From positions 183,933-247,932 of IMG/VR virus record IMGVR_UViG_3300031951_021456: DNA of 64,000 bases. One strand, given 5' to 3'. Positions 1-64,000 of this stretch are shown here, one piece after another. Position 1 is the first letter of the stretch. Every line of letters begins with the position of its first letter. The notes under the pieces were generated by a model that was not told the DNA's origin, made no database searches, and saw only the letters and a program-made list of their open reading frames with translations. The position numbers were made by a program, and so were the translations under genes.

Positions 1-1205
1 GCTGCAAATAGAATTAATGTTCCTGGTGCTGCTTCAGTTCTTTTTAACAACTCAAGTTTAATCTCATCAGATAAGTTATCTTTAATTGCCCCAATTGTGT
101 CAACCTCTCCATTGTCTCTTACTCTAATAAAGGCAAGACCAGAACCACCAGAGGATTGAACTTCACTAAAAATATCACCTCCAGGTTTAATTCTTACATT
201 GCTGATTAAATTATTACCATTGGGAATGGATATACATTTTACAACTCCACCATTTTGAATTGCACTAGAGAAAATTTTAAATCCAAAATCAACAAATAAA
301 TCGCTCATGTTGATTAGTTTTAAATCATATCTAAGATCAGGCTTATCCGAACCATACTGATCCATAGCTTCATTCCAAGTCATTCTCTGAAATGGTAAGT
401 CTAATTTAATTCCTTTAATAGAAAGCCAAATTTGTTGAATAAGCCTTTCATTTAATTCAAGAATTTCATCTTGAGTCATGAAGCTCATTTCCATATCTAA
501 TTGAGTAAATTCTGGCTGCCTATCAGAACGAGGATCTTCATCTCTGAAACATTTAGCGATCTGATAATATTTCTCAAATCCACCAGTCATCAGTAATTGT
601 TTAAAGATTTGAGGTGATTGTGGTAACCCAAACCACTCTCCTTCATGCATTCTACTAGGAACCAAATAGTCTCTAGCACCTCCTTTTGTAGAGCGAATAA
701 GAATTGGAGTTTCAATCTCAATAAAACCTACATTTTCAAGAAAATTGCGAATAGTCTTTGCAGTTTCATGGCGAATAAGAAGATTTCGGGTCATGTTCTC
801 TCGCCTTAAGTCAAGATACCGATGTTTCAATCTTATCTCATCTCTTACAATTTCTTGACCAGAAACTGAAAAAGGAAGAATTGATTTTATAGAATTTAGA
901 ACAACAATATCTTGAATATCTATTTCAATTTTTCCGGTATATATCTTCTCATTAACTGATTCTTGGGGTCTTTCTTTTACGACCCCACAAACTTGAATGA
1001 CCGTTTCTTCTTTTAGTTGTTCAGCAATTGAAAATAAGTTTTCTCCAATTTCAGGGCTAACTGTTAGTTGAACAATTCCAGAACGATCCCTAAGATCAAT
1101 GAATATAAAACCACCATGATCTCTTCGGCTATGAACCCACCCACAAAGTTTAACCTTTTGGTTAATTTCTTCAGAACATAATTGACCGCAATGATGACTT
1201 CTCAT
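1..1205 (-). CDS. aspS: Aspartyl-tRNA synthetase, bacterial/cyanobacterial type, N-terminal ~401 aa (runs off the window edge; not in ORF track)
   Basis: Manual translation from ATG at 1205: MRSHHCGQL...[27 protein letters not shown] (OB fold), RYLDLRR, motif 1 region [36 protein letters not shown], motif 2 [34 protein letters not shown] and cyanobacterial GAD-domain text [14 protein letters not shown]...[24 protein letters not shown]; open to the edge. Confidence 0.96.
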
Positions 1206-1236
1206 TTGATTTTTGTTTGTTAATTCCACTAAAGTA

Positions 1237-1242
1237 TATTTA
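1237..1242 (-). promoter_or_regulatory. Possible late-type TAAATA box upstream of aspS
   Basis: TAAATA on the minus strand about 30 nt upstream of the aspS ATG; a short motif in AT-rich DNA. Confidence 0.3.
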
Positions 1243-1299
1243 AATGAAATTTTTTCTACTGGTAGAAGTGGTTGAATATTAATATCAACTAATAAGTTT

Positions 1300-2031
1300 T
1301 TATCCATTTTTTCTACAACTTTGAATTTCATTGATAAATTTGTTAATAGCTAACTCAGCCCAATTTTCTGCACATGTTCTTATCATTCCAATAATAGAAT
1401 TATTATCCTCATGATATGTTATACTATAGCACCTATCCTGCTCACCCCATTTTACTCTATGTGGAACACCATCTTCACACTCAACTTCAAATCTTATTGA
1501 TTCTACCATTTTATTAAATCTCTCATAAGTCCAGGTTGAAAGACTTTTGGTAACCTTTAAATCATAATAGTTATCTTCGTATCCATAAACGCCGGGAATA
1601 AAAACTCTCTCATTTACTACTTCTAGTGTTTCGTTTTTATATTTACTTTTCCCATAAATCGTCTCAGCAAGAGATTTATATAAATGAAACCATCCAGATT
1701 CATGGAGATATGTTCCTAAATCAAAAGAAAAAATATAATCTTTACCTAAAATGTGATCATTATCGGGATAAATACTAATACTAAATCGTCTCCCATCATA
1801 TTTGTGTTCATCATCTAGTAATAGAAGTTTTCCCCACCACTTAGTCTTAAATAAAAATAGTAGATCTAAAGAAACATAAAACTTAAATAAAAACGGTAAA
1901 CAAATGTTGAATGTTATAGTTTTTTCATTGTCATTTTCTAGAATAAGGTTAAGTGCAAACTCATCCTTTGCTCTATAAACTTCAAAATTAATTGAGTTTC
2001 TGTAGTTATTAGAATAAAATGTTTTTCTCAT
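1300..2031 (-). CDS. Hypothetical phage protein
   Basis: 243-aa ORF in a co-oriented minus-strand block. Confidence 0.75.
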
Positions 2032-2067
2032 GAAGATTTTTTGTTGGGTGGGTTATGGTATATAGAA

Positions 2068-2583
2068 TCAAACAGTGTGATAGATTTGCTGCTTATATTT
2101 TCTTAAATTCATAACAACACCTTTAGCCTCTTCAAATGTTTTAATTCTTGGTGTAATTCCAGCCACCAATCCCTTTGTCATAGCGTTGACTATTGAAAAA
2201 TAAACTTGTAGGTCTTGAGTATTATACCATTCATGAATAAGATAATCATCACTTTCATTAACAACATCAGCTTCTTCGGATTTTTCCCACCATCCTGTCC
2301 ATTCCATACTATAATTTTCTGGATGTATTTTAGCATTAGCAAGAAAAATTCTTAGAGCTTCTTCTGTTTCCCTATGTAACTTTAAATAGTTTTTTTCCTC
2401 TTCTTCAGTCAATTCTGAATCTTCACCAGTTAAAAGTTCATGAATATCTCCAGGAACATATGAGTTACCATAAGGTCTTTTTGGATCAATTTCTGGAGCA
2501 CCAGTTTCACAGTTATTCCATCTAACATACATATTCCTCAGAAGAGTAATATGCTGCTCAGTTAATTTAAATTGATTTGTCAT
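2068..2583 (-). CDS. Conserved phage hypothetical protein
   Basis: 171 aa; N-terminal GAPEIDPKRPYGNS motif recalled from phage hypotheticals. Confidence 0.75.
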   Translation of the reverse strand: MTNQFKLTEQHITLLRNMYVRWNNCETGAPEIDPKRPYGNSYVPGDIHELLTGEDSELTEEEEKNYLKLHRETEEALRIFLANAKIHPENYSMEWTGWWEKSEEADVVNESDDYLIHEWYNTQDLQVYFSIVNAMTKGLVAGITPRIKTFEEAKGVVMNLRKYKQQIYHTV

Positions 2584-2777
2584 AATAATTTTAATAGTTT
2601 GCTTTTTGGAAAGTTTGGTTTTGGAATAGGAATATCAAATTTTCTGCATATATTATAGTAGGTTTGTTGAGTTATTATGTCAGTTTTTAACTCTTCTTGA
2701 GATGCAATTTCAAGATAATAATCATAATAAATATCAATAAAATCTTTACTTGGCTGAATGTCATTAAATGATTTCAT
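2580..2777 (-). CDS. Hypothetical protein
   Basis: 65 aa; 4-bp overlap with the next gene. Confidence 0.6.
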   Translation of the reverse strand: MKSFNDIQPSKDFIDIYYDYYLEIASQEELKTDIITQQTYYNICRKFDIPIPKPNFPKSKLLKLL

Positions 2778-2785
2778 GGATAATT

Positions 2786-2968
2786 CTAAGCTTTTAGAGC
2801 ATCATTTTGTTCTTTCTCTTTATCTTCCCATGGATCAGGACGATAATGTTGAGTAAGCTTTAAATCTTCTCCAATGATTCCGGCGTCTTGTAGAAATTTT
2901 CTACATTTTTCTGGAGTGTTATGTATTTTTAAAAACTCATCAATGTCAGTTCGGGTTAATTTATTCAT
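2786..2968 (-). CDS. Hypothetical protein
   Basis: 60 aa, tightly packed operon. Confidence 0.6.
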   Translation of the reverse strand: MNKLTRTDIDEFLKIHNTPEKCRKFLQDAGIIGEDLKLTQHYRPDPWEDKEKEQNDALKA

Positions 2969-3333
2969 TCTATCTCTGATAAAGAAAGTTGTCCGTTATT
3001 TTCTTCAATTTTTTTAATTCTCAACTCTTCAAGTTTCTCATCAGAAATAAAAGTTTTAAATTCGTCAAACTCATAATAATCAAAGCAACCATGTTTATCT
3101 TGAGCAATAAACTGCATATCAGGTTTTTGTTTAATTTCATTTAGATTTAAAATAGAAATTTCCTTTGCTGTTATTTCCATTCTACTATATAAATCGTCAT
3201 ATGATTCTAAATTCACAATTCGTTCTGTAGCTTTTTTAGCATCTTCTACCGAATCGGCTAAAACTAGAATATCTGCATCAGTATGCCAAGATTGTTCTAC
3301 ATATATTGAAAATAATTTTAATTCATTCATCAT
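2965..3333 (-). CDS. Hypothetical protein
   Basis: 122-aa acidic ORF with operonic overlap. Confidence 0.7.
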   Translation of the reverse strand: MMNELKLFSIYVEQSWHTDADILVLADSVEDAKKATERIVNLESYDDLYSRMEITAKEISILNLNEIKQKPDMQFIAQDKHGCFDYYEFDEFKTFISDEKLEELRIKKIEENNGQLSLSEIE

Positions 3334-3381
3334 TTTTATTCTTCTCTGTTAAATATTGGCCAAGATTATATAAAATAAAGT

Positions 3382-3726
3382 TCATGCTTTTTTAATTAGT
3401 GTGTTTAAGAATTTTCCAAATTCGTTGTTTAATGCACTTCCAATATAGAATTGTAGAAGCCTTTCTCCATAATTTTCCAAAGTTGAAAGTTCATCATAAT
3501 GTGATTTAAAAACTGGCTTCCATTCCATCTGATGTCTATGTAGACACTCTTTGTTGACAATAATTTTAAATTCTATGATAGGAATGAGATCAACCGAAAT
3601 TCTTTCAGATTGTTGAAATACTATGGACTTTTCATCCTCAAACATATTATATGTTGGAATAGTAACTCCATTCTGCTTGAGTGTTTCTTCTTGATCTTTA
3701 TCAAGTTTAAAGGTGCTGTATAACAT
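3382..3726 (-). CDS. Hypothetical protein
   Basis: 114-aa ORF in operon. Confidence 0.65.
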   Translation of the reverse strand: MLYSTFKLDKDQEETLKQNGVTIPTYNMFEDEKSIVFQQSERISVDLIPIIEFKIIVNKECLHRHQMEWKPVFKSHYDELSTLENYGERLLQFYIGSALNNEFGKFLNTLIKKA

Positions 3727-3729
3727 TGA

Positions 3730-4248
3730 TCAATTAGGGATTTTAATAAGATCTTCTCTGAGACATGTAAGAACTTGACCAAGCCAATTGGTTCCTCTCC
3801 AGTTTTTAGGGTCTTGAATGCCTACTGCACCTTCAGCCATTCCAATTCCCCAAACAGTATCGGTTGGAGATGCCTCAACCAAATAATGATCTACAGTGTT
3901 CATAAGATATTCAAAGGCATTTTTATCTTGAGTGAACTTATAAAAACAACCTTCATAGACAATTTGACGAGCATGTGTTCGCCAAACTTGCAAATCAAAA
4001 TTTTTCAATGTTCTCCCTAGTTCTTTTTGTTGTCTTGGATGTTTCTGTCTCATAATAGTTTGAGCACTTTCAAAATCATTAAATAGAAGAGCTTTTTGTT
4101 GCATCATATATTGCTCTGAGCAATTGTAAGGAATGCAAGTTCTAGTGTCAATGAATGGCGTGAATGCCCAATTAGAAAGATAGCCATAATAAAAGAAATG
4201 ATAGTTGTTAAATATCTCAAGATAATTTTGTTCTTTAAATGTAATCAT
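3730..4248 (-). CDS. NADAR family protein (YbiA / T4 gp30.3-like)
   Basis: LSNW...YNCSEQYMMQQKALLFND...QKELGR...KFTQ...LVEASPTDTVWGIG...WRGTNWLGQVL matches the NADAR signature. Confidence 0.92.
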   Translation of the reverse strand: MITFKEQNYLEIFNNYHFFYYGYLSNWAFTPFIDTRTCIPYNCSEQYMMQQKALLFNDFESAQTIMRQKHPRQQKELGRTLKNFDLQVWRTHARQIVYEGCFYKFTQDKNAFEYLMNTVDHYLVEASPTDTVWGIGMAEGAVGIQDPKNWRGTNWLGQVLTCLREDLIKIPN

Positions 4249-4640
4249 AATTCTTGGTAATCATAATTCTTGCCATGGTAAATAATTCTATTAATAAATC
4301 GTCCAAACATTGTCATTTGTCTGTTTGCAATTCTAGATGCCTTATGAATGGTAATGTCGTAAATATACCGATAAGTATTAAATTTACCAGAAGGTAATAT
4401 TAACAAAGACATATAAAACCTAGAATCTTCATTTAGTATAGAACCACAAGGATAAGATAATCCTTCATTATAAGGTTCATATTTTTCACAAACTAATGTC
4501 ACATAATAAGAACAAATTTTGTTTTGATTCACATCTAAAAAATCAGTTACTATACCATAAGACTTTAAATTATTAATATAATTATCTTCAACTGAGATAA
4601 TTCTTTCTTTTGTTATAAGTTTTTTAGTCATTTGCTGCAT
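4245..4640 (-). CDS. Hypothetical protein
   Basis: 131-aa ORF in operon. Confidence 0.6.
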   Translation of the reverse strand: MQQMTKKLITKERIISVEDNYINNLKSYGIVTDFLDVNQNKICSYYVTLVCEKYEPYNEGLSYPCGSILNEDSRFYMSLLILPSGKFNTYRYIYDITIHKASRIANRQMTMFGRFINRIIYHGKNYDYQEL

Positions 4641-4812
4641 TATAAGCTTCTATTTGCTTAATACATTGCTTCCAAGTCGTACTGGAGATTGTTCGGGCAA
4701 ACTTCACAAAAGTATCAGGTTTCCCATAATATTCTGAACAACTACCATCATCCCAAATACCACCAACCTTAAAGTATTCTTCTACAAGTTTTAGGATTTC
4801 TTTTTCAGTCAT
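4624..4812 (-). CDS. Hypothetical protein (start moved to MTEKEILK)
   Basis: 3' part of track ORF 4624..4959; ATG at 4812 directly follows the upstream stop. Confidence 0.55.
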   Translation of the reverse strand: MTEKEILKLVEEYFKVGGIWDDGSCSEYYGKPDTFVKFARTISSTTWKQCIKQIEAYNAAND

Positions 4813-4813
4813 T

Positions 4814-6130
4814 TCATTTAATTTCAGTAGGTAATGATGTGGCGTTGAATGGGAGGTAGTGTGTATCATAATTGCCAGGCTCAGGTTTGCGGAATTTCCA
4901 TTCTTTATAGATGTCAATGAAACACCAACACCTCCCATCCTTGTCACACCACCCCTCACGCTCCCAAGGATTATCGTCCACTACAACAGGAGCAGAGTGG
5001 CAATTCTTAATTAGTTCAGCAGCCTGAATTAGTATATCTGGAAGTTCAGAGCAGCATGGCATTGCTCCAATTTCTTCCATACGTTGAAGATGCCTAGCAT
5101 GATCCTCCATCCACTCAACCAACTTTACGACCTCGCCATCATCTCGTGTTGTTGGCCCATAATCATCTCCATAATCATCACATTCTTGATTGAGTGTGGC
5201 AATAGAATCAAGGGCTCTCCTACTCTCCTTTGAATATTTCTTAAGTAATTCAATAACATGAGCTAAATCCATAGGTTCCATACAGCTCATACCGAAAGAT
5301 TCAAGCCTCTCTACCTCTCTACTGAGTAATTCAACGGCCTCTTTTATCTCGTCTTTAGAAGGAGGAGCTGACAACTGCTCCATTAAAGCATCAGCAATAT
5401 GCCAGGGTGTCCAATATCCATCTTTTTTTGGGGTAAATAGAGGTTGATTTGGTGAACCATTCCATGTAAAACTATAACGCACTAGCTTATTTTCTTCAAC
5501 TTGCTCCTTAGCCTGAGAATCTGGCCTATGGCTCCAAAGTGACAAGATAGCTCTGGCAAATGAACGATGGTTGAACAGATACTCCCGTTGACCTTGTTCT
5601 TGTACTCCAGTTTCTATCCAATGTTTACGTTCAAGATTATCAATATCCTCATCTGTTGGATCCTCATCCGGGTGGGTAGGCCTGATAAAAAGCTCATAGC
5701 GGCCATCTGGTAGCTCTGCAATGTAATCAAACTGAGCATTTTCATAACCACGAAAGTTTGATACATGTAGGATTCCTATCACTTGATCCTTATCCAGATG
5801 AACTGAAGGCTGGCAATCCAATTGATTATTAAAATATCGCGTCCATTCTATTACAGAAACTAGAGGAACTGAACCAAAATAAGGTGTTCCATAGCGTTCT
5901 TTCCACCAAACTCGGAAACTCGTTTCAAGATCTTCATCTGTTACTACCCCATCCGCATGGTGCATCAACCGGGCGTCGGAATTTAAGTCATACAAAGCTG
6001 CTCCGGCAATAGCAATAGCGTCATGATGACTAACTCGCTCGCACCACCTATTATCCTCAGTATTTTTGCAGCATTTATCAACCCAGTCAGAAATCTCAGC
6101 AAAGGTTGGCCGGCGATTAGGTTTCATCAT
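4814..6130 (-). CDS. Modular hypothetical protein, elevated GC
   Basis: 438 aa; C-terminal PWEREGWCDKDGRCW module; preceded by a dyad-motif promoter. Confidence 0.8.
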   Translation of the reverse strand: MMKPNRRPTFAEISDWVDKCCKNTEDNRWCERVSHHDAIAIAGAALYDLNSDARLMHHADGVVTDEDLETSFRVWWKERYGTPYFGSVPLVSVIEWTRYFNNQLDCQPSVHLDKDQVIGILHVSNFRGYENAQFDYIAELPDGRYELFIRPTHPDEDPTDEDIDNLERKHWIETGVQEQGQREYLFNHRSFARAILSLWSHRPDSQAKEQVEENKLVRYSFTWNGSPNQPLFTPKKDGYWTPWHIADALMEQLSAPPSKDEIKEAVELLSREVERLESFGMSCMEPMDLAHVIELLKKYSKESRRALDSIATLNQECDDYGDDYGPTTRDDGEVVKLVEWMEDHARHLQRMEEIGAMPCCSELPDILIQAAELIKNCHSAPVVVDDNPWEREGWCDKDGRCWCFIDIYKEWKFRKPEPGNYDTHYLPFNATSLPTEIK

Positions 6131-6152
6131 ATTTTATCTCTAAACTCTTATT

Positions 6153-6208
6153 AGAGTAGCACACCACTCAAACAAACTTAAAAGTGATGTGCCAGTTTTT
6201 AAAGTGAC
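6153..6208 (-). promoter_or_regulatory. Dyad-motif promoter (GTCACTTTAAAAACTGGCAC + -10 TACTCT)
   Basis: Motif at 6189-6208; -10 box 30 bp downstream. Confidence 0.7.
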
Positions 6209-6253
6209 ATACTTAATCTAATGTACTGTAAATTTTTCATTAATCATATTATT

Positions 6254-7108
6254 TCAATAACAAAACCTATAACTACAAGAATTATTAGGGCAATATACGC
6301 CACCGCCATTAACAATAGTTTCAGCTTCCAATTGTGTTCCACAACTGGGGCATGGGTCAGGATACTCAACTGGTGTTTCTCCATCCACATTATCATCACA
6401 TTGCCTCATAATAATGTAAGGAGCTTCCTTTTCATTATCCTTTAAATCCAAAAATCTATGATAACCATCAATTAAGAAATATTGATTATTAATCCTCTTA
6501 ACAACCCCAACTGGTAAATTTAATTCAAAATCATATGAGGCATAAGAACTATCTTTTTTAAGTCTTGAAACATATTCTCCATTTAAGCCAATTTTATCTA
6601 ATGGAATTTGTTCAATAGTTATGGTATTTGTTTGAATTAAGTTATCCAACAAATAAGAATATTCTTCTGATAGGGCAAATTTAATCTTTTGAATGTCTGT
6701 TTCTTTTTCTAGCATGGTGTTAATAGAATCTAGCATCTCATCATAGTTTTCAAATTCAAATCCACTGATTTCTTCACCATAATATCCATTTGATACTTCT
6801 AAGGAATATAAATTTTTATCATATGCTTTATAAATTCTCATTAAGCGATCTGCACAATATTTTTCTATTTTTGTTAAGTTATAAGATTTTTTTCTAATTT
6901 TATTGGATTTATCTTTATATAATTGCTCAATAACTAGATAATTTAGTGATTTATTTACTTTCTTTATTTTTAAATTAGTAATTTTTCCACACCGGCATAT
7001 TGAATCGCATCCATATAATGAACAATCATACTCATAGTCATAATCACTATCAATCATATAAGTGTTGCCAAATCTCAATTCAAAGTTGTTGTATGTTTTG
7101 GTTTTCAT
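6254..7108 (-). CDS. Protein with a ParB/Srx-like C-terminal domain and terminal Zn-ribbon
   Basis: YFLIDGYHRF (ParB-N-like DGxHR) and CPSC...CPNNSC. Confidence 0.65.
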   Translation of the reverse strand: MKTKTYNNFELRFGNTYMIDSDYDYEYDCSLYGCDSICRCGKITNLKIKKVNKSLNYLVIEQLYKDKSNKIRKKSYNLTKIEKYCADRLMRIYKAYDKNLYSLEVSNGYYGEEISGFEFENYDEMLDSINTMLEKETDIQKIKFALSEEYSYLLDNLIQTNTITIEQIPLDKIGLNGEYVSRLKKDSSYASYDFELNLPVGVVKRINNQYFLIDGYHRFLDLKDNEKEAPYIIMRQCDDNVDGETPVEYPDPCPSCGTQLEAETIVNGGGVYCPNNSCSYRFCY

Positions 7109-7123
7109 AAATTTTAATAGTTT

Positions 7124-7330
7124 TTACTCATTGTTGTCTTGTAGATCAATTTCTGTAATAATATTCTTATTAACATCAATAAAAACAAGCCTCCTTCCTT
7201 TCTTTTCTTCTTGCTTGGCAATAAAGAAAAGAGCAACTCCATTTCTGATACTTTCAGTCATATTGATGCCAAATTCAGCTTTGAGGTGAATTAAAAGAGC
7301 AAAACTTCTTTTGTATTTAGGAGTCTTCAT
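7124..7330 (-). CDS. Ribbon-helix-helix (CopG-like) protein
   Basis: LKAEFGINMTESIRNGVALFFIAKQEEKKGRRLVFID resembles the other RHH paralogs in this window. Confidence 0.6.
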   Translation of the reverse strand: MKTPKYKRSFALLIHLKAEFGINMTESIRNGVALFFIAKQEEKKGRRLVFIDVNKNIITEIDLQDNNE

Positions 7331-7767
7331 TTATTCACCAACAGAGACTGAGAATTTCTTATAACAAACCAAATGCGCTTCCAGACAGGGAGTTTGGCAA
7401 AACGATCAATTCTATCAAGAAGCTCAGTTATTTCCTTTGTAAGCTCTGTTAAATCATTTCTTTTTTGGTTTAAAGCTAATTTTAAGCTTTCACATTCTTT
7501 TATAGATTCATTGAGTTGTATCTTGAATGGAGCTTCCAAAATCTCAAGAAGTTCTGGTTCCACACAGAAAAAGACATCTTTATTTTCTAGCTTTCTCTGA
7601 CAAACATGATGAATTGGTAAATCAATTCTCTCAATAAAGATAGGTTCTTCACCTTTAATTGTCATAAACTGAATGTCATCACATTTGAAGAATGAAAAGG
7701 TCTTTTGATATGGATAAATTATTTGAGATTTTCTTTCAGTTATTCCGTAGATAGTAATTTCTTTCAT
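7327..7767 (-). CDS. Hypothetical coiled-coil protein
   Basis: 146 aa with a heptad-rich C-terminus. Confidence 0.7.
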   Translation of the reverse strand: MKEITIYGITERKSQIIYPYQKTFSFFKCDDIQFMTIKGEEPIFIERIDLPIHHVCQRKLENKDVFFCVEPELLEILEAPFKIQLNESIKECESLKLALNQKRNDLTELTKEITELLDRIDRFAKLPVWKRIWFVIRNSQSLLVNK

Positions 7768-7778
7768 ATTTTTTATGA

Positions 7779-8234
7779 TTAAATATGTGTTATTATTCTC
7801 TCATTATCCTTAGCTCTAAGAATGACTTGTTCTCCATCAGTGCTTGCTTTCTTTGCAATTTTGTAAAGAGCTATGGCACGACGGAACACTTCAGCACCGT
7901 TCATTCCGGTGTCTTTCTGTATCTCATCAAACTCTCGCGCTAGTTCTTCGCTCATTCTTATGCTGAAGCTATCAGAAGGTGTTGAGATGGCTATAGAAGG
8001 TTCAGCAAATGGTTCTAGAAAATCAATAATTTCTCTAATTTTAGCAGAGTCTAAAGTGTGATTGTCTACGATCCAGGGAAGGCCTGTTTCATTATAATAA
8101 TATAGTTCTACATATTCTTTGCCATTTTTAGTATATTTTGATGCACTAAGAGTGCAAGAATCTGTAATTTCTAGAGTTTGTTTGTTAATCTCAGTGGTTG
8201 TCATTGAACTAATAATTGTTTTCTGAATTTTCAA
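7779..8234 (-). CDS. Fusion protein with a C-terminal RHH domain
   Basis: FSIRMSEELAREFDEIQKDTGMNGAEVFRRAIALYKIAK. Confidence 0.75.
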   Translation of the reverse strand: MKIQKTIISSMTTTEINKQTLEITDSCTLSASKYTKNGKEYVELYYYNETGLPWIVDNHTLDSAKIREIIDFLEPFAEPSIAISTPSDSFSIRMSEELAREFDEIQKDTGMNGAEVFRRAIALYKIAKKASTDGEQVILRAKDNERIITHI

Positions 8235-8235
8235 T

Positions 8236-8290
8236 AGTCTAACATATCACTCAAACAAAAGTAAAGTGATGTGCCAGTTCTTAAGGTGTC
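8236..8290 (-). promoter_or_regulatory. Dyad-motif promoter (GACACCTTAAGAACTGGCAC + -10 TAGACT)
   Basis: Motif at 8271-8290; -10 box 29 bp downstream. Confidence 0.7.
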
Positions 8291-8296
8291 CTAATT

Positions 8297-9097
8297 TTAC
8301 ATATACTCTTCTTTAAAACATTCATATCCAGATAACCTAATAGTTTCCTCTCGCCACTTTCTATTTCTTTCTGGAATTTCGCGATAATGAATGTTAATTG
8401 GAATCATTTCAGAACCATCAATATCATTCATAGCATTCCAAAACAATTCATTAAACTTAGAGTCTTTTTTCTGCGTTGAAAATATTGCTAATTTCTTATT
8501 TGGGAACATTGATAGTGCTACAGATAGATCTTCAACAACGGTAGAACTAAAGAAAGCAAATTCGTCTAAAATTAAAAAGTCAAAAGATCTATAATCTTCA
8601 GAATCTCTCCGAGATGAGCAAAATTTAATTTTTGATCCATTTTCAAATGTTATTGAATTTGAATTAATTTCAGTAACCCAATCTTCAAAATATTTGTTAG
8701 TGTTTAAATCATCACAAAATTGCTTAGTAATATCTAATAGTCTTTTAGATTCACTGTAATTAAAACAAACAATTCCAACTTTAGATTTATCATTAAAAAT
8801 TGCATAATGAATAGCAGATATTAATGACAGGGTTGATTTTGTGGATTGTCTAGGCATTTTAAAAATTGTTTGCCTATTGCTGTTAATTGTATTTAACACA
8901 TATTTTTGATAAGGATCTAATTCAATCTTTTTACGTTTAATTGCATCATAGTTTAAAAATTTAAGACAATTAATTGCAAAAATATCTGGATGATCTTTAA
9001 ATATAAAATAGTTCTTTGTTGCACCAGGATTATGTTTAATGCTAGTTCCCGTTAAGGCTTTGATGAATAATTTGACGTTTTTAAATAGACTTTTCAT
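8297..9097 (-). CDS. Terminase large subunit (gp17)-like ATPase domain only
   Basis: LDPYQ (Q motif), MPRQSTKST (degenerate Walker A), LILDEFAF (Walker B), FSTQ (coupling motif), ends at WREETIRLSGYECFKEEY; no nuclease domain. Confidence 0.8.
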   Translation of the reverse strand: MKSLFKNVKLFIKALTGTSIKHNPGATKNYFIFKDHPDIFAINCLKFLNYDAIKRKKIELDPYQKYVLNTINSNRQTIFKMPRQSTKSTLSLISAIHYAIFNDKSKVGIVCFNYSESKRLLDITKQFCDDLNTNKYFEDWVTEINSNSITFENGSKIKFCSSRRDSEDYRSFDFLILDEFAFFSSTVVEDLSVALSMFPNKKLAIFSTQKKDSKFNELFWNAMNDIDGSEMIPINIHYREIPERNRKWREETIRLSGYECFKEEYM

Positions 9098-9419
9098 TTT
9101 CGTATTTTTCTTTAAGATTTAAAAATAATTTATACTCTTTATTATTTTCAGTTTTAATTTCTTTATCAATACTATCATAGATAAAGTTATTCATTTTTTC
9201 TGATTCTATAAGTTCAACTATAACAATTTGTTCAGATAATTTTAGGCCACTTCTTTCATAATCTTTATAATCATTTAATTCCCCACCTAAGATATGACTA
9301 GCAGCATTTAAAACTGCATCTTTTAGCTGTCTCTCTCCATCATATATATCTAAATCATCAATAGATTCTAGACCTTCACCTAAAGTGTCTATAAAGACCA
9401 TATAACGTTTTTGTTCCAT
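9081..9419 (-). CDS. Hypothetical protein
   Basis: 112-aa operonic ORF. Confidence 0.65.
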   Translation of the reverse strand: MEQKRYMVFIDTLGEGLESIDDLDIYDGERQLKDAVLNAASHILGGELNDYKDYERSGLKLSEQIVIVELIESEKMNNFIYDSIDKEIKTENNKEYKLFLNLKEKYENEKSI

Positions 9420-9426
9420 ATTAATT

Positions 9427-9810
9427 TTAATTTTCTTTAAATGTGGACAATTTTTCTAATTTTGTTTGCAATTCAATAACTTGTTGTTCTAAAATTTCAA
9501 TTCTATCAACAACAGTTAATTCAGTTGCACCCTCTTCAGGTTCAATAAAACCAATATGATCAAGTATAAATTTAATCTGTTCATTTAATCTAGGTATTTC
9601 TAATATATTTCCCACCTTCAAAGCAAATTCACGGTTTGGTCTAAACTTTTTCTTTACGATTTCTATATCAGTTTTAATTTTCTTTAAATGTGGACAATTC
9701 TTTGGATCTATACATGATGAATCTGAGTTCTTATTTGTTTCTATATCATCAGGTGCATAACACCATCCGCAATCCCAATAATTACATATCATAGCTTTTA
9801 GTTGTCGCAT
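9427..9810 (-). CDS. Hypothetical protein with N-terminal Cys cluster
   Basis: CNYWDCGWC...CIDPKNCP. Confidence 0.65.
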   Translation of the reverse strand: MRQLKAMICNYWDCGWCYAPDDIETNKNSDSSCIDPKNCPHLKKIKTDIEIVKKKFRPNREFALKVGNILEIPRLNEQIKFILDHIGFIEPEEGATELTVVDRIEILEQQVIELQTKLEKLSTFKEN

Positions 9811-10238
9811 CCAATAAAGAGCTGTAAAACCGGTAATGTATAATTTAGCTCCACCAGTAATAGAGAACCCCCAATAAGCTCCTTAGTCGCCAAGAATGCC
9901 TTAAATGCAGCATCATTTAATGCATTATTTTTATGATATATTGTATTATATACTGCCTCTGAAGCGATATAAGCAAAACTATCTTTCATTTCCCCGTTAA
10001 TCATTATAACAGAAGGAATAATTGTTCTAATTTTAGTTAAATAACTGCACCTAGGCCCAATCATATAATTCTTTTCTTCATTAATAGATTTTAGACGTTT
10101 AATGGATAAAGTATCCAAGTAAATCCAGAAGTTCAATACATCTTTCCAATTGGGTCCTAGAAAACGTTCAGGGTACTCTAGAGCAGTTTGGTCATTTAAG
10201 AGATCTACAAATCTTTGATGTGTTGTAGAGATTTTCAT
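9798..10238 (-). CDS. LGPNW-family paralog 1
   Basis: MKIS...DQTALEYPERFLGPNWKDVLNFWIYLDTL...ATKELIG; start overlaps the ligase stop. Confidence 0.85.
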   Translation of the reverse strand: MKISTTHQRFVDLLNDQTALEYPERFLGPNWKDVLNFWIYLDTLSIKRLKSINEEKNYMIGPRCSYLTKIRTIIPSVIMINGEMKDSFAYIASEAVYNTIYHKNNALNDAAFKAFLATKELIGGSLLLVELNYTLPVLQLFIGCDN

Positions 10239-11107
10239 AAATCATCCTCATGTCTGAAACCCAAAAACACTGCATGTCTTGGGAGATCCTTGACACCATG
10301 TTGAAAAAATTTATATTTTACATATTTACCAATATATTCTTCTTTATTGTTCCAAATTTCATCTCTCAGTTCGTCATTTAATCCAGAGCCTATTTTAATT
10401 ATTTGACCATCCTTATTTTTTGTAATAAGTTTGCCAGTTGTTTTAGCACCTATAAGACCCTCAATAGAAGTAGATCGCTTAATTCTACCAAAAGCATCCA
10501 ATTGAGCTTCATTCTCATTGTGCATTTTTTCCTCAATGTCAATAAGAATTGATTCTGCATCTTCAAATCTTTTAACTTTCAGAAGAATATTTTCATTAAC
10601 ACTTGATCTGCCAAACTTGTAAGTCCCATAAGGATCTCTTAGCATCATTCCTTCATAGCCATTGTTCAAATAGATTTCTTCTAGTTCATTTAATTGCTCT
10701 TGATTATAAATTGTAGTTCCATAAAGAATTTCATGATTAAGACTCTTAGGAATTAAAGGAAAGTTTAGAATTCTTAAGTAATATGGAAGAATTTCTGGTT
10801 CTAATGGATTCACATAATCAAATAACCAAACTTTAAAATCTGGCTCACCATCAATAGACATAACGGCAGATTGAGAATCTTGAAAGTTATTGCCTGAAGT
10901 TATTTCGCCATCAATTCCATCTGGCAATGTTTCTGAAAGAACTTTTTGAATGTATAGATTTCTTAAGGGTTTAAATGTTCTAGAAAGGGCAATTCCATCA
11001 ATCATGAGAAAACGAATGCCATCAATCTTTGGTGTTGCAATATATGGAAATTTAGCTTTCTCTGGGTTAAACTTTCCTGCAAGTAATGGCTTTTGAATTT
11101 TTGGCAT
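10235..11107 (-). CDS. ATP-dependent DNA ligase, minimal chlorovirus-like type
   Basis: KPLLA, ATPKIDGIR (adenylated Lys), SRTFKP, DGEI, YEGMMLR, YKFGRS, LLKVK, IGSG, PRHAVFLGFRHEDD. Confidence 0.95.
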   Translation of the reverse strand: MPKIQKPLLAGKFNPEKAKFPYIATPKIDGIRFLMIDGIALSRTFKPLRNLYIQKVLSETLPDGIDGEITSGNNFQDSQSAVMSIDGEPDFKVWLFDYVNPLEPEILPYYLRILNFPLIPKSLNHEILYGTTIYNQEQLNELEEIYLNNGYEGMMLRDPYGTYKFGRSSVNENILLKVKRFEDAESILIDIEEKMHNENEAQLDAFGRIKRSTSIEGLIGAKTTGKLITKNKDGQIIKIGSGLNDELRDEIWNNKEEYIGKYVKYKFFQHGVKDLPRHAVFLGFRHEDDL

Positions 11108-11112
11108 TAGAG

Positions 11113-11598
11113 TTAAGTTTTTGATGAATTTTTATGGTATGATGGGTAATTTTTATTAAACCAGTCTTCAAAAAGAGATGTTGCTTTTTCTCTGGCTTCA
11201 TCTATTGAATTTGCCTTTAAACATACACTAAACCAATCTTCTGAATCTTTATAAATTTCATTTAATTTTTGACCACTATTAAGATAATTCCAAACTGTTA
11301 ATCCGCTTATTTGTCGTGCACATAAAAATTCATTAAGTTTTTGTAGATCTTTTTCTCTAATGAATGCTCTAAAATGCAGATCATCTTTATTAAAGGTTTC
11401 TGGTATAGTTGTATCGTTTATTGGCGCTTTAGTAATTTCAAATTTATGAATTGGACATGAAACAAAATCTCTCCATTTTTCTGCAGATTCTAAATCAAAG
11501 AAGAAATCAAAATCACTTATTTCAACCCAACCTTCAGCCATCGTGCTGTTAAGCAGTCCTTCACTATGAACAATATAAATGTAGTTTTGTGTGTTCAT
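11113..11598 (-). CDS. Hypothetical protein, tandem paralog A
   Basis: Shares FDLESAEKWRDF and KAxSIxxAxEKAxxxFEDWFNK with its neighbour. Confidence 0.75.
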   Translation of the reverse strand: MNTQNYIYIVHSEGLLNSTMAEGWVEISDFDFFFDLESAEKWRDFVSCPIHKFEITKAPINDTTIPETFNKDDLHFRAFIREKDLQKLNEFLCARQISGLTVWNYLNSGQKLNEIYKDSEDWFSVCLKANSIDEAREKATSLFEDWFNKNYPSYHKNSSKT

Positions 11599-11600
11599 TT

Positions 11601-12044
11601 TTAGTTATTTTTATTGAACCAGTCTTCAAACATAGTTATTGCTTTTTCTTTAGCTTTTTCTATTGAATTTGTTTTTGTGTATAAGTACAATTTTCTTCCC
11701 CATGTATAGACTTTATCTAGTTGTTCTCCACTTTCAAATATTCTTGAAACCCTTATACCGCTAATCTGATTCCATGAAATGGAATCTTGAATAAATTCTC
11801 TTGGATTTTTTACATTAACATTATTATCTTTTAAAAAAAGATATGCAGTATAGTAAAAATCATTTTTATCATACCACTCAGGGACTTGTTTATTATCTAT
11901 TTCTATTTTAGATTCATCAATTACATATTTAATATCTTCAAATGAAAGAAAATCTCTCCATTTTTCTGCAGATTCTAAATCGTCAAAAATATAATTTCCT
12001 ATACACTCATAGTGAACAGAATAAATGATGATTGAGGTGCTCAT
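11601..12044 (-). CDS. Hypothetical protein, tandem paralog B
   Basis: Shares FDDLESAEKWRDF, QISG and FEDWFNKN with its neighbour. Confidence 0.75.
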   Translation of the reverse strand: MSTSIIIYSVHYECIGNYIFDDLESAEKWRDFLSFEDIKYVIDESKIEIDNKQVPEWYDKNDFYYTAYLFLKDNNVNVKNPREFIQDSISWNQISGIRVSRIFESGEQLDKVYTWGRKLYLYTKTNSIEKAKEKAITMFEDWFNKNN

Positions 12045-12088
12045 TTGTTTGATGGGTTAAAGGTTTATTTGTTATATTTTTATATTAT

Positions 12089-12304
12089 TTACAATCCCAC
12101 AACATGATACATCTCGCCTTGAGCATTCTTAAACAAAACTTTTCCATTGTTTTTCTCTATATTTTTTGCCTCCTTGTATAAGGCAACTGCGCGGCGAAAA
12201 ATCTCTGCATGAGTGAGGCCAGTTGAATCACTGATGCTATCAAGCTGATCAGCTAACTCTTCTGGCATTTGAACATCAAAACGTAATCTATCAGTAATTG
12301 TCAT
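12089..12304 (-). CDS. Ribbon-helix-helix (CopG-like) regulator
   Basis: FDVQMPEELADQLDSISDSTGLTHAEIFRRAVALYK. Confidence 0.85.
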   Translation of the reverse strand: MTITDRLRFDVQMPEELADQLDSISDSTGLTHAEIFRRAVALYKEAKNIEKNNGKVLFKNAQGEMYHVVGL

Positions 12305-12312
12305 TTGTTTGG

Positions 12313-12654
12313 TTAATCAGATCTTTTAAGTTTTAATGGAGGTTTTCCGGTGGGTTTGTTAAAGTTTTCATGGTTAAAAGATGTTCGGGAATCTTTATCA
12401 TTCCTATTTACATCTTTCCAAAGTCTAGGCCTTTTTGATGATGTATCCTTTCTATTAAACTTTGTAGAATTTTCTTTCAATGATGGAATAATAACATACT
12501 CAACTATTCTATTAAAAAGGAACAGAATAATAACTACAGAAACTACTAGCCAAAGCCAAGGATTAATAAACAATAAAGCACTTGTCCCATAAAATACAAC
12601 AAGAATCAAAATTGAAATTAGAGTTAATTTAAGTTCTTTGATTATGTATTTCAT
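12313..12654 (-). CDS. Hypothetical membrane protein
   Basis: Two hydrophobic N-terminal segments. Confidence 0.7.
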   Translation of the reverse strand: MKYIIKELKLTLISILILVVFYGTSALLFINPWLWLVVSVVIILFLFNRIVEYVIIPSLKENSTKFNRKDTSSKRPRLWKDVNRNDKDSRTSFNHENFNKPTGKPPLKLKRSD

Positions 12655-12707
12655 TTTATTTAAACAGAATGAGCATAATAAGGGGAGTTTTTGGGGAACA
12701 TGGAACC

Positions 12708-12735
12708 ACTATACATGAGTTTCAAAATTTGTCAA
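12708..12735 (-). promoter_or_regulatory. Sigma70-like promoter driving the leftward block
   Basis: TTGACA-16 nt-TATAGT on the minus strand, at the outer end of the inverted-repeat left arm. Confidence 0.7.
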
Positions 12736-12872
12736 GTACCTAAGGCGCTTATTAGCATTTCCTGACTTAGTATAAGTACCTATTGACAGACCTTCAATAA
12801 TCATGTACGCTCAGCTTTGTCAAAGATGATGCACGATAACTTAAGTGTCTTAAAGAACTTAAATACTCTTAA
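12721..12872. repeat. Left arm of a ~150-bp inverted repeat (partner 16319-16470)
   Basis: 12806-12872 is the exact reverse complement of 16319-16385 (67 bp); further matching blocks CCTGACTTAGTATAAGTACCTATTGACAGACCTT and TTCAAAAT.TGTCAAGTACC. Confidence 0.95.
12783..12811 (+). promoter_or_regulatory. Inward-facing sigma70-like promoter in the left arm
   Basis: TTGACA-17 nt-TACGCT. Confidence 0.55.
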
Positions 12873-12950
12873 AGATACTTAAGTTTTTTATATAACTTAA
12901 ATACTCTTAAGTAACTTAAAGAACTTAAATACTCTTAAAGATACTTAAGT
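12840..12950. repeat. Phased CTTAA array with two exact 36-bp direct repeats (iteron-like)
   Basis: CTTAA at 12840, 12849, 12858, 12868, 12878, 12896, 12906, 12915, 12924, 12934, 12944; the 36-mer CTTAAAGAACTTAAATACTCTTAAAGATACTTAAGT occurs at 12849 and 12915. Confidence 0.9.
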
Positions 12951-12995
12951 AAGTTAAAGAACTTTAATAACTAATTAAAAACAAACTTAAATAAA

Positions 12996-13199
12996 ATGAA
13001 TAAACTTTCTCCTGAAGCACTTAAACAAAGATCATTCATTCTAAGTGCATTTACAAGATTAAAAATGTCTATTTCAACAAGTATCTATGAATTTGCAGAT
13101 TATAAAATTAAAACTGGATGGGCTCCATCTTTAAATGATTTAACTAAAGTAGATCAAGAAATTCTAGAAGAGTATATGAAGTTTATTAAAAATAAATAG
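12996..13199 (+). CDS. Small hypothetical protein
   Basis: 67 aa; first plus-strand ORF after the repeat array. Confidence 0.65.
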   Translation: MNKLSPEALKQRSFILSAFTRLKMSISTSIYEFADYKIKTGWAPSLNDLTKVDQEILEEYMKFIKNK

Positions 13200-13219
13200 A
13201 GTAACTCAACTCTAATATA

Positions 13220-13774
13220 ATGACTGATTCTTGTTCTCCTATTGAAAATAGAAATTTTTTATCTCCAAACCAATTTAAATTAACAATCAAACGATGCCCA
13301 AAGGCATCGTTTTTTTCAAATTCTGGAAATATTCCTTCTTTAACTCTAGGAATTGCAAAACAATCAAACTACCTAAAGACTATCAGTCAACCTGGAGATA
13401 TGATAGATTTTCAAGACTTTATTTTCAAGTTTCTTGTAGATGAAGATTTAACAAATTATCTTGAAATACAAAATTGGATTAGAGGTCTTGGATATCCATT
13501 CAGTCTTCAACAAATTTACGATTTGCAAAAAGAAAGACCAGATCTTAAGACAAATATTACGAATCAATTGAATTTATTCTCAGATGGAACTCTTTCAATT
13601 CTTTCAAGCAATAATAAATCAAATTTTCAAGTAAGATTTTATGATTTATGGCCATATGATCTTTCTTCACTTCTATTTGATTCAACGAGCACAGATTCTC
13701 AATATTTTACAGCAGAGGTAAAAATGAAATATACATACTATGACATAAGAAATTCAAGTGGTGAACTTTTATGA
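13220..13774 (+). CDS. gp3: Tail completion / tail-tube terminator gp3-like protein
   Basis: NRNFLSPNQFK...FLVDEDLTNYLEIQNWIRGLG...FYDLWPYDLSSLLFD; position before uvsY-uvsW as in T4-like cyanophages; TAAATA at 13193. Confidence 0.8.
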   Translation: MTDSCSPIENRNFLSPNQFKLTIKRCPKASFFSNSGNIPSLTLGIAKQSNYLKTISQPGDMIDFQDFIFKFLVDEDLTNYLEIQNWIRGLGYPFSLQQIYDLQKERPDLKTNITNQLNLFSDGTLSILSSNNKSNFQVRFYDLWPYDLSSLLFDSTSTDSQYFTAEVKMKYTYYDIRNSSGELL

Positions 13775-14211
13775 AAATTCTTGATCTTCCCTCCATTCAA
13801 CAAATGTGGAAGGAAGATGCTAAAATTGATATTGACGATTTACACAACGAATCAGTAAAAATACCAGAACTCCATGCAAAATACTATGAAATTTATTCAA
13901 ATCTTTTACTTTTAAAGAAAAAGACCGAAGAAGATAAGAAACAAATCAGACATAAAAAATATGAATATTTTACAGGTAAAGCTGAACCAGAAGCATACAT
14001 TAAAGATCCATTAGATAAGAAAGTAAGAGATAAAGAGCATTTACAAAGTTGTCTTAATTCTGATGAAGAAATTTCAAGAATTAACATCAAGATTGAAATT
14101 TACGATGTGTCACTTGATTATATTCAAGACATCATTAAGATGATTCATAATCGCTCATTTCAAATTAAAAATAGTATTGAAGCAATAAGATTACTAGGAG
14201 ATTCTCACTAA
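13771..14211 (+). CDS. uvsY: Recombination mediator UvsY
   Basis: MWKED..ID...LH.KY...KKYEYFTGKA...R.FQIKNSIE; synteny. Confidence 0.88.
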   Translation: MKILDLPSIQQMWKEDAKIDIDDLHNESVKIPELHAKYYEIYSNLLLLKKKTEEDKKQIRHKKYEYFTGKAEPEAYIKDPLDKKVRDKEHLQSCLNSDEEISRINIKIEIYDVSLDYIQDIIKMIHNRSFQIKNSIEAIRLLGDSH

Positions 14212-14237
14212 ATAGACACAACTAAGCATTTCTTATC

Positions 14238-15710
14238 ATGGCTGATGTTGTGATTGTTAAAAAGAATGAGGTTCACATCAAATTAAAATGTGAACCTCAT
14301 ATTTTATATGAATTGCATCCTTACTTTACATTTGAAGTAAATAGTGCAAAGTATATGAAAAAATATCGCAAAGGTTGGAATGGTCTTGTAACTTTACTGA
14401 GTGTTACAACTGGAGAAGTGTATGCAGGGCTTATTGATAGGGTTATTGCAAAATTAAAGGCTCTTGGTTATTCTTATGAGTTTGAGCATAGTAAGTATTA
14501 TGGCAGCCCATTTGAAGTTAATGAAGAGATAACAAAAGAAGGCTGTCAGGGGTTTTTAAAGGCTGTATGTAAGACATTAGATCCTTATGACTATCAAATC
14601 AATGCAGTATATGAGTGTTTAAGATATAATAGAAAGACAATTATTTCAGCAACTTCTTCTGGAAAAAGCTATATCATTTATGGTTTGATAAGATATCATA
14701 TTCTTAAACAAAGAAAATGTCTAGTTGTATTTCCAACAACTGGTCTAGTTAAGCAGATGTTTTCAGACTGGAAATCTTATGGATGGAATCCCGAGAACCA
14801 TTGTCATTTAATCTATGACGGTTCTGAGAAAAGAAATGATTTTGAAGTAACTCTTTCAACTTGGCAATCTTTAGATAATTGTCCTAAATCTTTTTTTGAA
14901 GAGTTTGATTGCATTATTGTAGATGAGTGTCATGGATGTAAGGCAAAAAGTCTTACAAACATCATGAAGAACTGTCATCAAGCAAAGTATCGTTATGGCT
15001 TTACTGGAACTCTTACTAATGGTGGTGAAGATTCAAAGACTCATGAATGGGTTATTTCAGGTTTATTTGGCCCATCTTATAAAGCAATAGGAACTAAAGA
15101 ACTCATTGAAAAAGGAAGAGCCTCGCAATTAGATATTCAATGTATTGTTCTTAAACATACTTCAAGATCTTTTGAATCTTATCAAGATGAAATTAAGTAT
15201 CTCATTGAGAACGAAAAGAGAAATAGATTCATTAAAAATCTTTCTCTTGACATTAAAGGAAATACTCTAATTCTTTTTGAAAGAGTTGAAACACATGGAC
15301 AGATTCTTTTTGACTTAATAAATAATGATGCAGACAATCATAAGATATATTTCGTTCATGGTGGAGTTGATACAGATGAACGGGAAGAGATAAGAAACAT
15401 TGTAGAGAGAGAAAATAATGCAATCATTGTTGCATCTTACGGAGTATTCAGTACAGGTATCTCAATCAAGAATCTACACAATCTTATCTTTGCTTCACCC
15501 TTTAAGTCTCGTATTAGAAATATGCAGAGTATTGGTAGATTATTAAGACTTAATCACAATAAAAAGGTTGCAAAGGTTTATGATCTTTCTGATGATATTT
15601 CATTTAATGATAGACCAAATTATACATTGAAGCATTTTATGGAAAGAGTTAAAAATTACAATGAAGAAGGATTTGATTATGACATTAAAACAATTAAACT
15701 AGGAGAATGA
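14238..15710 (+). CDS. uvsW: UvsW SF2 DNA helicase
   Basis: ATSSGKS (Walker A variant), IVDECH, GFTGT, QSIGRLLR; TAAATA at 14209. Confidence 0.95.
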   Translation: MADVVIVKKNEVHIKLKCEPHILYELHPYFTFEVNSAKYMKKYRKGWNGLVTLLSVTTGEVYAGLIDRVIAKLKALGYSYEFEHSKYYGSPFEVNEEITKEGCQGFLKAVCKTLDPYDYQINAVYECLRYNRKTIISATSSGKSYIIYGLIRYHILKQRKCLVVFPTTGLVKQMFSDWKSYGWNPENHCHLIYDGSEKRNDFEVTLSTWQSLDNCPKSFFEEFDCIIVDECHGCKAKSLTNIMKNCHQAKYRYGFTGTLTNGGEDSKTHEWVISGLFGPSYKAIGTKELIEKGRASQLDIQCIVLKHTSRSFESYQDEIKYLIENEKRNRFIKNLSLDIKGNTLILFERVETHGQILFDLINNDADNHKIYFVHGGVDTDEREEIRNIVERENNAIIVASYGVFSTGISIKNLHNLIFASPFKSRIRNMQSIGRLLRLNHNKKVAKVYDLSDDISFNDRPNYTLKHFMERVKNYNEEGFDYDIKTIKLGE

Positions 15711-15943
15711 AATTGGAAAAAACTATTGACAGAATAAATGCTGAGAATAAAGCTTTAACTAAAACTGGAAATTTTACTATATGGACAACTCTTATTGGGG
15801 CTGTTTTACTAGGAGCTGTTCCTGGTATTCCTACATTTGTCCTCTTATTATATCCTATACTAGGATGTTCTATAACAGTCAATATTCTCAATAAAAGGCA
15901 TGATAACTCAATTGAAATTATGTCATTAGATAAAGATGGATGA
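15707..15943 (+). CDS. Small membrane protein
   Basis: Hydrophobic central segment; coupled to the uvsW stop. Confidence 0.6.
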   Translation: MKLEKTIDRINAENKALTKTGNFTIWTTLIGAVLLGAVPGIPTFVLLLYPILGCSITVNILNKRHDNSIEIMSLDKDG

Positions 15944-16322
15944 AGAATTTTATGCAGTAGTAAAACTTAAGAATGGTGAAGAGTTCTTTTCTCAAGTGTG
16001 TTTAACTGAAGAAGATGATAAGGAAGTTCTACTTTTATATCATCCTATTACTCTTACTCTAGTAAGAACTAAAAAGGGGTTTGATTATCTTGTTCAGCCT
16101 TGGATTAAAATTGGTAATGAAAGTTTATATGTTCTTAATAAAGAAGATATTCTTACTATGTCTGAACTTGAGGATATTGATCTTATACAAATGCACACTA
16201 AATATGTTACTTCTAAAGAACAGACTAATTTTCATCAAGAAAATCTAAGCCCATCTTTAGGTCATATTGGAACAGTTTCAGAAGCTAAGAATAAACTTGA
16301 AAGAATATTTGAGAATTCTTAA
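15936..16322 (+). CDS. Conserved T4-like cyanophage hypothetical protein
   Basis: FYAVVKLKNGEEFFSQV; usually follows uvsW in this phage group (recalled); stop lies inside the inverted-repeat right arm. Confidence 0.75.
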   Translation: MDEEFYAVVKLKNGEEFFSQVCLTEEDDKEVLLLYHPITLTLVRTKKGFDYLVQPWIKIGNESLYVLNKEDILTMSELEDIDLIQMHTKYVTSKEQTNFHQENLSPSLGHIGTVSEAKNKLERIFENS

Positions 16323-16470
16323 GAGTATTTAAGTTCTTTAAGACACTTAAGTTATCGTGCATCATCTTTGACAAAGCTGAGCGTAGCAGGTTCTTAAAGG
16401 TCTGTCAATAGGTACTTATACTAAGTCAGGGTTTCTTGACAATGTTTAAGGGTACTTGACATATTTTGAA
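16319..16470. repeat. Right arm of the ~150-bp inverted repeat
   Basis: Reverse complement of 12721-12872 with a 67-bp perfect core. Confidence 0.95.
16380..16408 (-). promoter_or_regulatory. Inward-facing (antisense) sigma70-like promoter in the right arm
   Basis: TTGACA-17 nt-TACGCT on the minus strand. Confidence 0.5.
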
Positions 16471-16484
16471 TGAGGTGCTATTGT
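16456..16484 (+). promoter_or_regulatory. Outward sigma70-like promoter
   Basis: TTGACA-17 nt-TATTGT. Confidence 0.65.
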
Positions 16485-16508
16485 TTGAGAGATCTAAAAA
16501 TAATCATT

Positions 16509-16616
16509 ATGAGTTGTCGTATTTGTGGTCGCCAAAGTTGCACGGAATCTTTTCATAGTCTTGATGAACAAGAGATTTATGAAATGTCTATGTTTTACTG
16601 TAAAAAACTTAAATAA
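16509..16616 (+). CDS. Small Cys/His-rich protein (35 aa, not in track)
   Basis: MSCRICGRQSCTESFHSLDEQE... directly after a promoter. Confidence 0.4.
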   Translation: MSCRICGRQSCTESFHSLDEQEIYEMSMFYCKKLK

Positions 16617-16643
16617 AACTATTAACAAACTTGAATTAGATCA

Positions 16644-16799
16644 ATGAAACAAGTTTTTCCGCAGCTATTCATAAATCTTCCTGTTACTGCTGCCATGATT
16701 GGTGGAATTATTGCAGCTATTCGTGGAATTCCAGATTGGGGTCTTTTTCTTATTATTGGATTTCTATCAATTCGCATACCATCATGGATCAATCTTTGA
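16644..16799 (+). CDS. Small membrane protein (51 aa, not in track)
   Basis: MKQVFPQLFINLPVTAAMIGGIIAAIRGIPDWGLFLIIGFL... Confidence 0.5.
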   Translation: MKQVFPQLFINLPVTAAMIGGIIAAIRGIPDWGLFLIIGFLSIRIPSWINL

Positions 16800-16801
16800 A
16801 A

Positions 16802-17002
16802 ATGAAATTATTTTCATATATGATTCCCACAGAAATAGATCATGATTTAACATACCTAGAAGACAACACCGGGATGTCTCGTGCTGAAATTTTTCGCAGA
16901 GCGATTGCTCTCTATAAGCGAGCTAAGCAAACAGAGAAAGACAAAGGGAATGTAATTCTCAGAAATTCAGACGGAACACTTAGAGAGGTTATTGGTTTTT
17001 AA
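16802..17002 (+). CDS. Ribbon-helix-helix regulator
   Basis: YMIPTEIDHDLTYLEDNTGMSRAEIFRRAIALYKRAK; start moved from 16736. Confidence 0.8.
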   Translation: MKLFSYMIPTEIDHDLTYLEDNTGMSRAEIFRRAIALYKRAKQTEKDKGNVILRNSDGTLREVIGF

Positions 17003-17007
17003 TTAAT

Positions 17008-17190
17008 ATGCCAAAACGCTATCAATTCAAAACAAGCTGCGAATTTACAGAAAAACTCAATAGGGTATCACGAGAATCAGGACTAAGCAAGCCTGAAGCA
17101 ATTGTAGCCGGAATAGAACTTTTAGATCGTCTTGTGCAAGCTGATAAGGAAGGAAAAGAATTTGCTATTGTAAGTAAACCTGACAATTAA
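17008..17190 (+). CDS. Ribbon-helix-helix-like protein
   Basis: YQFKTSCEFTEKLNRVSRESGLSKPEAIVAGIELL. Confidence 0.7.
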   Translation: MPKRYQFKTSCEFTEKLNRVSRESGLSKPEAIVAGIELLDRLVQADKEGKEFAIVSKPDN

Positions 17191-17232
17191 TCTGTTAAAT
17201 TATTCTCTCTACGAATAATACCTGAAGGGCAC

Positions 17233-17266
17233 TTGACAAACTCTCATTAACATGCTATGCTAAATA
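17233..17266 (+). promoter_or_regulatory. Overlapping sigma70 (TTGACA-17-TATGCT) and late (TAAATA) promoters
   Basis: Both motifs precede the ATG at 17287. Confidence 0.65.
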
Positions 17267-17286
17267 AACAACTACACTCAAAACAC

Positions 17287-17889
17287 ATGAAATCCTTGAT
17301 TGCCACTAGCAGCTTGATGATCGCCGCAGCCCTGGTCGCACCCCCTGCGAAAGCGCAGACACCATGCATGAGTGGCTTGCCGGTCAGCACCATCGTCAGC
17401 TCAGGTCCATCTGGGTATAGCTGCGAACTTGGAGGGTTAAACTACACGTTTTTTGACAATCTTGCTGAACTCGATAACCCAGGTGCCATCGTAAATTTCC
17501 AGACTTCGCGACAGTTTCAGGTGATTACCTTTGCCAACCTAACCACTGAGGGCGTGGTTGGCTTCTTCTATAAGATTATTTCTCCTTTCGAAACAATCAC
17601 TGATATTCAACTGTCCTATTCACAGGATCCGCCGTTGCCCGACCCGATTATGGAAATATTGATCACCGCTCCAACGTTGCCTAAGCCACCATCTCCAGTA
17701 GTCGCGCTCACTGTGGAAACCGTGTTTGAATCTGATACGAGCATGGCTCCACCTCTTCAAACGCTGAGGTCACTGACCCATACCATCCACAAAACTCCAG
17801 CACCTCTTCCTTTGGCGGGTGCTGGTCTTGCCTTTGGAATGAGCCGAAGAATTAAAACAAGAATTAATATGGGAAAGCAAAACACATAA
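17287..17889 (+). CDS. Secreted protein with a cyanobacterial PEP-CTERM-like sorting tail
   Basis: Signal peptide MKSLIATSSLMIAAALVAPPAKA; C-terminal TPAPLPLAGAGLAFGMSRRIKTRI; high GC. Confidence 0.75.
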   Translation: MKSLIATSSLMIAAALVAPPAKAQTPCMSGLPVSTIVSSGPSGYSCELGGLNYTFFDNLAELDNPGAIVNFQTSRQFQVITFANLTTEGVVGFFYKIISPFETITDIQLSYSQDPPLPDPIMEILITAPTLPKPPSPVVALTVETVFESDTSMAPPLQTLRSLTHTIHKTPAPLPLAGAGLAFGMSRRIKTRINMGKQNT

Positions 17890-17964
17890 AATGATATTGA
17901 GTTCTAAATTTAATTAAAAAATAACAATACAAGTTAAAATCTATATAGCGTAAATGAGAGAAAG

Positions 17965-18480
17965 ATGATAACAACATCAGTAATGGAAAAAAAGAAAAGA
18001 AGAACACATTATGTAATTAATGCTGACTTTTATGATGCTCTAATTAAATACAAAGATCGTGTAAAACAAGCAGAAGAAAAAGAACAACCAAAACCAAGAA
18101 TCCCTGAATATATTGGTAAGTGTTTTTTGGAAATTGCAAATCATTTAGCATTTACTCCAAAATTTATAAACTACTCATATAAAGATTTAATGATCTCTGA
18201 TGGTTATACTGATTGTGTGAAATATGTTTTAAATTTTGATCCATATTTTAAGGGTGGAAAAACGGTTAAGAATCCTTTCTCTTACTTTACAACAATTTGT
18301 TATTGGGCATTTGTTCGTAGAATTAAACAAGAGAAAAAAACTCTAGAGCTTTATGATATGCTTCTAGAAAAGAATGGATTTGATGAAGTCTTTCATGATG
18401 ATTCAGCAGATGGAGATTATTCAAACTATTCCGATTTTAATAGCATCAAAGATTCTGTGCATTCAAGAATGAGATATTGA
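17965..18480 (+). CDS. gp55: Late-transcription sigma factor gp55
   Basis: HYVINADF...IPEYIGKCFLEIANHL...MISDG...NFDP...NPFSYFTTICYWAFVRRIKQEKK. Confidence 0.95.
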   Translation: MITTSVMEKKKRRTHYVINADFYDALIKYKDRVKQAEEKEQPKPRIPEYIGKCFLEIANHLAFTPKFINYSYKDLMISDGYTDCVKYVLNFDPYFKGGKTVKNPFSYFTTICYWAFVRRIKQEKKTLELYDMLLEKNGFDEVFHDDSADGDYSNYSDFNSIKDSVHSRMRY

Positions 18481-18481
18481 A

Positions 18482-19531
18482 ATGAGTAAAGTAGCAATTT
18501 TGACCGATCAGCACTTCGGATTCAAAAGACAGTCAACAATCTTTCATGATTATTTCTTGAAGTTCTATAATGATGTCTTCTTTCCCTTTCTTGAGGAAAA
18601 TAATATCTCAACTGTCATTGATTTAGGTGATACTTTTGATAGTCGTAAAACTCTTGATCTAACAACAATTGATTGGGCTAAGAGAAACTACTATGATAGA
18701 TTAGAAGCTCTTAACTGTCAGGTTCATACGATTGTTGGAAATCATACGACTTATTATCGCAATACCAATAGAATTAATACACCTGAACTACTTCTGAATC
18801 AATATCCAAACATTCAAACCTATTCTGGGGCAACTGAAATTCAACTGAATGATCTTTCAGTGCTGCTGATTCCCTGGATCAATCAAGAGAATGAAAAAGA
18901 TACTTTGAAACTCATTGAAAATACTAAGGCAACTGTTGCAATGGGACATTTAGAATTGAATGGTTTCTATGTCAATCGTGGCACACAAATGGAAGGAGGT
19001 AAGGATCCTGACGTTTTTTCTAAGTTCAAAAAAGTATTTACCGGACATTTTCATACTCGTTCAGATAATGGAACAATTTACTACATTGGCAATCCTTATG
19101 AAATGTTCTTCAGTGATGTTGGAGATCCTAGAGGATTTATTATTTTTGATACCGATACATTAAAACACTCCTATGTAAACAATCCAAATCATTTATTTGA
19201 TTATGTTTATTATGAGGATACAGATATTGATTCATTTGATTTTGAGTCTTATTCTGGTAAAGTTATTAAAGTAATCATCAGAAAAAAATCTGATATTAAT
19301 TTATTTGATGAATTTATTAGTAATTTTTATCGGGTTGGTGTTTCAGATCTTAAGATTATTGAAAACTATTCTGTTTCTGAAGATTCTGAAGAATTTGATG
19401 CCGATTTAGAAAGTGAAGACACATTTAGTCTCATTCAAAGATTTGTAGAAGAAAGTGATGTTAATCTAAACAAAGATAAGTTGAAGTTAGTTTTGTCTGA
19501 GTTACACAAAGAAGCCTGTGAATTAATCTGA
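18482..19531 (+). CDS. gp47: Recombination endonuclease subunit gp47 (Mre11/SbcD-like)
   Basis: TDQHFG, DLGDTFD, VGNH, MGHLE, TGHFH. Confidence 0.95.
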   Translation: MSKVAILTDQHFGFKRQSTIFHDYFLKFYNDVFFPFLEENNISTVIDLGDTFDSRKTLDLTTIDWAKRNYYDRLEALNCQVHTIVGNHTTYYRNTNRINTPELLLNQYPNIQTYSGATEIQLNDLSVLLIPWINQENEKDTLKLIENTKATVAMGHLELNGFYVNRGTQMEGGKDPDVFSKFKKVFTGHFHTRSDNGTIYYIGNPYEMFFSDVGDPRGFIIFDTDTLKHSYVNNPNHLFDYVYYEDTDIDSFDFESYSGKVIKVIIRKKSDINLFDEFISNFYRVGVSDLKIIENYSVSEDSEEFDADLESEDTFSLIQRFVEESDVNLNKDKLKLVLSELHKEACELI

Positions 19532-19794
19532 TGTTTTTGATAACTTTAAAAGAAACACCTGAAAGAGGTGCATTTTCTGTTACTAATGAGAAGGGCAATA
19601 AGATTCTTTATCTTTTTCAACAATCTGATGATGCTCTAAGATTTTCAATGCAGCTTGAAGAAAATGGTTATCCCAAAACCGAAATTGTTGAATGTGAAGA
19701 TAGAAAAATAATTTATACATGTGAGCTAACAAATACAAAATATGCTATAATTAAACCTGAAGATCTTGTTGTTCCACCTGTTTTTGAGAAATGA
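19531..19794 (+). CDS. Conserved cyanophage hypothetical protein
   Basis: Between gp47 and gp46; YLFQQSDDALRF...IVVPP. Confidence 0.75.
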   Translation: MFLITLKETPERGAFSVTNEKGNKILYLFQQSDDALRFSMQLEENGYPKTEIVECEDRKIIYTCELTNTKYAIIKPEDLVVPPVFEK

Positions 19795-21509
19795 TAATCT
19801 TAGAGAAAGTACGCTATAAAAATCTTCTTTCTATTGGAAACACTTTTACTGAAATTGAACTCAATAAAAACCCAACAACATTGATTGTAGGTAAGAATGG
19901 AAGTTCAAAGTCAACAGTAATTGAATCCATCACTTTTGCATTATTCAAGAAAGCCTATAGACCAATCAATTTACCTCAGCTCATTAATTCAATCAATGAA
20001 AAAGATTGTCTAGTTGAACTTGAATTTTCAATCAACTCAACCAAATGGATGGTGAGACGTGGACTTAAGCCAAATATATTTGAGCTTTATAGAGATGGAC
20101 AATTATTAGAACAAGATGCTTCAGCCATTGATCAACAAAGATGGTTTGAGCAAAATGTTCTTAAGATGAACTATAAAACGTTCATTCAAATTGTTATTCT
20201 TGGAAGTGGTAATTATATACCATTCATGCAATTACCACTTGCGCAAAGAAGAGAAATCATTGAAGATCTTTTAGATATTCGCATTTTCTCTTCAATGAAT
20301 GTTGTTCTTAAAGAAAAACTCAAGACAATCAAAGATGATTTAAAACAGCTCAATGTTTCTGAAAAGCATCTACACGATAAAGCAGTCATGCAAAGACGTT
20401 TCATTGATGAAATTGAAAAGGAGAGCAATACAAGAATCAATGAGAAACAACAGAGAATTGAAGGTCTCTCAAAAGTCATTGATAAGATGATCAATGACAA
20501 TAAAACTATTGAGAGTCAAATTCAAGAACTTAATCAACAAATCTCCGAGGTTTCAGCATCTTCAAATAAACTTAATCAACTTGGAACTTTAAAAGGTAAA
20601 ATCTCACAAAGAGTTGGAACAATTAATAAAGACTTAAGGTTCTTTCAAGAAAATTCAATTTGTCCAACATGTACTCAAAATATTGATGAAGAATTTAAGA
20701 CTAATAAGATTACAGAATACCAAAAATCATCAGAAGAGTTTTCTGGTGCTCTCTCTGAAATTAATGATGCTATTACTTCTCAAGAAGAAAAACAAAGACA
20801 GTTTTCAGCATTATCACAACAAATTGTTAAGTTGAATCAAAAAATCAGTTCACACAATATTCAGATTTCAACTGCCCAAAAACAGATTTCTGAATTGAAC
20901 GAAGAGATTGAATCAATTCAAGAAAATGTTCAAAATAGAAGTACAGAAAATGAAAAACTCTCTCAAATTGAGGAAGAGTTACTACAAGTTCAGACAGATT
21001 TCTTGAATAAAAAGGACTCTTTACAGTATTATGAATATATGGCTAGTCTTCTTAAAGATGGTGGAGTTAAGACAAAGATCATCCGTAAATACTTACCGAT
21101 CATTAATCAGTTGATCAATAAGTATCTGAATACGATGGATATGTTTATTAACTTTACATTTGATGAAGAGTTTAATGAAACAATCAATTCACCTTTACAC
21201 GATAACTTCTCTTACAGCTCATTCTCTGAAGGACAAAAACAAAGAATCAATCTGAGTATTCTTTGGACGTTTAGAGAGCTTGTAAAAATTAAGAACTCAA
21301 CAAATGTAAATCTTCTTCTGTTTGATGAGATTTTAGATAGTTCGCTAGATGATGCAGGAATTGAAGAGTTTATTAGAATTGTTAAGTATGTCTTTACTGA
21401 TACTAATACGTTCATCATTTCTCATAGAGAAGGTGTGACTGAAAAGTTTGAACACATTCTTGAATTTGAGAAGCAGGGTAACTTTAGCCGAATTTCAAAT
21501 ATAACTTAA
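19791..21509 (+). CDS. gp46: Recombination ATPase gp46 (Rad50/SbcC-like)
   Basis: GKNGSSKST, CPTC zinc hook, FSEGQKQRI, LFDEILD. Confidence 0.95.
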   Translation: MIILEKVRYKNLLSIGNTFTEIELNKNPTTLIVGKNGSSKSTVIESITFALFKKAYRPINLPQLINSINEKDCLVELEFSINSTKWMVRRGLKPNIFELYRDGQLLEQDASAIDQQRWFEQNVLKMNYKTFIQIVILGSGNYIPFMQLPLAQRREIIEDLLDIRIFSSMNVVLKEKLKTIKDDLKQLNVSEKHLHDKAVMQRRFIDEIEKESNTRINEKQQRIEGLSKVIDKMINDNKTIESQIQELNQQISEVSASSNKLNQLGTLKGKISQRVGTINKDLRFFQENSICPTCTQNIDEEFKTNKITEYQKSSEEFSGALSEINDAITSQEEKQRQFSALSQQIVKLNQKISSHNIQISTAQKQISELNEEIESIQENVQNRSTENEKLSQIEEELLQVQTDFLNKKDSLQYYEYMASLLKDGGVKTKIIRKYLPIINQLINKYLNTMDMFINFTFDEEFNETINSPLHDNFSYSSFSEGQKQRINLSILWTFRELVKIKNSTNVNLLLFDEILDSSLDDAGIEEFIRIVKYVFTDTNTFIISHREGVTEKFEHILEFEKQGNFSRISNIT

Positions 21510-21519
21510 ATTAAACAAA

Positions 21520-21738
21520 ATGGAACAAAAAATTTCTATTACCCAAGATTTGATAGATCAACTGATCGTAAAATATAAAGATTTGTCTGACTACTGGGAC
21601 ATTGCAGCAGCAATCATTAATGAAATTTATCCACGAGAAGATAAAAGCGATGCAGAGTTTTATTATTATGTTCATGCCATTTGGGAATTAATTGACGACT
21701 ATGCAAGAAGGGACCGCTTAAAAAACTGGCACACATAA
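21520..21738 (+). CDS. Hypothetical protein
   Basis: 72-aa ORF. Confidence 0.6.
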   Translation: MEQKISITQDLIDQLIVKYKDLSDYWDIAAAIINEIYPREDKSDAEFYYYVHAIWELIDDYARRDRLKNWHT

Positions 21739-21768
21739 GCAACACTTTTGTAGAATTTATGATAGATT
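21712..21768 (+). promoter_or_regulatory. Dyad-motif promoter (-10 TAGATT)
   Basis: GACCGCTTAAAAAACTGGCAC, 30-bp spacer. Confidence 0.7.
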
Positions 21769-21786
21769 GCAATTAATCAAATTAAT

Positions 21787-22410
21787 TTGAGGGTTCAATT
21801 TATTATGGTTACTAGAACTGTTAATTTTAGCGATAACACACTTACTCATTATAGTGAATCAATTGGAGAAAATATACCCATAGATTGCATTGGAAATTTA
21901 ACACGAGAGGAATTACGCATTCTTACAAAAGAACTTGAATTTAGTCTAATAAACATTGAATCACAAATTGAACATTTAGATAAAGTTATTGAAACTAAAG
22001 AGGTGGCAATTAATGACGAGATTCACTTAAGATCAATTAAAGTTAGAACTGCACAAAAAATAAAGAAAAAATTTCTAGACAGGGTTAGAAGGGTAAGGGG
22101 TATAAATCCAGTCTTAGCAAGTAAATTTGTTTTACATTTTTATAGTAATGAGCTTGATAAAGAGTATGACGAATTTATGATTTCATATATGTCTAATGAA
22201 GAATTGCAAATTATTTCTGCCGAATTAAAACAAATTTTACGAAGAGAAAATGTCATTATAGAACATTATGATAATTCAATTTCCCCTAGCTCAGAAAATA
22301 AAGAAGAATGTAAAATTATTTCACTTAAAACTTCCCATAGTTATCACACAAAATTTTTACAACGTGTTATAAAAGAACAACGTAGACGAAAACCTCAAAA
22401 AAGAGTTTGA
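21787..22410 (+). CDS. Hypothetical helical protein with an internal duplication
   Basis: Two similar segments: EEL.I...EL...IEH.D...KFL.RV. Confidence 0.65.
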   Translation: MRVQFIMVTRTVNFSDNTLTHYSESIGENIPIDCIGNLTREELRILTKELEFSLINIESQIEHLDKVIETKEVAINDEIHLRSIKVRTAQKIKKKFLDRVRRVRGINPVLASKFVLHFYSNELDKEYDEFMISYMSNEELQIISAELKQILRRENVIIEHYDNSISPSSENKEECKIISLKTSHSYHTKFLQRVIKEQRRRKPQKRV

Positions 22411-22439
22411 ATGTGTAGTTAAATTAAAAACACGCATGA

Positions 22440-22495
22440 GCCACTTAAAGAACTGGCACACATAAGCAACACTTATCCAAAAATCATGTTACATT
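22440..22495 (+). promoter_or_regulatory. Dyad-motif promoter (-10 TACATT)
   Basis: Shares the 24-bp AACTGGCACACATAAGCAACACTT with the 21712 copy. Confidence 0.7.
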
Positions 22496-22515
22496 AATAT
22501 CACTGGCAAAACAAT

Positions 22516-22830
22516 ATGACAGAAAACAAAGACCACTTTTGGAAATATAATGAAGGTGAGATTCTTAGAGAGATTGAAGAATATCTGATCGGAACCTATA
22601 ATGCTCATTATGTTGGGGATAATGGAATACAGGCAATGGATCTTATCTCAGCAATCGGTGATGGAGTTCCATTTTCACGCTCAAGTATCATTAAATATGC
22701 AAGCCGATATGGTAAGAAAAATGGGTTCTCAAAATCAGATTGTCTAAAAATCATACACTTCTGCATCTTTCTATATCACTTTTCAAATCACGATAAACAA
22801 ACAACTGAAAAATATGAAACTCTCTCCTGA
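22516..22830 (+). CDS. Conserved cyanophage protein (DUF3310-like)
   Basis: WKYNEGEIL...TYNAHY...IKYASRYGKK...D.LKIIH. Confidence 0.75.
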   Translation: MTENKDHFWKYNEGEILREIEEYLIGTYNAHYVGDNGIQAMDLISAIGDGVPFSRSSIIKYASRYGKKNGFSKSDCLKIIHFCIFLYHFSNHDKQTTEKYETLS

Positions 22831-23503
22831 AACAATTGAAATTCTTAGTAATTTCTCTTCTATTAATAACTCAATTATCATTTCTCCAGGAAGCGTAATT
22901 AAAACAATTAATTCTGAACGAAATGTTTTTGCAAAAGCAACAGTTCAAGAAACATTTCCTCGTGATATTCCAATCTATGAATTAAGAGAGTTTCTCAATA
23001 TCTTTAAAATTCATAAAGATGCTGATGTTGATTTTTCAGATGAACAATATATTCTAGTTCAACATAATCGCACTCGCATGAAGTTTTATTATGCAGATTT
23101 ATATTCTCTCTCTAAAAATTTAAATCTTCCTGACAGAGATTATGTACTTGATGATGTCGTTCTGAGTATTAATCTAGAATCTGAACAAATTGAAAGAGTA
23201 AGAAAAGCTGCAAATTATTACAGTCTTAATGATCTATCTTTGACTGGGGCTGAAGGAAGAATTGAGTTGCTAGTTCATAATAAAGAAGATTCAACCTCAA
23301 AGTCTTATAATGTTGAGATTGGTGAAACTGAAAATCAGTTTTGTTTCAATCTTATTGAAAAAAACATTAAGATTCTTTCGGGATCTTATATGCTTGAAAT
23401 TGCTAGAGTTAATGATAGTAATTTTGCAGCTAGATTCATCAATCAAAATCAAGAGCTTGAATATTTTATCGCTACAGAGCCCGATAGTTCTTATGACGAT
23501 TAA
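22814..23503 (+). CDS. gp45: Sliding clamp gp45
   Basis: MKLSPETIEILSNFSSINNSI...EYFIATEPDS. Confidence 0.93.
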   Translation: MKLSPETIEILSNFSSINNSIIISPGSVIKTINSERNVFAKATVQETFPRDIPIYELREFLNIFKIHKDADVDFSDEQYILVQHNRTRMKFYYADLYSLSKNLNLPDRDYVLDDVVLSINLESEQIERVRKAANYYSLNDLSLTGAEGRIELLVHNKEDSTSKSYNVEIGETENQFCFNLIEKNIKILSGSYMLEIARVNDSNFAARFINQNQELEYFIATEPDSSYDD

Positions 23504-23858
23504 GATTTCCAAGACACATCAAAAATTTGCATATCGCTTAAAAGACCAAACTGCTCTAGAATACCCTGAACGTTTTCTAGGACCCAATTGGAAGAATGTA
23601 TTGAACTTTTGGTTTTATTTGGATACTTTGAGTGTTGAAGATTTTGAGATAGTTTATGATCGTTATTGGGATTTGGATGATCTGAGTGCCATAAAGAATC
23701 TTGCTTGGAAAGCTGTTAAAGATACTATAGAATATTATAATGCAAATGAAGCTTGGTGTGCTACTGCTGGTATTGCTACACGTTGCGCGACTTGTGAACT
23801 CATTGGCTCACACAATCTTAAGTCTTTGAATTTTCTTCCCTTGTTTTTGAATTTATGA
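23493..23858 (+). CDS. LGPNW-family paralog 2 (start moved from 23310)
   Basis: KISKTHQKF...LGPNWKNVLNFW...ATCELIGSH...FLPLF. Confidence 0.85.
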   Translation: MTIKISKTHQKFAYRLKDQTALEYPERFLGPNWKNVLNFWFYLDTLSVEDFEIVYDRYWDLDDLSAIKNLAWKAVKDTIEYYNANEAWCATAGIATRCATCELIGSHNLKSLNFLPLFLNL

Positions 23859-24250
23859 AAATCTCTAAGACTCATCAAACTCTTTCAGAAGTAATGGATG
23901 ATATAAGAGTTCTTACTGAACCTGAAAACTATCTAGGAACTAACTGGAAAGAAGTCTTAAATTTCTGGATCTTTCTAGATACTATGAATGAAGAGCAGTG
24001 GAATAGTATTAATGTTGCTTATTCTTCTTTAAGTTGGGATGAACGAGATGCTTCATTTCTAGAAATTCTTAATCTTGCTAGAGATCTTCGTGGTGTGCGT
24101 TCTGCATGGCTTGCTGCTTCTAGATATTATCTTGCTGCTTCTAGTTGTCGCGGGGCTTCTGGTTTTGCAACATATGAACTTATTAATTCTCATAAGCGTA
24201 AAAAACAAGGAAAATCTTTAGTCTATTTTCCATTATTTTTAAATATATGA
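23855..24250 (+). CDS. LGPNW-family paralog 3
   Basis: MKISKTHQ...LGTNWKEVLNFW...ATYELINSH. Confidence 0.85.
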   Translation: MKISKTHQTLSEVMDDIRVLTEPENYLGTNWKEVLNFWIFLDTMNEEQWNSINVAYSSLSWDERDASFLEILNLARDLRGVRSAWLAASRYYLAASSCRGASGFATYELINSHKRKKQGKSLVYFPLFLNI

Positions 24251-24843
24251 AAATTTCCACCTTTCATAATAATCTTAGTTTTATACTAGAAAATGAAGAA
24301 GTTCTTACTGATCCCTCATTATATTTGGGAAATAATTGGAAATCTATATTAAATTTTTGGTTTTATTTGGAAAACCTAAGTGAACATATAAAACAAAAAA
24401 TCTTAGAATTTGATAAAGAGGAGTATCATAATGCAGGTATTATAAAATATGTAGATTATATTTATCATATTCTTCCACCAGAAGAGGATTATATTTGGGA
24501 TGCAGTTAATATGAATTGTGAAGAAATTTCTTTAAATTGGTATTATGCCTGGGCAACTCTAGAAATTTTATGTCATGATAAAATTTTAAAGAACAATTTA
24601 GAATTGAAATTTCTACCACTTTTTATTCCACCAAAGCCAAAAATTGTTTTAGTGTCAACACCAAAGGGTGAGATGACTATGGACTATATGAAAAGTATAG
24701 TTAATAAATTTTATCCCAATCTTTTTGGTGATCTTCCCGGCGTTGAACCAATTTCTAGTCAAATGTCTAGTGAATACCTGGACATCTCTAGAAACGAGAT
24801 GCCAATTTTAGAACAAATACGAACTGGACGAACAATTTTTTAA
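24247..24843 (+). CDS. LGPNW-family paralog 4 with C-terminal extension
   Basis: MKISTFH...LGNNWKSILNFW...ATLEI...FLPLF plus about 70 aa. Confidence 0.8.
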   Translation: MKISTFHNNLSFILENEEVLTDPSLYLGNNWKSILNFWFYLENLSEHIKQKILEFDKEEYHNAGIIKYVDYIYHILPPEEDYIWDAVNMNCEEISLNWYYAWATLEILCHDKILKNNLELKFLPLFIPPKPKIVLVSTPKGEMTMDYMKSIVNKFYPNLFGDLPGVEPISSQMSSEYLDISRNEMPILEQIRTGRTIF

Positions 24844-24849
24844 CTTATT

Positions 24850-25794
24850 ATGAACGACGAATTTTTATTTACTGAACGACACAGGCCAAAATCTATTGAA
24901 GAGTGCATTTTACCTGAACAACTCAAAGAATATTTCACTGAAATAAAAGATTCTGGAAATGTCCCAAATCTTCTTTTATCTGGACCTTCAGGAACCGGAA
25001 AAACCTCTGTTATCTTAGCTCTAGCTAATGAACTTAACCGAGATTTCATGAAGATCAATGGAAGTGAAGAGCGAAGTATTGATGTTATCCGAAATAAGGT
25101 TAAGTCATATGCTTCAACTATTTCCCTTTCTTCAACTGGGAAAAAATTTCTACTTATTGATGAAGCTGACAATCTTACTCATGATGCTCAACTTGCCTTA
25201 AGGGCTTTCATTGAAGATTTTCAATCCAATTGTGTTTTTATTTTTACATGCAATTATAAAAATCGTATTGACAAAGCTCTCTGTTCTAGATGTATCAATA
25301 AAGAATTTATTTTCCCAGTTGAAGAAAAACCAAAGATTCTTTCTAGATTCTTTAAGGTAGTTTGTTCAATTCTAGAGAATGAAAATCTTGAGTATGACCA
25401 AAAAATTGTTGCATCATTTGTTGGCAAATACTATCCAGATTTTAGGAGAACACTTCTAGAACTTCAGGGTTATGCAAGAAAAGGTTCAATTGACGTTGGT
25501 ATTCTTGCAGTTTCTTCAGATGTCTCAGTTACTGAACTCTTTGAACATATCCGAAACAAAAATTATTCAAACGTCAGAAAATGGGTGATTGACAATATTG
25601 ATAATGACCCATCCATAACAATCAGAAGAATCTTTGATGAGTTATGGAAAAATGAAAAAATCGTTAAGACAACAATCCCTCCATGTGTTATACATCTGGG
25701 GAAATATCAAGATCTTGCAACTCGTGTTGCAGATCAAGAAATCAATTTAATGGCATGTATTACTGAATTAATGTACGAACTTGAATGGAATTAA
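24850..25794 (+). CDS. gp44: Clamp loader large subunit gp44
   Basis: GPSGTGKT, INGS, IDEADN, FIFTCN, SRC, YYPDFRR. Confidence 0.96.
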   Translation: MNDEFLFTERHRPKSIEECILPEQLKEYFTEIKDSGNVPNLLLSGPSGTGKTSVILALANELNRDFMKINGSEERSIDVIRNKVKSYASTISLSSTGKKFLLIDEADNLTHDAQLALRAFIEDFQSNCVFIFTCNYKNRIDKALCSRCINKEFIFPVEEKPKILSRFFKVVCSILENENLEYDQKIVASFVGKYYPDFRRTLLELQGYARKGSIDVGILAVSSDVSVTELFEHIRNKNYSNVRKWVIDNIDNDPSITIRRIFDELWKNEKIVKTTIPPCVIHLGKYQDLATRVADQEINLMACITELMYELEWN

Positions 25795-25796
25795 TC

Positions 25797-26051
25797 ATGA
25801 ACCGAAATCAATCTGAAGATCTTGCATCACTCGCAGAAGTCTTTTATGCTAATTTGAATGAAGATTCAACTTGGGATAATCCTTTTGGCTATCACAAATG
25901 GAAGCCTGATACAATTATGACAATTTTAGGTGAGGAACCTGAAGGACAATTTAGCGAACTTCATCAAGATTCTCTAACTGATGAACAACGTCAATACGCT
26001 TATATGCTCTATAAGAATCTCCCTAACTTTATTAGTAGCAGTCATGAGTGA
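25797..26051 (+). CDS. Hypothetical protein
   Basis: Operonic ORF (track 25785..26051). Confidence 0.6.
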   Translation: MNRNQSEDLASLAEVFYANLNEDSTWDNPFGYHKWKPDTIMTILGEEPEGQFSELHQDSLTDEQRQYAYMLYKNLPNFISSSHE

Positions 26052-26301
26052 AAACCCGCTTAATCAAGACATGAATGCCTCAAGATGGGCAATGGAATTT
26101 CATTCCATTCATGGTGGTGATGAAGAATTAATGAGAACTTGGTTTGCAAATGCAACTATGTGTGACTGGGATAATCATTTTCGGGTCACAAACCCATATG
26201 AAAATGATTCAATTCATATTCATTTTGACCCTAATAGCCCTAGAGGAGTTATATATAATGAGATATACCAAGATGTCGTATATGTAAATATAAATTTATG
26301 A
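26044..26301 (+). CDS. Hypothetical protein
   Basis: Operonic ORF (track 25981..26301); LMRTWFANA motif. Confidence 0.6.
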   Translation: MSENPLNQDMNASRWAMEFHSIHGGDEELMRTWFANATMCDWDNHFRVTNPYENDSIHIHFDPNSPRGVIYNEIYQDVVYVNINL

Positions 26302-26474
26302 GTAGACAGGAATTATTAGCTAAAATTTATTCTGAGCTTGTGGTAAAAACTTTAATGGTTGTTGGACCTGTTGAAGTTGAAACCTATTCAGATGTTTATA
26401 AAGAAAACTGTGAAGCACTTTATAAAATAGCAAAAATCGCTTCTCGTGAATATAATCAATATGAATATATGTAA
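26298..26474 (+). CDS. Small hypothetical protein (58 aa, not in track)
   Basis: Fills the gap, with ATGA overlap. Confidence 0.5.
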   Translation: MSRQELLAKIYSELVVKTLMVVGPVEVETYSDVYKENCEALYKIAKIASREYNQYEYM

Positions 26475-26479
26475 AAAAT

Positions 26480-26872
26480 GTGAATAACCCAGAACTTAAA
26501 GATTGGTTAAATTCAATCAATTTCTCTAAGGAAAATCTCTTAGATGAAACTCCAGAATCAGTTTCATCTTATCAGCCATACATCATCAATAAATGTATGG
26601 CTAGTCATTTAGATGCTATACTGTTTGTAAATGAGCTAAACCAACTTCCATATATTGATAAGCGAATGCAATACGCTTATTATCTCTATGCTCTAAGACC
26701 AAGAAAAAGATATGCCCCTTGGTTAAAAAGGGAAACCGCAGATAATCTTTCTGCGGTTAAAGAATATTATGGATTTAGTGACAAGAAAGCTTTAGATGCT
26801 TTAAAGGTTCTAAATAGAGACGAAATTATTTTCATTAAACAACGACTGAATAAAGGTGGATTTAAAAAATGA
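26480..26872 (+). CDS. gp62: Clamp loader small subunit gp62
   Basis: LKDWLNSIN...YQPYIINKCM...VKEYYGFSDKKA...L. Confidence 0.92.
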   Translation: MNNPELKDWLNSINFSKENLLDETPESVSSYQPYIINKCMASHLDAILFVNELNQLPYIDKRMQYAYYLYALRPRKRYAPWLKRETADNLSAVKEYYGFSDKKALDALKVLNRDEIIFIKQRLNKGGFKK

Positions 26873-27294
26873 GTGAATTGAACAAAGATGGATACATTAA
26901 TTGGGATTCATCCATGATGATTGAAGTGACACTTGATCAACCAGATACATTTTTGGTTGTTAAAGAAACACTTCAGCGTGTTGGAATTTGTAGTAAGCAT
27001 GAAAAGAAACTCTTTCAGAGTGCACATATTCTCCACAAATCTGGAAAATATTATATCGTTTCTTATAAAGAGTTATTTGCCCTTGATGGAAAGTATTGTA
27101 CTTTAACTCAATCTGATTTACAGAGACGTAATAGAATTGCAAAGCTTTTAAGTGATTGGGGCCTTATTACAATTGTTAATCCTGAACAAATTACAGATAT
27201 GGCTCCTTTGAGTCTTATTAAAGTTCTTGCATATAAAGATCGCCAAGATTATGAACTTATTACTAAGTACACAATTGGTGGAAAACGTAAGTGA
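26869..27294 (+). CDS. regA: Translational repressor RegA
   Basis: FLVVKETLQRVGI...LFQSAHILHKSGKYYIVSYKELFALDG...RRNRIAKLL.DWGL. Confidence 0.95.
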   Translation: MSELNKDGYINWDSSMMIEVTLDQPDTFLVVKETLQRVGICSKHEKKLFQSAHILHKSGKYYIVSYKELFALDGKYCTLTQSDLQRRNRIAKLLSDWGLITIVNPEQITDMAPLSLIKVLAYKDRQDYELITKYTIGGKRK

Positions 27295-27773
27295 AAATCT
27301 CGAGGTCACATAGACGCTTTGCACTTTGTTTAGAAGATCAAACTGCTCTAGAATATCCTGAGGATTTTTTAGGACCTAATTGGAAGGATGTACTGAACTT
27401 CTGGATTTATTTGGATACTTTAAGTGAGGAACAGATAAAAATTGTTATAGAGAGTTTTAATGTAGTATGTCCAGTTGAATATACTGCTTATTATGGTTTC
27501 CTTGTGCATTCTGACTATAATGGTTTTCAAGGTGATGCTATGAATGCTGCTCAAAAAACATCTAATTTTTTTATTGAAGCTTCTGCATCAGCAGTTTGTA
27601 GCTCTTCTATAGCTGTTGCTACAGATACTAATAACCTTTACATAAGCTCTATAGACTATATAAAATCTGGCAACTGGGCTGCAGGTCGTGCAACCTATGA
27701 ACTAATCGGTTCACACTTTCTCCTAGATAACAACAAACCATTAACCTTTTTTCCATTGTTTTTAAATTTGTGA
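27291..27773 (+). CDS. LGPNW-family paralog 5
   Basis: Constant N and C termini; GTG start overlaps the regA TGA. Confidence 0.85.
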   Translation: MKISRSHRRFALCLEDQTALEYPEDFLGPNWKDVLNFWIYLDTLSEEQIKIVIESFNVVCPVEYTAYYGFLVHSDYNGFQGDAMNAAQKTSNFFIEASASAVCSSSIAVATDTNNLYISSIDYIKSGNWAAGRATYELIGSHFLLDNNKPLTFFPLFLNL

Positions 27774-28129
27774 AAATCTCGAGGGCACATAGACGCTTTG
27801 CACTTTCTTTAGAGGATCAAACTGCTCTAGAATACCCTGAACGTTTTCTAGGACCTAATTGGAAGAATGTACTGAACTTCTGGATTTATTTGGATGATTT
27901 AAGTGTTGATAAACTTTCTATAATTTATGCACATTATCATGATTTGAGAGACGTGCATACATTAAGGAGTCTTGCAGTGAAAGCTGCTGTAGATACTATA
28001 GGTGGTGAATATAAAACTGCAGCCTGGTGTGCCACTACTAATTCTATTGGGGTTTTGGCAATTTACGAACTCATTGGCTCACATAATCTTGAGACCTTGG
28101 CATTTCTTCCTTTGTTTATAAATCCATGA
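27770..28129 (+). CDS. LGPNW-family paralog 6
   Basis: Constant N and C termini. Confidence 0.85.
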   Translation: MKISRAHRRFALSLEDQTALEYPERFLGPNWKNVLNFWIYLDDLSVDKLSIIYAHYHDLRDVHTLRSLAVKAAVDTIGGEYKTAAWCATTNSIGVLAIYELIGSHNLETLAFLPLFINP

Positions 28130-28563
28130 AAATCTCTAAAACCCATCAACGATTTGCAGACCGTTTAAGAAACCAAAGAGCCTTAGAACATCTAGAAGAG
28201 TTTCTAGGACCTAATTGGAAGGATGTCTTGAACTTTTGGCTTTATTTGGATACTTTAAGTTATGATCAGTGGAAGAGTATTATTGATGCTTATTGTTCTT
28301 TAAGTCACAATGAACGCCAGCTTGCTCGTCGGGCTTCCTGTGTTGCTGCCCGAGCTGTTGCTGCTAGTTATGCTGCTGGTGATGCTGGTTTTTATGCTGC
28401 TGGTGATGCTGGTTTTTATGCTGCTGGTGATGCTGGTTTTTATGCTGCTGGTGATGCTGGTTTTTATGTTGCTGGTTATGCAACTTATGAACTAATGGGT
28501 TCACACATACTTAAATCTCAAGGTAAATCTTTAGTCTCTCTTCCACTGTTTTTAAATGTATGA
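28126..28563 (+). CDS. LGPNW-family paralog 7 with (YAAGDAGF)x4
   Basis: Constant termini with a tandem repeat in the variable core. Confidence 0.85.
   Translation: MKISKTHQRFADRLRNQRALEHLEEFLGPNWKDVLNFWLYLDTLSYDQWKSIIDAYCSLSHNERQLARRASCVAARAVAASYAAGDAGFYAAGDAGFYAAGDAGFYAAGDAGFYVAGYATYELMGSHILKSQGKSLVSLPLFLNV
28369..28481 (+). repeat. 24-bp coding tandem repeat, 4 perfect copies plus a partial one
   Basis: TATGCTGCTGGTGATGCTGGTTTT at 28369, 28393, 28417, 28441. Confidence 0.95.
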
Positions 28564-28979
28564 AAATCTCTAATACACACAAAGAATTTGCTGACCTCTT
28601 GAATAACCCAAGAGCCTTAGAATATCCTGAGGATTTTTTAGGCCCTAATTGGAAGGATGTCTTGAACTTCTGGATTTATTTGGATACTTTAAGTGATGAT
28701 CAGTGGAGTATTATTGAATCTCTCCACGTAGAACTTGGTTACCCTAAATGGAATGAAGGTAATTTAAATGGAAGACAAGAATATTGGCATGTAGTTGCAA
28801 ATAGTGCTTACAAAACAATTAGAGAATATGCAGGCTATGCTGCTCTTGCAGCATCTGGTGATTATCATTGGACGGCTGCTTCTGATGCAACTTATGAACT
28901 TATCGGTTCTCATAAACTTAAAGAACAAGGAAAACCCCTAACCTTTCTCCCACTTTTTAATTATCAACCATCTCTTTAA
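28560..28979 (+). CDS. LGPNW-family paralog 8
   Basis: Constant N and C termini. Confidence 0.85.
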   Translation: MKISNTHKEFADLLNNPRALEYPEDFLGPNWKDVLNFWIYLDTLSDDQWSIIESLHVELGYPKWNEGNLNGRQEYWHVVANSAYKTIREYAGYAALAASGDYHWTAASDATYELIGSHKLKEQGKPLTFLPLFNYQPSL

Positions 28980-28989
28980 CAATTAAACC

Positions 28990-29445
28990 ATGGAAAACCA
29001 ACTTACACAATCAAAATGTTTTACTGAATTTTCAAAAGCATTGAATAACCCAAGAGTTTTAGAAGCTCCAGAAGAGTTTTTAGGTGATAATTGGAAAAGT
29101 ATTTTACAATTTTGGAACTATTTGGATAGTTTAAGTGATAATGATTTGGAAAATATTGCAGAAAGATTTTTAAATTTACCTAAATTTTCTAAAACTTTCT
29201 CCTTTAAATTGTGCTTTGATGATAATCTTTTAGAAGCTCTTACAGGTCTTTGTTGTGAAACTTTAATGTTAATTAAACTTTGCTCTATACCATGTTATAT
29301 AAAATTAAGTCATCATGTAAATACTGTTATATCTTTAGCTTTGTGTGAATTGTTAGTTAAGAATAAACTAAATGATTCATCTCTAGAAACAGAACCTTCA
29401 ACATTCTTACCACTATTTGATTTTGACCCACAGACCAATACATGA
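28990..29445 (+). CDS. LGPNW-family paralog 9 (divergent)
   Basis: PEEFLGDNWKSILQFWNYLDSL...ELL...FLPLF. Confidence 0.8.
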   Translation: MENQLTQSKCFTEFSKALNNPRVLEAPEEFLGDNWKSILQFWNYLDSLSDNDLENIAERFLNLPKFSKTFSFKLCFDDNLLEALTGLCCETLMLIKLCSIPCYIKLSHHVNTVISLALCELLVKNKLNDSSLETEPSTFLPLFDFDPQTNT

Positions 29446-29490
29446 ACTGTCACAAAAAGTATTGCTAATAGAACTTTATAATGCTATAGT
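29433..29490 (+). promoter_or_regulatory. Dyad-motif promoter (-10 TATAGT)
   Basis: AACTGTCAC 31 bp before the -10 box. Confidence 0.6.
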
Positions 29491-29520
29491 ATTTCTATCT
29501 TAGCCCCTTGGTAAAGTAAA

Positions 29521-29802
29521 ATGACAGAAGATGAAAAACTAATTGAAGAGTATTCTAAAGAAGTATTTGGTGTAGGTTCAACATTTAAAGTAACAATAAA
29601 AAACCTTATTGAACATTCTCGCAATTATAGAAAAGAAAAGGGCGCAGAACACAAAATCCTCAAAGATGCTAGAAAAGCTGGATATGAGCAAGGTTATCAA
29701 TGGGGAATAAAACGAGCAGAAGAATCAACCATTACTCTAGAAGAATTACGCAAAATGACTGTTCAAGAATTAGTAAATTTCATTGGAGATGAAAACGATT
29801 AA
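29521..29802 (+). CDS. Hypothetical protein
   Basis: 93-aa ORF after a promoter. Confidence 0.7.
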   Translation: MTEDEKLIEEYSKEVFGVGSTFKVTIKNLIEHSRNYRKEKGAEHKILKDARKAGYEQGYQWGIKRAEESTITLEELRKMTVQELVNFIGDEND

Positions 29803-29825
29803 ATTCAAAGTACGGCTTTCCACAC

Positions 29826-29916
29826 TTGAACATTTTCTCAAAATCCGCTAAATATGGTTTGTGGGATGCCAAATGGGTCCTACACTAAAAACACTCGCTT
29901 TTAAAGGAGAATTAAA
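29826..29916 (+). promoter_or_regulatory. hsp20 promoter and structured leader
   Basis: TTGAAC-17-TAAATA; hairpin GTGGGA..TCCTAC (29861-29883); CTCGCTTT/AAAGGAG pairing over the Shine-Dalgarno site. Confidence 0.55.
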
Positions 29917-30327
29917 ATGCAATTAGCACATAGTTTTTTTGATGATCTATACAAGGGTTCAATCGCTCTTGATGGTTTCTTTGACCGAGTTTATCCGATC
30001 TCTGAAACTTACAATTCATATCCGACAGAGGATGTCATTCAAGAAACTGATTCTAGGCTCAGAGTTGAACTTGCCCTTGCAGGTTTTGACCGTTCAGAGA
30101 TTAAAGTTTATACAGAAAATGGTAAACTTTATGTTGAAGGAACACTACAATCAAAACCAGATGAAAAATATCTTGTGAGAAACATCGCCCAAAGAAATTT
30201 TCGTTGGGGTAGAGTTCTTCAAGAACAGTTGCAGGTTGATTCAGTTTCCTTTGTTAATGGAATCTTGAAAATCACACTAAACCGTCACACCCCAGAACAC
30301 GAACTGCGAAAGGAATATTCATTCTAG
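29917..30327 (+). CDS. hsp20: Small heat-shock protein Hsp20
   Basis: ELALAGF, YLVRNIAQRNF, SFVNGILKITL; AAGGAG ribosome-binding site. Confidence 0.92.
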   Translation: MQLAHSFFDDLYKGSIALDGFFDRVYPISETYNSYPTEDVIQETDSRLRVELALAGFDRSEIKVYTENGKLYVEGTLQSKPDEKYLVRNIAQRNFRWGRVLQEQLQVDSVSFVNGILKITLNRHTPEHELRKEYSF

Positions 30328-30340
30328 TAAGTGTCTAAGT

Positions 30341-30380
30341 AGAGCAGGAATTTTAAAACTTCTTAAATTTCCTGCTCTTA
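30341..30380 (+). terminator. Hairpin after hsp20
   Basis: AGAGCAGGAA...TTCCTGCTCT stem. Confidence 0.6.
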
Positions 30381-30405
30381 ATAATCCATTGTAAAATATA
30401 TAAAA

Positions 30406-30669
30406 ATGAAAGAAGATAGTTCAGTTTTTTTAGTAGTTCTTGTGGATAATGTAAAACTTATTTCAGGAATTGAGTTTACAAAAAACGAAATTGGTAAAGA
30501 CGAGGTTATTCTAAATAAACCATTTGTGCTTGAAGGATCTAGTTTAATGCCATATCTTTATGCATATACAAATCAAAAAATGTTTTATGTTTCACCAACA
30601 AAAATTATAACTTTAGCTACACCAAAACAAGAAATTTTAGATAATTACATTAAGCTAGTGAGCGAATGA
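30406..30669 (+). CDS. Conserved cyanophage hypothetical protein before gp43
   Basis: 87 aa; usual hsp20-ORF-gp43 synteny. Confidence 0.7.
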   Translation: MKEDSSVFLVVLVDNVKLISGIEFTKNEIGKDEVILNKPFVLEGSSLMPYLYAYTNQKMFYVSPTKIITLATPKQEILDNYIKLVSE

Positions 30670-33164
30670 GATTTTATACGAATGTCAAACAGATTGGAAA
30701 TAACATATATGTCAGAGGATATGAAGACAATAAATCATTTGTTGACCGAATTGATTATCAACCAACACTCTTTCTAAGAACTAAAGAAAAGACAAAATAC
30801 AAGACTCTACAAGGTGAATGTCTTAAACCAATCAATCCTGGAACTATCTGGGAAACTAGACAATTCATTGAACGCTACAAAGGCGTAGATAATTTTGAAA
30901 TTTTTGGTGACATTTCACCAGTCAATCAATATATCTCTGACAATTATCCAGAAGAAAACATTGAGTTTGACATCAATAAAATCAAAATCTATATCATTGA
31001 CATTGAGACTACCTCAACCTATGGATTCCCAAATGTTGAAGAAGTAAGAGAAGAAGTGCTTCTGATTACTATTCAAGATTTTGAATCAAAGAAAACATAT
31101 ACTTGGGGAACCCGACCTTTTTCTGAGAAAGTAGAAGGCAATGTTTATTGTGAATGTAAAGATGAATATGAGCTTTTTCAGAAATTTATTGAGTTCTGGG
31201 AATCTGATTATCCTGAAATTGTTTCTGGTTTTAACTGTGAGTTTTTTGACATTCCTTATCTTGTTCGTAGAATATCTCGGGTTTTATCTGAAGCTGATGC
31301 TAAAAGACTTTCAATTTGGAAATCTATCAGAGAGAGAAAAGTAAAGGTAGAAAAAACTAATAGAGAAGAATATGTTTATGATCTTGCAGGGATCGCATGT
31401 CTTGACTTTCTTGCTCTTTTTAAGAAGTTCAGTGGTAAAAAACTAGAAAACAATAGACTAGAAACCGTAGCTCAAGAAATTTTAGGAGAAACTAAACTAG
31501 ATCACTCTCAATATGAAACCTTTTCCGATTTTTATACTCAAGATTTTAATACCTTTACTCGCTATAACATTATAGACTGTGAGTTAATCAGTAAGCTGGA
31601 AGATAGCCTAGGTCTTATTGGACTTGCTATTGCAATGGCATTTGATACAAGAGTTAATTTTGACGATGTATTCTTTCAAAGCCGAATGTGGGATTCAATC
31701 ATTTATAATTTCCTTAAGAGAGAAAATATCTGCATCCCACAAAGAAAAGAAGTCACTTTAAAAACTGAAAAATTTAAAGGAGCATATGTAAAAGAAACAC
31801 AAGTTGGAAAGTTTAATTATGTTGTAACATACGACGTTCACTCCCTATATCCATCTATTATTCGTACATTTAATATTAGTCCAGAAACTCTAGTTCCAAA
31901 AAGAAATTCAGAAGTTTCGGTTGATACAATTCTTAATGAGACTTTTAGTAATACTACAGAATTTAGTGTATGTGCTAACGGCTCAATGTATTCAAAATCT
32001 TTTCAGGGATTTTTGCCAACATTGATGGAGAAGCTCTATAAAGATAGAACAGTTTATAAAAAAATGATGCTTGCGGCGAAAGCGGAATATGAAAAAAATC
32101 CAAATCCAGAAATAAAGAAAAAGATTACTGTTTATAATAACTATCAGAATGTTAAAAAGACTGTTCTAAATTCAGCTTTTGGTACCCTTGGGTGTGAATA
32201 TTTTCGTTATTATGATTTAAGAAACGCAGAAGCAATTACATATACTGGACAAGCCGTCATTAAATTGTTAGAGAAAAAGATGAATGCTTTTCTCAATAAG
32301 ATTGCGGGAACTGAAACTTTTGACTTTGCAATTGCAATGGACACAGATTCAATTATGATTAACTTTGAACCAATAATTGAACGTATTTTTAGTAATAAGA
32401 ATGTTGAGATGTCCAAAGTCATTGATTTTATGGATAAAGTATGTGCAACAAAGGTTCAAGAGTGTATTGATCAATCATTCAGAGAAATTTGTGACACTTT
32501 AGGGGCTTATGAACTTCAACTAAGTATGAAGAGAGAGAAGCTTTGTTCATCTGGTCTCTGGGTTGCCAAGAAAAACTACATTATGAATGTGTGGGATAAT
32601 GAAGGTATAAGATACTCTGAACCAGAAGTCATAATTTCGGGTATTTCAGCAATTAAATCTTCAACTCCAGCATATTGTAGAACAAAAATCAGAGAAGCAA
32701 TCAATATCATTCTTAATGGCACAAATAAAGACATTATTAACTTTATAGGAAACTGCAAGAAAGAGTTCTTCAAACTTACGCCAGAAGAGGTATCATCTCC
32801 TAAAAGTGTCAGTAATGTTAATAAGTATGCTGAAGGTAAGTCATCATATAAATCAGGAACACCAATACAATCAAGAGCTTCACTGATTTACAATCGCTAT
32901 ATAAGAGAACAGAACCTTGAAATGAAATATCCAATCATCAAAGATGGAGAAAAGATAAAGTTCTGTTATCTCAAAATGCCTAATCCAATCAATGAAAATG
33001 TCATTGCATTCATTCAAAGATTTCCAACCGAATTTGGACTTGAAAGCTTTGTTGATTATAATTTGCAATTTGAAAAGACTTTCATCTCACCTTTGAAAGC
33101 TATTTTAGATGTTATTGGTTGGACAACAAAAAAAACAAACACACTAGACTCTTTATTTGGATAA
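30666..33164 (+). CDS. gp43: B-family DNA polymerase gp43
   Basis: DIET, FNCEFFDIPY, YDVHSLYPS, KKTVLNSAFG, MDTDS; no intein-sized insertion. Confidence 0.98.
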   Translation: MRFYTNVKQIGNNIYVRGYEDNKSFVDRIDYQPTLFLRTKEKTKYKTLQGECLKPINPGTIWETRQFIERYKGVDNFEIFGDISPVNQYISDNYPEENIEFDINKIKIYIIDIETTSTYGFPNVEEVREEVLLITIQDFESKKTYTWGTRPFSEKVEGNVYCECKDEYELFQKFIEFWESDYPEIVSGFNCEFFDIPYLVRRISRVLSEADAKRLSIWKSIRERKVKVEKTNREEYVYDLAGIACLDFLALFKKFSGKKLENNRLETVAQEILGETKLDHSQYETFSDFYTQDFNTFTRYNIIDCELISKLEDSLGLIGLAIAMAFDTRVNFDDVFFQSRMWDSIIYNFLKRENICIPQRKEVTLKTEKFKGAYVKETQVGKFNYVVTYDVHSLYPSIIRTFNISPETLVPKRNSEVSVDTILNETFSNTTEFSVCANGSMYSKSFQGFLPTLMEKLYKDRTVYKKMMLAAKAEYEKNPNPEIKKKITVYNNYQNVKKTVLNSAFGTLGCEYFRYYDLRNAEAITYTGQAVIKLLEKKMNAFLNKIAGTETFDFAIAMDTDSIMINFEPIIERIFSNKNVEMSKVIDFMDKVCATKVQECIDQSFREICDTLGAYELQLSMKREKLCSSGLWVAKKNYIMNVWDNEGIRYSEPEVIISGISAIKSSTPAYCRTKIREAINIILNGTNKDIINFIGNCKKEFFKLTPEEVSSPKSVSNVNKYAEGKSSYKSGTPIQSRASLIYNRYIREQNLEMKYPIIKDGEKIKFCYLKMPNPINENVIAFIQRFPTEFGLESFVDYNLQFEKTFISPLKAILDVIGWTTKKTNTLDSLFG

Positions 33165-33165
33165 T

Positions 33166-34206
33166 ATGGACGATTTTTTAAAGGACTTAATTAAAGAAGT
33201 TGGAGGAGAATACACAAAGCTTGCTTCTAAAATTGAACAGACTGAGACATATGTTGATACAGGTTCTTATGTCTTAAATGCTCTAGTTTCTGGTAGTATT
33301 TTTGGTGGAATTTCACAGCAAAGAATTACTGGATTGGCTGCAGATGAATCTTGCGGAAAAACATTCATAGCTCTTACTGTTGTGAAAAATTTTCTTGATG
33401 TAAATGAGAATGGAGTATGTCTATATTTTGATACTGAAAAAGCAATTGATCCTTTACTTTTAGCTCAAAAAAATATTGATCCAAATAGAATTATTATTAG
33501 TAATGTTGTAACTATTGAGGAATTTCGCTCTAGGGCTCTTAAGGCTGTTGATTCTTATTTAAAAAAGCCAGAATCTGAACGAAGACCTCTTTTTATTGTA
33601 CTAGATTCTCTTGGAATGCTTTCAACCAATAAAGAAATTTCTGATGCCTTAGAAAGTAAAGATACTAGGGATATGACCAAAGCACAATTGGCAAAGGGTG
33701 CTTTCAGAATGCTTACTTTAAAACTTGGAGAAGCTAAGATTCCTATGATTGTGAATAATCACCTTTATAGTTCTATGTCAATGTATTCACCTAAAGATAT
33801 GTCTTCGGGTTCAGGTCTCAAGTTCGCTGCCTCTACAATTCTTTACATTTCTAAATCTAAAGAAAAAGAAGGAACTGAAGTTGTTGGTGTTATTCTAAAA
33901 TTTAAGACTATCAAATCCCGAATATCAAGAGAAAATCGTGAAGTTGAAGTAAGATTATTCTATGATGAAAGAGGTCTTGATCGCCATTATGGACTTTTAC
34001 CTCTTGCTGTAGAAGGTGGAGTCATTGAAAGAACTGGAAATCGTTATGTCTTTGGAGAAAACAAATTCTTTGAAAAAGAAATTATGAAAGACCCAGAAAG
34101 ATTCTTTACACAAGATGTTCTAGAGAAAATTGATGCCTATGCTAAAACCAAATTCAATTATGGTTCAGCTATTGGAGTAATTGAAGAGGAAGAAAACGAC
34201 GAGTGA
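33166..34206 (+). CDS. uvsX: RecA-like recombinase UvsX
   Basis: DTGSYVLNAL, ADESCGKT, LDSLGML, NNHLY, SSGSGLKFAAS. Confidence 0.95.
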   Translation: MDDFLKDLIKEVGGEYTKLASKIEQTETYVDTGSYVLNALVSGSIFGGISQQRITGLAADESCGKTFIALTVVKNFLDVNENGVCLYFDTEKAIDPLLLAQKNIDPNRIIISNVVTIEEFRSRALKAVDSYLKKPESERRPLFIVLDSLGMLSTNKEISDALESKDTRDMTKAQLAKGAFRMLTLKLGEAKIPMIVNNHLYSSMSMYSPKDMSSGSGLKFAASTILYISKSKEKEGTEVVGVILKFKTIKSRISRENREVEVRLFYDERGLDRHYGLLPLAVEGGVIERTGNRYVFGENKFFEKEIMKDPERFFTQDVLEKIDAYAKTKFNYGSAIGVIEEEENDE

Positions 34207-35579
34207 TAATGGAAACAACTGAAGCACTGATTTTAAGAAATTTAATATACAATGAAGACTTTGCAAGAAAATCTTTACCATTCATAAGAACTGAATATTT
34301 CATTGATAGCCTTCAAGGAATTTTATATGATGAGATTTCATCTTTTATCACTGAATATAATTCCCTTCCAACAAAAGAAGCTCTCCATATTGAACTAGAA
34401 AAAAGAACAGATCTAAATGAGCAATCCTTCCCAAAGGTCATGTCATTTCTTTCTGATCTTTCAGAAGAACCAGCAGACAATGAATGGCTTTTAAATACCA
34501 CTGAACAATGGTGTAAAGATAGAGCAGTTTATCTTGCAATTAGACAATGTATTCTTATTGCGGATGGGAATGATACAAAACTTTCAAAGGAATCAATACC
34601 TTCAATCCTTAGTGATGCTCTTGCTGTAAGTTTTGATAGTCATGTTGGTCATGATTATATTGAAGATGCTGAAAGCCGCTATGAGTCTTATACTCTTAAA
34701 GAAGAAAAGCTTCCATTTGATTTGAATTATTTTAATAAGATTACAGATGGTGGATTGTCTCCTAAGACTCTTACAGTTCTTCTTGCATCTACTGGTGCTG
34801 GTAAAAGTCTTGCGATGTGCCATTTTGCAAGTTCATATTTGTCTCAAGGAAAAAATGTACTTTACATTACACTTGAGATGTCTGAAGAGAAAATTGCTCA
34901 AAGAATTGATGCAAATCTTTTAGATATAAAAATTCAAGATTTTTCAAAAATTTCAAAATCTGATTTTGAAACAAAAATTAAACGATTATCATCTAAAACT
35001 CATGGAAAATTAATCATTAAAGAATATCCACCAGTATCTGCACATTCTGGACATTTTAAGGCTTTTATAAATGAACTCAAACTAAAAAAATCTTTTACTC
35101 CTGATTTGATTTTTGTTGACTATTTAAATATATGTGCCTCTAGTAGACTCAAAAATAATGGACAACACAATAGCTATACCACTGTAAAGTCCATTGCAGA
35201 AGAGATTCGTTCAATAGCTGTTGAGTATAATGTTCCTATAATTAGTGCAACTCAAACGGTTAGATCTTCAATTTCTAGTTCAGATTTAAATCTTGCAGAT
35301 ACATCTGAAAGCATTGGGATTACTCATACTGTTGATTATATGTTCGGTCTTATTTCAACTGAAGAATTAGAAAGCATTAATCAAATTATGGTTAAACAAC
35401 TAAAGAACCGATATGGCGCTTTAGATCCTTATAGGAGGTTTACAGTTGGCATAGATAGAGCGAAGATGAGACTTTATGACGTAGAGCAAGAAGCACAAGA
35501 ATCAATCATTCAAGAGAGTGATCTACAGCAAAAACCAAAAGACCTTAAGTCCAAATTTCAAACTTTTAATTTTGAATAA
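34203..35579 (+). CDS. gp41: Replicative helicase gp41
   Basis: ASTGAGKS, YITLEM, FVDYLN, SATQT, QLKNRYG. Confidence 0.96.
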   Translation: MIMETTEALILRNLIYNEDFARKSLPFIRTEYFIDSLQGILYDEISSFITEYNSLPTKEALHIELEKRTDLNEQSFPKVMSFLSDLSEEPADNEWLLNTTEQWCKDRAVYLAIRQCILIADGNDTKLSKESIPSILSDALAVSFDSHVGHDYIEDAESRYESYTLKEEKLPFDLNYFNKITDGGLSPKTLTVLLASTGAGKSLAMCHFASSYLSQGKNVLYITLEMSEEKIAQRIDANLLDIKIQDFSKISKSDFETKIKRLSSKTHGKLIIKEYPPVSAHSGHFKAFINELKLKKSFTPDLIFVDYLNICASSRLKNNGQHNSYTTVKSIAEEIRSIAVEYNVPIISATQTVRSSISSSDLNLADTSESIGITHTVDYMFGLISTEELESINQIMVKQLKNRYGALDPYRRFTVGIDRAKMRLYDVEQEAQESIIQESDLQQKPKDLKSKFQTFNFE

Positions 35580-35580
35580 A

Positions 35581-35955
35581 ATGACCACAATTACAGATAC
35601 TAGCCAAAAAGATAGATTAGAAGAATTATTAAATCATGCTAGAAGACAATTAGAGCATAATGATAAAATTGAAACCGAACGACAAAAACGGATACCTCGT
35701 TTTCCTGACGAAAAAACTACAAAGCAAAAAGAACAAGAATATCTTGAGAAACTAAAATTAAATCCAGATTTAGAAATACCAGAAGAATTGTTATACACTA
35801 CAATGACTGGAATGAATATTCAGCTTGAGAATAGTGTTGAAGAATATCCGACTCTTAAATACTCATGCCTCAGATTAATTCCTCATACACAAATAAAGCA
35901 GATAAAATTTTATCCAGAAAGTGAAATGTTTTTAATAAAAAAGTTCAACAAGTAG
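35581..35955 (+). CDS. Hypothetical protein, tandem paralog A
   Basis: EQEYLEKLKLNPDLEIP...TTMTG; start moved from 35518. Confidence 0.7.
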   Translation: MTTITDTSQKDRLEELLNHARRQLEHNDKIETERQKRIPRFPDEKTTKQKEQEYLEKLKLNPDLEIPEELLYTTMTGMNIQLENSVEEYPTLKYSCLRLIPHTQIKQIKFYPESEMFLIKKFNK

Positions 35956-35961
35956 AATAAA

Positions 35962-36294
35962 ATGTTTACTATTTCAGACCAAATCCGGCAACAAATTCTT
36001 GAAGTTTTTGATAAAAATGAAGAGATCGTATCATATTACGATCTCGGTAAATCTTCAAGAGAATCAGAAAAAGAATATCTTGAAGCAAAGAAAACTAATC
36101 CAGATCTTGAATTGCCATCTGCATTAAAATTTACAACCATTACTGGAATTGAAAATCAAATTGAATCTTGTAATGTGAATCCTGATAAGGATAATGTTGA
36201 TAGATTTCATGGGTTTTATTTACGGCAACAGCCAAAAGACAATAATGGCACTTTAAGGTTTAGTATAGAAAAATTCCTAATAACCAAAGTCTAA
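35962..36294 (+). CDS. Hypothetical protein, tandem paralog B
   Basis: EKEYLEAKKTNPDLELP...TTITG. Confidence 0.7.
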   Translation: MFTISDQIRQQILEVFDKNEEIVSYYDLGKSSRESEKEYLEAKKTNPDLELPSALKFTTITGIENQIESCNVNPDKDNVDRFHGFYLRQQPKDNNGTLRFSIEKFLITKV

Positions 36295-36318
36295 TAACAA
36301 ACAGCTAAACTAATAAAA

Positions 36319-36729
36319 ATGACACAACAAATTACAACAACTGAATACGCAGAATTTGTCGCCAAAGTGACTTCAAAACCCTCCACAGATTTGAATGTTC
36401 TTATTGCCCGTTTGCAAGAACTACAAGACCTTGGGGCAAATGTTCCTCAACTCATTACGGCATCTCATGGTATTAGTGCTGAAGCTGGTGAGTTTACTGA
36501 CATCGTAAAGAAAATTTTATGGCAATCTAAACCATACAACGAAGAAAACATCCTTAAATTGAAGAAAGAATTGGGAGATGTATTATTTTACGTTCAAATG
36601 GCTTGTACTGCATTGGGTGTAACAATTGATGAAGTTCTTCAAATGAATTTTGAAAAACTTTCTGCTCGTTATCCTGAAGGTACATTTAATGTAAACCGCT
36701 CAGAAAACCGTAAAGAGGGAGATTTATGA
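36319..36729 (+). CDS. mazG: MazG-like nucleoside triphosphate pyrophosphohydrolase
   Basis: GISAEAGEFTDIVKK...KKELGDVLFY...NFEKLSARYP. Confidence 0.92.
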   Translation: MTQQITTTEYAEFVAKVTSKPSTDLNVLIARLQELQDLGANVPQLITASHGISAEAGEFTDIVKKILWQSKPYNEENILKLKKELGDVLFYVQMACTALGVTIDEVLQMNFEKLSARYPEGTFNVNRSENRKEGDL

Positions 36730-37205
36730 AAACTATCAAATCTATAAATATCTGCTCAGATCACAATTCTGAGTGGACGGTTGAACCAGTTTTTGATAAC
36801 GGTGATAATTTTGACGAAAAATGGAAAGATGTACCAAATGATATGGAGTTTTACAAATACACTGAAAATTTTGAAGAGTTTCTTAAAAGCTACTTAGATT
36901 TTCTTTCAGATTATGATATAGTAAACGTAAAATTTTATAGTGACTATGTTGCTCAACCGATAAAAGAACTTGCTGAACTCGCTAGATCTGTAAAGGGATA
37001 TTTTACGGGGTTTGCTACATCTCCATTTTTTATCTATAAATTTAAATCCTATCCTACAAATAATGGTTTATCTTTTGATACAAAAGAAGCCCTTATTAAA
37101 CATTGTTCTCAATTGAGTAATTGTGTATTTTACGGTGTCACATATTCTCAAAAAACAAATGAATACATAATACGTTATACTGAAGTAGAGCCAACAAAAA
37201 AGTAA
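36726..37205 (+). CDS. Hypothetical protein
   Basis: C-terminus paralogous to the next gene (FTGF..P.FIY...RYTEVEPT). Confidence 0.7.
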   Translation: MKTIKSINICSDHNSEWTVEPVFDNGDNFDEKWKDVPNDMEFYKYTENFEEFLKSYLDFLSDYDIVNVKFYSDYVAQPIKELAELARSVKGYFTGFATSPFFIYKFKSYPTNNGLSFDTKEALIKHCSQLSNCVFYGVTYSQKTNEYIIRYTEVEPTKK

Positions 37206-37209
37206 ATCA

Positions 37210-37572
37210 ATGAAAAACATCCAGGAACCACAAACAGTTTTTAGCTATGACGAGTGGCTTAAATTCATGTCAAATATTGGCGCAGAATTTCAACCGGACT
37301 TGGTAGAATTTATCTCATCTATTAAAGAAAGTTTTATTGGATTTTGTAAAACCCCACTTATCATATATGATGGAAAAGTTGGCACGGCCCGATCCGCAGT
37401 ATTTAACTCTAAACATGAAGTTTTAAATTTTTTAAAAGATAAATCTTGTTTTCTTTATAGTTTAGATGAATTTTCTACAATGTTGCCATCTGGAGAAAAA
37501 GAAATTTCATTAAAAATGAGGTATATTGAAGTAGAACCAACAACACAAACAAAACTTGAACCACAATGCTAA
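37210..37572 (+). CDS. Hypothetical protein
   Basis: FIGF..P.IIY...RYIEVEPT. Confidence 0.7.
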   Translation: MKNIQEPQTVFSYDEWLKFMSNIGAEFQPDLVEFISSIKESFIGFCKTPLIIYDGKVGTARSAVFNSKHEVLNFLKDKSCFLYSLDEFSTMLPSGEKEISLKMRYIEVEPTTQTKLEPQC

Positions 37573-38135
37573 CCCCAGATAATATCTTCACAATCTTGTC
37601 TATCAGTTTCACTATTATCCTCGGAATAGGGGCTTTAATTGTTAGAAAACAGGCAATTAAAGCCTGGTCTATGACGACTAAGGCACCTATATTGAAAAAC
37701 ACAAAATCTGCATACAACGTTCCATTAAAAGAGCGTTTGAGGCGTTTTAAAGTAAGACTTAAAACACTCTTTAATATTCCAGAATATCGTAACTCTGACT
37801 ATTTTGGGAAAATTAAACTTCCATCTAATACTAACATTCCAGTAAAAATCCCAAATTTCTGGTATATTCCATTTGAAGTTTATCTCTTAGCTCATCTACA
37901 GAGGGCACATTTTATCATGACTTGTGATGAATATTTTTATGTTGATTCTGGGATGGCACGTTTAACCACACTTTTCCCCAAAAAAGAAAATTCATCAGAC
38001 TTATTTGATCATAACTTTCTTTCTGGAACCATAGAAATGTGGACTGAGAGGGATGGTTCATTAGCTGTTAAAAAAACTAATGGGAAAATTGAAATTATAA
38101 AAGAAGATGAAGCAAAAACTAACTCTAACAACTAA
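37566..38135 (+). CDS. Membrane-anchored hypothetical protein
   Basis: N-terminal transmembrane helix. Confidence 0.7.
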   Translation: MLTPDNIFTILSISFTIILGIGALIVRKQAIKAWSMTTKAPILKNTKSAYNVPLKERLRRFKVRLKTLFNIPEYRNSDYFGKIKLPSNTNIPVKIPNFWYIPFEVYLLAHLQRAHFIMTCDEYFYVDSGMARLTTLFPKKENSSDLFDHNFLSGTIEMWTERDGSLAVKKTNGKIEIIKEDEAKTNSNN

Positions 38136-38253
38136 AGAATCCCAAGATGTTCTTGAAATTCTTATTGAGCACCAAAAGAATTATGGAACAGACCATACAC
38201 CTGAGCGAATTATTAGGATTCGTGGTGTGATTGAAAAACTAACAAGTAATTAA
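38107..38253 (+). CDS. Small hypothetical protein (48 aa, not in track)
   Basis: MKQKLTLTTKESQDVLEILIEHQKNYG..PERI..IRGVIEKL. Confidence 0.5.
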   Translation: MKQKLTLTTKESQDVLEILIEHQKNYGTDHTPERIIRIRGVIEKLTSN

Positions 38254-38259
38254 ACTAAA

Positions 38260-38685
38260 ATGAGTCTATTTAATGCTAAAATTTTAAATGTGTCAGAAAT
38301 TTACCCAAATGGACAGACATTTGAACCCACAACAGAAGTAACTGTAAAATTTAATATTCCTGCAGAACCTCTTCGGAGTAGTTATTATAATCTAGGTGGT
38401 GCAATTATGTATGCCTATGATAATTATGACGAATCCAATATTGAAAGGTGGATTGAAACAACAAAAGTTCAAAGAGCAGTGTTCCTTGATGCGGATAAAT
38501 TGTCTAATGAACAAATGGAAACAAATAATCAACTAAAACCAAATTATGACATGAATGATGTAGATAGAGCTAGACTAAAATTTGATATTTTCGCTTTAGC
38601 CTCAGATTTAGCAAAAGATAGAAACTGGACGGAAAACCAATTTTTTGAATTTGCAGATAGGCTTTGTCAACGTATCTTAACTTAA
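38260..38685 (+). CDS. Hypothetical protein
   Basis: 141-aa ORF. Confidence 0.65.
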   Translation: MSLFNAKILNVSEIYPNGQTFEPTTEVTVKFNIPAEPLRSSYYNLGGAIMYAYDNYDESNIERWIETTKVQRAVFLDADKLSNEQMETNNQLKPNYDMNDVDRARLKFDIFALASDLAKDRNWTENQFFEFADRLCQRILT

Positions 38686-38742
38686 CTATAAATAATTAGA
38701 GTATCATCTAATAGACTAAATAAGTCACATAATTTTAAGATA

Positions 38743-39957
38743 ATGAAAACATTCTCTCAGTTCTTGTTAGAATACCGAGGCAGTAAAGCCAGCGAAAAAG
38801 CTTATCGTCTTGGTTTAGTTTCTAATAAACACGGGGGATGGGTTGATCGCTCTGGGAAACTAATTGCACAAACCGTTAATGGGGATTTACAATTCGTCCA
38901 GAAAAAATCACCCTCTCCAGAAAAAGCTGAAGGAAATTTAACACCATCTCAGGAGCAGGAAGCTCCACAAATAAAGAAAGTTTCTGGTGGAAATCAAACT
39001 AAAATAAAATCAGCAAAAGAAGAAGATTCTACACCCAAAGTTAAAGGTGAAGATACAATTACTATTGTTTTAGGTAGATTTAATCCACCCACTAATGCTC
39101 ATCGCCTAATATTTGACAAAGCTATACAAGTAGCATCTGGCGGAGAACTGAGAATTTACCCATCAAGAGCACAAAATAGAACCACAGATCCTCTTAATCC
39201 TCCTCAAAAAATTAAATATATGAGGAAAATGTTTCCTGATCTTAAAAAGAAAATTGTTAATGATCGTGCATTAAAAACTATTTTTGAGGTTTTAAAAAAT
39301 ATTTTTGAAGATGGTTTTAAGAATGTTAATATAGTTGTAGGTGCTGATAGAGTTTCTGAATTTGAAAGACTTGCAAATCAATATAATAATTCAGATTTAT
39401 ATTCATTTGAGGATATTAAAATTGTTTCTGCTGGCCCAAGAGATCCAGATTCTGCAGATGATTTAACAAGTATGTCTTCAGCTAAACTAAGAAAAGCATC
39501 AGTTGAAGATGACTTTCCAACATTTAGATCTGGAGTTCCTAGGACTCTTCCTCCACAAGAAGTAGAAAATCTCTTTCATGCTGTGCAGAATGCTCTTGAA
39601 GGCAAGAATAAAATGACAGAAATGTGGAGAATTGCACCTAGTCTAGATTATGAAAATTTAAGAGAAAATTATTATCAAGGAAATATTTTTAAGGTTGGAG
39701 ATGTAGTTGAAAATCTTATTACTGGTCTTATTGGTAAAATAACAAGACGCGGCCCAAATTATTTAATATGCGTAACAGAAGATAATATTATGTTTAAGTC
39801 TTGGATCAAAGATATAACTGAATGGATAGGTTTTTCTTCTGATCAAAGAATTGTTGAATCTGATCAACTTAGTGAATATGTAATGAAATTAACAGGCTCT
39901 AAAGCAATTAAGAATTTTCTAAATTCTTACCGAAAGAGTAAAGAAAAATCTAAATAG
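38743..39957 (+). CDS. Cytidyltransferase-like (HxGH-type) protein of T4-like cyanophages
   Basis: GRFNPPTNAH, VVGADRVSEF, SAGPRDPD, MSSAKLR; late TAAATA at 38717. Confidence 0.85.
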   Translation: MKTFSQFLLEYRGSKASEKAYRLGLVSNKHGGWVDRSGKLIAQTVNGDLQFVQKKSPSPEKAEGNLTPSQEQEAPQIKKVSGGNQTKIKSAKEEDSTPKVKGEDTITIVLGRFNPPTNAHRLIFDKAIQVASGGELRIYPSRAQNRTTDPLNPPQKIKYMRKMFPDLKKKIVNDRALKTIFEVLKNIFEDGFKNVNIVVGADRVSEFERLANQYNNSDLYSFEDIKIVSAGPRDPDSADDLTSMSSAKLRKASVEDDFPTFRSGVPRTLPPQEVENLFHAVQNALEGKNKMTEMWRIAPSLDYENLRENYYQGNIFKVGDVVENLITGLIGKITRRGPNYLICVTEDNIMFKSWIKDITEWIGFSSDQRIVESDQLSEYVMKLTGSKAIKNFLNSYRKSKEKSK

Positions 39958-39980
39958 TTCATAAGTTATTAAACAAAAAT

Positions 39981-41378
39981 ATGTCTGATCGCATTATTCA
40001 AAGTTTTTCAGAATTGAAAAATATCTATCTGACTCAAATTGTTAAAGAAGAAAAAGAATATGGTGAAGACCATGAAGACAAGTATAAAAAGAGTGGTAAG
40101 AAGAGTAAGGATTATGACGAAGATGGCGAAGTAGAAGATGAAGCTGATGAATATGCTGGAGTAAAAGATAAAGCCATTAAAAAATCCAAGACTCATAAAA
40201 AAGATAAAGATGAGGACGAAGATTATAAAATGAAGACAGAATCTTATTCAGATTGGCGGAGCGATCTTTTTGAAATTGTTTCAAAACTTGAACCAAAAAT
40301 GAAAGATGTTAATAATGATGAAATCAAAGAGAAGCCAGTTAAAAATAAAATTATTGTCAATCCTTCGGTGAGTGAAAATATCGCCTTTATTAATGGTGAA
40401 GAATTAAATGAAGAATTTATCACTGAGAGTGTAAATATCACTGCCAACTACCTATATGAAATGGGTCTTAATGAGCACGGCCTTGATTTAGTTTTAGAAA
40501 CTTTAGATGAAGATACATTCCTTGAGTATATCTTCTATATTTCTGATGATTATATGCTCACAGAAGCTCGTAGAAGTGGAAGAATTGAACCAGTTACCAA
40601 GACTGGTAAACCAATTGCAACTTTACGTGGTGGAGCTAAAGCATCTGCAATCAGATCTAGAAAAAAAGAAAAAGCATCTAGAGATGTTGAAGATACTAGG
40701 CCATCTGGTATGACTGCTGCCCTTAAACGGCAAGCGGAGGTTGCTAAGAAAGTGACTATGGATCGGGGCAATAGTGCTGTGAAAGCTGCAGTTGAGGCTC
40801 AACCTAAAACTAAACAAAAATCAAATGAAACTAAAGATAAAATCGCAAGAGGTATTTTAGGTTTCATTTCAGGTGCTCAAAAACAATATGCCAAAGGTAT
40901 GGAAAGACACAAGGCTGCAATGAAAATGGCATCACAGACGGCAGAAGTTGGCTCCAATGTTGCTAAGGCAGTTTCAAAGGGTGCTAAAGCTGTTGGGGGT
41001 GGAATAACCAGTGGTGTACGAGTTGCAACAGGCCTTGAGACTCCATCTGGAAAAGAAACTAAACTTGGACGCAATGTAGCTGCTGCTACTTATAAAGGTG
41101 CTAGAAAGGTTACAAGAGCAGCAAGAGATGCTTATGCTAAGGAAGTTGGGTATAGACGTGCAAGAGCACAAACCAATGAAAATGTCCAGTATATTCTAGA
41201 AAAAGCAGTAAGTGAGCAACAACAAAAAATATTTGGGCTAGCCCTTTCAGTAAAACGTGGAATGGTTTCAAGAGATAAAGTTAGCGATAAGGTTTTAGAG
41301 ATTGCTGATGGAATGTCTGAGGCAGAAATTCGTAAATTTGCAACGACTAAACATAAAGGAATACCTAAGAAAGTATGA
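39981..41378 (+). CDS. Late hypothetical protein (acidic N-terminus, basic Ala-rich middle)
   Basis: TAAATA at 39951; C-terminal KAVSEQQQKIFGLAL...KHKGIPKKV module. Confidence 0.8.
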   Translation: MSDRIIQSFSELKNIYLTQIVKEEKEYGEDHEDKYKKSGKKSKDYDEDGEVEDEADEYAGVKDKAIKKSKTHKKDKDEDEDYKMKTESYSDWRSDLFEIVSKLEPKMKDVNNDEIKEKPVKNKIIVNPSVSENIAFINGEELNEEFITESVNITANYLYEMGLNEHGLDLVLETLDEDTFLEYIFYISDDYMLTEARRSGRIEPVTKTGKPIATLRGGAKASAIRSRKKEKASRDVEDTRPSGMTAALKRQAEVAKKVTMDRGNSAVKAAVEAQPKTKQKSNETKDKIARGILGFISGAQKQYAKGMERHKAAMKMASQTAEVGSNVAKAVSKGAKAVGGGITSGVRVATGLETPSGKETKLGRNVAAATYKGARKVTRAARDAYAKEVGYRRARAQTNENVQYILEKAVSEQQQKIFGLALSVKRGMVSRDKVSDKVLEIADGMSEAEIRKFATTKHKGIPKKV

Positions 41379-41620
41379 ATAAAAATATAGTATTATCATC
41401 TATCTTTAGTGCAACAGTTCTTTCTGCTATTGCAGGTGGAGTTTTTATTATTGACTGCCGGGTAAATAATGGTGGTGATCTTAAAGATTGTTGGATGACT
41501 GGTCTTCCATATATGGGTATTGGTTTAGCTGGTGGAGCAGGAGCTGCTGGCGGATTTAAAGTTGGCTATGAAACTTATAATCCAAATCTTAGAAAACCAA
41601 AAGATGAAGAACTTTCATAA
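41375..41620 (+). CDS. Small membrane protein
   Basis: Two hydrophobic segments; GYETYNPNLR. Confidence 0.7.
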   Translation: MNKNIVLSSIFSATVLSAIAGGVFIIDCRVNNGGDLKDCWMTGLPYMGIGLAGGAGAAGGFKVGYETYNPNLRKPKDEELS

Positions 41621-41678
41621 TTATTGTACTAATAATAAACATAAATAATTCTTAGCAAATACTATCCAGGAAATAATA

Positions 41679-42449
41679 ATGGCTCTTTGGGGAATCTCAA
41701 CTACAACCGAAACTGAAGCAAATAAGTATGGTATTCCCAAACATCTTCATGATGTAGACCGGAATAGAACTCCACATAATTGCTTTGCAGATCAAAGGGG
41801 TTGGGTCTATCGTTTTTATGGTAGCACTGAAAATTCTGGTCTTTCCACTTCATATTATGATGAAGTCATTGTTCCTGTTTCTGGTCTTAATACCACTGGG
41901 ATTGGTTCTAATTCAACTGGTCTAGGTCTTGCAACTCCTGTTGCAGTGTTTTTTGAAGACCTAAATCGTTCTTCACCAATTTCTATTGGTGCCGGGGGGA
42001 CTTCAGGTATTGGAACTGGACGAAATGGTCATGTTCATCTAGTTTTTAATGAACTTGTTTTCGCTTCTGCTGGTGCAACTTGTATGATTAGACAATTTAC
42101 TGCTGCTGGAGTTGCAACTGGAACTCCAATTGTTGCCACTGCACGTTCATATGCAAGCGGAGCGACTGTTACTAATTTTATTAATGATCAATCCTTTAAA
42201 ACCTTTACTGGCTATAATGGCCAAATTACCAATCGTGTTGCTTTTGCTTTTACTGCTCCTTCAACTGGTATTGGGAGTGTATTAAGAATTGACACAAGTA
42301 GAGGTTTTGTTGGAGTTATTACAGATCTTTTCAATGCTGCTGGAGTTACTTCAACTTTTACTGCTGATATGATTCGTAATGTTGGTGGTGCAGGTACTTT
42401 TGGCTCAAATGCTGGAATCGGAACCACTACTCTTACAATTTTCGCATGA
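41679..42449 (+). CDS. Putative virion structural protein (Gly/Thr-rich)
   Basis: MALWG start, GIGT repeats, late TAAATA at 41642. Confidence 0.75.
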   Translation: MALWGISTTTETEANKYGIPKHLHDVDRNRTPHNCFADQRGWVYRFYGSTENSGLSTSYYDEVIVPVSGLNTTGIGSNSTGLGLATPVAVFFEDLNRSSPISIGAGGTSGIGTGRNGHVHLVFNELVFASAGATCMIRQFTAAGVATGTPIVATARSYASGATVTNFINDQSFKTFTGYNGQITNRVAFAFTAPSTGIGSVLRIDTSRGFVGVITDLFNAAGVTSTFTADMIRNVGGAGTFGSNAGIGTTTLTIFA

Positions 42450-42455
42450 TTATAG

Positions 42456-42833
42456 ATGCAGTTTAATGAATTGAATGAAGATAATTTTCTTCTATTTGCG
42501 ATAAAAAATTATGAAAATCCTCAAGCTCTAACTAGAGAAGATTTTGAAAAGGATCTTAATCAGTTTAGGTATATTAAACGATTACTTAAAAAATATAAAA
42601 AAACTGGCGATTTAAAGGTTCATTTAATTCTTAATCATTTTGTGATACTTTATAATATTTTTGGAGAAGCCACAACTCCTATGCTTTTCTATAAGCTTGA
42701 TTGCGAACTGTGGAGTACAATTAAATCATTTATTGTTTTTCTCAATCGTCTTCCAGAGTTTCCAATTAGTTATATACATCTTATAGAAGAAGATCAAAAC
42801 TGCAAACGATTATTACATGACGCCACTAGATAG
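42456..42833 (+). CDS. Conserved T4-like cyanophage hypothetical protein
   Basis: LNEDNFLLFAIKNYENP...DLNQFRYIKRLL..Y...LILNH. Confidence 0.8.
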   Translation: MQFNELNEDNFLLFAIKNYENPQALTREDFEKDLNQFRYIKRLLKKYKKTGDLKVHLILNHFVILYNIFGEATTPMLFYKLDCELWSTIKSFIVFLNRLPEFPISYIHLIEEDQNCKRLLHDATR

Positions 42834-43041
42834 AATTATTACAATTATAAGAGAAGATGTAATGACTGCAAATGCGCCTGGCGAGGGTGGGGGATTTGGA
42901 GGTTCCTCACCGGAACCAAGAGCAGGATATGATACAATAATGGGGATGAATTTAACAAGACGCGGAAAAATAGATAAAAGAAATACAAAAAGTTATAAGA
43001 AAAAATATAACTCTTGGCTGAAATCATTGGGACTTTTGTAA
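42817..43041 (+). CDS. Conserved small protein
   Basis: REDVMTANAPG...AGYD. Confidence 0.7.
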   Translation: MTPLDRIITIIREDVMTANAPGEGGGFGGSSPEPRAGYDTIMGMNLTRRGKIDKRNTKSYKKKYNSWLKSLGLL

Positions 43042-43096
43042 ATTATAAATATTTAAGTATTATCGTTTTCCAAAGTGAGCACATTTGGAGTAATTA

Positions 43097-43561
43097 ATGG
43101 CAGAAGATTCAGTTCGGTTAGCGATTTTAGAAAAAAGTCAAGAAACTTCAGAAAAAGAAATGTCAGCTTTACGGGAAGCTATTTCTGAGATAAGTAAGGT
43201 TAATATAAGAATTAGCGAATTATTAGCTGTACATCAAGTAAAATTAGACCAACAACAACAAAAGGAAGAAGATCTTAACCGAAAAGTTGAAACTGGAATC
43301 TCTAAACTGACTTTAAAAATGGATGTAGATAGAGATGAAATATATAAGAAAATGGAGACTAATAAGACTGACCTGCTCACTGCTGTTGCAACCTTAGAAA
43401 CAAAATTTGATAATATAAAGGGTAAAGTTTTTATTGGTGTTGGGGTAGCTCTCACTTTTCAATTAATTTTGACTGTTTTTGGGCCTTCACTGATCTCAAA
43501 CATGACAACAAAGGTGGTCTTGACAAATCCGCAACCTTCTGCTAGAGTTCAGACACCTTGA
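43097..43561 (+). CDS. Coiled-coil protein with a C-terminal transmembrane helix
   Basis: Perfect late promoter TATAAATA at 43044. Confidence 0.75.
   Translation: MAEDSVRLAILEKSQETSEKEMSALREAISEISKVNIRISELLAVHQVKLDQQQQKEEDLNRKVETGISKLTLKMDVDRDEIYKKMETNKTDLLTAVATLETKFDNIKGKVFIGVGVALTFQLILTVFGPSLISNMTTKVVLTNPQPSARVQTP
43519..43548 (+). promoter_or_regulatory. Sigma70-like promoter for primase-nrdAB
   Basis: TTGACA-17-TAGAGT inside the 3' end of the upstream ORF. Confidence 0.6.
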
Positions 43562-43570
43562 ACGGTTTGA

Positions 43571-44545
43571 ATGGATGCAATAGACAATCAATACATTAAT
43601 TTACTTTCTTCACGTCTAGAAAAGTTTAAAAAAGTCAAAGCTGGTCTATATAACTGCAGATGTATTTTATGTGGTGATTCCCAGAAAAACAAGACAAAGG
43701 CAAGAGGATACTTTTATGAAAAGGGGAACAACACCAATTACAAATGCCATAACTGTGGCATAAATATATCACTTAATAACTTTCTAAAACAGGTAGATCC
43801 AATACTTTATCAAGACTATATTCTTGATAAATTCAAAAAAGGATACACTGGTAAAAACTTTGTTGTAGAAGCACCAAAATTCCCAAGAAAAAAGCTTATA
43901 CTTAGGCAACAATTAAATTTACCAAGAGCAAGTGAAGAGCAGATTTCAAGAGAATATTTAGAATCAAGAAAAATAGATCCAAGAAAGTTTTATTATGCCA
44001 AAGAGTTTAAGAAATGGGTTAATTCAATAAAACCAACATTTAATGAAAAAGCTCTATATTATGAGGAGGAAAGAATTGTAATTCCATTTTACTTCAAAAG
44101 AGAACTCATAGGATTTCAAGGAAGAACATTTGGTGATTCTCAGATCAAGTATATCACAATCATGCTCAATGAAGAATCCCCTAAAGTTTACAATTTTGAT
44201 ACAATAGATAATACTAAACCTGTATATATTCTTGAAGGGCCTTTTGATTCTTATTTTATTGAGAACTCAATTGCAATGTGTGGAGCTGATGTTTCACTTG
44301 AAAAATTAAACATAAACAATCCAATTTACATTTATGATAATGAACCGAGAAATAAAGAAATTATTGATAGAATGCAACGAACAATTAATAATGGGCTTCC
44401 AATAGTCATATGGCCAAATGCAATTAAAGAAAAGGATATAAATCTTATGATTCTTTCTGGTCTTGATATTAATCAAATTATCACTCAAAACATTTATACT
44501 GGTCTTTTAGCAACTTTAAATTTTAACGAATGGAAGAAAAAATGA
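43571..44545 (+). CDS. gp61: DNA primase gp61
   Basis: CRCILCGDS...CHNC zinc finger, GFQGR, LEGPFDS, YDNEPRN, KDIN. Confidence 0.96.
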   Translation: MDAIDNQYINLLSSRLEKFKKVKAGLYNCRCILCGDSQKNKTKARGYFYEKGNNTNYKCHNCGINISLNNFLKQVDPILYQDYILDKFKKGYTGKNFVVEAPKFPRKKLILRQQLNLPRASEEQISREYLESRKIDPRKFYYAKEFKKWVNSIKPTFNEKALYYEEERIVIPFYFKRELIGFQGRTFGDSQIKYITIMLNEESPKVYNFDTIDNTKPVYILEGPFDSYFIENSIAMCGADVSLEKLNINNPIYIYDNEPRNKEIIDRMQRTINNGLPIVIWPNAIKEKDINLMILSGLDINQIITQNIYTGLLATLNFNEWKKK

Positions 44546-46854
44546 GCAACAACATTACTGTAGTCAAGCGTAGTGGAAATATTGAACCATTAATGCTAGA
44601 GAAAATTCATGATATGGTGAATTGTGCATGTGAGGGTCTTACGAATGTTTCTGCATCTCAAATTGAGATGAATTCTGGACTTCAATTTTATCCGGGTATT
44701 ACAACTGACGAGATTCAGCAGATTCTTGTTAAATCTGCATCTGATTTGATTAGTCTTGAACATCCTAATTATCAATATGTTGCAGCGAGATTGCTACTTT
44801 TTGCTATTCGTAAGCGTCTTTATGGTGGACGAATTGATCTTCCTCATTTGAAGGATCATATTGCTCGCTGTTCTAATATCAATAATAATCATAGCATTTA
44901 TGATTTAAAAGCTATTGGTACATATAGCGATGAAGAACTTGAAGATCTTAATGAATATATTGATCATGAAAGGGATTTCATTTTCACATATGCAGGGCTT
45001 CGTCAAGTTGTTGATAAATATCTTCTTCAAGATAGATCTTCTGGCAAATTGTATGAAACTCCGCAATTTACCTATATGTTGATTTCTATGACCGGATTCT
45101 TTAAATATCCTAAAGAAACTCGCTTATATTATGTTAAAAAGTTTTATGATGCAATTAGCAAACATAAAATTAATTTACCAACGCCTATTATTGCTGGAAC
45201 TAGATCTAATGAATCAAACTCAGCATCATGTGTTCTAATTGATCCTGATGATGATTTAGATAGTATTTCTTCATCAGTTCACGCAATGATTAGATATATT
45301 GCAAAAAAAGCTGGTATTGGGCTTAATGCTGGAAGATGGCGAGGTCTTGGTAGTAAAATTCGTGGAGGGGAAGCAGTTTCAACTGGTGTAATTCCTTTTC
45401 TTAAACTTTTTGAGAGTGCATTGAAATCTTGTCATCAAGGTGGAATCCGAGCTGCAATGGCTACGGTTTATTTTCCAATCTGGCATCAAGAAATTGAAAG
45501 TGTTATTGTACTTAAAAATAATAAAGGTACTGAAGAGAATAGAGTAAGAAAACTAGATTATAATATTCAGATTTCTAAGTTATTTCTTGAGCGTTTTATT
45601 AAAGGTGAACAGATTACTTTATTTTCCCCTAATGATGTTCCTGGTCTTTATGAAGCTTTCTTTAGTTCAAATGGGACTGATGAATTTGACAAGCTTTATG
45701 TCAAATATGAGCAAGATAAAACAATTCAAAGTAAAACTATTGATGCTCGTAAACTAATTTTTGATCTTTTGACTGAAAGGTTTGAAACTGGAAGAATTTA
45801 CTTAATGTTTGTTGATCATTGCAATACTCATAGTCCATTTAAGGATAGCATTTATATGAGTAATCTTTGCACAGAAATTTTAGAGACGACAAAACCTATC
45901 AAACATATAGATGATGAGGAAGGAGAAATAGCTTTATGTACTTTAAGTTCTTTCAATGTTGGAATTATTAAAATTGATAAAGAGTTAGAATCCCTAGCAG
46001 ATTTAACTATTAGATTTCTTGATGAACTTATTGATACTCAATATTATCCAGTAAAAGCTGCAGAAATTTCAACTCGTTCAAGAAGAATGCTAGGTGTTGG
46101 AGTTATTGGTCTTGCTCATTATTTTGCTAAGTTAAATGTAACTTATGAGGATCAAGAAGCCTGGAATGCAACTCATCGTTTAGCTGAGAGTCTTCAATAT
46201 TATTTGTTGAAAGCCTCAAACAATCTTGCCAAGGAAAAAGGGCCTTGCGATTATTTTAATAAAACAAAATATTCAGATGGTATTCTTCCAATTGATACTT
46301 ACAAGAAAGAAGTTGATAATATTTGCAATGAACCTTTACAGCATGATTGGGAATCTTTAAGAAATGATATTGTTAAGTATGGTTTAAGAAATTCAACATG
46401 CAGCACAATTTTACCATCTGAATCATCGTCAGTTATCACTAATGCAACAAATGGTATTGAACCGCCAAGGGGCTTACTATCATACAAGAAATCTAAAAAA
46501 GGTCCAGTCAAGCAAATTGTTCCTCAATATTCAACATTGAAGAACAATTATACTTTACTTTGGAATATGAAAAACAATAAGGGATATTTCAATGTTGTTG
46601 CAGTCTTTACTAAATTTATTGATCATGCTGTTAGTTCAAACTGGAATTATAATCCAGCAAATTATCCCGGTGGGGAAGTTCCCATGAGTGAAATTTCAGG
46701 TGATTTATTATATTGTTATATGTATGGTCATAAAACTGCTTACTATTGCAATACCAATGATGGTAGAGTTGAAGGTGATGAACAAAAAGAAAATTTAGAT
46801 GAACTAATTAAACTACTAGAAGGAGAAGAAGTCTGTGAAAGTTGCTCAATCTGA
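44542..46854 (+). CDS. nrdA: Ribonucleotide reductase class Ia alpha subunit
   Basis: ATP cone, PTPIIAG, SCVL, SNLCTEI, LCTL, TNATNGIEPP, terminal CESC. Confidence 0.97.
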   Translation: MSNNITVVKRSGNIEPLMLEKIHDMVNCACEGLTNVSASQIEMNSGLQFYPGITTDEIQQILVKSASDLISLEHPNYQYVAARLLLFAIRKRLYGGRIDLPHLKDHIARCSNINNNHSIYDLKAIGTYSDEELEDLNEYIDHERDFIFTYAGLRQVVDKYLLQDRSSGKLYETPQFTYMLISMTGFFKYPKETRLYYVKKFYDAISKHKINLPTPIIAGTRSNESNSASCVLIDPDDDLDSISSSVHAMIRYIAKKAGIGLNAGRWRGLGSKIRGGEAVSTGVIPFLKLFESALKSCHQGGIRAAMATVYFPIWHQEIESVIVLKNNKGTEENRVRKLDYNIQISKLFLERFIKGEQITLFSPNDVPGLYEAFFSSNGTDEFDKLYVKYEQDKTIQSKTIDARKLIFDLLTERFETGRIYLMFVDHCNTHSPFKDSIYMSNLCTEILETTKPIKHIDDEEGEIALCTLSSFNVGIIKIDKELESLADLTIRFLDELIDTQYYPVKAAEISTRSRRMLGVGVIGLAHYFAKLNVTYEDQEAWNATHRLAESLQYYLLKASNNLAKEKGPCDYFNKTKYSDGILPIDTYKKEVDNICNEPLQHDWESLRNDIVKYGLRNSTCSTILPSESSSVITNATNGIEPPRGLLSYKKSKKGPVKQIVPQYSTLKNNYTLLWNMKNNKGYFNVVAVFTKFIDHAVSSNWNYNPANYPGGEVPMSEISGDLLYCYMYGHKTAYYCNTNDGRVEGDEQKENLDELIKLLEGEEVCESCSI

Positions 46855-47995
46855 AATTAAAGGGATGACAGTTTTAAATTTGAATGATGTTGATTTTTTA
46901 AATCAACCAATGTTCTTTGGTGCTCCTCAAGGAATTCAGAGATATGATAAATTTAAATATCCAGATTTTGAGGCATTGACGAAAAAGCAAATTAGCTTTT
47001 TCTGGATTCCAGAAACAAAAGATCTTCAAAAAGATAGATTAGATTATCAAAAATTGAGTCCAGAACAGAAACACATCTTCACTTCAAACCTAAAGTATCA
47101 AACGATGCTTGATAGTGTTCAAGGTAGAGCACCAGGCCTAGCATTTAGGCCATATTGCTCTCTCCCAGAATTAGAGTCTTGTATGTTATGGTGGGAAGCA
47201 TTTGAGAATATTCACTCTCGCTCCTACACACATATTATTAAGAATGTTTATCCAAATCCTTCAGAGATTTTTGATACTATCATTCTTGATGAAAATATTA
47301 GACAAAGATCTCAAAGTGTTACTGCAGCTTATGATGATTTTATTCAATCAGCTCAACAATATAGTTCATCAAATTTATGGAAGTTTAATTTAGAGGGTGT
47401 TGAATCTGCCCACACGGAACTCTATGAACTTAAAAGAAAACTTTATCGCGCTGTAATGAATGTCAATATCTTAGAGGGTATTCGTTTTTATGTTTCATTT
47501 GCTTGTAGCTTTGCTTTTGGTGAACTAAAATTAATGGAAGGTTCTGCTAAAATTATTGAGTTAATTGCTAGAGATGAAGGTTTACATTTAGCCTTAACAC
47601 AAAAAATTCTTAAAAAGTGGAAGCAGGGTGATGATCCCGATATGGCTAAAATTGCAGCAGAAGAAGAGCAATATTCTTATTATCTATTTGATAGAGCTGT
47701 TAATGAAGAAAAATCTTGGGGTCGGTATCTTTTTAAAGAGGGATCTATGATTGGTCTCAATGATAAAATTATGGATGAATATACTGAATGGAATGCGAAT
47801 ACAAGACAGAGAGCCATTGGGTTAAAACCACAATACCCGAATGCACCAAAAACAAATCCTTTAACTTGGATGGAAGGATGGTTAAATTCAAATGCCCTTC
47901 AAGAAGCTCCCATGGAAACTGAAAAATCTAGTTATCTAGTTGGAGTAATCAAACAAGACATAAACCCAGATTCTTTTGCAAACTTTAAACTATAA
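46835..47995 (+). CDS. nrdB: Ribonucleotide reductase class Ia beta subunit
   Basis: FFWIPE, LDSVQGR, ENIHSRSYT, EGIRFYVSF, IARDEGLH. Confidence 0.97.
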   Translation: MKVAQSEIKGMTVLNLNDVDFLNQPMFFGAPQGIQRYDKFKYPDFEALTKKQISFFWIPETKDLQKDRLDYQKLSPEQKHIFTSNLKYQTMLDSVQGRAPGLAFRPYCSLPELESCMLWWEAFENIHSRSYTHIIKNVYPNPSEIFDTIILDENIRQRSQSVTAAYDDFIQSAQQYSSSNLWKFNLEGVESAHTELYELKRKLYRAVMNVNILEGIRFYVSFACSFAFGELKLMEGSAKIIELIARDEGLHLALTQKILKKWKQGDDPDMAKIAAEEEQYSYYLFDRAVNEEKSWGRYLFKEGSMIGLNDKIMDEYTEWNANTRQRAIGLKPQYPNAPKTNPLTWMEGWLNSNALQEAPMETEKSSYLVGVIKQDINPDSFANFKL

Positions 47996-47999
47996 GACC

Positions 48000-48158
48000 A
48001 TGGAAGAAACCTTTACATTAGCTGAGATTAAAAAAGCTTTCTTTGACAGTTTTCATGAAAGCGGTGAAATTTGGTTTGAGTATCTAGGCAGTCCACAAGA
48101 AAATTTGGATTCAACTACCGAATATTGGGAAGAACTTAAAGATAAGTTGATTAGATAG
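48000..48158 (+). CDS. Small hypothetical protein
   Basis: FFDSFHESGEIWF; track 47976..48158. Confidence 0.55.
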   Translation: MEETFTLAEIKKAFFDSFHESGEIWFEYLGSPQENLDSTTEYWEELKDKLIR

Positions 48159-48212
48159 CCAGTTTTTTAACTGACCCGTAGAGCACTTAGAAAGGCTCAA
48201 GTGCTCTATAGT
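48158..48212 (+). promoter_or_regulatory. Degenerate dyad-motif promoter with a spacer hairpin
   Basis: GCCAGTTTTTTAACTGACCC, 29 bp, TATAGT; GAGCACTT/AAGTGCTC. Confidence 0.55.
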
Positions 48213-48236
48213 GGTTTTAAATCTAATATTTCAATT

Positions 48237-48638
48237 ATGGCTTCTGAAAATTATTCTATTATATCAGTAGAAAAGCTTAAGCAATTTTGCAATCCATTTG
48301 AAACACCCTGCTGGGAGACAAAAACTCCAGTTTTATACAATGAGGTAAAACGAGCAGTTACTAGCAATTGCACATTATTATCTCAATATTCTTCATCAGT
48401 TGAACCACCAAAATGGTCAAAAAAGAAACACATTGAGAGAATTGCACATCTTGTTATAAATCCAGATTATACTCCTATTGAAATAGATGTTGGAGTTCCA
48501 AGTTTAGGTTATTGTTCTGAGTGGTTTATTGTAGATGGCAATCATAGATTTGCTGCTGCAATTTTTAGAGGTGATTTAACTATTCTTGCTACATGTTCAG
48601 GTCAAGTTGATCTAATTGAAAACCTTATTTACAATTAA
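48237..48638 (+). CDS. ParB/Srx-like domain protein
   Basis: PIEIDV...FIVDGNHRFAAAIFRG; track start 48201. Confidence 0.7.
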   Translation: MASENYSIISVEKLKQFCNPFETPCWETKTPVLYNEVKRAVTSNCTLLSQYSSSVEPPKWSKKKHIERIAHLVINPDYTPIEIDVGVPSLGYCSEWFIVDGNHRFAAAIFRGDLTILATCSGQVDLIENLIYN

Positions 48639-48644
48639 AACCTT

Positions 48645-48902
48645 ATGGATATCATTAACTTTGATAATTTCCGTGCAGGCTCCCATTTTCCAGGCTGTCT
48701 TGATATAGAAAAACTTGGAAACCACGAACAGATGGGTGTCAGAGCAATTGCATATTGTTTTCCTAATTCAAATGAAAGCTTCGTTCAATTTCGTAAACAT
48801 AATAAGGACTACCTAGTTGCACTTTTTTCATTCAACTATGAAGTTGAATTAGAAGATTATTGGAAAGACTCTACGGTTATTTGGGATAGTAGAGAACAAT
48901 AA
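48645..48902 (+). CDS. Hypothetical protein
   Basis: 85-aa ORF. Confidence 0.6.
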   Translation: MDIINFDNFRAGSHFPGCLDIEKLGNHEQMGVRAIAYCFPNSNESFVQFRKHNKDYLVALFSFNYEVELEDYWKDSTVIWDSREQ

Positions 48903-48965
48903 ACGTATCATAAAAAGTAAATGGTGCCTATTCTATAAATAATAGAAGAACTTTATATTCGCAAT

Positions 48966-50072
48966 ATGTCCACTTATCATCTCACTGAAGCATATGGAGA
49001 CCTTCATAACCCTCGCGTAACAGATTCTAACTATTTTCAAAATCTTCGTTTTGTTGATGATCTAAATCAAAATCAAATGCAAGAGGTAATGGAATCTCTC
49101 ATTTGGGAGTTCATGGATTATGGAGATAGTTTTGAAGAGGCAACAAAAATTCTTGAAACTGCTTTTTCAGATGATATTGTTTTATGTGAATCACTTGAGG
49201 CGATTTGTGAAGTTACTGCTCGTCCATTCAAGGCTACGACTGAATTTAAGCCAACTTATGGCTATCAAAAAGATGGAAAATCTGTTAAAGGCGGTTCAGA
49301 TTCTTCTGCTAGAGCTAGACGAGCTGAACGGGCTTCCGCCGTTAGGGGAGCACTTAGAGGGGCTGCCGAGAGCGTTAAAGGCGCTCTTAAAGGGTTTCGC
49401 AAACAGGTTAGGGATAGCAAAACAAATTTAGCAGCTAAAGGTGCTAGCATGGCCCTCAGAGGGCAAGCTGCGCTTTCTAAGGTCGCTAGAACTGCTCGTG
49501 GAGCCGTGCGAGGGGCTAAACAAGAATGACAAACACCTTCAAAACCTCCAAGTTCTCGTATTTCAGGTAAAGAAAAGACTCAACAAATGAGGCTTGCAGC
49601 TAGAAAGGAGCTTGGTGATGTATTTGCAGAAAAGCAACCTAGTTCTTCGGCACAAACACCTTCTAAAATTGAACGTTTGAGAGCTGCTGCTAAAGCATCT
49701 AACCCCAAAAAAGAACAAACAGCCCCAAAACCACAAGAAGGTAGAGCAATTCATGGAGGTTCTTGGCCAGCTCCACCCCCGCCGATGAAAAGAGCCAATA
49801 AAAAACAAACTCCAGCTTTACCCCCTTCTGGTAAAACTAGCGGTAGTACAAAAGGTGGAAGAGTATTAACTGGCTCGCAACGTAAAATGAAAAATGCTGC
49901 TCTTTATCGTCGTCTAAACTCTGACCTTGATTATGATCTTTTAGCTCATTATATGATTGAAGACATTATCAATGGAGGGTATGCAACTACTGAAGATGAT
50001 GCACTCTTTATTTTAGAAAATATGGAGCCAGAAGTATTAAATGATCTGATGGAAACCTATCTAGAAGACTGA
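48966..50072 (+). CDS. Late gene interrupted by a single in-frame TGA (49527-49529); joins track ORFs 48966..49529 and 49587..50072
   Basis: Both ORFs are in the same frame and the 19 codons between them are open; TATAAATA at 48934. Confidence 0.75.
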
Positions 50073-50135
50073 CACTTAAAAAACTGTCACATCCTAAAAT
50101 CACTCTAGGACTTAGATGAACTAGAGTGATTTTTT
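50071..50135 (+). promoter_or_regulatory. Dyad-motif promoter overlapping a terminator-like hairpin
   Basis: GACACTTAAAAAACTGTCAC, 31 bp, TAGAGT; stem AAAATCACTCTAG/CTAGAGTGATTTT. Confidence 0.65.
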
Positions 50136-50149
50136 ATTGATTACTTGTC

Positions 50150-50584
50150 TTGAGTAACATTATTGCAATCGCTTCGCCACTTAAACCTGAAATACTCAAT
50201 CAAGCTACAGCGGTTGCAATGGCTTCAGCATCTAAAGAGCGTTTAGGCTGTGTAATTCTTAATAAAAAGAAAATTATTGCAGCCGCCTGCAACTGTGATA
50301 AAAAGACTCATACCATTCAAGAGAAGTATGCAAGACTTGCGAGTCAATTATATGAGAATGATTCTCTTTCTCGGAAAATTTTTCTCCATGCTGAGATTCT
50401 ATGTTTAATCCGATCTAAAGGTGAGGGAGATACTATTATTACTGCTAGGGTTGGGGGACATGGTGGCAATAAATTAAGAAATTCACGCCCATGTCCTATT
50501 TGCTCTTTATTTCTTAAGCATCATGGAATTAATAAAATACACTATTCAACCCCGGATGGCTTTCTTTTTGAAGATTGGAGATAA
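50150..50584 (+). CDS. Zinc-dependent cytidine/dCMP deaminase-fold protein
   Basis: HAE and RPCPIC motifs. Confidence 0.85.
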   Translation: MSNIIAIASPLKPEILNQATAVAMASASKERLGCVILNKKKIIAAACNCDKKTHTIQEKYARLASQLYENDSLSRKIFLHAEILCLIRSKGEGDTIITARVGGHGGNKLRNSRPCPICSLFLKHHGINKIHYSTPDGFLFEDWR

Positions 50585-50605
50585 ATAGAAAAAATAATTA
50601 TTTCT

Positions 50606-50761
50606 ATGGTTACCTCAACCGATGTTTTTGCCTTTAGATCAAAATTAGATAAAATAATGAATAGTCTTTATGAAAAAGATTTACCCAAAGAGCAAAAAGA
50701 TGTTGCAATTTTTTATCTCACTCAGGTAATAGATGCGGTTGAACAGACTCTGAAATCATGA
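50606..50761 (+). CDS. Small late protein (51 aa, not in track)
   Basis: TAAATA at 50582; MVTSTDVFAFRSKLDKIMNSL... Confidence 0.5.
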   Translation: MVTSTDVFAFRSKLDKIMNSLYEKDLPKEQKDVAIFYLTQVIDAVEQTLKS

Positions 50762-51158
50762 CTTTATTGTAGATATTCTCACGTTCGGATGAGAAAAATT
50801 TACCTTCAACGTTAGTATTATAATAGTCTTCTCTCATAATTACATCTCGCCTAAACTGTTCAGATGTTTCAAAATAAGACATTGATTTTTTGTGTGGACA
50901 AAGATATAGTATTGTTTTTTTGAAGTTTGATATTCCAAGTTCTTTAATATCATCCTTTAATTCATCACAACTTCCGCAATAAGTTCTCCAATTGCTTTCT
51001 GTCTTTTTTCTTCGTCCAGTTTTTGGGTCTTTTCGCCTTTGCCAGAAAGTTTTTTTGCCGATGTATTTTTTATTGTTGGTTAAATTTTCAATAAGATATA
51101 CAAATCCCTCCATATCTTCTGGGACAGCCTCTAAAATTTTATCGTTGTAGTACCACAT
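50718..51158 (-). CDS. GIY-YIG family nuclease
   Basis: GFVYLIENLTNNKKYIGKK; TATAAATA at 51168-51175 on the minus strand. Confidence 0.85.
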   Translation of the reverse strand: MWYYNDKILEAVPEDMEGFVYLIENLTNNKKYIGKKTFWQRRKDPKTGRRKKTESNWRTYCGSCDELKDDIKELGISNFKKTILYLCPHKKSMSYFETSEQFRRDVIMREDYYNTNVEGKFFSSERENIYNKVMISESVQPHLLPE

Positions 51159-51253
51159 TTTTATGTTTATTTATAGACAGTTTACTGAGTGTCCACCATA
51201 ATCACAATTTGCCCAATAAATCGTGTATCCTTTTGACAGTTCAATAAAAGATC

Positions 51254-51412
51254 ATGAAATTTTTATTAAAAATTATTTTAGCTATAATGTTAATCCTTTT
51301 CGCATCTTGTGGTGTATTGGTTGCAGTAGCTCTTATTGCATCTGGAAAAATTATTTTGGCAATTATTGTATTATTATTAACAGTTTTGGTTGTTCTTCAA
51401 ACTATTGAATAA
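51254..51412 (+). CDS. Small two-TM membrane protein (52 aa, not in track)
   Basis: MKFLLKIILAIMLILFASCGVLVAVALIASGKIILAIIVLLL... Confidence 0.5.
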   Translation: MKFLLKIILAIMLILFASCGVLVAVALIASGKIILAIIVLLLTVLVVLQTIE

Positions 51413-51475
51413 ATCATGTAATCTTTTGTTAATCTAATGAAAAACTACGAATTCACCCTTCTTGACTAAACTCTC

Positions 51476-51748
51476 ATGCTACTACCAGAAAACATTCGCA
51501 TAGGTAAAGTCTCAAGAATTTTTAGTGACGGGTATGTTTATTTGGATGAAATATATCCCTGTGCCTATAGAAAGTATGTCGCTAATAATGCTATGGTCCC
51601 TGGATATAACGGTAAATCGGCTAAAGATCTAGGGATTAAAATTGGAACAAGAGCTTTATTTAGAGTAGATGAACATAATAGAGTTCAAGAGATCATATTT
51701 GATGCTAAACCGAGAAAGTTTTGGAATTTTTGGCCGTTCAATTTTTAA
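51476..51748 (+). CDS. Hypothetical protein (OB/CSD-like)
   Basis: GKVSRIFSDGYVYL...LKIGTRALFRV. Confidence 0.6.
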   Translation: MLLPENIRIGKVSRIFSDGYVYLDEIYPCAYRKYVANNAMVPGYNGKSAKDLGIKIGTRALFRVDEHNRVQEIIFDAKPRKFWNFWPFNF

Positions 51749-51814
51749 ACTGTCCACTTCTTTAAATTAATCTTGAAAAAGCTGCTAAACTTACCGCAAG
51801 ACTGAAATCCAGTC

Positions 51815-51925
51815 TAAATACTGATTCATTATGAATTCAGTGTTTTTAGAGCCGGGGAGTGCTGCCTTTTAGACAGGGGCGTTGCGATGGTACTCAAACC
51901 CGGATGTAGAGTTCAATTTAATTTA
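51815..51925 (+). ncRNA. Candidate structured RNA leader between a late promoter and rlpA
   Basis: GC-rich island with nested stems CCGGG/CCCGG, GAGTGC/GTACTC and GAGC/GTTC; TAAATA at 51815. Confidence 0.5.
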
Positions 51926-52387
51926 ATGCAATTTAACAAAACTTTTTCACTTCTTTTTGCTAGTGCTCTTCTGTTTACACCAGTTGAAGCAACTGCAGTT
52001 TCTTCCCCAAATTATGAAATCTTTGAGACCACAAATTCTCAAATGAATACTGAAAAATGGGGACTAGAGAACTATCACAATCAACGAAAAGTTGCCAATG
52101 TTTATACTGGAACTGCAAGTTGGTATGGTCCTGGTTTTTATGGTAATAGAACCGCGAATGGTGAAGTTTATCGCCCAGGAACATATACAATTGCCCATAG
52201 GTATTTACGATTTGGGACAAGAGTTCGTGTCACTAATTTAAACAATGGCCGAAGTGCCATAGCTAGAGTGAACGATCGTGGTCCATATGTTGGCGGAAGA
52301 ATTGTTGATTTGGGTCATGGCATTGCAAGAGATCTTGGAGTAATTTCAAGTGGTCTTGCTCATGTTAGACTTGAGGTTCTTGATTGA
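51926..52387 (+). CDS. rlpA: RlpA-like lytic transglycosylase (DPBB domain) with signal peptide
   Basis: GTASWYGPGFYGNRTANGE...IAHR.LRFGTRVRVTNLNNGRS...VNDRGPY...IVDL. Confidence 0.92.
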   Translation: MQFNKTFSLLFASALLFTPVEATAVSSPNYEIFETTNSQMNTEKWGLENYHNQRKVANVYTGTASWYGPGFYGNRTANGEVYRPGTYTIAHRYLRFGTRVRVTNLNNGRSAIARVNDRGPYVGGRIVDLGHGIARDLGVISSGLAHVRLEVLD

Positions 52388-52407
52388 AAGAAGTGATTTA
52401 GTAATGT

Positions 52408-52432
52408 TGGGGCAATTAGGTGCCCCATTTTT
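52408..52432 (+). terminator. Rho-independent terminator after rlpA
   Basis: TGGGGCA-ATTAGG-TGCCCCA followed by a T run. Confidence 0.75.
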
Positions 52433-52454
52433 AATTATTCATTTTATTTTCATA

Positions 52455-52853
52455 ATGATTATTTCTAAAATTCATCAGGATCTGGCTACATCTACATCCT
52501 CTACAATATTAGAGTGTCCAGAAGGATTTCTTGGACCCAATTGGAAGAATGTACTGAACTTTTGGATTTATTTGGATACTTTAAATTCTGACCAATTGAA
52601 GACTGTTGGGTGTAGGTATATAAAATCTTATCCCACACTTAGTTCAATTGAAAAATATTATTGGGCTGATACACTTTCTATAGAAGGCGATAAAGTATCA
52701 TTGGCTTCATTTATTGCTGGATGTAATATTTCTGATAGAGCAGGTGGTTATGCTGCTGATTCCGTGTTATCCGCAACCCGCGAGCTTTTCTATTCCTATC
52801 ATTTAGGCGGAGAAAAGTCTTTTGTATTTCTTCCATTGTTTCTAAATCCATGA
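52455..52853 (+). CDS. LGPNW-family paralog 10 (start moved from 52350)
   Basis: PEGFLGPNWKNVLNFWIYLDTL...ATREL...FLPLF. Confidence 0.85.
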   Translation: MIISKIHQDLATSTSSTILECPEGFLGPNWKNVLNFWIYLDTLNSDQLKTVGCRYIKSYPTLSSIEKYYWADTLSIEGDKVSLASFIAGCNISDRAGGYAADSVLSATRELFYSYHLGGEKSFVFLPLFLNP

Positions 52854-53236
52854 AAATTTCTGAATCCCATCAATGTTTTGCAGATCATTTAGATGATCAA
52901 ACTGCTCTAGAATATCCTGAACGTTTTCTTGGACCTAATTGGAAAGATGTATTGAATTTCTGGATTTATTTGGACACTTTAAGTGATGGAGATTTTAGGT
53001 TAATTGTAGAGCGTTGTCGGGCCTTAGATTTAGATGTAGGGGCTAGAGTTTTTGATGAATACTCTGCTCGTTCGGCCGCTGCTGTAGATACTATAGGTGG
53101 TGAATATAAGACTGCAGCTTGGTATGCCCATCCTACATTATTAGGAGCTTGTGCAACCCTTGAACTCATTGGCTCCCATAAAATTCTAGAACAAAATAAA
53201 CCATTATCATTTCTATTGACACATCTCAATCTCTAA
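52850..53236 (+). CDS. LGPNW-family paralog 11
   Basis: MKISESHQ...LGPNWKDVLNFW...ATLELIGSH. Confidence 0.85.
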   Translation: MKISESHQCFADHLDDQTALEYPERFLGPNWKDVLNFWIYLDTLSDGDFRLIVERCRALDLDVGARVFDEYSARSAAAVDTIGGEYKTAAWYAHPTLLGACATLELIGSHKILEQNKPLSFLLTHLNL

Positions 53237-53261
53237 ATAAAACATCAATGCCATTTAATCA

Positions 53262-53948
53262 ATGAGAGTAGATTTAAATAATTTTTTCAAGTATTATGAT
53301 GACAAAAACCCAAAGCATCGCGCCGCAGTTGATGATTTTGAAAGATTGTTAATTGAAAAGTGTCCAGAATTATTGGAAGACTATGCAAACTGGATTAAAA
53401 TTTATAGAACATCAGAAGCTTCTGATATTATTAATATTCCTTGGTATCCTCAAACTGATAATTATAGACTTCCTGATAGCACTTGCAATTCTTCAGCTTG
53501 TGCAATGTGCCTTGAATATCTTAAGCCTGGTTCATTACCTGCAGGACCAAAAGGTGATGATGCTTATTTGAGAAAAGTTCTAGCTTTAGGTGCTTCCACA
53601 GATCATACCATTCAGACGATAGTTTTAGAGTCTTATGGAGTTAAATCCAACTTTTATTATAATCTAGGCTTTGATGATTTAGATAGAGAACTTGCTGCAG
53701 GAAGACCAATTGTTATTGGATTTCTACATAGAGGTTCTGCTAGTAGTCCTACAGGTGGCCACATGATTTGTGTAATTGGTAAAAATGCTTCAGGGGATTA
53801 TTGGGTTAGAGATCCTTATGGTAGTTTTTATGATGGTTATAGTGGTCCTGTATCAAATGGTAGACAAGTTGTATATTCTAGAAAAATTCTTGAGAATAGG
53901 TGGACTGTAAAACATCCTAAAGACGGTTGGGGGAGAATTTTTCAGTGA
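53262..53948 (+). CDS. C39-like (papain-fold) peptidase, possible lysin
   Basis: QTDN...TCNSSACAM (catalytic Cys), GGHMICVIG (His), VRDPYG (Asp); late TAAATA at 53234. Confidence 0.8.
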   Translation: MRVDLNNFFKYYDDKNPKHRAAVDDFERLLIEKCPELLEDYANWIKIYRTSEASDIINIPWYPQTDNYRLPDSTCNSSACAMCLEYLKPGSLPAGPKGDDAYLRKVLALGASTDHTIQTIVLESYGVKSNFYYNLGFDDLDRELAAGRPIVIGFLHRGSASSPTGGHMICVIGKNASGDYWVRDPYGSFYDGYSGPVSNGRQVVYSRKILENRWTVKHPKDGWGRIFQ

Positions 53949-54005
53949 CGGTCTTTAAACTGGCATATGACTTTCCTGTTCTGCTTGGTTTGTGTTATTC
54001 TTAAT

Positions 54006-54076
54006 TTGTCGGTAGGTGGCGCCACCTTCCCGACTTTTGCATAAGGTGGACTGAGCCCTTCGGGGCTCTTTCTTTT
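54006..54076 (+). ncRNA. Candidate ~70-nt small RNA
   Basis: Own promoter, GTCGG..AGGTGGCGCCACCT..CCGAC hairpin, ends in a UUCG terminator; no ORF. Confidence 0.6.
54053..54076 (+). terminator. Rho-independent terminator with cUUCGg loop
   Basis: GAGCCC-TTCG-GGGCTC-TTTCTTTT. Confidence 0.85.
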
Positions 54077-54180
54077 AGACGGTCTTTAAACTGGCATATG
54101 ACTTTCCTGTTCTGCTTGGTTTGTGTTATTCTTAATAGGTGGTTGGCAAACCGACTACAAGCTGTTTTTGAATTTTAAAG

Positions 54181-54387
54181 ATGATCTTCATTCAACGATT
54201 TTTTACTTGGCTACTTGCTAGTTTGCTCATGTTTCCATTGGCTTTGCTTGTAACTGTAGGATCTTTTTGTCCTATTATTGTCTATGGACTTGATGATGGA
54301 GGTTCTACTACTCTTACAACTTTTTTACCTTTTATAGCTATTTTACTTTGGCATAGTGCGATTTACTTGGTACTTAAAACTAAGTAA
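54181..54387 (+). CDS. Small two-TM membrane protein
   Basis: Hydrophobic 68-aa ORF downstream of the second promoter copy. Confidence 0.6.
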   Translation: MIFIQRFFTWLLASLLMFPLALLVTVGSFCPIIVYGLDDGGSTTLTTFLPFIAILLWHSAIYLVLKTK

Positions 54388-54446
54388 AATTTGCTCAAGA
54401 GATTTAGCATAAATAACCGAGAATCTGAATTGTTTTAGGTTTTATT

Positions 54447-54519
54447 GGATCCTTGGTGAAATTGGACATCATATGGAGCTTCTAACTCCACGTTTCTGGT
54501 TCAAGTCCAGAAGGATTCG
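54447..54519 (+). tRNA. trnR: tRNA-Arg(TCT)
   Basis: Cloverleaf: GGATCCT/AGGATTC acceptor, TGGAG-CTTCTAA-CTCCA anticodon arm, TTCAAGT T-loop; no encoded CCA; TAAATA at 54410. Confidence 0.92.
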
Positions 54520-54620
54520 TTACTTAGACTTAAATCTTCTATGTTACTCTCTGAGCCATTTAATACACTTGACACAATCTCTTAGTAATCTAGTTTCAAA
54601 AACCTCAAGGCTACATTTAA

Positions 54621-54676
54621 GACACTCCCCAAACTGTCACACATACTCTCACACCACATAGAATTTCCCATAGATT
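54621..54676 (+). promoter_or_regulatory. Dyad-motif promoter (-10 TAGATT)
   Basis: GACACTCCCCAAACTGTCAC, 30-bp spacer. Confidence 0.7.
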
Positions 54677-54702
54677 ACTAAAACCACAAGAAATTTAAAA
54701 GC

Positions 54703-55140
54703 ATGACTAAGCCATCATTGGTTATTGAAACTGTAAAAATGATAGATGTGAATGAATGGGATAAATTTGTCCAAGATGTTTATGGTAAACCCTATAATTT
54801 TCAACAGCAAGATGGTTGCAAAGAAAAGGGTCTAGAAACATTTGTTTGTACTACAACAGAAGAATTTCTTCAATGGGGTATGGAAGAAACAGAATATAAA
54901 GCAACTGAGATTCCATTTGAAGTTAATGGTGAAGAAATGGGTGTAAGTTTTAAAACTTGGATGAATACTACACCTGAGGAAACATCCAAATATTTTGAAT
55001 TTCAATCACAAAATGAATTGTTTTGGCAAAGAAATTTTTATCCTCACATAGACATGATTGCTCATGATTTATATTTAAGGAGTTTGTTGGAACCTGGAGA
55101 ATATACAATAAATATTGATTGCTATTATGGTTTGGTGTAA
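54703..55140 (+). CDS. Conserved phage hypothetical protein
   Basis: WDKFVQDVYGKPYNFQQQDGC...FWQRNFYP. Confidence 0.75.
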   Translation: MTKPSLVIETVKMIDVNEWDKFVQDVYGKPYNFQQQDGCKEKGLETFVCTTTEEFLQWGMEETEYKATEIPFEVNGEEMGVSFKTWMNTTPEETSKYFEFQSQNELFWQRNFYPHIDMIAHDLYLRSLLEPGEYTINIDCYYGLV

Positions 55141-55149
55141 TTTAACCCA

Positions 55150-55205
55150 AACGCCTTCTAAACTGGCACACTCTTTCCATGTTGCATGAGCTTTTCGTGT
55201 ATGTT
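55150..55205 (+). promoter_or_regulatory. Dyad-motif promoter (-10 TATGTT)
   Basis: AACTGGCAC, 30-bp spacer. Confidence 0.6.
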
Positions 55206-55230
55206 AGTAGAGAAACCTAAAGAAGCTTTA

Positions 55231-55449
55231 ATGTCTAGCAAAAAACATCAAAGGTGCTTAAAGGAAAAGCGAGACCGAGAACTTCACTTTGAGGAAGAAT
55301 ATCTTGTCCGTTTTGTAACAGGCAAAAGTGTATTTGTTTATGTTAAGGTTGAACATGGGGTTAATGAAAAGTGCAATCATCAAGAAGCAGAGGACATTGC
55401 AAAAAGGCAATATCCAGGTCTTGATATACTTACTGTTGATTATTGTTAA
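55231..55449 (+). CDS. Hypothetical protein
   Basis: Track 55186..55449; start moved past the promoter. Confidence 0.6.
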   Translation: MSSKKHQRCLKEKRDRELHFEEEYLVRFVTGKSVFVYVKVEHGVNEKCNHQEAEDIAKRQYPGLDILTVDYC

Positions 55450-55464
55450 ATTTAAGGAGCTAAA

Positions 55465-55641
55465 ATGACAATCAAACCTTACTATTTCTATGCTAAATCT
55501 GATGAGTATAGAAAATATTATACCGAACATTCAGAAGATGGAGATTCTCCCATATTAGATTATGACCAACTAATTGATACGATTGTTGACCTTTATGATA
55601 AAATAGCCAAACTTGAGGCGCAAATAAATACCGAAAAGTGA
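55465..55641 (+). CDS. Small hypothetical protein (58 aa, not in track)
   Basis: AAGGAG ribosome-binding site before the ATG. Confidence 0.55.
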   Translation: MTIKPYYFYAKSDEYRKYYTEHSEDGDSPILDYDQLIDTIVDLYDKIAKLEAQINTEK

Positions 55642-55646
55642 TTAAC

Positions 55647-55811
55647 ATGAAGTTTCTCAAATTCCTCAAAAATAAAAATAAAAATGCAGAAGTCACCATA
55701 GACTCTTCTGGAGCTTCTACCGTCAGCATTCTTGAAACAATTCTTAGCGCACAAGGAAAGAAAGAACTAAAAGATATGGCTGAGTTTGCAAAACAACATA
55801 ACCTAAGATAG
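55647..55811 (+). CDS. Small hypothetical protein (54 aa, not in track)
   Basis: Operonic ORF ending just before tRNA-Gly. Confidence 0.45.
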   Translation: MKFLKFLKNKNKNAEVTIDSSGASTVSILETILSAQGKKELKDMAEFAKQHNLR

Positions 55812-55822
55812 ATTCTCTCAAT

Positions 55823-55894
55823 GCGAATTTAGTTCAGCGGCAGAACGCAACTTTTCCAAAGTTGATGACATCGGTTCAAATCCGATAATTCGCT
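55823..55894 (+). tRNA. trnG: tRNA-Gly(TCC)
   Basis: Cloverleaf: GCGAATT/AATTCGC acceptor, U73, CAACT-TTTCCAA-AGTTG anticodon arm, GGTTCAAATCC T arm; no encoded CCA. Confidence 0.92.
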
Positions 55895-55949
55895 TACATC
55901 ATTATATTAGAATAGATTAAAGCAAAAATAAATAATGAAATTTGAATTA

Positions 55950-56005
55950 GACGATTTCTTAACTGGCACACATACTATATTAAACCCACAAATATATCAT
56001 AGACT
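55950..56005 (+). promoter_or_regulatory. Dyad-motif promoter (-10 TAGACT)
   Basis: GACGATTTCTTAACTGGCAC, 30-bp spacer. Confidence 0.7.
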
Positions 56006-56029
56006 ACTAAAGCCATAAGAAATTCAAAA

Positions 56030-56656
56030 ATGATTAAACCCACCGAAGATACTCAAACTTTTTATATTGTAAAGTTTGACTGTGGCTATTATGCTGAAAC
56101 CCAATCATATTTTAAGTGGAGTTTTACTGACAACCCCACATTGGCGAAAAAATACAAGTCACTAAAGAGTGCAAAAAAAAGAGCTGAAACAGTAGAATGG
56201 GGTACAACTTTAATTACTTGTTCCTCACCGTCATATGTTATCGAAAAAGTTATTCTAAAAACAATGTTTGTGATTGATAGTGTTGAATGTGTTTATACTA
56301 CACCTGAACTTTCCAAATCTAAAGCAGCAATAAGTCAAAAAATGATTGAAGAAATTAAAGTTGGAGATATTGTATCTCCCATTAGTTGCGGTCTTTGGCT
56401 GGCAGATGCTCCGGTAGATGGGAATTACTATCAAAAAAGAAATAGGATTTGCGTATTCAAAGACAAAGGGAAAGTATTAAGATTGGATAAAGTTATAATT
56501 GACTATGACGAATGGGACGAGCAAGACATAATTAATGGGTTTGAAGGTTGTATGAGTGTTGGTAAACTAGAATGTATAAATCTTCTTATTGTATGTGATG
56601 CTGGTACTGGATGGGCTGGAGCCGGAGCAGTAACTAAAGTAAAAGAGGAAATTTAA
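56030..56656 (+). CDS. Hypothetical protein
   Basis: 208 aa, probably two fused modules. Confidence 0.7.
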   Translation: MIKPTEDTQTFYIVKFDCGYYAETQSYFKWSFTDNPTLAKKYKSLKSAKKRAETVEWGTTLITCSSPSYVIEKVILKTMFVIDSVECVYTTPELSKSKAAISQKMIEEIKVGDIVSPISCGLWLADAPVDGNYYQKRNRICVFKDKGKVLRLDKVIIDYDEWDEQDIINGFEGCMSVGKLECINLLIVCDAGTGWAGAGAVTKVKEEI

Positions 56657-56657
56657 A

Positions 56658-56870
56658 ATGAATGAAGAAATAGTACAAAAATTATGGAAAGTTTATTGTG
56701 ATGAGTTGATTGATAATGGAGACAAGAATTCTGAAGATGTTCGCCAGGCACTTGCATCTTTTCTTCGTGCTCTAACTGATTATTGTGAAGGGAAATGGGG
56801 AGATAAAGTTTGGTTGGTAACCTCAAAAGATTTATTAGATACTGCAAATCTGTTAGAGAACTTGAAATGA
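56658..56870 (+). CDS. Hypothetical protein
   Basis: 70-aa operonic ORF. Confidence 0.6.
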   Translation: MNEEIVQKLWKVYCDELIDNGDKNSEDVRQALASFLRALTDYCEGKWGDKVWLVTSKDLLDTANLLENLK

Positions 56871-57055
56871 CCAGCATTAAAAAATATCCTCCATATTTGT
56901 GGAGAGAAGATGGTTCAAGATTTACCAAAAATGAAGATGATACATATAGTCATGATGATACTAAAATTAATATGCCAACTTGCTACTATAGATATACTTT
57001 TGAGCGTTTAATGAATACTGGAAAATTTTATCTGTATGAACCTAATAAATTCTAA
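56867..57055 (+). CDS. Hypothetical protein
   Basis: ATGA overlap; track 56810..57055. Confidence 0.55.
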   Translation: MTSIKKYPPYLWREDGSRFTKNEDDTYSHDDTKINMPTCYYRYTFERLMNTGKFYLYEPNKF

Positions 57056-57066
57056 ACAATTCTTAC

Positions 57067-57381
57067 ATGACTTACTCATACAAAAAGAAAAGAAACCCAC
57101 ACAATTATAAAAGAAACACTAGGCGCATTTACTATCATGTAATTTGGTATAGTGAAAAGAAGCGGTTTGTTCGTTATTTTTGTTCTGCAAAGAGAGCGAG
57201 AAATTTCGTTAATTATTTAATTGAAACTGTGAATACCTACTGTCCGATAGATAATTTTGATTGGGAAGGGCCTTATATTGAAATCGAAAAAATTTGGTGT
57301 AGACTTAGACATACTCCACGACATAAATGGTACTATCTTGCAGATAAGAAAAATCAATGGGTTCGTTATGAATGGTATTAA
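57067..57381 (+). CDS. Basic hypothetical protein
   Basis: 104 aa. Confidence 0.6.
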   Translation: MTYSYKKKRNPHNYKRNTRRIYYHVIWYSEKKRFVRYFCSAKRARNFVNYLIETVNTYCPIDNFDWEGPYIEIEKIWCRLRHTPRHKWYYLADKKNQWVRYEWY

Positions 57382-57400
57382 ATATATGAGGATTTAAAAT

Positions 57401-57679
57401 ATGAAACTTAAACTTAATGCAGTTACTATTACTTACACTAAGTCTCTTACATTCATTCCAACTGAACAAATGTTCAGTGATTGGGATGAAGTGCCAACTC
57501 AAAAAGAATTTGAGGATTATGCTAGTCAAAAATTTGATGTTGAACTATACAAAGAAGTAAGGCAATCCGAACCTGGAAATTTTACTATTATAAAACATCC
57601 TAATTCTTTTGAGATCAATTATCAAGAATTAGAAGAAGTTAAAATTGATTCTAGTATTTTTGATGAAGAATTAGACTAA
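57401..57679 (+). CDS. Hypothetical protein
   Basis: 92 aa; NAVTITYTKSLTFIPT...PTQKEFEDY. Confidence 0.7.
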   Translation: MKLKLNAVTITYTKSLTFIPTEQMFSDWDEVPTQKEFEDYASQKFDVELYKEVRQSEPGNFTIIKHPNSFEINYQELEEVKIDSSIFDEELD

Positions 57680-57873
57680 TGGATGGAATCATTGTCTAAG
57701 TAAAATTGCAACAGAATTAATTAAATGACTAGAAATGCCTGAACCAAAATTTGAAAAACCTCCAATATACGTTTCAGAATCTGGCATAGCTTATGTAAAA
57801 GCTAAAGATATTTTAATGAGTCAAAAGGGGCAGAAAGAAATCTACAGACTCTGTAATGCCCTAGAAAACACAA

Positions 57874-57929
57874 GACAATTTAAGAACTGTCACAACTAAA
57901 ATAGATTCAAGAAAATTTTGTTCTAGAAT
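57874..57929 (+). promoter_or_regulatory. Dyad-motif promoter (-10 TAGAAT)
   Basis: GACAATTTAAGAACTGTCAC, 30-bp spacer. Confidence 0.7.
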
Positions 57930-57956
57930 TTGTGAAATTGAACTTTCCTAAAAACA

Positions 57957-58388
57957 ATGACCAATTCCAATACAATTGAAACTCTTGAAAATGAGTTAAA
58001 TGAACTTCAAAGTGAAATTGAAAAAGCTGGATTAGAATATCAAGCTAAAAACAGATTTTTTCGCAGACAAAAACATGAAATAAAAAACCAAATTAGACTG
58101 ATTAAAGGAATCCCTGAAGAATTTAAGGAATATTTTGATTATATGATGTTTAGCCCAAGAGATATTTTTAATGATTTTTTACTTGAAGCCCGAGTTTATA
58201 ACTTTGATAGTAAAGAAGAATTACTTAATTTTTTAAAAGAGAAAAGAAAACTTTCAAATATAATGACGTTTTATTCTTATAAAGTCAATGAATTTAAACC
58301 ATTGGATTATTTTGATCCATCTTTAAATGAGTTTGTAAAAGAAAGGGTAGAAAAGCATCACATTAGATTTTCTTTCATCCAAAAATAA
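57957..58388 (+). CDS. Hypothetical protein with N-terminal coiled coil
   Basis: 143 aa. Confidence 0.7.
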   Translation: MTNSNTIETLENELNELQSEIEKAGLEYQAKNRFFRRQKHEIKNQIRLIKGIPEEFKEYFDYMMFSPRDIFNDFLLEARVYNFDSKEELLNFLKEKRKLSNIMTFYSYKVNEFKPLDYFDPSLNEFVKERVEKHHIRFSFIQK

Positions 58389-58723
58389 TGAACAATTTAA
58401 CAGAATCAAACCAACTGAAACCTTATACAAAAGAAGAGATGCGGGAAAGGTTTTTACAACAATGTAGAAATTTAGCCAAATATTGGTCTAGAGTTAAAGA
58501 TCAAACTAAAGAAGAACTGTGTGATGGTGTTGTATTTTCAATTTTAAATGTTATTGATGGGGGTTCTGGTGGATTTCCATGTGCTATTGATTTGGTTCTT
58601 CGCCCTCATCCAGAAGATAAAGATTATTGGATAACCGAAGGTGAGAATTGGGTAGAAGATGGTCAAGTTATCAACAATGATACAAATCTCCATGATTACT
58701 ATTTTAAAGGGGAGCAGCAATGA
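58388..58723 (+). CDS. Conserved phage hypothetical protein
   Basis: CDGVVFSILNVIDGGS. Confidence 0.7.
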   Translation: MNNLTESNQLKPYTKEEMRERFLQQCRNLAKYWSRVKDQTKEELCDGVVFSILNVIDGGSGGFPCAIDLVLRPHPEDKDYWITEGENWVEDGQVINNDTNLHDYYFKGEQQ

Positions 58724-59136
58724 CAATTAATCTTAATGACTTTGTGAATCAATTTGTTAAAATTAAACTGAGAAATGGCAGCATTTATTATGGAGTAATT
58801 GAGCTTAATGCTTATCAACCTGCTGATTATTCATATCTTTTTCAGTCCCAAGACTCAACGAAAAGATTTTGGTTTATGAGCCATGGTTGTCAGAGCATTT
58901 GGAAATCTAGTCTTGATATTATAGAGATAGAACAAGTTAAATCTCCAATACAAACTACTAATTCTAGTTTCTTAGAGTGGTTCTCTAGTGAATATGGAAA
59001 TTTTTCTTTTCGCTCTGAAGCATTTTTTGCTGACTGTGAAATAAAAGATGTAAAAATCTTAAAACGCATGATGTTCAAATGGCTTCAAGCTGCTTATGAA
59101 GCCGGGACACAATGCAAAGTGGAACAAGAGTCTTAA
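58720..59136 (+). CDS. Hypothetical protein
   Basis: 138 aa. Confidence 0.7.
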   Translation: MTINLNDFVNQFVKIKLRNGSIYYGVIELNAYQPADYSYLFQSQDSTKRFWFMSHGCQSIWKSSLDIIEIEQVKSPIQTTNSSFLEWFSSEYGNFSFRSEAFFADCEIKDVKILKRMMFKWLQAAYEAGTQCKVEQES

Positions 59137-59151
59137 AAAGCATTTTATTTC

Positions 59152-59478
59152 ATGTATGATAAGAAAAACAACAAAATGAAACCCTTTCCAATACCCCGCG
59201 ATGAGACTTGGATTTCTGGCACATTCCACCTTCTTCTAAAATTAATTGGTGAGAATTATTCTACTGATCATGAATTTTCTAATGATGTTTTCACTATTCG
59301 CCCATATTATTGGGGAGATGAAGAAGACGAAATTAATAGAGCAAATTTTGAAATTCCATCAGAAAATTTTAATATTTCTTGGTACAAATATCCATTTAGA
59401 AATTCATATTCTAGTGAACTAATTACACCAGAGCGTTGGTATCACCTTATCCAAAAATGTATTGAGAGCCTAAAATGA
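59152..59478 (+). CDS. Conserved phage hypothetical protein
   Basis: FSNDVFTIRPYYWG...ISWYKYPFRNSY. Confidence 0.7.
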   Translation: MYDKKNNKMKPFPIPRDETWISGTFHLLLKLIGENYSTDHEFSNDVFTIRPYYWGDEEDEINRANFEIPSENFNISWYKYPFRNSYSSELITPERWYHLIQKCIESLK

Positions 59479-59789
59479 CCGAAAATAGAAAATTAGTTTT
59501 TGAATATGAGAGGATTCTTACCGGCTCATATGAAGATGTTGACATCAGTGAACTAATCCATAAACTTAAGCATCTTAGATCCCAAGGGTATTCTAGAGTT
59601 GAAACTGATTATAGGTATTTGGATACGTGGGATAGTGAAAAAACTTTTATTGTAAGAGCAAGAAAATCCCGCAAAGAAACTGACAAAGAATATCATGCTC
59701 GCATTGAGAAAGAAGAACAACAAAAAGCAGAATCTGAGGAATACCGGCGTAAACAATATGAGAGACTTAAAATGGAGTTTGATTCATGA
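59475..59789 (+). CDS. Hypothetical protein
   Basis: RKETDKEYHARI...ERLKMEF. Confidence 0.7.
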   Translation: MTENRKLVFEYERILTGSYEDVDISELIHKLKHLRSQGYSRVETDYRYLDTWDSEKTFIVRARKSRKETDKEYHARIEKEEQQKAESEEYRRKQYERLKMEFDS

Positions 59790-59811
59790 ATACATACTTT
59801 TCAATCATAAA

Positions 59812-59976
59812 ATGAAGTCCTTCTCAGAACTCACCAAAGACTTCTCACCTGAAAGGAGAGAACATATTGAAAGTAAAAAGGATGATTTAAGGCAACAACT
59901 ATACAAACCATTACCAAAAATAAGATCTGATATATCAAATCCGTATGATTCTTCTGGGCGATCTAAAGTAGAATGA
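59812..59976 (+). CDS. Small hypothetical protein
   Basis: MKSFSELTKDFSPERREHIE; track 59695..59976. Confidence 0.5.
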   Translation: MKSFSELTKDFSPERREHIESKKDDLRQQLYKPLPKIRSDISNPYDSSGRSKVE

Positions 59977-60332
59977 AACTTTACAACAAAAGACAAAAAA
60001 CATCAATTCGTTCAGATGTCAAAGAGAGTGTTTTAGATATTAAATTATTTGATTTTGGAAATTTTGATTTATTAAATTTTCAAAATCAAATATTTGATGG
60101 AATTAACGGAAATTCTTTTCATTCTATTAGATATTCTTTGCAATTATTCAATTATAAAAATTTCTCTTTATTTTCATTTTATTGGGATGATGATCCCACA
60201 CAAGGATTTCAATTAACATTGTTTGCAATGAATTCACATATTTTATTGACTCTACAATTAAGCATGTTTGATCACACTTTTTGTTTTTCATTTTGCCAAA
60301 ATGAAGCTATTAGATTTGATGAACATTTATAA
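59973..60332 (+). CDS. Hypothetical protein
   Basis: 119 aa, Phe-rich. Confidence 0.55.
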   Translation: MKLYNKRQKTSIRSDVKESVLDIKLFDFGNFDLLNFQNQIFDGINGNSFHSIRYSLQLFNYKNFSLFSFYWDDDPTQGFQLTLFAMNSHILLTLQLSMFDHTFCFSFCQNEAIRFDEHL

Positions 60333-60356
60333 TAACACGGTTTTGTTTTTTGTGAA

Positions 60357-61004
60357 ATGAACATGAATCATTATAAATACCCGAGAACCTTACATGTTCC
60401 ATGGTCCAAAGGAATTACTTCTGACGATAAAGTCTGTAAAAATATTTCACATTTTGAAGGTCTTGATGTAGTTCTTACTGAAAAGATGGATGGAGAAAAT
60501 ACTTCTCTTTATCGGGATCATATTCATGCAAGAAGCTTAGATTCAAGGGGTGGAGAAGATAGAGCATGGGTTAAACAATTTTGGTCACAGATCCAACTTG
60601 AAATCCCAGATGGATGGAGAATCTGTGGAGAGAATTTATTGGCACAACATTCAATTCGCTACGAAAACTTGAGTTCTTATTTCTATGGCTTTAGTATTTG
60701 GAATGAGAACAATATTTGTTTGGATTGGAAATCTACTCTTGAATTATTTTCAATTCTTAACATAACGCCAGTACATGTGTTATATTCTGGAGTGTTTGAT
60801 GGCAAATTATTCAAAGAAATTGCGAACCAATTAGATGAAGAAAAAACTGAAGGTTATGTCATACGCTTAGCCGATTCTTTTTCGTATGAAGATTTTGGAA
60901 AATCTGTGGCCAAATATGTAAGATCAAATCATGTTAAAACTGATAAACATTGGAGAACTCAAATCTTTATTCCAAATACATTGAAGTGTTATGAAAATTC
61001 TTAA
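60357..61004 (+). CDS. RNA ligase (Rnl2-like adenylation domain)
   Basis: KYPRT.H, TEKMDGEN, ICGENL, FYGFSIW, EGYVIR, AKYVR. Confidence 0.88.
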   Translation: MNMNHYKYPRTLHVPWSKGITSDDKVCKNISHFEGLDVVLTEKMDGENTSLYRDHIHARSLDSRGGEDRAWVKQFWSQIQLEIPDGWRICGENLLAQHSIRYENLSSYFYGFSIWNENNICLDWKSTLELFSILNITPVHVLYSGVFDGKLFKEIANQLDEEKTEGYVIRLADSFSYEDFGKSVAKYVRSNHVKTDKHWRTQIFIPNTLKCYENS

Positions 61005-61347
61005 AGTAAATAAAACTGTTGAATACATTGTAGAGACTGATAATTTGTTCTTTCCATTCTATAGAACAAATGAAGATGGTTCAGAATGGGAAAATCTCAT
61101 TGGAGAATCTTGGGAACCTGTTTATCTAGGTTATTATACAAAAACTGAAGATGAACTACCAAATTTGTTTAAAGAACATGTGAGAAATAATCCAGAAGAA
61201 TCCAGTTTACAGTTTAAAGAAGTGGGTGAATGGATTAAGAAAACTTATTATGAATGTGTAAGATATGATGGTAAATTGTGGCATAGAAAATATGGGGATA
61301 TGGATACAATTAATGATCTTATTAAAATTCTCAATGAAGCAGTGTGA
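60991..61347 (+). CDS. Hypothetical protein
   Basis: 118-aa operonic ORF. Confidence 0.65.
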   Translation: MKILKVNKTVEYIVETDNLFFPFYRTNEDGSEWENLIGESWEPVYLGYYTKTEDELPNLFKEHVRNNPEESSLQFKEVGEWIKKTYYECVRYDGKLWHRKYGDMDTINDLIKILNEAV

Positions 61348-61553
61348 AAGGCACAATTTCTCCAGAATTGAGAGCAATATTAAATAATAGGCATCTTTAT
61401 AAACAATTTATAGGTGGTTTTGATACAGTGCCAAGAAAAAATTTTACTATAACCGACGAAAGTGGAAATACAATTACAATTAAATTTCCAAATAATAGTA
61501 AATATAAACCAAGAAAAAGAAGAAATATTTTTGAGGTTTTACTTGGTAAATAA
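61344..61553 (+). CDS. Hypothetical protein
   Basis: 69 aa, GTGA overlap. Confidence 0.55.
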   Translation: MKGTISPELRAILNNRHLYKQFIGGFDTVPRKNFTITDESGNTITIKFPNNSKYKPRKRRNIFEVLLGK

Positions 61554-61575
61554 AATTTATTTATCTAAAACTTAA

Positions 61576-61812
61576 ATGAAAAAGCTAATTGAATTCTTAT
61601 TGCCCATTTGTTTGCACGAGTGGGAGACTGAAGACAAACTGGATATTTATAGGGTTCATCCAATAATTGGAGCATTTGATCCTAATGATGAATGTAAAAA
61701 TAAATTTTTACCAGAAAAATATAGAAGCCCTATAGGTTATTGTTACATCTTAAAATGTAAAAAATGTGGAAGGATTAAGAAACATGTTGAATACTTTAAA
61801 TATGACACTTGA
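61576..61812 (+). CDS. Small Zn-finger-like protein
   Basis: CLHEWE...CKKCG. Confidence 0.65.
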   Translation: MKKLIEFLLPICLHEWETEDKLDIYRVHPIIGAFDPNDECKNKFLPEKYRSPIGYCYILKCKKCGRIKKHVEYFKYDT

Positions 61813-61858
61813 AAAACTGGCACGCATCAGCTCCACAGACCAATTTTCATGCTACACT
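61804..61858 (+). promoter_or_regulatory. Dyad-motif promoter (-10 TACACT)
   Basis: GACACTTGAAAAACTGGCAC, 29-bp spacer. Confidence 0.72.
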
Positions 61859-61878
61859 TACAGTAGTTTAAAAAAATT

Positions 61879-62208
61879 ATGATTTCTGCATTGGACCTTG
61901 CAAAAGTTCTAAAATTAGCCGACGATTTGGGGTATGAGTATAATACATACTCTACTCGTGCTGAGCAGGTTTTAACGATAGTTTTTCATATCCCAGATGA
62001 GGATGAAGATGCCTTCAGGAACAAAAAAATTATTATGGTGATTGATCACGAATACCGTAATTATAAATCCTATAACTTTGATTTTTGGGTATTGAGTGAA
62101 GTTGAGGTTCTTTTTAATAAAAAACTGAAAGAAAAACAATTGCGTAAAGCAGCGCTTGCAAAACTCACAAAAGAAGAGATTAAACTATTGGGAATTGAAA
62201 ATGATTGA
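61879..62208 (+). CDS. Hypothetical protein
   Basis: C-terminal RKAALAKLTKEEIKLLG, common in phage small proteins. Confidence 0.7.
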   Translation: MISALDLAKVLKLADDLGYEYNTYSTRAEQVLTIVFHIPDEDEDAFRNKKIIMVIDHEYRNYKSYNFDFWVLSEVEVLFNKKLKEKQLRKAALAKLTKEEIKLLGIEND

Positions 62209-62512
62209 TGTCAGCAAACTAACTCCTGAGGAAATTTCAAATCTTAAACAACAGCTAGAAGAACATGAAAGAAAAAATAATCTGAAAGGCTATCATGTTT
62301 CATTTATCGTTAGATTTGATCCTAAGGCTCATGTGGATGATGCATTAACATGTGATGGAGATTTAGATATAGAAATTTTCAGGGAATACATTTATGAAAA
62401 TATAGTTTTTTCAATAATAAAGGATTTTAATCTAGGAAGTAAAGTTAAATTTGAAACATGCAGTTATCCTCGGGTAAGACTAGCAACAACCGAAGAATTA
62501 GAGATCCTTTAA
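62201..62512 (+). CDS. Hypothetical protein
   Basis: Track 62156..62512. Confidence 0.6.
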   Translation: MIDVSKLTPEEISNLKQQLEEHERKNNLKGYHVSFIVRFDPKAHVDDALTCDGDLDIEIFREYIYENIVFSIIKDFNLGSKVKFETCSYPRVRLATTEELEIL

Positions 62513-62742
62513 TGACAGATTCCTTTAAATGCATTTATGAAATTGATGATGGCTATGTTGGAAGTTCAAGACCACAAAGTTTTACAATCAGTGTTGATGA
62601 TCTTGAAGATGAAGAAGACTACAATTCCATTTTTCATAATATGATGCAAGAAGACTTTGAACAAAACATCTATCCGTATCCAAAAAACCTAGATAAATTT
62701 TTAGAATGGGCAGATCAAAAGAGCTTACAGAAACAGAAGTAG
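62512..62742 (+). CDS. Hypothetical protein
   Basis: YEIDDGYVGSSRPQSF; track 62458..62742. Confidence 0.6.
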   Translation: MTDSFKCIYEIDDGYVGSSRPQSFTISVDDLEDEEDYNSIFHNMMQEDFEQNIYPYPKNLDKFLEWADQKSLQKQK

Positions 62743-62894
62743 AAGTTTTACTTAATGCGATTGATTACACATTAGAAACTATTTCTCCAGGTATTAGAAA
62801 ACAGACTAGACCCGAATGGGTTGAAATTCATTTAGGGAGAGCATTTCAAGCTGAGGCATTTTTAACATACGCTAGACAGATTCTTAAACAATGA
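62706..62894 (+). CDS. Hypothetical protein
   Basis: 62 aa. Confidence 0.5.
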   Translation: MGRSKELTETEVEVLLNAIDYTLETISPGIRKQTRPEWVEIHLGRAFQAEAFLTYARQILKQ

Positions 62895-63253
62895 AACCAT
62901 TTCTGCATAGTAGAATTCACGCCAAAAAGTATGGAGGAATTCCATCTGATTACGATGATATTGATACTTTCATTGACAGTAGTAAAATGACGTGTCCAGA
63001 TATGAGACAAAGAGCAATTTTACATTCAGCTTTTGGCTGCTTTATTGTTGAACAAGTATTTGGAATTACTAGAGTGAATTCAGATGGAATTACATATTCC
63101 CCTAGAGATGTTGCTGAAGACCACATCATTCAAGATTTGGGGTTCATTCCAACAACTGAAGCATATTTAAAAAATATGACACTTCAACCTTGGATGAGTG
63201 GTACTCAAAAACAACAAACAAAAACTACAACTTTTATTCCTATTGGAGATTAA
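62891..63253 (+). CDS. Conserved His-rich protein (resembles DUF6915)
   Basis: PFLHS..HAKKYGG..DY..I..FIDSSK...RAILHSAFG...AEDHI..DLG.IPT. Confidence 0.65.
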   Translation: MKPFLHSRIHAKKYGGIPSDYDDIDTFIDSSKMTCPDMRQRAILHSAFGCFIVEQVFGITRVNSDGITYSPRDVAEDHIIQDLGFIPTTEAYLKNMTLQPWMSGTQKQQTKTTTFIPIGD

Positions 63254-63255
63254 TT

Positions 63256-63717
63256 ATGTCAATTACGCAAATTAGTGAAGAGTTTATTGATTCATATAAT
63301 AAAATTTATGAGGAGCTAAAACAAAAAGGTCAAGAAAATCTTAAAGAAGTTTTTAAGATTTTTTGGGAAGCTAACCCAAATGTTAATGTTGTATGTTGGT
63401 CCCAATATACACCATATTATATGGATGGTGAAAAATGTGTGTTTAGAATTAATGATATTATGATTTCTAATTTAAACGATAAATCTCAATTTAATCTTTT
63501 AAATTGGGGTGAATATGATGGTGATGATGAATCTGTTTGGGTGACAGATAGCTGGGGCGAGAAAAGCAGTTATTTTGATGCTGCAATGGCAAATCAGCTT
63601 GATAACTTTATTCACTCTTCCGCAATGGAAGAAATTCTTAATAGTCTTTTTGGTGATCATTGCATCGTTTTTGCAACCCGCGAAGGGTTTTATTCTGAAC
63701 AATATGATCATGACTAG
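63256..63717 (+). CDS. Conserved phage hypothetical protein
   Basis: WSQYTPYYMDGEKCVF...LFGDH; track 63190..63717. Confidence 0.7.
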   Translation: MSITQISEEFIDSYNKIYEELKQKGQENLKEVFKIFWEANPNVNVVCWSQYTPYYMDGEKCVFRINDIMISNLNDKSQFNLLNWGEYDGDDESVWVTDSWGEKSSYFDAAMANQLDNFIHSSAMEEILNSLFGDHCIVFATREGFYSEQYDHD

Positions 63718-63771
63718 ACGGTTTACTAACTGTCCATAACTGGTCTAATGTTGAAGATTTTTCACTATAAT
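63717..63771 (+). promoter_or_regulatory. Dyad-motif promoter (-10 TATAAT)
   Basis: GACGGTTTACTAACTGTCCA, 29-bp spacer. Confidence 0.7.
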
Positions 63772-63793
63772 AAGAAAAGTTCACCCAAATACT

Positions 63794-64000
63794 ATGCTCA
63801 CCCAAAAAGAACATAAGATTAAAAGACTCAAAGAAATCGCAACTGAAATTTCTACAGCAACTGATGAAACCCTTACTCAAAATCCAGAATGGTTTGAAGA
63901 ACTTATTGAGCTTTATGCTGAAACACTCAAACCTAAACCCAAACAAAAATGCAACAGTAGTATCGGTTGGACGGATGCTCGTTCATATTATAACAAATAA
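63794..64000 (+). CDS. Hypothetical protein
   Basis: 68 aa after a promoter. Confidence 0.55.
   Translation: MLTQKEHKIKRLKEIATEISTATDETLTQNPEWFEELIELYAETLKPKPKQKCNSSIGWTDARSYYNK

Follow-up and report, generated by a model that had tools for sequence, protein, structure and literature searches.

What is a family of small genes with constant ends and a highly variable middle doing among the replication genes of a phage, and how large and how changeable is it? The window, i. e. the whole stretch of 64,000 nucleotides analysed here, had been described in an earlier note as containing eleven such genes at four loci. All 11 open reading frames are indeed present:

9798..10238, minus strand: family member, 146 aa; singleton immediately downstream of the DNA ligase gene; 149 bits in the profile search; degenerate C-terminal tail VLQLFIGCDN
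23493..23858, plus strand: member, 121 aa; opens a three-gene array flanked by gp45 and gp44; 11-nt overlap of its start with the gp45 end
23855..24250, plus strand: member, 131 aa; its start overlaps the stop of the preceding member 23493 in an ATGA
24247..24843, plus strand: member, 198 aa; family domain followed by a C-terminal extension of ~68 aa past the FLPLF tail
27291..27773, plus strand: member, 160 aa; opens a five-gene array that separates regA from hsp20; begins with GTG, overlapping the stop of regA; longest core
27770..28129, plus strand: member, 119 aa; minimal form
28126..28563, plus strand: member, 145 aa; four AAGDAGFY units in the core
28560..28979, plus strand: member, 139 aa
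28990..29445, plus strand: member, 151 aa; last in the regA-hsp20 array and most divergent of the 11; 128 bits in the profile search; Cys-rich core, MENQLTQS start; sole array member without neighbour overlap
52455..52853, plus strand: member, 132 aa; first of a two-gene array that lies between the DPBB/RlpA-like gene and the C39-like peptidase gene
52850..53236, plus strand: member, 128 aa; degenerate tail FLLTHLNL

Their alignment has 13 invariant and 11 near-invariant columns, located within ~50 residues of the N-terminus and ~25 of the C-terminus, and between these ends the paralogs vary in length and sequence, just as had been described. A profile built from the 11 paralogs and run against all six-frame open reading frames of the window returned exactly these genes (E 1e-39 to 1e-57), the first non-member appearing at E ~1. 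Thus, no member in the window was overlooked, and chance is excluded.

The count of eleven members at four loci is true for the window but understates the family. A viral contig of 247,932 bp that is 99-100% identical to the window has no fewer than 39 members, grouped in ~15 clusters, over the ~175 kb covered, and the reading frames of all 39, like the 11 of the window, are intact. These copies (at least 39) account for ~6% of the 248 kb genome of this large lake-water virus of bacteria. At least 13 copies stand wall-to-wall on one 8.9 kb contig, and 11 lie within 15 kb of a 236 kb relative. Relatives make up 392 clusters among 1.84 billion representatives; all stem from lake metagenomes or viral contigs, and among the matches listed for them none has a name or a Pfam domain. 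A search of 185,579 bacterial and archaeal genomes gave 0 confirmed members, and the family is apparently phage-specific. No named family had been recognised in the earlier note, and the HMM search for a characterised family as well as the comparisons with Pfam, PHROG, NCBIfam, PADLOC and the PDB gave no family match either, although the PADLOC models represent defence systems and not anti-defence proteins and are therefore no real test of an anti-defence role. Similarity to characterised anti-defence proteins was not found. This small helical protein family has not been described before.

The AlphaFold2 model of the minimal member 27770 (model 1; pLDDT 96.3, pTM 0.89) is a compact all-alpha domain with helices at residues 5-14, 18-21, 24-27, 31-43, 46-57, 62-77, 79-88, 92-102 and 114-117. 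Member 28560 (model 2; pLDDT 89.8) has the same topology, with its extra residues in a low-confidence loop (61-69) and in lengthened alpha4/alpha5 helices. The N-terminal ~55 residues (the FLGPNWK turn and helices 1-3) and the last ~25 (helix 6 and a packed hydrophobic tail) are predicted to be a constant frame, which is under purifying selection, and the extra and variable residues of the two models map to the alpha3-alpha4 loop and the alpha4/alpha5 hairpin. The proteins are small (about 115-160 aa) with a pI of 4.6-6.9 and low hydropathy (GRAVY -0.51 to 0.07), and inspection by eye of the window members' translations gave no sign of a signal peptide or membrane helix; they are predicted to be cytoplasmic, acidic-to-neutral and all-alpha. 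The closest PDB match of both models in a fold search, 8OWS_A, scored Z 4.5, below the noise level that the tool states for helical proteins, and no solved analogue was found.

Several polar residues of the frame are unusually conserved for a mere scaffold (S4 99%, H7 94%, N30 99%, D42 86%, E100 96% and H105 76% in the family profile), and the N- and C-terminal segments that bear them are the conserved parts of the protein and pack together in model 1. These residues could form a shared active or ligand site beyond capping helices, and the family might then be a small enzyme or a cofactor- or metal-binding protein with one shared activity, its hairpin being a specificity lid or unconstrained. 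We regard this as quite unlikely: S4, N30 and S45 are located exactly at helix N-caps in model 1, which provides a structural explanation of their conservation, no enzyme family was matched by sequence or fold, and 39 diverged copies of one enzyme per phage genome have no obvious rationale.

The core between the constant ends is modelled as a loop and a two-helix hairpin. Its reported richness in Ala, Tyr and Trp was confirmed, since across 218 family members Ala is enriched 3.3-fold, Trp 3.0-fold and Tyr 1.6-fold over the phage background, but it is not free-form. An Ala/aromatic stripe is kept at model positions 65, 68/69, 72/73, 76/77, 84/85/86 and 88, conservation within the alpha4/alpha5 hairpin follows helical periodicity, and the hypervariability is confined to the loop and to the positions between the stripe residues. 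In the models, the hairpin would combine a conserved inward packing stripe with hypervariable outward positions. The latter are enriched in Trp and Tyr; in cores with overt repeats, i. e. the (Ala-Ala-x-x)n hairpins, or (AAxx)n repeats, of 23 of the 218 members, they are mostly Arg, Gly and Trp, followed by Tyr, Asp, Ser and Asn. The two confident models, with the ends as frame, the variable residues in loop and hairpin, and this periodicity, bear out the proposal of a conserved scaffold that displays variable surfaces.

How do the cores change? Slippage of a 24-bp repeat, patch exchange and paralog replacement are the apparent modes. The first two are represented in the window:

28368..28481, plus strand: 24-bp tandem repeat, 4.8 copies with 97% matches; lies in the core of member 28126
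27983..28033, plus strand: 51-nt core patch in member 27770, encoding DTIGGEYKTAAW and neighbours; 94% identical to 53078..53128
53078..53128, plus strand: partner copy of this patch in member 52850, 25 kb from 27983..28033

In a twin strain, the counterpart of member 28126 (the 129-aa protein P0004) has two 24-bp units fewer, and this is the sole difference across 16.4 kb. The cores of these 99.9%-identical strains carry zero substitutions, and diversification is thus episodic rather than continuous. The shared 51-nt patch apparently marks a segment exchange between distant paralogs; in addition, the first 136 nt of member 27291 are 92% identical to the start of the next member, 27770. Allele replacement was seen at a slot where the flanking proteins are 96-98% identical and the family protein ~50%, with a dS of 1.1 for the family as compared to 0.22-0.33 for the flanks. 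Syntenic slots in related phages hold 3 vs 1 vs 0 and 5 vs 0 copies, and cores vary as well; the invariance that would have spoken against an expandable repertoire was not observed. In the tree, array-mates do not form clades, indicating that members have dispersed. Synonymous sites of the window paralogs are saturated, and these paralogs appear to be ancient.

Selection differs along the gene. Among the window paralogs, pS is 0.65-0.70 and pN 0.28-0.36 in the ends, and pN is about equal to pS in the core. The comparison of core and ends that had been suggested was made between the close relatives L031 and L033: dN/dS is 0.10-0.12 for the flanks, 0.62 for the N-end, 0 for the C-end and 1.44 for the core, the last value coming from 51 codons of a hard-to-align repeat region and being statistically not separable from 1. 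The core dN is 13-47 times that of the flanks. This pattern shows that the core has lost constraint compared with the flanks and does not prove positive selection. With its constant ends and variable middle, the family superficially recalls RiPP precursors with leader, core and follower or the variable regions targeted by diversity-generating retroelements (DGRs), one array adjoins the C39-like peptidase, and multiple copies might also be functionless or selfish duplicates. These ideas are contradicted by the data, and we give them next to no credence. The intact frames and the purifying selection on the ends argue against selfish duplicates, and a confident globular fold is not a peptide; moreover, the peptidase is near just 1 of ~15 loci. 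Neither a reverse transcriptase nor a template repeat was found in the window, a Pfam scan of ten of its largest open reading frames with unknown or T4-type function gave no domain, and a template-like copy of a core was not found outside the family; thus, nothing indicates a retroelement. The twin cores, identical apart from the one slippage event, also speak against a DGR.

The family loci are flanked by genes for an ATP-dependent DNA ligase, the gp45 clamp, the gp44/gp62 clamp loader, RegA, Hsp20, a DPBB/RlpA-like protein and a C39-like peptidase, and these match the neighbours named before (ligase, gp45, gp44, regA, hsp20, rlpA and peptidase). Family genes share the strand with replication and early-type genes, and stop and start codons overlap between them and their neighbours, so that co-transcription and translational coupling with these genes are probable. 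The sequence is not listed for any RNA run. The one basis for a putative cyanobacterial host is the window's gp44, which is ~52% identical to Synechococcus myoviruses.

This genomic context bears on two further explanations. In phage T4, IPI* is an anti-restriction protein, and the constant part of the internal proteins is a capsid-targeting peptide of ~10 residues that is cut by the prohead protease after (L/I)-x-E. By the same logic, with hyperplastic multi-copy loci as in T4-type phages, the constant N-terminus of the family, which starts MK..., might direct the proteins to the capsid, and the variable body might be packaged in the virion and injected against host restriction, as for IPI-III. 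This is improbable, since the constant ~55 + 25 residues form a fold and not a short cleavable peptide, the members lack the cleavage motif (just 37% of them have Glu at position 21), and the genes, with their coupling to gp45 and regA, belong to modules of replication and early-type genes and not to the head genes. The second explanation starts from the hydrophobic tail L-x-F-L-P-L-F-L-N, which might dock on gp45, the host beta clamp or a host protease, with the variable face recruiting differing cargo. The DNA polymerase of this phage ends in TLDSLFG, presumably a C-terminal clamp-binding tail of the T4 type. A comparable h-x-x-L-F pattern stands at the extreme C-terminus of the family proteins, and one array directly follows gp45. 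Such adaptors seem highly improbable to us: in both models the tail is a short helix packed on the domain with high confidence (the last block of model 1 has pLDDT 92) and thus not a free peptide, it is variable (FTSLL, IVQLF, ALPLC) and wholly replaced in divergent relatives (…KVAYNMIMSHKKS), its codons double as upstream sequence of the gene that follows, and most arrays are far from gp45.

The best-supported reading is that the family is a diversified set of binders with which the phage takes over the host or counters its defence. The constant frame would supply folding and possibly a shared contact, and the variable face of each member would bind its own protein target during infection. 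Whole genes are gained and lost within the head-to-tail arrays, possibly by unequal recombination at the conserved 3'-end/ATGA/5'-end junctions. The family would be a germline binder repertoire used in host takeover, in counter-defence or against competing phages. We are highly confident in the descriptive part, i. e. the constant frame, the variable hairpin and the modes of change. The whole statement, a diversified phage family that is a binder repertoire for host takeover or counter-defence, falls slightly short of an even chance, and the binder or counter-defence function taken by itself is a shade more tentative.

In a narrower form of the binder hypothesis, the family domain would be the partner-binding module of ribbon-helix-helix (RHH, CopG-type) proteins; stand-alone copies might then modulate phage RHH repressors, or sequester host toxins of toxin-antitoxin or abortive infection systems. 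In the distant relative P0242 the family domain is preceded by a fused N-terminal RHH, in P0161 an RHH separates two family domains, and RHH plus binding domain is the layout of many type II antitoxins. The RHH subtype of these relatives (AEIFRRAIALYK) recurs at least 3 times in the window as separate genes, but none of these is adjacent to a family member, and the fusions occur in only a few of the ~390 clusters and may in part be gene-calling artefacts. Likewise, 8OWS_A, the best though weak match of both models, belongs to a toxin/immunity complex, yet its score is under the noise level and chain A may be either the toxin or the immunity protein. We consider this function unlikely.

How does a binder repertoire of this kind compare with known systems? 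DUF6197 (PF19698) is an uncharacterised domain of ~110 aa in actinophages and actinobacteria. Gordonia phage Nebulosus has two copies, gp47 and gp72, and tandem two-domain proteins exist in some phages (PMC10586128), for which an expansion to tens of copies is not reported there. Similar size (119 and 138 aa), phage origin and a position beside replication genes (gp47 lies shortly after DNA polymerase I) recall the family. In addition, 118 of the 119 residues of model 1 are matched (TM 0.74 by query, rmsd 2.9 A) by an ESM-Atlas cluster whose proteins are 242 aa long and mostly viral and carry DUF6197 in half of the cases. The two are not related by sequence: the Pfam model matched 0 of 96 family members even at E 10, the profile-profile comparison gave a probability of 0.2%, and the motifs differ (GW.KG…GC.CALG…FND in DUF6197, FLGPNWK…NFW.YLD…ELIGSH in the family). 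Model 2 did not reproduce the Atlas match, which may also involve the non-DUF6197 half of the 242-aa proteins, and the family was not among the structural neighbours of genuine DUF6197 proteins.

The T4 proteins IPI, IPII and IPIII, from the hyperplastic IP locus of T4-type phages, are likewise multi-copy, fast-evolving and small, their N-terminal part being constant and their body variable, and differ in the cleavable peptide and gene location discussed above. The variable proteins of DGRs, such as Mtd of a Bordetella phage, share with the family a stable scaffold with a hypervariable surface, which binds ligands in Mtd and may do so here. They differ in their template repeat, adenine-directed point variation and C-type lectin fold and in their reverse transcriptase, which was not found in the window; the helical family varies by slippage, patch exchange, paralog replacement and gene gain and loss. 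Viral genomic accordions, i. e. the host-range families of poxviruses and ASFV and T4 tifA against ToxIN, are similar in their head-to-tail arrays and in copy numbers that differ between close relatives, and such arrays have been interpreted or shown to counter host defence. Accordion copies are recent and near-identical, whereas the paralogs of the family are ancient, spread over ~15 loci, individually diversified and not clustered by array. Under selection, T4 gains segmental amplifications of a toxin inhibitor (eLife 2022, PMC9391042). Finally, natural and designed helical-repeat binders (ankyrin, alpha-repeat) offer a functional analogy and no homology: they are solenoids and the family is a single compact domain whose binding is proposed, but both would present variable exposed Trp, Tyr, Arg, Asp, Ser and Gly residues on a constant small-residue stripe.

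The earlier note had placed eleven paralogous genes in the window, and the ORF listing confirmed each of them in position. Their alignment also bore out the pattern of constant ends around a middle that varies in length and sequence: 13 columns are invariant and 11 nearly so, all of them within the first ~50 or the last ~25 residues, and the central part of these proteins of 119 to 198 amino acids is barely alignable. When the family profile was run unfiltered against every six-frame ORF of the window, exactly these 11 were recovered with E values from 1e-39 to 1e-57, and the next match had an E value of ~1. The window set is thus complete, and a chance pattern can be excluded. As a figure for the genome, by contrast, eleven was too low: the twin genome holds at least 39 members in ~15 clusters that occupy ~15 kb or ~6% of the genome, as counted over ~175 kb of its ~248 kb.

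The genes are placed among replication and early-type genes. A single member follows the DNA ligase gene, three lie between the genes for gp45 and gp44, five between regA and hsp20, and two between the genes for a DPBB/RlpA-like protein and a C39-like peptidase. The identities that had been given to the flanking genes agreed with Pfam (DNA ligase, gp45, gp44, gp62, regA, Hsp20, the DPBB/RlpA-like protein and the C39-like peptidase). Within the arrays, the stop codon overlaps the following start codon (ATGA or GTGA), and the first genes of arrays overlap gp45 and regA, so that the family genes and their replication and early-type neighbours are likely to be translationally coupled. Sigma-70-like sites were fewer than in shuffled sequence, and the promoter scan therefore gave no array-specific promoter; the sequence occurred in no listed RNA run. 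Read by eye, none of the translations contains a signal peptide or a membrane helix, and the proteins have computed pI values of 4.6 to 6.9 and low hydropathy.

The family is restricted to one phage clade. An exhaustive profile search of 1.84 billion representatives returned 392 clusters at E <= 0.001, and two word-indexed searches of 5.8 billion proteins gave 229 and 165 matches, all of them annotated as "hypothetical" and none with a Pfam domain. No member is encoded in any of 185,579 bacterial and archaeal genomes. A relative of 236 kb carries 11 members in the 15 kb at its end. The densest array that we have seen is on L043, a contig of 8,861 bp from a more distant phage (JGI 3300057123): at least 13 of its 18 genes are family members, some of them extended N-terminally by ~60-100 amino acids, and one is a two-domain tandem fusion. 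In the twin genome, outside the window, a protein of 371 amino acids (L009:18350-19504; twin genome 92,659-93,771) has only the N-terminal module of ~45 residues (…LENPEQVLGPNCKSILDFWESLD…); the remaining ~320 residues have no Pfam match, so that the constant N-module can, to judge from this one protein, be combined with another body. P0210, a protein of 1,518 amino acids, was rejected as a relative because it is a low-complexity repeat.

The AlphaFold2 model of member 27770-28129 (119 amino acids; model 1), computed from an alignment of 119 sequences, is a compact all-alpha domain with a mean pLDDT of 96.3 and a pTM of 0.89. Its helices comprise residues 5-14, 18-21, 24-27, 31-43, 46-57, 62-77, 79-88 and 92-102, followed by a short tail helix at 114-117. 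The model of member 28560-28979 (139 amino acids; model 2) has the same topology at a pLDDT of 89.8, and its additional residues form a low-confidence loop (61-69) and lengthen helices 4 and 5. Both models predict that the constant ends correspond to helices 1-3, helix 6 and the tail, and that the "hypervariable core" is the alpha3-alpha4 loop together with the alpha4/alpha5 hairpin. Across 218 members, positions 65, 68/69, 72/73, 76/77, 84/85/86 and 88 of the hairpin, which are mostly Ala, Trp or Tyr, are conserved at helical periodicity, and the intervening positions are hardly constrained. Ala (3.3-fold), Trp (3.0-fold), Tyr (1.6-fold) and Cys (1.6-fold) are over-represented in the core, and Lys, Gln, Glu, Pro and Leu are under-represented. 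The core of 23 of the 218 members is an overt repeat, (A-A-x-x)n with n up to 14, in which x-x is mostly R, G or W followed by Y, D, S or N. We infer that the hairpin is an Ala packing stripe bearing an exposed face of residues typical of protein-binding sites. The constant helical frame with its one fast-changing face thus supports the earlier proposal of a constant scaffold with a variable surface.

No named family had been recognised from the sequence, and this held: searches of Pfam, PHROG, NCBIfam, PADLOC and PDB sequences returned no family match, and two rounds of profile search led to unnamed relatives only. Of ten members scanned, one, the Ala-repeat member 28126, weakly matched phrog_8332 of unknown function (E 1.4e-5); this is probably a low-complexity effect, and none of 10 longer relatives matched. 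Structure comparison was similarly unproductive. Foldseek searches with the models against PDB, AFDB clusters and Swiss-Prot models gave nothing informative, with a best TM in AFDB clusters not above 0.43, and the sole match in BFVD is an uncharacterised protein of an uncultured phage. With VIA-align, which is independent of Foldseek, the best match for both models was chain A of the toxin/immunity complex 8OWS at Z 4.5. Since the tool gives ~14 as typical of helical models, this match is unreliable, and the models have no close solved analogue. An ESM-Atlas shape search with model 1 returned a virus-dominated cluster of 242-aa proteins, 50% of them with DUF6197 (TM 0.74, 118 residues aligned). 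This match was not recovered with model 2, and the family was not among the neighbours found for a model of a genuine DUF6197 protein. Membership in DUF6197 (PF19698) was rejected at the sequence level: neither the 11 window members nor a diverse set of 96 members, searched up to E 10, matched the Pfam HMM (gathering threshold 24.6 bits), and gp47 and gp72 of Gordonia phage Nebulosus scored 87 and 66 bits as positive controls. An hhalign comparison of the 96-sequence family alignment with a shallow alignment of five DUF6197 proteins gave a probability of 0.2% (E 0.37), and the profile of the latter, built from only these five sequences, matched nothing in the window or the pieces of the 248 kb genome. 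At the level of sequence and profile, these comparisons argue for no relationship. In Nebulosus, DUF6197 adjoins replication genes; the domain occurs as two copies or, in some phages, as tandem domains (PMC10586128), and is itself uncharacterised. Both the family and its fold are undescribed, and the family was previously unnamed and unstudied.

Several functional classes were tried and either rejected or downgraded. The family is not a defence component of PADLOC-DB, which gave only three single-member hits with E values of 0.008-0.045. Nor are the proteins T4-type internal proteins, to judge from the N-terminal signal that defines the latter: the conserved N-terminal part of the family is helical and comprises ~55 residues as compared to a cleavable capsid-targeting signal of ~10 residues; the candidate Glu21 for an (L/I)-x-E prohead-protease site is present in only 37% of the members, and P3 is Ala or Val. 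RiPP precursors were rejected on the basis of the length of 119-198 amino acids and the globular models with pLDDT values of 96 and 90; only one of the ~15 loci adjoins the C39-like peptidase. A diversity-generating retroelement was rejected as well: ten larger window ORFs that were scanned gave no reverse transcriptase match, and the remaining large ORFs either have domains of replication or nucleotide metabolism or were inspected by eye. A BLAST search of all cores against the window found other family members only and thus no template repeat, and the cores of twin strains have no point differences. Finally, the C-terminal tail pattern loosely resembles LDSLFG, the tail of gp43. This family B DNA polymerase (window 30666-33164, plus strand) ends in TLDSLFG, a T4-type C-terminal tail that binds the sliding clamp. 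A clamp-docking role of the family tail seems unlikely and was downgraded: in the models the tail packs against the domain (pLDDT ~92), and in divergent relatives it is not conserved.

How, then, does the family change? In the ends of the window paralogs, synonymous sites are near saturation (pS 0.65-0.70) and pN is lower (0.28-0.36), which means that purifying selection on the protein, and no recent copying, maintains the ends; the core has pN and pS values of about the same size. A tree built from 38 members across the genome has the shape of a star with long tips. The arrays are not clades (27 label changes on the tree versus a shuffled mean of 29.4), and neighbours in tandem have thus diverged from one another as far as members at distant loci have. 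Some pairs of paralogs have 5' patches (nucleotides ~1-145) of 85-94% nucleotide identity, the adjacent members 27291 and 27770 being 92% identical across 136 nt with a pS of 0.21, and two members 25 kb apart have in common a 51-nt core patch that is 94% identical. Such patches indicate that paralogs exchange sequence occasionally.

The earlier reading would have been at odds with copy numbers and cores that are invariant across related phages; both clearly differ, which supports it. Over 16.4 kb, a twin strain (249,370-bp contig) differs from the window at one place only, the core of member 28126, where it lacks two of the 24-bp units (AAGDAGFY). In phages whose gp44 is 80-83% identical, the gp45-gp44 slot has one member or none as compared to three in the window, and the regA-hsp20 slot has none as compared to five. 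The closely related phages L031, L032 and L033 have flanks with 96-98% protein and 93-94% DNA identity and differ sharply in the single gene after gp45. Between L031 and L033, the ends of this gene are 91-93% identical and the number of AAxx units differs. The L032 gene is ~50% identical, and its synonymous divergence of 1.1 far exceeds the 0.22-0.33 of the flanks, which indicates that the paralog in this slot was replaced by a different one. For L031 and L033, dN/dS is 0.10 for gp45, 0.12 for gp44, 0.62 for the N-end of the family protein, 0 for its C-end and 1.44 for its core, the last value coming from 51 codons and not being significantly above 1; the core dN is 13-47 times that of the flanks. 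The core has thus, by these rates, lost constraint relative to the flanks, and the values are compatible with diversifying selection. The family is an unusually clear natural case of diversification in a phage, with slippage, patch exchange, slot replacement, and gain and loss in arrays next to core genes that hardly vary.

Assembled contigs from four DNA runs, mapped on the window, mainly show collapse at the 5' segments that members have in common, with spikes in depth and breaks in the graph; these reflect contig artefacts as much as biology. In the lake metagenome run X7, a related-strain contig skips 254 bp at window 26043-26298, between small ORFs downstream of gp44, and the contig data give no depth across 23880-24879, where two family members lie. 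Loss of genes in this strain is possible, although contig data cannot prove absence.

A megablast search with 8 kb of the window against 50,697 phage records found no near match, and two members had no tblastn match in the same records even at E 5. The clamp loader shares only ~52% identity with its counterparts in Synechococcus myoviruses. The window is 99-100% identical to an IMG/VR contig of 247,932 bp (the twin genome) and to a lake-metagenome contig of 249,543 bp, its sequence occurs in many freshwater and lake DNA runs, and most matches in a scan of metagenome contigs were this same genome. Together with a GC content of 32.4%, the distant clamp loader, the lake contig and the freshwater runs identify the source as an uncultured T4-type freshwater phage of ~250 kb, for which a cyanobacterial host is plausible. 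On L042 and L024, contigs of twin or related genomes outside the window, we found a tyrosyl-tRNA synthetase, a CCA-adding/poly(A) polymerase-type enzyme, an RNA ligase and an NAD-salvage pair (NAMPT and NMNAT/Nudix), accessory functions that are unusual among T4-type cyanophages. The window has further features of its own:

8297-9097 (minus strand), ORF of 266 amino acids whose match to the T4-type large terminase is confined to the N-terminal ATPase domain (Terminase_6N), the nuclease half not being found downstream on its strand; possibly a terminase gene that is split, truncated or duplicated
12836-12972, nested tandem repeats with units of ~9, 19, 38 and 66 bp on CTTAA(A/G), ~14 copies, inside the intergenic region 12655-12995 (340 bp), from which the genes on either side are transcribed divergently; possibly an array of iterons or operators (e.g. 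for the nearby ribbon-helix-helix proteins) or an origin
50718-51158 (minus strand), ORF of 146 amino acids, alone on this strand among plus-strand genes, with a GIY-YIG-like N-terminus (VYLIEN…KYIGKK) recognised by eye only; probably an inserted seg-type homing endonuclease
54446-54520 (plus strand), tRNA gene Arg(TCT)
55823-55894 (plus strand), tRNA gene Gly(TCC)
11113-11598 and 11601-12044 (minus strand), tandem pair of small paralogous ORFs
35518-35955 and 35962-36294 (plus strand), tandem pair of small paralogous ORFs
36726-37205 and 37210-37572 (plus strand), tandem pair of small paralogous ORFs

The motifs common within these pairs, as read in the translations, include DLESAEKWRDF…EDWFNKN, EYLE..K.NPDLE.P and Y.EVEPT, and the genome as a whole seems to have a tendency to tandem duplication.

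The window also contains a second family of small paralogs, which are of the ribbon-helix-helix (CopG) type and have the common segment AE(I/V)FRRA(I/V)ALYK:

7779-8234 (minus strand), ribbon-helix-helix protein
12089-12304 (minus strand), ribbon-helix-helix protein
16736-17002 (plus strand), ribbon-helix-helix protein
17008-17190 (plus strand), possible ribbon-helix-helix protein

In two distant metagenomic relatives, P0242 and P0161, the family domain is fused to a ribbon-helix-helix domain of the very subtype that is multi-copy in the window. Such fusions are rare, and no other fused domain was found in the longer relatives. As this layout recalls antitoxins, one might speculate that the stand-alone family copies neutralise host toxins in an antitoxin-like manner.

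What might such a family do? During infection, each paralog would use its variable face to bind a protein target of its own, and the family would serve as a repertoire for host takeover, for counter-defence or for competition with other phages; the anti-defence role that the earlier note had expected is plausible. The main alternative is an activity common to all members that resides in the conserved polar residues S4, H7, N30, D42, E100 and H105; several of these, however, are located at helix caps in the model and may thus be conserved for structural reasons. In its most far-reaching form, the repertoire reading is a tentative one, and we consider it rather doubtful: the phage would possess a germline repertoire in which dozens of single-domain binders share an alpha-helical fold not seen before, with a paratope-like face, the (Ala-Ala-x-x)n hairpin, that is diversified by repeat slippage, patch exchange between paralogs and array expansion. 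Each paralog would neutralise a different defence or toxin protein of the host, and the size of the repertoire would mirror the defence diversity of the freshwater host.

Phage genomes are compact, and that ~15 kb (6% of a genome) are given over to a single small protein, in at least 39 diverged copies, implies that selection is both strong and varied. If the members are indeed target-specific inhibitors, they would be a ready catalogue of counter-defence proteins and, via their targets, a probe for undiscovered defence systems of freshwater bacteria. Moreover, the compact helical frame with its repeat-encoded variable face could be of interest in protein engineering as a binder scaffold of natural origin. 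Large eukaryotic viruses and parasites are known for multigene families of this size; we found no comparable phage case in the searchable literature. A viral multigene family that varies in copy number and combines a constant frame with a variable face is of a kind known from other viruses, and if it is indeed a repertoire of binders, the family would be to a phage what repertoires of variable receptors are to the immune systems of cells.

What the first reader, a model, noticed from the sequence alone, without database searches (positions are those of the whole stretch)
12721..16470. ~150-bp inverted repeat with back-to-back promoters brackets gp3-uvsY-uvsW at the strand switch
Seen: the arms at 12721-12872 and 16319-16470 share a 67-bp perfect core. 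Each arm has an outward TTGACA promoter and an inward TTGACA-17-TACGCT promoter followed by identical AT-rich sequence. The gene strand flips at the left arm. Known: T4 origins such as ori(uvsY) are a promoter plus a downstream unwinding element primed by R-loops, which UvsW removes. Inference: either a pair of converging R-loop origins flanking their own regulator uvsW, or a recombination-invertible 3.4-kb segment whose flanking promoters survive inversion. The right inward promoter would also make antisense RNA to uvsW.
Basis: partly seen in the sequence, partly recalled or inferred. Interest (0 to 1): 0.75.

Follow-up and report, generated by a model that had tools for sequence, protein, structure and literature searches.

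The report
Repeated two-way phage promoter cassette
The inverted repeat is real, but its arms are two of three copies of a conserved back-to-back promoter module that a group of uncultured T4-like phages keeps at the edges of a core gene block; a second role as a replication start site is possible but untested.

Summary
The arms are w12721-12887 and w16304-16470, 127 nt at 91%, with a perfect 67-bp core. They bracket a 67-aa ORF, gp3, uvsY, uvsW, a 78-aa ORF and an Sm-like ORF.

The pair is not unique. The 248-kb genome holds a third copy at 65,952-66,178. The module occurs in a clade of uncultured T4-like phages, with the same orientations wherever both arm positions are covered.

Each copy has two divergent sigma-70-type promoters, an invariant box at about +5, and very AT-rich DNA downstream. 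In this lineage that DNA is an array of CTTAA units spaced 9-10 bp apart. The outward promoters head the DNA-ligase block and the gp55 operon. The left inward promoter leads into the core block. The right inward promoter is antisense to Sm-like and uvsW.

The copies are homogenised by gene conversion.

The invertible-segment reading is not supported. No recombinase gene was found, and one orientation appears in five lineages and in every assembly.

The R-loop-origin reading fits the anatomy (promoter plus an easily melted element at strand switches) but is untested.

Best reading: a new variant of the repeated promoter cassettes known from T4-like phages. Interest is moderate.

The parts
12708..12972 (.). 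Left copy (L) of the cassette: outward promoter, inward promoter, +5 box and CTTAA array
   Evidence: Inverted repeat with the right copy. One of exactly three full nhmmer matches in the genome.
12708..12735 (-). P_out(L): TTGACA-16-TATAGT, pointing left into the - strand accessory block that includes DNA ligase
   Evidence: Promoter scan, 11 of 12 matches. Positions checked. In relative L029 the same promoter sits directly upstream of the ligase ORF.
12783..12811 (+). P_in(L): TTGACA-17-TACGCT, pointing right into the 67-aa ORF and the gp3-uvsY-uvsW block
   Evidence: Positions checked. Conserved in all clade members.
12814..12825 (+). +5 box GCTTTGTCAAAG, which holds an inverted copy of the -35 heptamer. 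Function unexplained.
   Evidence: Present in every clade copy, including those recovered with a pattern that did not require it.
12836..12972 (+). Array of 11 CTTAA units (plus decayed units) spaced 9-10 bp, very AT-rich. A candidate protein-binding array or DNA-unwinding element.
   Evidence: TRF: period 9, 14.7 copies. Unit spacing and logo. CTTAA clusters occur only at the three cassettes. Third least stable 100-bp window of the genome.
12996..13199 (+). 67-aa ORF, first gene after P_in(L). Conserved in the clade and in other Kyanoviridae, deleted in L026.
   Evidence: No Pfam or PHROG hit.
13188..13200 (+). T4-type late-promoter-like motif (ATAAATA) upstream of gp3
   Evidence: The only intergenic match in w12000-19600 (the other, w15317, lies inside uvsW). 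Conserved upstream of gp3 in relatives.
13220..13774 (+). gp3-like tail completion protein
   Evidence: phrog_45, E 6e-37. Annotated gp3 in P-TIM68 and S-SM2 homologues.
13771..14211 (+). uvsY recombination mediator
   Evidence: Pfam UvsY, E 6e-33.
14253..14313 (.). Strong hairpin in the first 25 codons of uvsW (13-bp perfect arms at 14266-14300), terminator-like on both strands
   Evidence: (I9). Arms identical in L009. Four substitutions relative to the third clade all improve pairing.
14238..15710 (+). uvsW helicase
   Evidence: Pfam ResIII, Helicase_C and UvsW_N.
15707..15943 (+). 78-aa ORF, absent in L029
   Evidence: No family hit.
15936..16322 (+). Sm-like ORF (phrog_471). Its stop codon abuts the right copy.
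   Evidence: Pfam Sm_like, E 1e-8. phrog_471, E 8e-31.
16304..16484 (.). Right copy (R) of the cassette, inverted relative to L
16380..16408 (-). P_in(R): TTGACA-17-TACGCT pointing left, antisense to Sm-like, the 78-aa ORF and uvsW. Followed by the +5 box (16377-16366) and four CTTAA units (16352-16319).
   Evidence: Positions checked. Intact in all five contigs that cover both arm positions.
16456..16484 (+). P_out(R): TTGACA-17-TATTGT pointing right towards small ORFs, an RHH gene and gp55-gp47
   Evidence: Promoter scan, 10 of 12 matches. In L029 it lies about 250 bp upstream of gp55 with one short ORF between.
12089..12304 (-). Ribbon-helix-helix (RHH) protein downstream of P_out(L). Candidate regulator.
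   Evidence: Pfam RHH_1, E 5e-6. Paralogue of the RHH at 16802-17002.
16802..17002 (+). RHH paralogue downstream of P_out(R)
   Evidence: 44% identical to the left RHH.
10235..11107 (-). ATP-dependent DNA ligase in the block driven by P_out(L)
   Evidence: Pfam DNA_ligase_OB_2, E 4e-14.
17965..18480 (+). gp55 late sigma factor, downstream of P_out(R)
   Evidence: phrog_234, E 7.5e-51.
17213..17261 (+). Partial fourth copy, outward-promoter half only (TTGACA-17-TATGCT)
   Evidence: nhmmer E 0.013. Promoter scan. Sequence.

Best explanation
The two arms are copies L and R of a 170-230-bp bidirectional early-promoter cassette. The cassette is present three times in this 248-kb T4-like phage genome and is conserved in a clade of uncultured relatives.

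Each cassette carries these elements:
- an outward sigma-70-type promoter;
- about 75 bp away, an inward promoter TTGACA-17-TACGCT;
- an invariant box at about +5;
- a very AT-rich stretch, expanded in this lineage into a CTTAA array with 9-10-bp spacing.

L and R sit at the two ends of the core block (67-aa ORF, gp3, uvsY, uvsW, Sm-like). Their outward promoters start the early operons on either side: the DNA-ligase accessory block leftwards and the gp55-gp47 operon rightwards. The inverted arrangement follows from that geometry.

P_in(L) gives non-late transcription into the core block. P_in(R) gives convergent antisense transcription over Sm-like and uvsW.

The copies are kept alike by occasional gene conversion between them.

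Shown here: the repeat family, its anatomy, its conservation and its homogenisation. Inferred: promoter activity, timing, and any regulatory effect of the antisense transcript.
For: There are exactly three full copies in the genome.

The module was recovered in about a dozen related IMG/VR contigs besides this phage's own near-identical ones. One is a 243-kb genome with three copies in the same relative orientations.

Every contig that covers both arm positions has both arms inverted, 3.2-3.4 kb apart.

Both promoters keep TTGACA, a 16-17-bp spacer and TAnnnT in all copies.

The outward promoters lie directly upstream of the ligase gene and about 250 bp upstream of gp55 in L029. Ordinary Kyanoviridae have a single related promoter upstream of gp55 and no inverted repeat.

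Accessory ORFs differ between relatives exactly next to the cassettes.

Concerted evolution is visible in three ways.
- The three G000 copies cluster together (support 100/99) and the L009/L026 copies cluster together (99/95).
- In a third clade, copies cluster by position instead.
- Copy T is a mosaic, R-like upstream and L-like in the spacer.

In the third clade, positions of the R copies that were not used to find them are more conserved than fourfold-degenerate sites of the adjacent gene, for example 0.86 against 0.64.
Against: There are no transcript data.

In this AT-rich region, consensus promoter matches are no more frequent than in shuffled sequence: 27 found against 28 expected.

The -10 hexamer TACGCT matches only 3 of 6 consensus bases.

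A generic early promoter should occur far more than three times.

Promoter function does not explain the +5 box or the strictly periodic CTTAA array.

P_in(R) has no gene to express, yet it is kept intact.

P_in(L) persists in L026, where the 67-aa ORF is deleted. This hints at a role beyond expressing that ORF.
Confidence: 0.6

Rival explanations
1. The cassettes are replication origins of the T4 R-loop type. Transcripts from the inward promoters would form persistent RNA-DNA hybrids in the easily melted array and prime leading-strand synthesis. P_in(L) would be the counterpart of T4 ori(uvsY). This reading would add to the promoter reading rather than replace it.
For: T4 oriF and oriG need only about 100 bp: a promoter plus an AT-rich downstream unwinding element. 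T4 oriE uses an early promoter and has evenly spaced direct repeats. T4 oriE, oriF and oriG lie where transcription diverges and skew shifts (PMC3016281).

Here the arrays of copies L and T are the 3rd and 4th least stable 100-bp windows of the whole genome.

The 50 bp after the start site are among the least stable 0.1-1% of most relatives' loci, including R copies where no gene follows.

L and T lie at strand switches, and L lies at the cumulative GC-skew minimum.

There are only three copies per genome.

P_in(L) is the only non-late-type promoter found upstream of uvsY.
Against: A strong promoter with an AT-rich untranslated leader looks the same.

The two least stable windows of the genome are ordinary AT-rich coding sequence.

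GC skew follows gene strand throughout, so it carries no separate replication signal.

T4 origins share no sequence with each other, so repetition is not an origin trait.

L and R would fire towards each other across 3.4 kb.

The conserved CTTAA core with variable spacers points to a sequence-specific binder. A non-specific unwinding element would not need it.
Confidence: 0.22
2. The CTTAA array, and perhaps the repeated TTGTCAA boxes, is an operator array for a phage DNA-binding protein. The obvious candidates are the ribbon-helix-helix (RHH) paralogues transcribed from the cassettes. They would shut these early promoters off by feedback.
For: The CTTAA core is invariant in 46 of 48 units, while the spacers vary and the spacing stays at 9 or 10 bp in G000, L009 and L026.

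Array-less relatives keep one or two ATTAAAG units at 10-bp spacing at the same place.

Three of the four RHH paralogues in the genome lie within 2.5 kb of a cassette, each downstream of one of its promoters.

An RHH gene also lies 2.7 kb downstream of copy T in L021.
Against: L029 covers both arms and has no RHH gene nearby.

Of 28 IMG/VR loci with an RHH homologue, 22 have no cassette or array within 4 kb.

L009 has arrays, but no RHH hit was found in its 9.8 kb.

There is no binding evidence.
Confidence: 0.15
3. The 3.4-kb block is a switchable invertible segment that flips by recombination between the arms. The flanking promoters would remain functional in either orientation.
For: The geometry allows it. 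Arms with a 67-bp perfect core are substrates for the phage's own homologous recombination, and gene conversion between copies shows that they do interact. After inversion each inward promoter would still face the block.
Against: The genome has no serine or tyrosine recombinase. Both searches had positive controls.

The orientation is the same in G000, L009, L027, L029 and the 243-kb genome.

It is also the same in the identical assemblies from other samples.

All eight R copies lie between Sm-like and gp55. All eight L copies lie next to the 67-aa ORF or gp3.
Confidence: 0.04
4. The repeat is a chance match or an assembly artefact.
For: None found.
Against: The core is a perfect 67-bp match.

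The same structure appears in independent assemblies from other samples.

It also appears in relatives with about 76% nucleotide identity.
Confidence: 0.01

Closest known systems
PeSL cassettes (promoter-early stem-loops) of T4-like phages RB49/phi1, T4/PST and KVP40/nt-1 (PMC2839356, PMC4122927)
   Same: Short, well conserved sigma-70-type early-promoter cassettes repeated within one T4-like genome. They sit in or at the edges of variable accessory regions, lie next to gene-content differences between close relatives, and serve as substrates for homologous exchange.
   Different: No stem-loop terminator is part of this cassette. It is bidirectional, has only three copies, and has fixed positions across a clade. 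It carries a conserved +5 box and a periodic AT-rich array. One pair is inverted around a core gene block.
T4 ori(uvsY)/oriF and ori(34)/oriG R-loop origins (PMC3016281)
   Same: A promoter followed by an AT-rich, easily unwound element within about 100 bp. It is located near uvsY and at a switch of transcription strand. A UvsW helicase is encoded next to it.
   Different: The promoter is of the early sigma-70 type with a TTGACA -35, not a MotA-dependent middle promoter. The element is a repeated sequence family, which T4 origins are not. Origin activity is untested.
[quoted passage not shown]
   Same: Early-type promoter plus evenly spaced short direct repeats, near a point of transcriptional divergence.
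   Different: The repeat unit is 9-10 bp with a CTTAA core. No repEA/repEB context was examined. The role of the T4 iterons is itself unknown.
Site-specific invertible segments (Mu G, P1 C, Salmonella hin)
   Same: Inverted repeats flank a segment of a few kilobases.
   Different: There is no invertase gene, the arms are much longer than recombinase sites, and only one orientation is seen.

Membership tests
PeSL cassette | Near-consensus sigma-70-type early promoter | tested here: met
   TTGACA with a 16-17-bp spacer and TAnnnT in both directions in all copies. This is sequence-level evidence only.
PeSL cassette | Stem-loop terminator joined to the promoter | tested here: not met
   The terminator scan finds no hairpin plus T-run in either arm. 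Rfam finds nothing either.
PeSL cassette | Many copies scattered through hyperplastic regions | tested here: inconclusive
   There are only three full copies plus one half copy. All lie at borders of variable accessory gene blocks.
PeSL cassette | Gene-content differences between relatives lie next to the cassette | tested here: met
   G000 has four ORFs between the L arm and the ligase gene and five between the R arm and gp55. L029 lacks them. The genes downstream of copy T also differ between relatives.
T4 R-loop origin (oriF/oriG type) | MotA-dependent middle-mode promoter (MotA box near -30) | tested here: not met
   The -35 region is TTGACA and there is no TGCTT box. A MotA_activ search of the genome found nothing, but its control was silent.
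T4 R-loop origin (oriF/oriG type) | AT-rich downstream unwinding element within about 100 bp of the promoter | tested here: met
   By nearest-neighbour stability, copies L and T rank 3rd and 4th least stable of all 100-bp windows. Relatives reach the 93rd-100th percentile of their loci (one T copy 85th).
T4 R-loop origin (oriF/oriG type) | Persistent R-loop and autonomous replication during infection | not testable with these tools
   This needs S9.6 mapping, two-dimensional gels or plasmid replication assays.
T4 R-loop origin (oriF/oriG type) | Position at transcriptional divergence and a skew shift (true of some T4 origins only) | tested here: inconclusive
   Copies L and T are at strand switches, and L is at the skew minimum. 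Copy R is not at a strand switch. Skew tracks gene strand everywhere.
Site-specific invertible segment | Invertase or recombinase gene in or next to the segment | tested here: not met
   No Resolvase or Phage_integrase match anywhere in the genome, with positive controls. The inner ORFs are gp3, uvsY, uvsW and small ORFs.
Site-specific invertible segment | Both orientations occur in the population | tested here: not met
   One orientation in all assemblies and in five lineages. Minor isomers cannot be seen in consensus contigs.
Cyanobacterial Pho-box array (PhoB sites; definition recalled from memory, Su et al. 2007) | 8-bp PyTTAAPyPy(T/A) direct repeats with an 11-bp period, placed at the -35 region | tested here: not met
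   The period is 9-10 bp. Positions 6-7 of the unit are mostly G, A or T, almost never C. The array lies downstream of the start site.

The most novel reading that the evidence does not exclude
The three cassettes are the replication origins of this phage clade, each an early promoter plus an iteron-like, easily melted array. The inverted pair would form a timing circuit around uvsY and uvsW. P_in(L) acts like T4 ori(uvsY). P_in(R), together with the conserved bidirectional hairpin at the start of uvsW, makes a defined 2.1-kb antisense RNA. That RNA holds back the R-loop-removing helicase UvsW until late transcription takes over.
Probability: 0.15. Interest if true: 0.8.

Novelty: new variant of a known kind. 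Interest (0 to 1): 0.5.

Why it matters
I know of no experimentally mapped replication origin or early-to-late switch in the large cyanophage-like branch of T4-like phages, which lacks MotA and AsiA. A three-copy module conserved across a clade gives concrete 250-bp candidates for both functions. It combines strong divergent promoters, an invariant box at the transcription start and the most easily melted intergenic DNA of the genome. It also shows that repeated promoter cassettes, known from coliphage and vibriophage relatives of T4 as drivers of gene shuffling, exist here in a different form: bidirectional and fixed in position. In that form they evolve in concert and frame the uvsY-uvsW recombination block. 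The phage is uncultured, so the value for now lies in a testable hypothesis and an annotation, not in a demonstrated mechanism.

Tried and rejected
Rfam found no RNA family in either arm.

A small ORF starting at ATGATG inside the conserved core (18-26 aa in the three G000 copies) is rejected. The start codons are absent in L009 and in all other relatives.

A tandem promoter that uses the +5 box as its -35 has no conserved -10 in G000 or L009.

The Pho-box reading of the CTTAA units fails on period, sequence and position.

The link between the RHH proteins and the array stays inconclusive. Most homologues elsewhere have no cassette nearby.

GC skew is uninformative because it follows gene strand.

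A megablast of the region against GenBank phages found nothing. The distant search found only the coding genes in Kyanoviridae. P-TIM68, S-SM2 and B3 have no comparable inverted repeat or cassette.

A scan of prokaryote genomes for the module found nothing, so it gives no host clue. psbA is absent.

A search for an inverted isomer through the left-flank anchor in JGI metagenome contigs found a single contig, in the reference orientation.

The PeSL-type stem-loop was looked for and is absent.

Full report
**Observation.** The inverted repeat is real.
- The repeat finder reports arms w12761-12887 and w16304-16430, 127 nt at 91%, extended by w12721-12740 / w16451-16470 at 95%.
- BLAST aligns w12721-12872 with w16470-16319 at 86.9%.
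- The longest perfect match is 67 bp, w12806-12872 against w16319-16385.
- Both arms hold an outward promoter-like site: TTGACA-16-TATAGT at 12735..12708 on the - strand, and TTGACA-17-TATTGT at 16456..16484 on the + strand.
- Both hold an inward TTGACA-17-TACGCT, at 12783-12811 (+) and 16408-16380 (-).
- The arms bracket a 67-aa ORF, a gp3-like tail protein, uvsY, uvsW, a 78-aa ORF and an Sm-like ORF.
- Gene strand switches at the left arm.

**Where the window lies.** The window is the last 64 kb of a 247,932-bp IMG/VR virus record with 33% G+C.
- The record encodes T4-type gp23, gp55, RegA, UvsY and UvsW.
- Its nearest named relatives, at about 65% DNA identity in uvsW, are Kyanoviridae cyanophages.
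- It has no psbA.

**The pair is part of a three-copy family.** A third copy lies at genome position 65,952-66,178, in the same orientation as the left arm.
- A profile search finds exactly three full copies, plus one half copy (outward promoter only) at w17213-17261.
- The third copy (T) also lies between divergent genes.

**Anatomy.** Reading in the direction of the inward promoter, each copy has these elements:
- the outward promoter on the opposite strand;
- one or two further TGTCAA boxes;
- a conserved stretch ending in TTGACA-17-TACGCT;
- an invariant box GCTTTGTCAAA(A)G at about +5, which is an inverted copy of the -35 heptamer;
- very AT-rich DNA.

In G000, L009 and L026 this AT-rich DNA is an array of (A/T)CTTAA(G/A) units spaced strictly 9 or 10 bp apart. 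There are 11 intact units (plus decayed units) in L, 9-10 in T and 4 in R, where the array stops at the stop codon of the Sm-like gene. Clusters of CTTAA occur nowhere else in the genome.

**Relatives.**
- A pattern built from the inward promoter and the +5 box hits 19 IMG/VR loci. A pattern without the +5 box recovers the same clade, and every member has the box.
- Four contigs and one 249.5-kb metagenome contig from other samples are 99.5-100% identical to G000 and have the same arrangement.
- L009 has about 76% DNA identity. L027, L029 and a 243-kb genome are more distant. All keep both arms inverted, 3.2-3.4 kb apart, around the same block. The 243-kb genome also has a third copy in the same relative orientation.
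- Every contig that covers both arm positions has both arms intact.

**Concerted evolution.**
- In a tree of the copies, the three G000 copies group together (support 100/99) and the L009/L026 copies group together (99/95). In the third clade, copies group by position.
- Within L009 the arms are 89% alike over 178 nt, whereas orthologous arms of G000 and L009 align at about 73-75%.
- Copy T of G000 is R-like upstream and L-like in the promoter spacer.
- The copies therefore exchange sequence from time to time.
- In the third clade, positions of the R copies that were not used to find them are more conserved than fourfold-degenerate sites of the neighbouring gene, for example 0.86 against 0.64. 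This indicates constraint, although part of it belongs to the outward promoter.

**What the promoters face.**
- Ordinary Kyanoviridae run gp23, a small ORF, gp3, uvsY, uvsW, the Sm-like gene, gp55, gp47 and gp46 on one strand without any inverted repeat. They have one promoter upstream of gp55 with a similar -35 context.
- In G000 a 21.6-kb block of - strand accessory genes lies between gp23 and the small ORF. It includes DNA ligase, NADAR and an RHH protein.
- P_out(L) heads that block. In L029, P_out(L) sits directly upstream of the ligase gene.
- P_out(R) heads the operon with gp55 and gp47. In L029 one short ORF lies between them. In G000 five small ORFs, including an RHH paralogue, have been added.
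- P_in(L) leads into the 67-aa ORF. The only late-type motif upstream of gp3 lies behind that ORF, and no + strand terminator follows. P_in(L) could therefore also supply non-late transcription of gp3 and uvsY.
- P_in(R) faces the 3' end of the Sm-like gene and has no ORF of its own.

**Test of the inversion idea.**
- The genome has no serine or tyrosine recombinase, and both searches had positive controls.
- Only the phage's homologous recombination could flip the block.
- One orientation is found in five lineages and in all assemblies.
- Rare isomers cannot be excluded from consensus contigs, but nothing suggests a switch.

**Test of the origin idea.**
- The T4 review defines oriF and oriG as a promoter plus an AT-rich unwinding element within about 100 bp. 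It notes evenly spaced repeats and an early promoter at oriE, and it notes that oriE, oriF and oriG lie at points of transcriptional divergence (PMC3016281).
- The cassette fits this outline. The arrays of L and T are the 3rd and 4th least stable 100-bp windows of the genome.
- In most relatives the 50 bp after the predicted start site are among the least stable 0.1-1% of the locus, even in R copies. That percentile takes the best of 16 windows and is therefore somewhat inflated.
- Against the idea, the two least stable windows of the genome are plain coding sequence, and skew follows gene strand.
- T4 origins are not a repeat family.
- The conserved CTTAA core with free spacers points to a specific binder rather than to a non-specific unwinding element.
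- I rate this reading at about one in five.

**The antisense reading.** The geometry is confirmed and conserved.
- In G000 and L009 a 13-bp perfect hairpin sits in codons 10-21 of uvsW, followed by T-runs on both strands.
- Four substitutions relative to the third clade all strengthen the hairpin.
- Together with P_in(R), it would delimit a 2.1-kb antisense unit over uvsW, the 78-aa ORF and the Sm-like gene, leaving uvsY untouched.
- This is inference only.

**The array and the RHH proteins.**
- Four RHH paralogues exist in G000. Three lie within 2.5 kb of a cassette, each downstream of one of its promoters.
- One lies likewise downstream of copy T in L021.
- L029 has none near its arms. Of 28 loci with a homologue elsewhere, 22 lack the cassette.
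- The link is a lead, not a result.

**Comparison and verdict.**
- The closest described objects are the PeSL promoter cassettes of T4-like coliphages and vibriophages (PMC2839356, PMC4122927).
- This cassette shares four traits with them: it is a repeated early promoter, it sits at variable regions, it adjoins gene-content differences, and it takes part in recombination.
- It differs in five ways: it lacks the stem-loop, it is bidirectional, it has three fixed copies, it carries the +5 box, and it carries the periodic array.
- It works like a PeSL in part but is not a member of that family.
- It resembles a T4 origin in outline, but the defining activity cannot be tested here.
- I file it as a new variant of a known kind, of moderate interest.

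Noticed in passing
window 14253-14313 (core 14266-14300); L009 4080-4114: A strong hairpin lies inside the first 25 codons of uvsW and is terminator-like on both strands. Its arms are identical in G000 and L009. Four substitutions relative to the third clade all improve pairing. It is absent in P-TIM68 and S-SM2.
   Followed up: partly
window 12089-12304 (-), 16802-17002 (+), 7779-8234 (-); genome 68565-68699 (+); L021 5767-5979 and 6086-6427: A family of small ribbon-helix-helix proteins with a conserved AEIFRRA-ALYK motif. There are four paralogues in this genome, and homologues in 28 IMG/VR loci from large phage contigs.
   Followed up: partly
window 23310-24250 and 27770-28129; genome 7.7-9.7 kb, 32-33.6 kb, 50-51 kb, 71-72 kb, 82-84 kb, 89-90 kb, 178-180 kb, 236 kb: A large paralogous family of ORFs of about 120-180 aa, with more than 20 DNA matches at 68-78% identity across the genome and no Pfam hit.
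   Followed up: no
L011 86-118, L012 6785-6817, L014 158-190: Arrays of CTTAAG units spaced 9-10 bp apart also occur in IMG/VR contigs that show no other similarity to this phage. In L014 there are about ten CTTAAGTAA units.
   Followed up: no
L026 about 3483-3700: In this relative the 67-aa ORF is deleted. The inward promoter and its array run straight into the late-promoter motif and gp3.
   Followed up: no
window 8297-9097 (-) and 3730-4248 (-): A 266-aa ORF with a T4-type terminase large-subunit N-terminal domain and a NADAR-domain ORF sit in the - strand accessory block, far from the structural genes.
   Followed up: no
window 26869-27294 (+): A RegA translational repressor homologue, Pfam Translat_reg, E 1e-38.
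   Followed up: no
whole record G000: IMG/VR labels this complete 248-kb T4-like genome a provirus. It has no integrase or resolvase and no psbA.
   Followed up: partly
L029 10036-10257: A 73-aa ORF made of near-perfect tandem repeats (EEIRLREETEKLREE-like) lies between the right-arm outward promoter and gp55. It is absent from G000.
   Followed up: no
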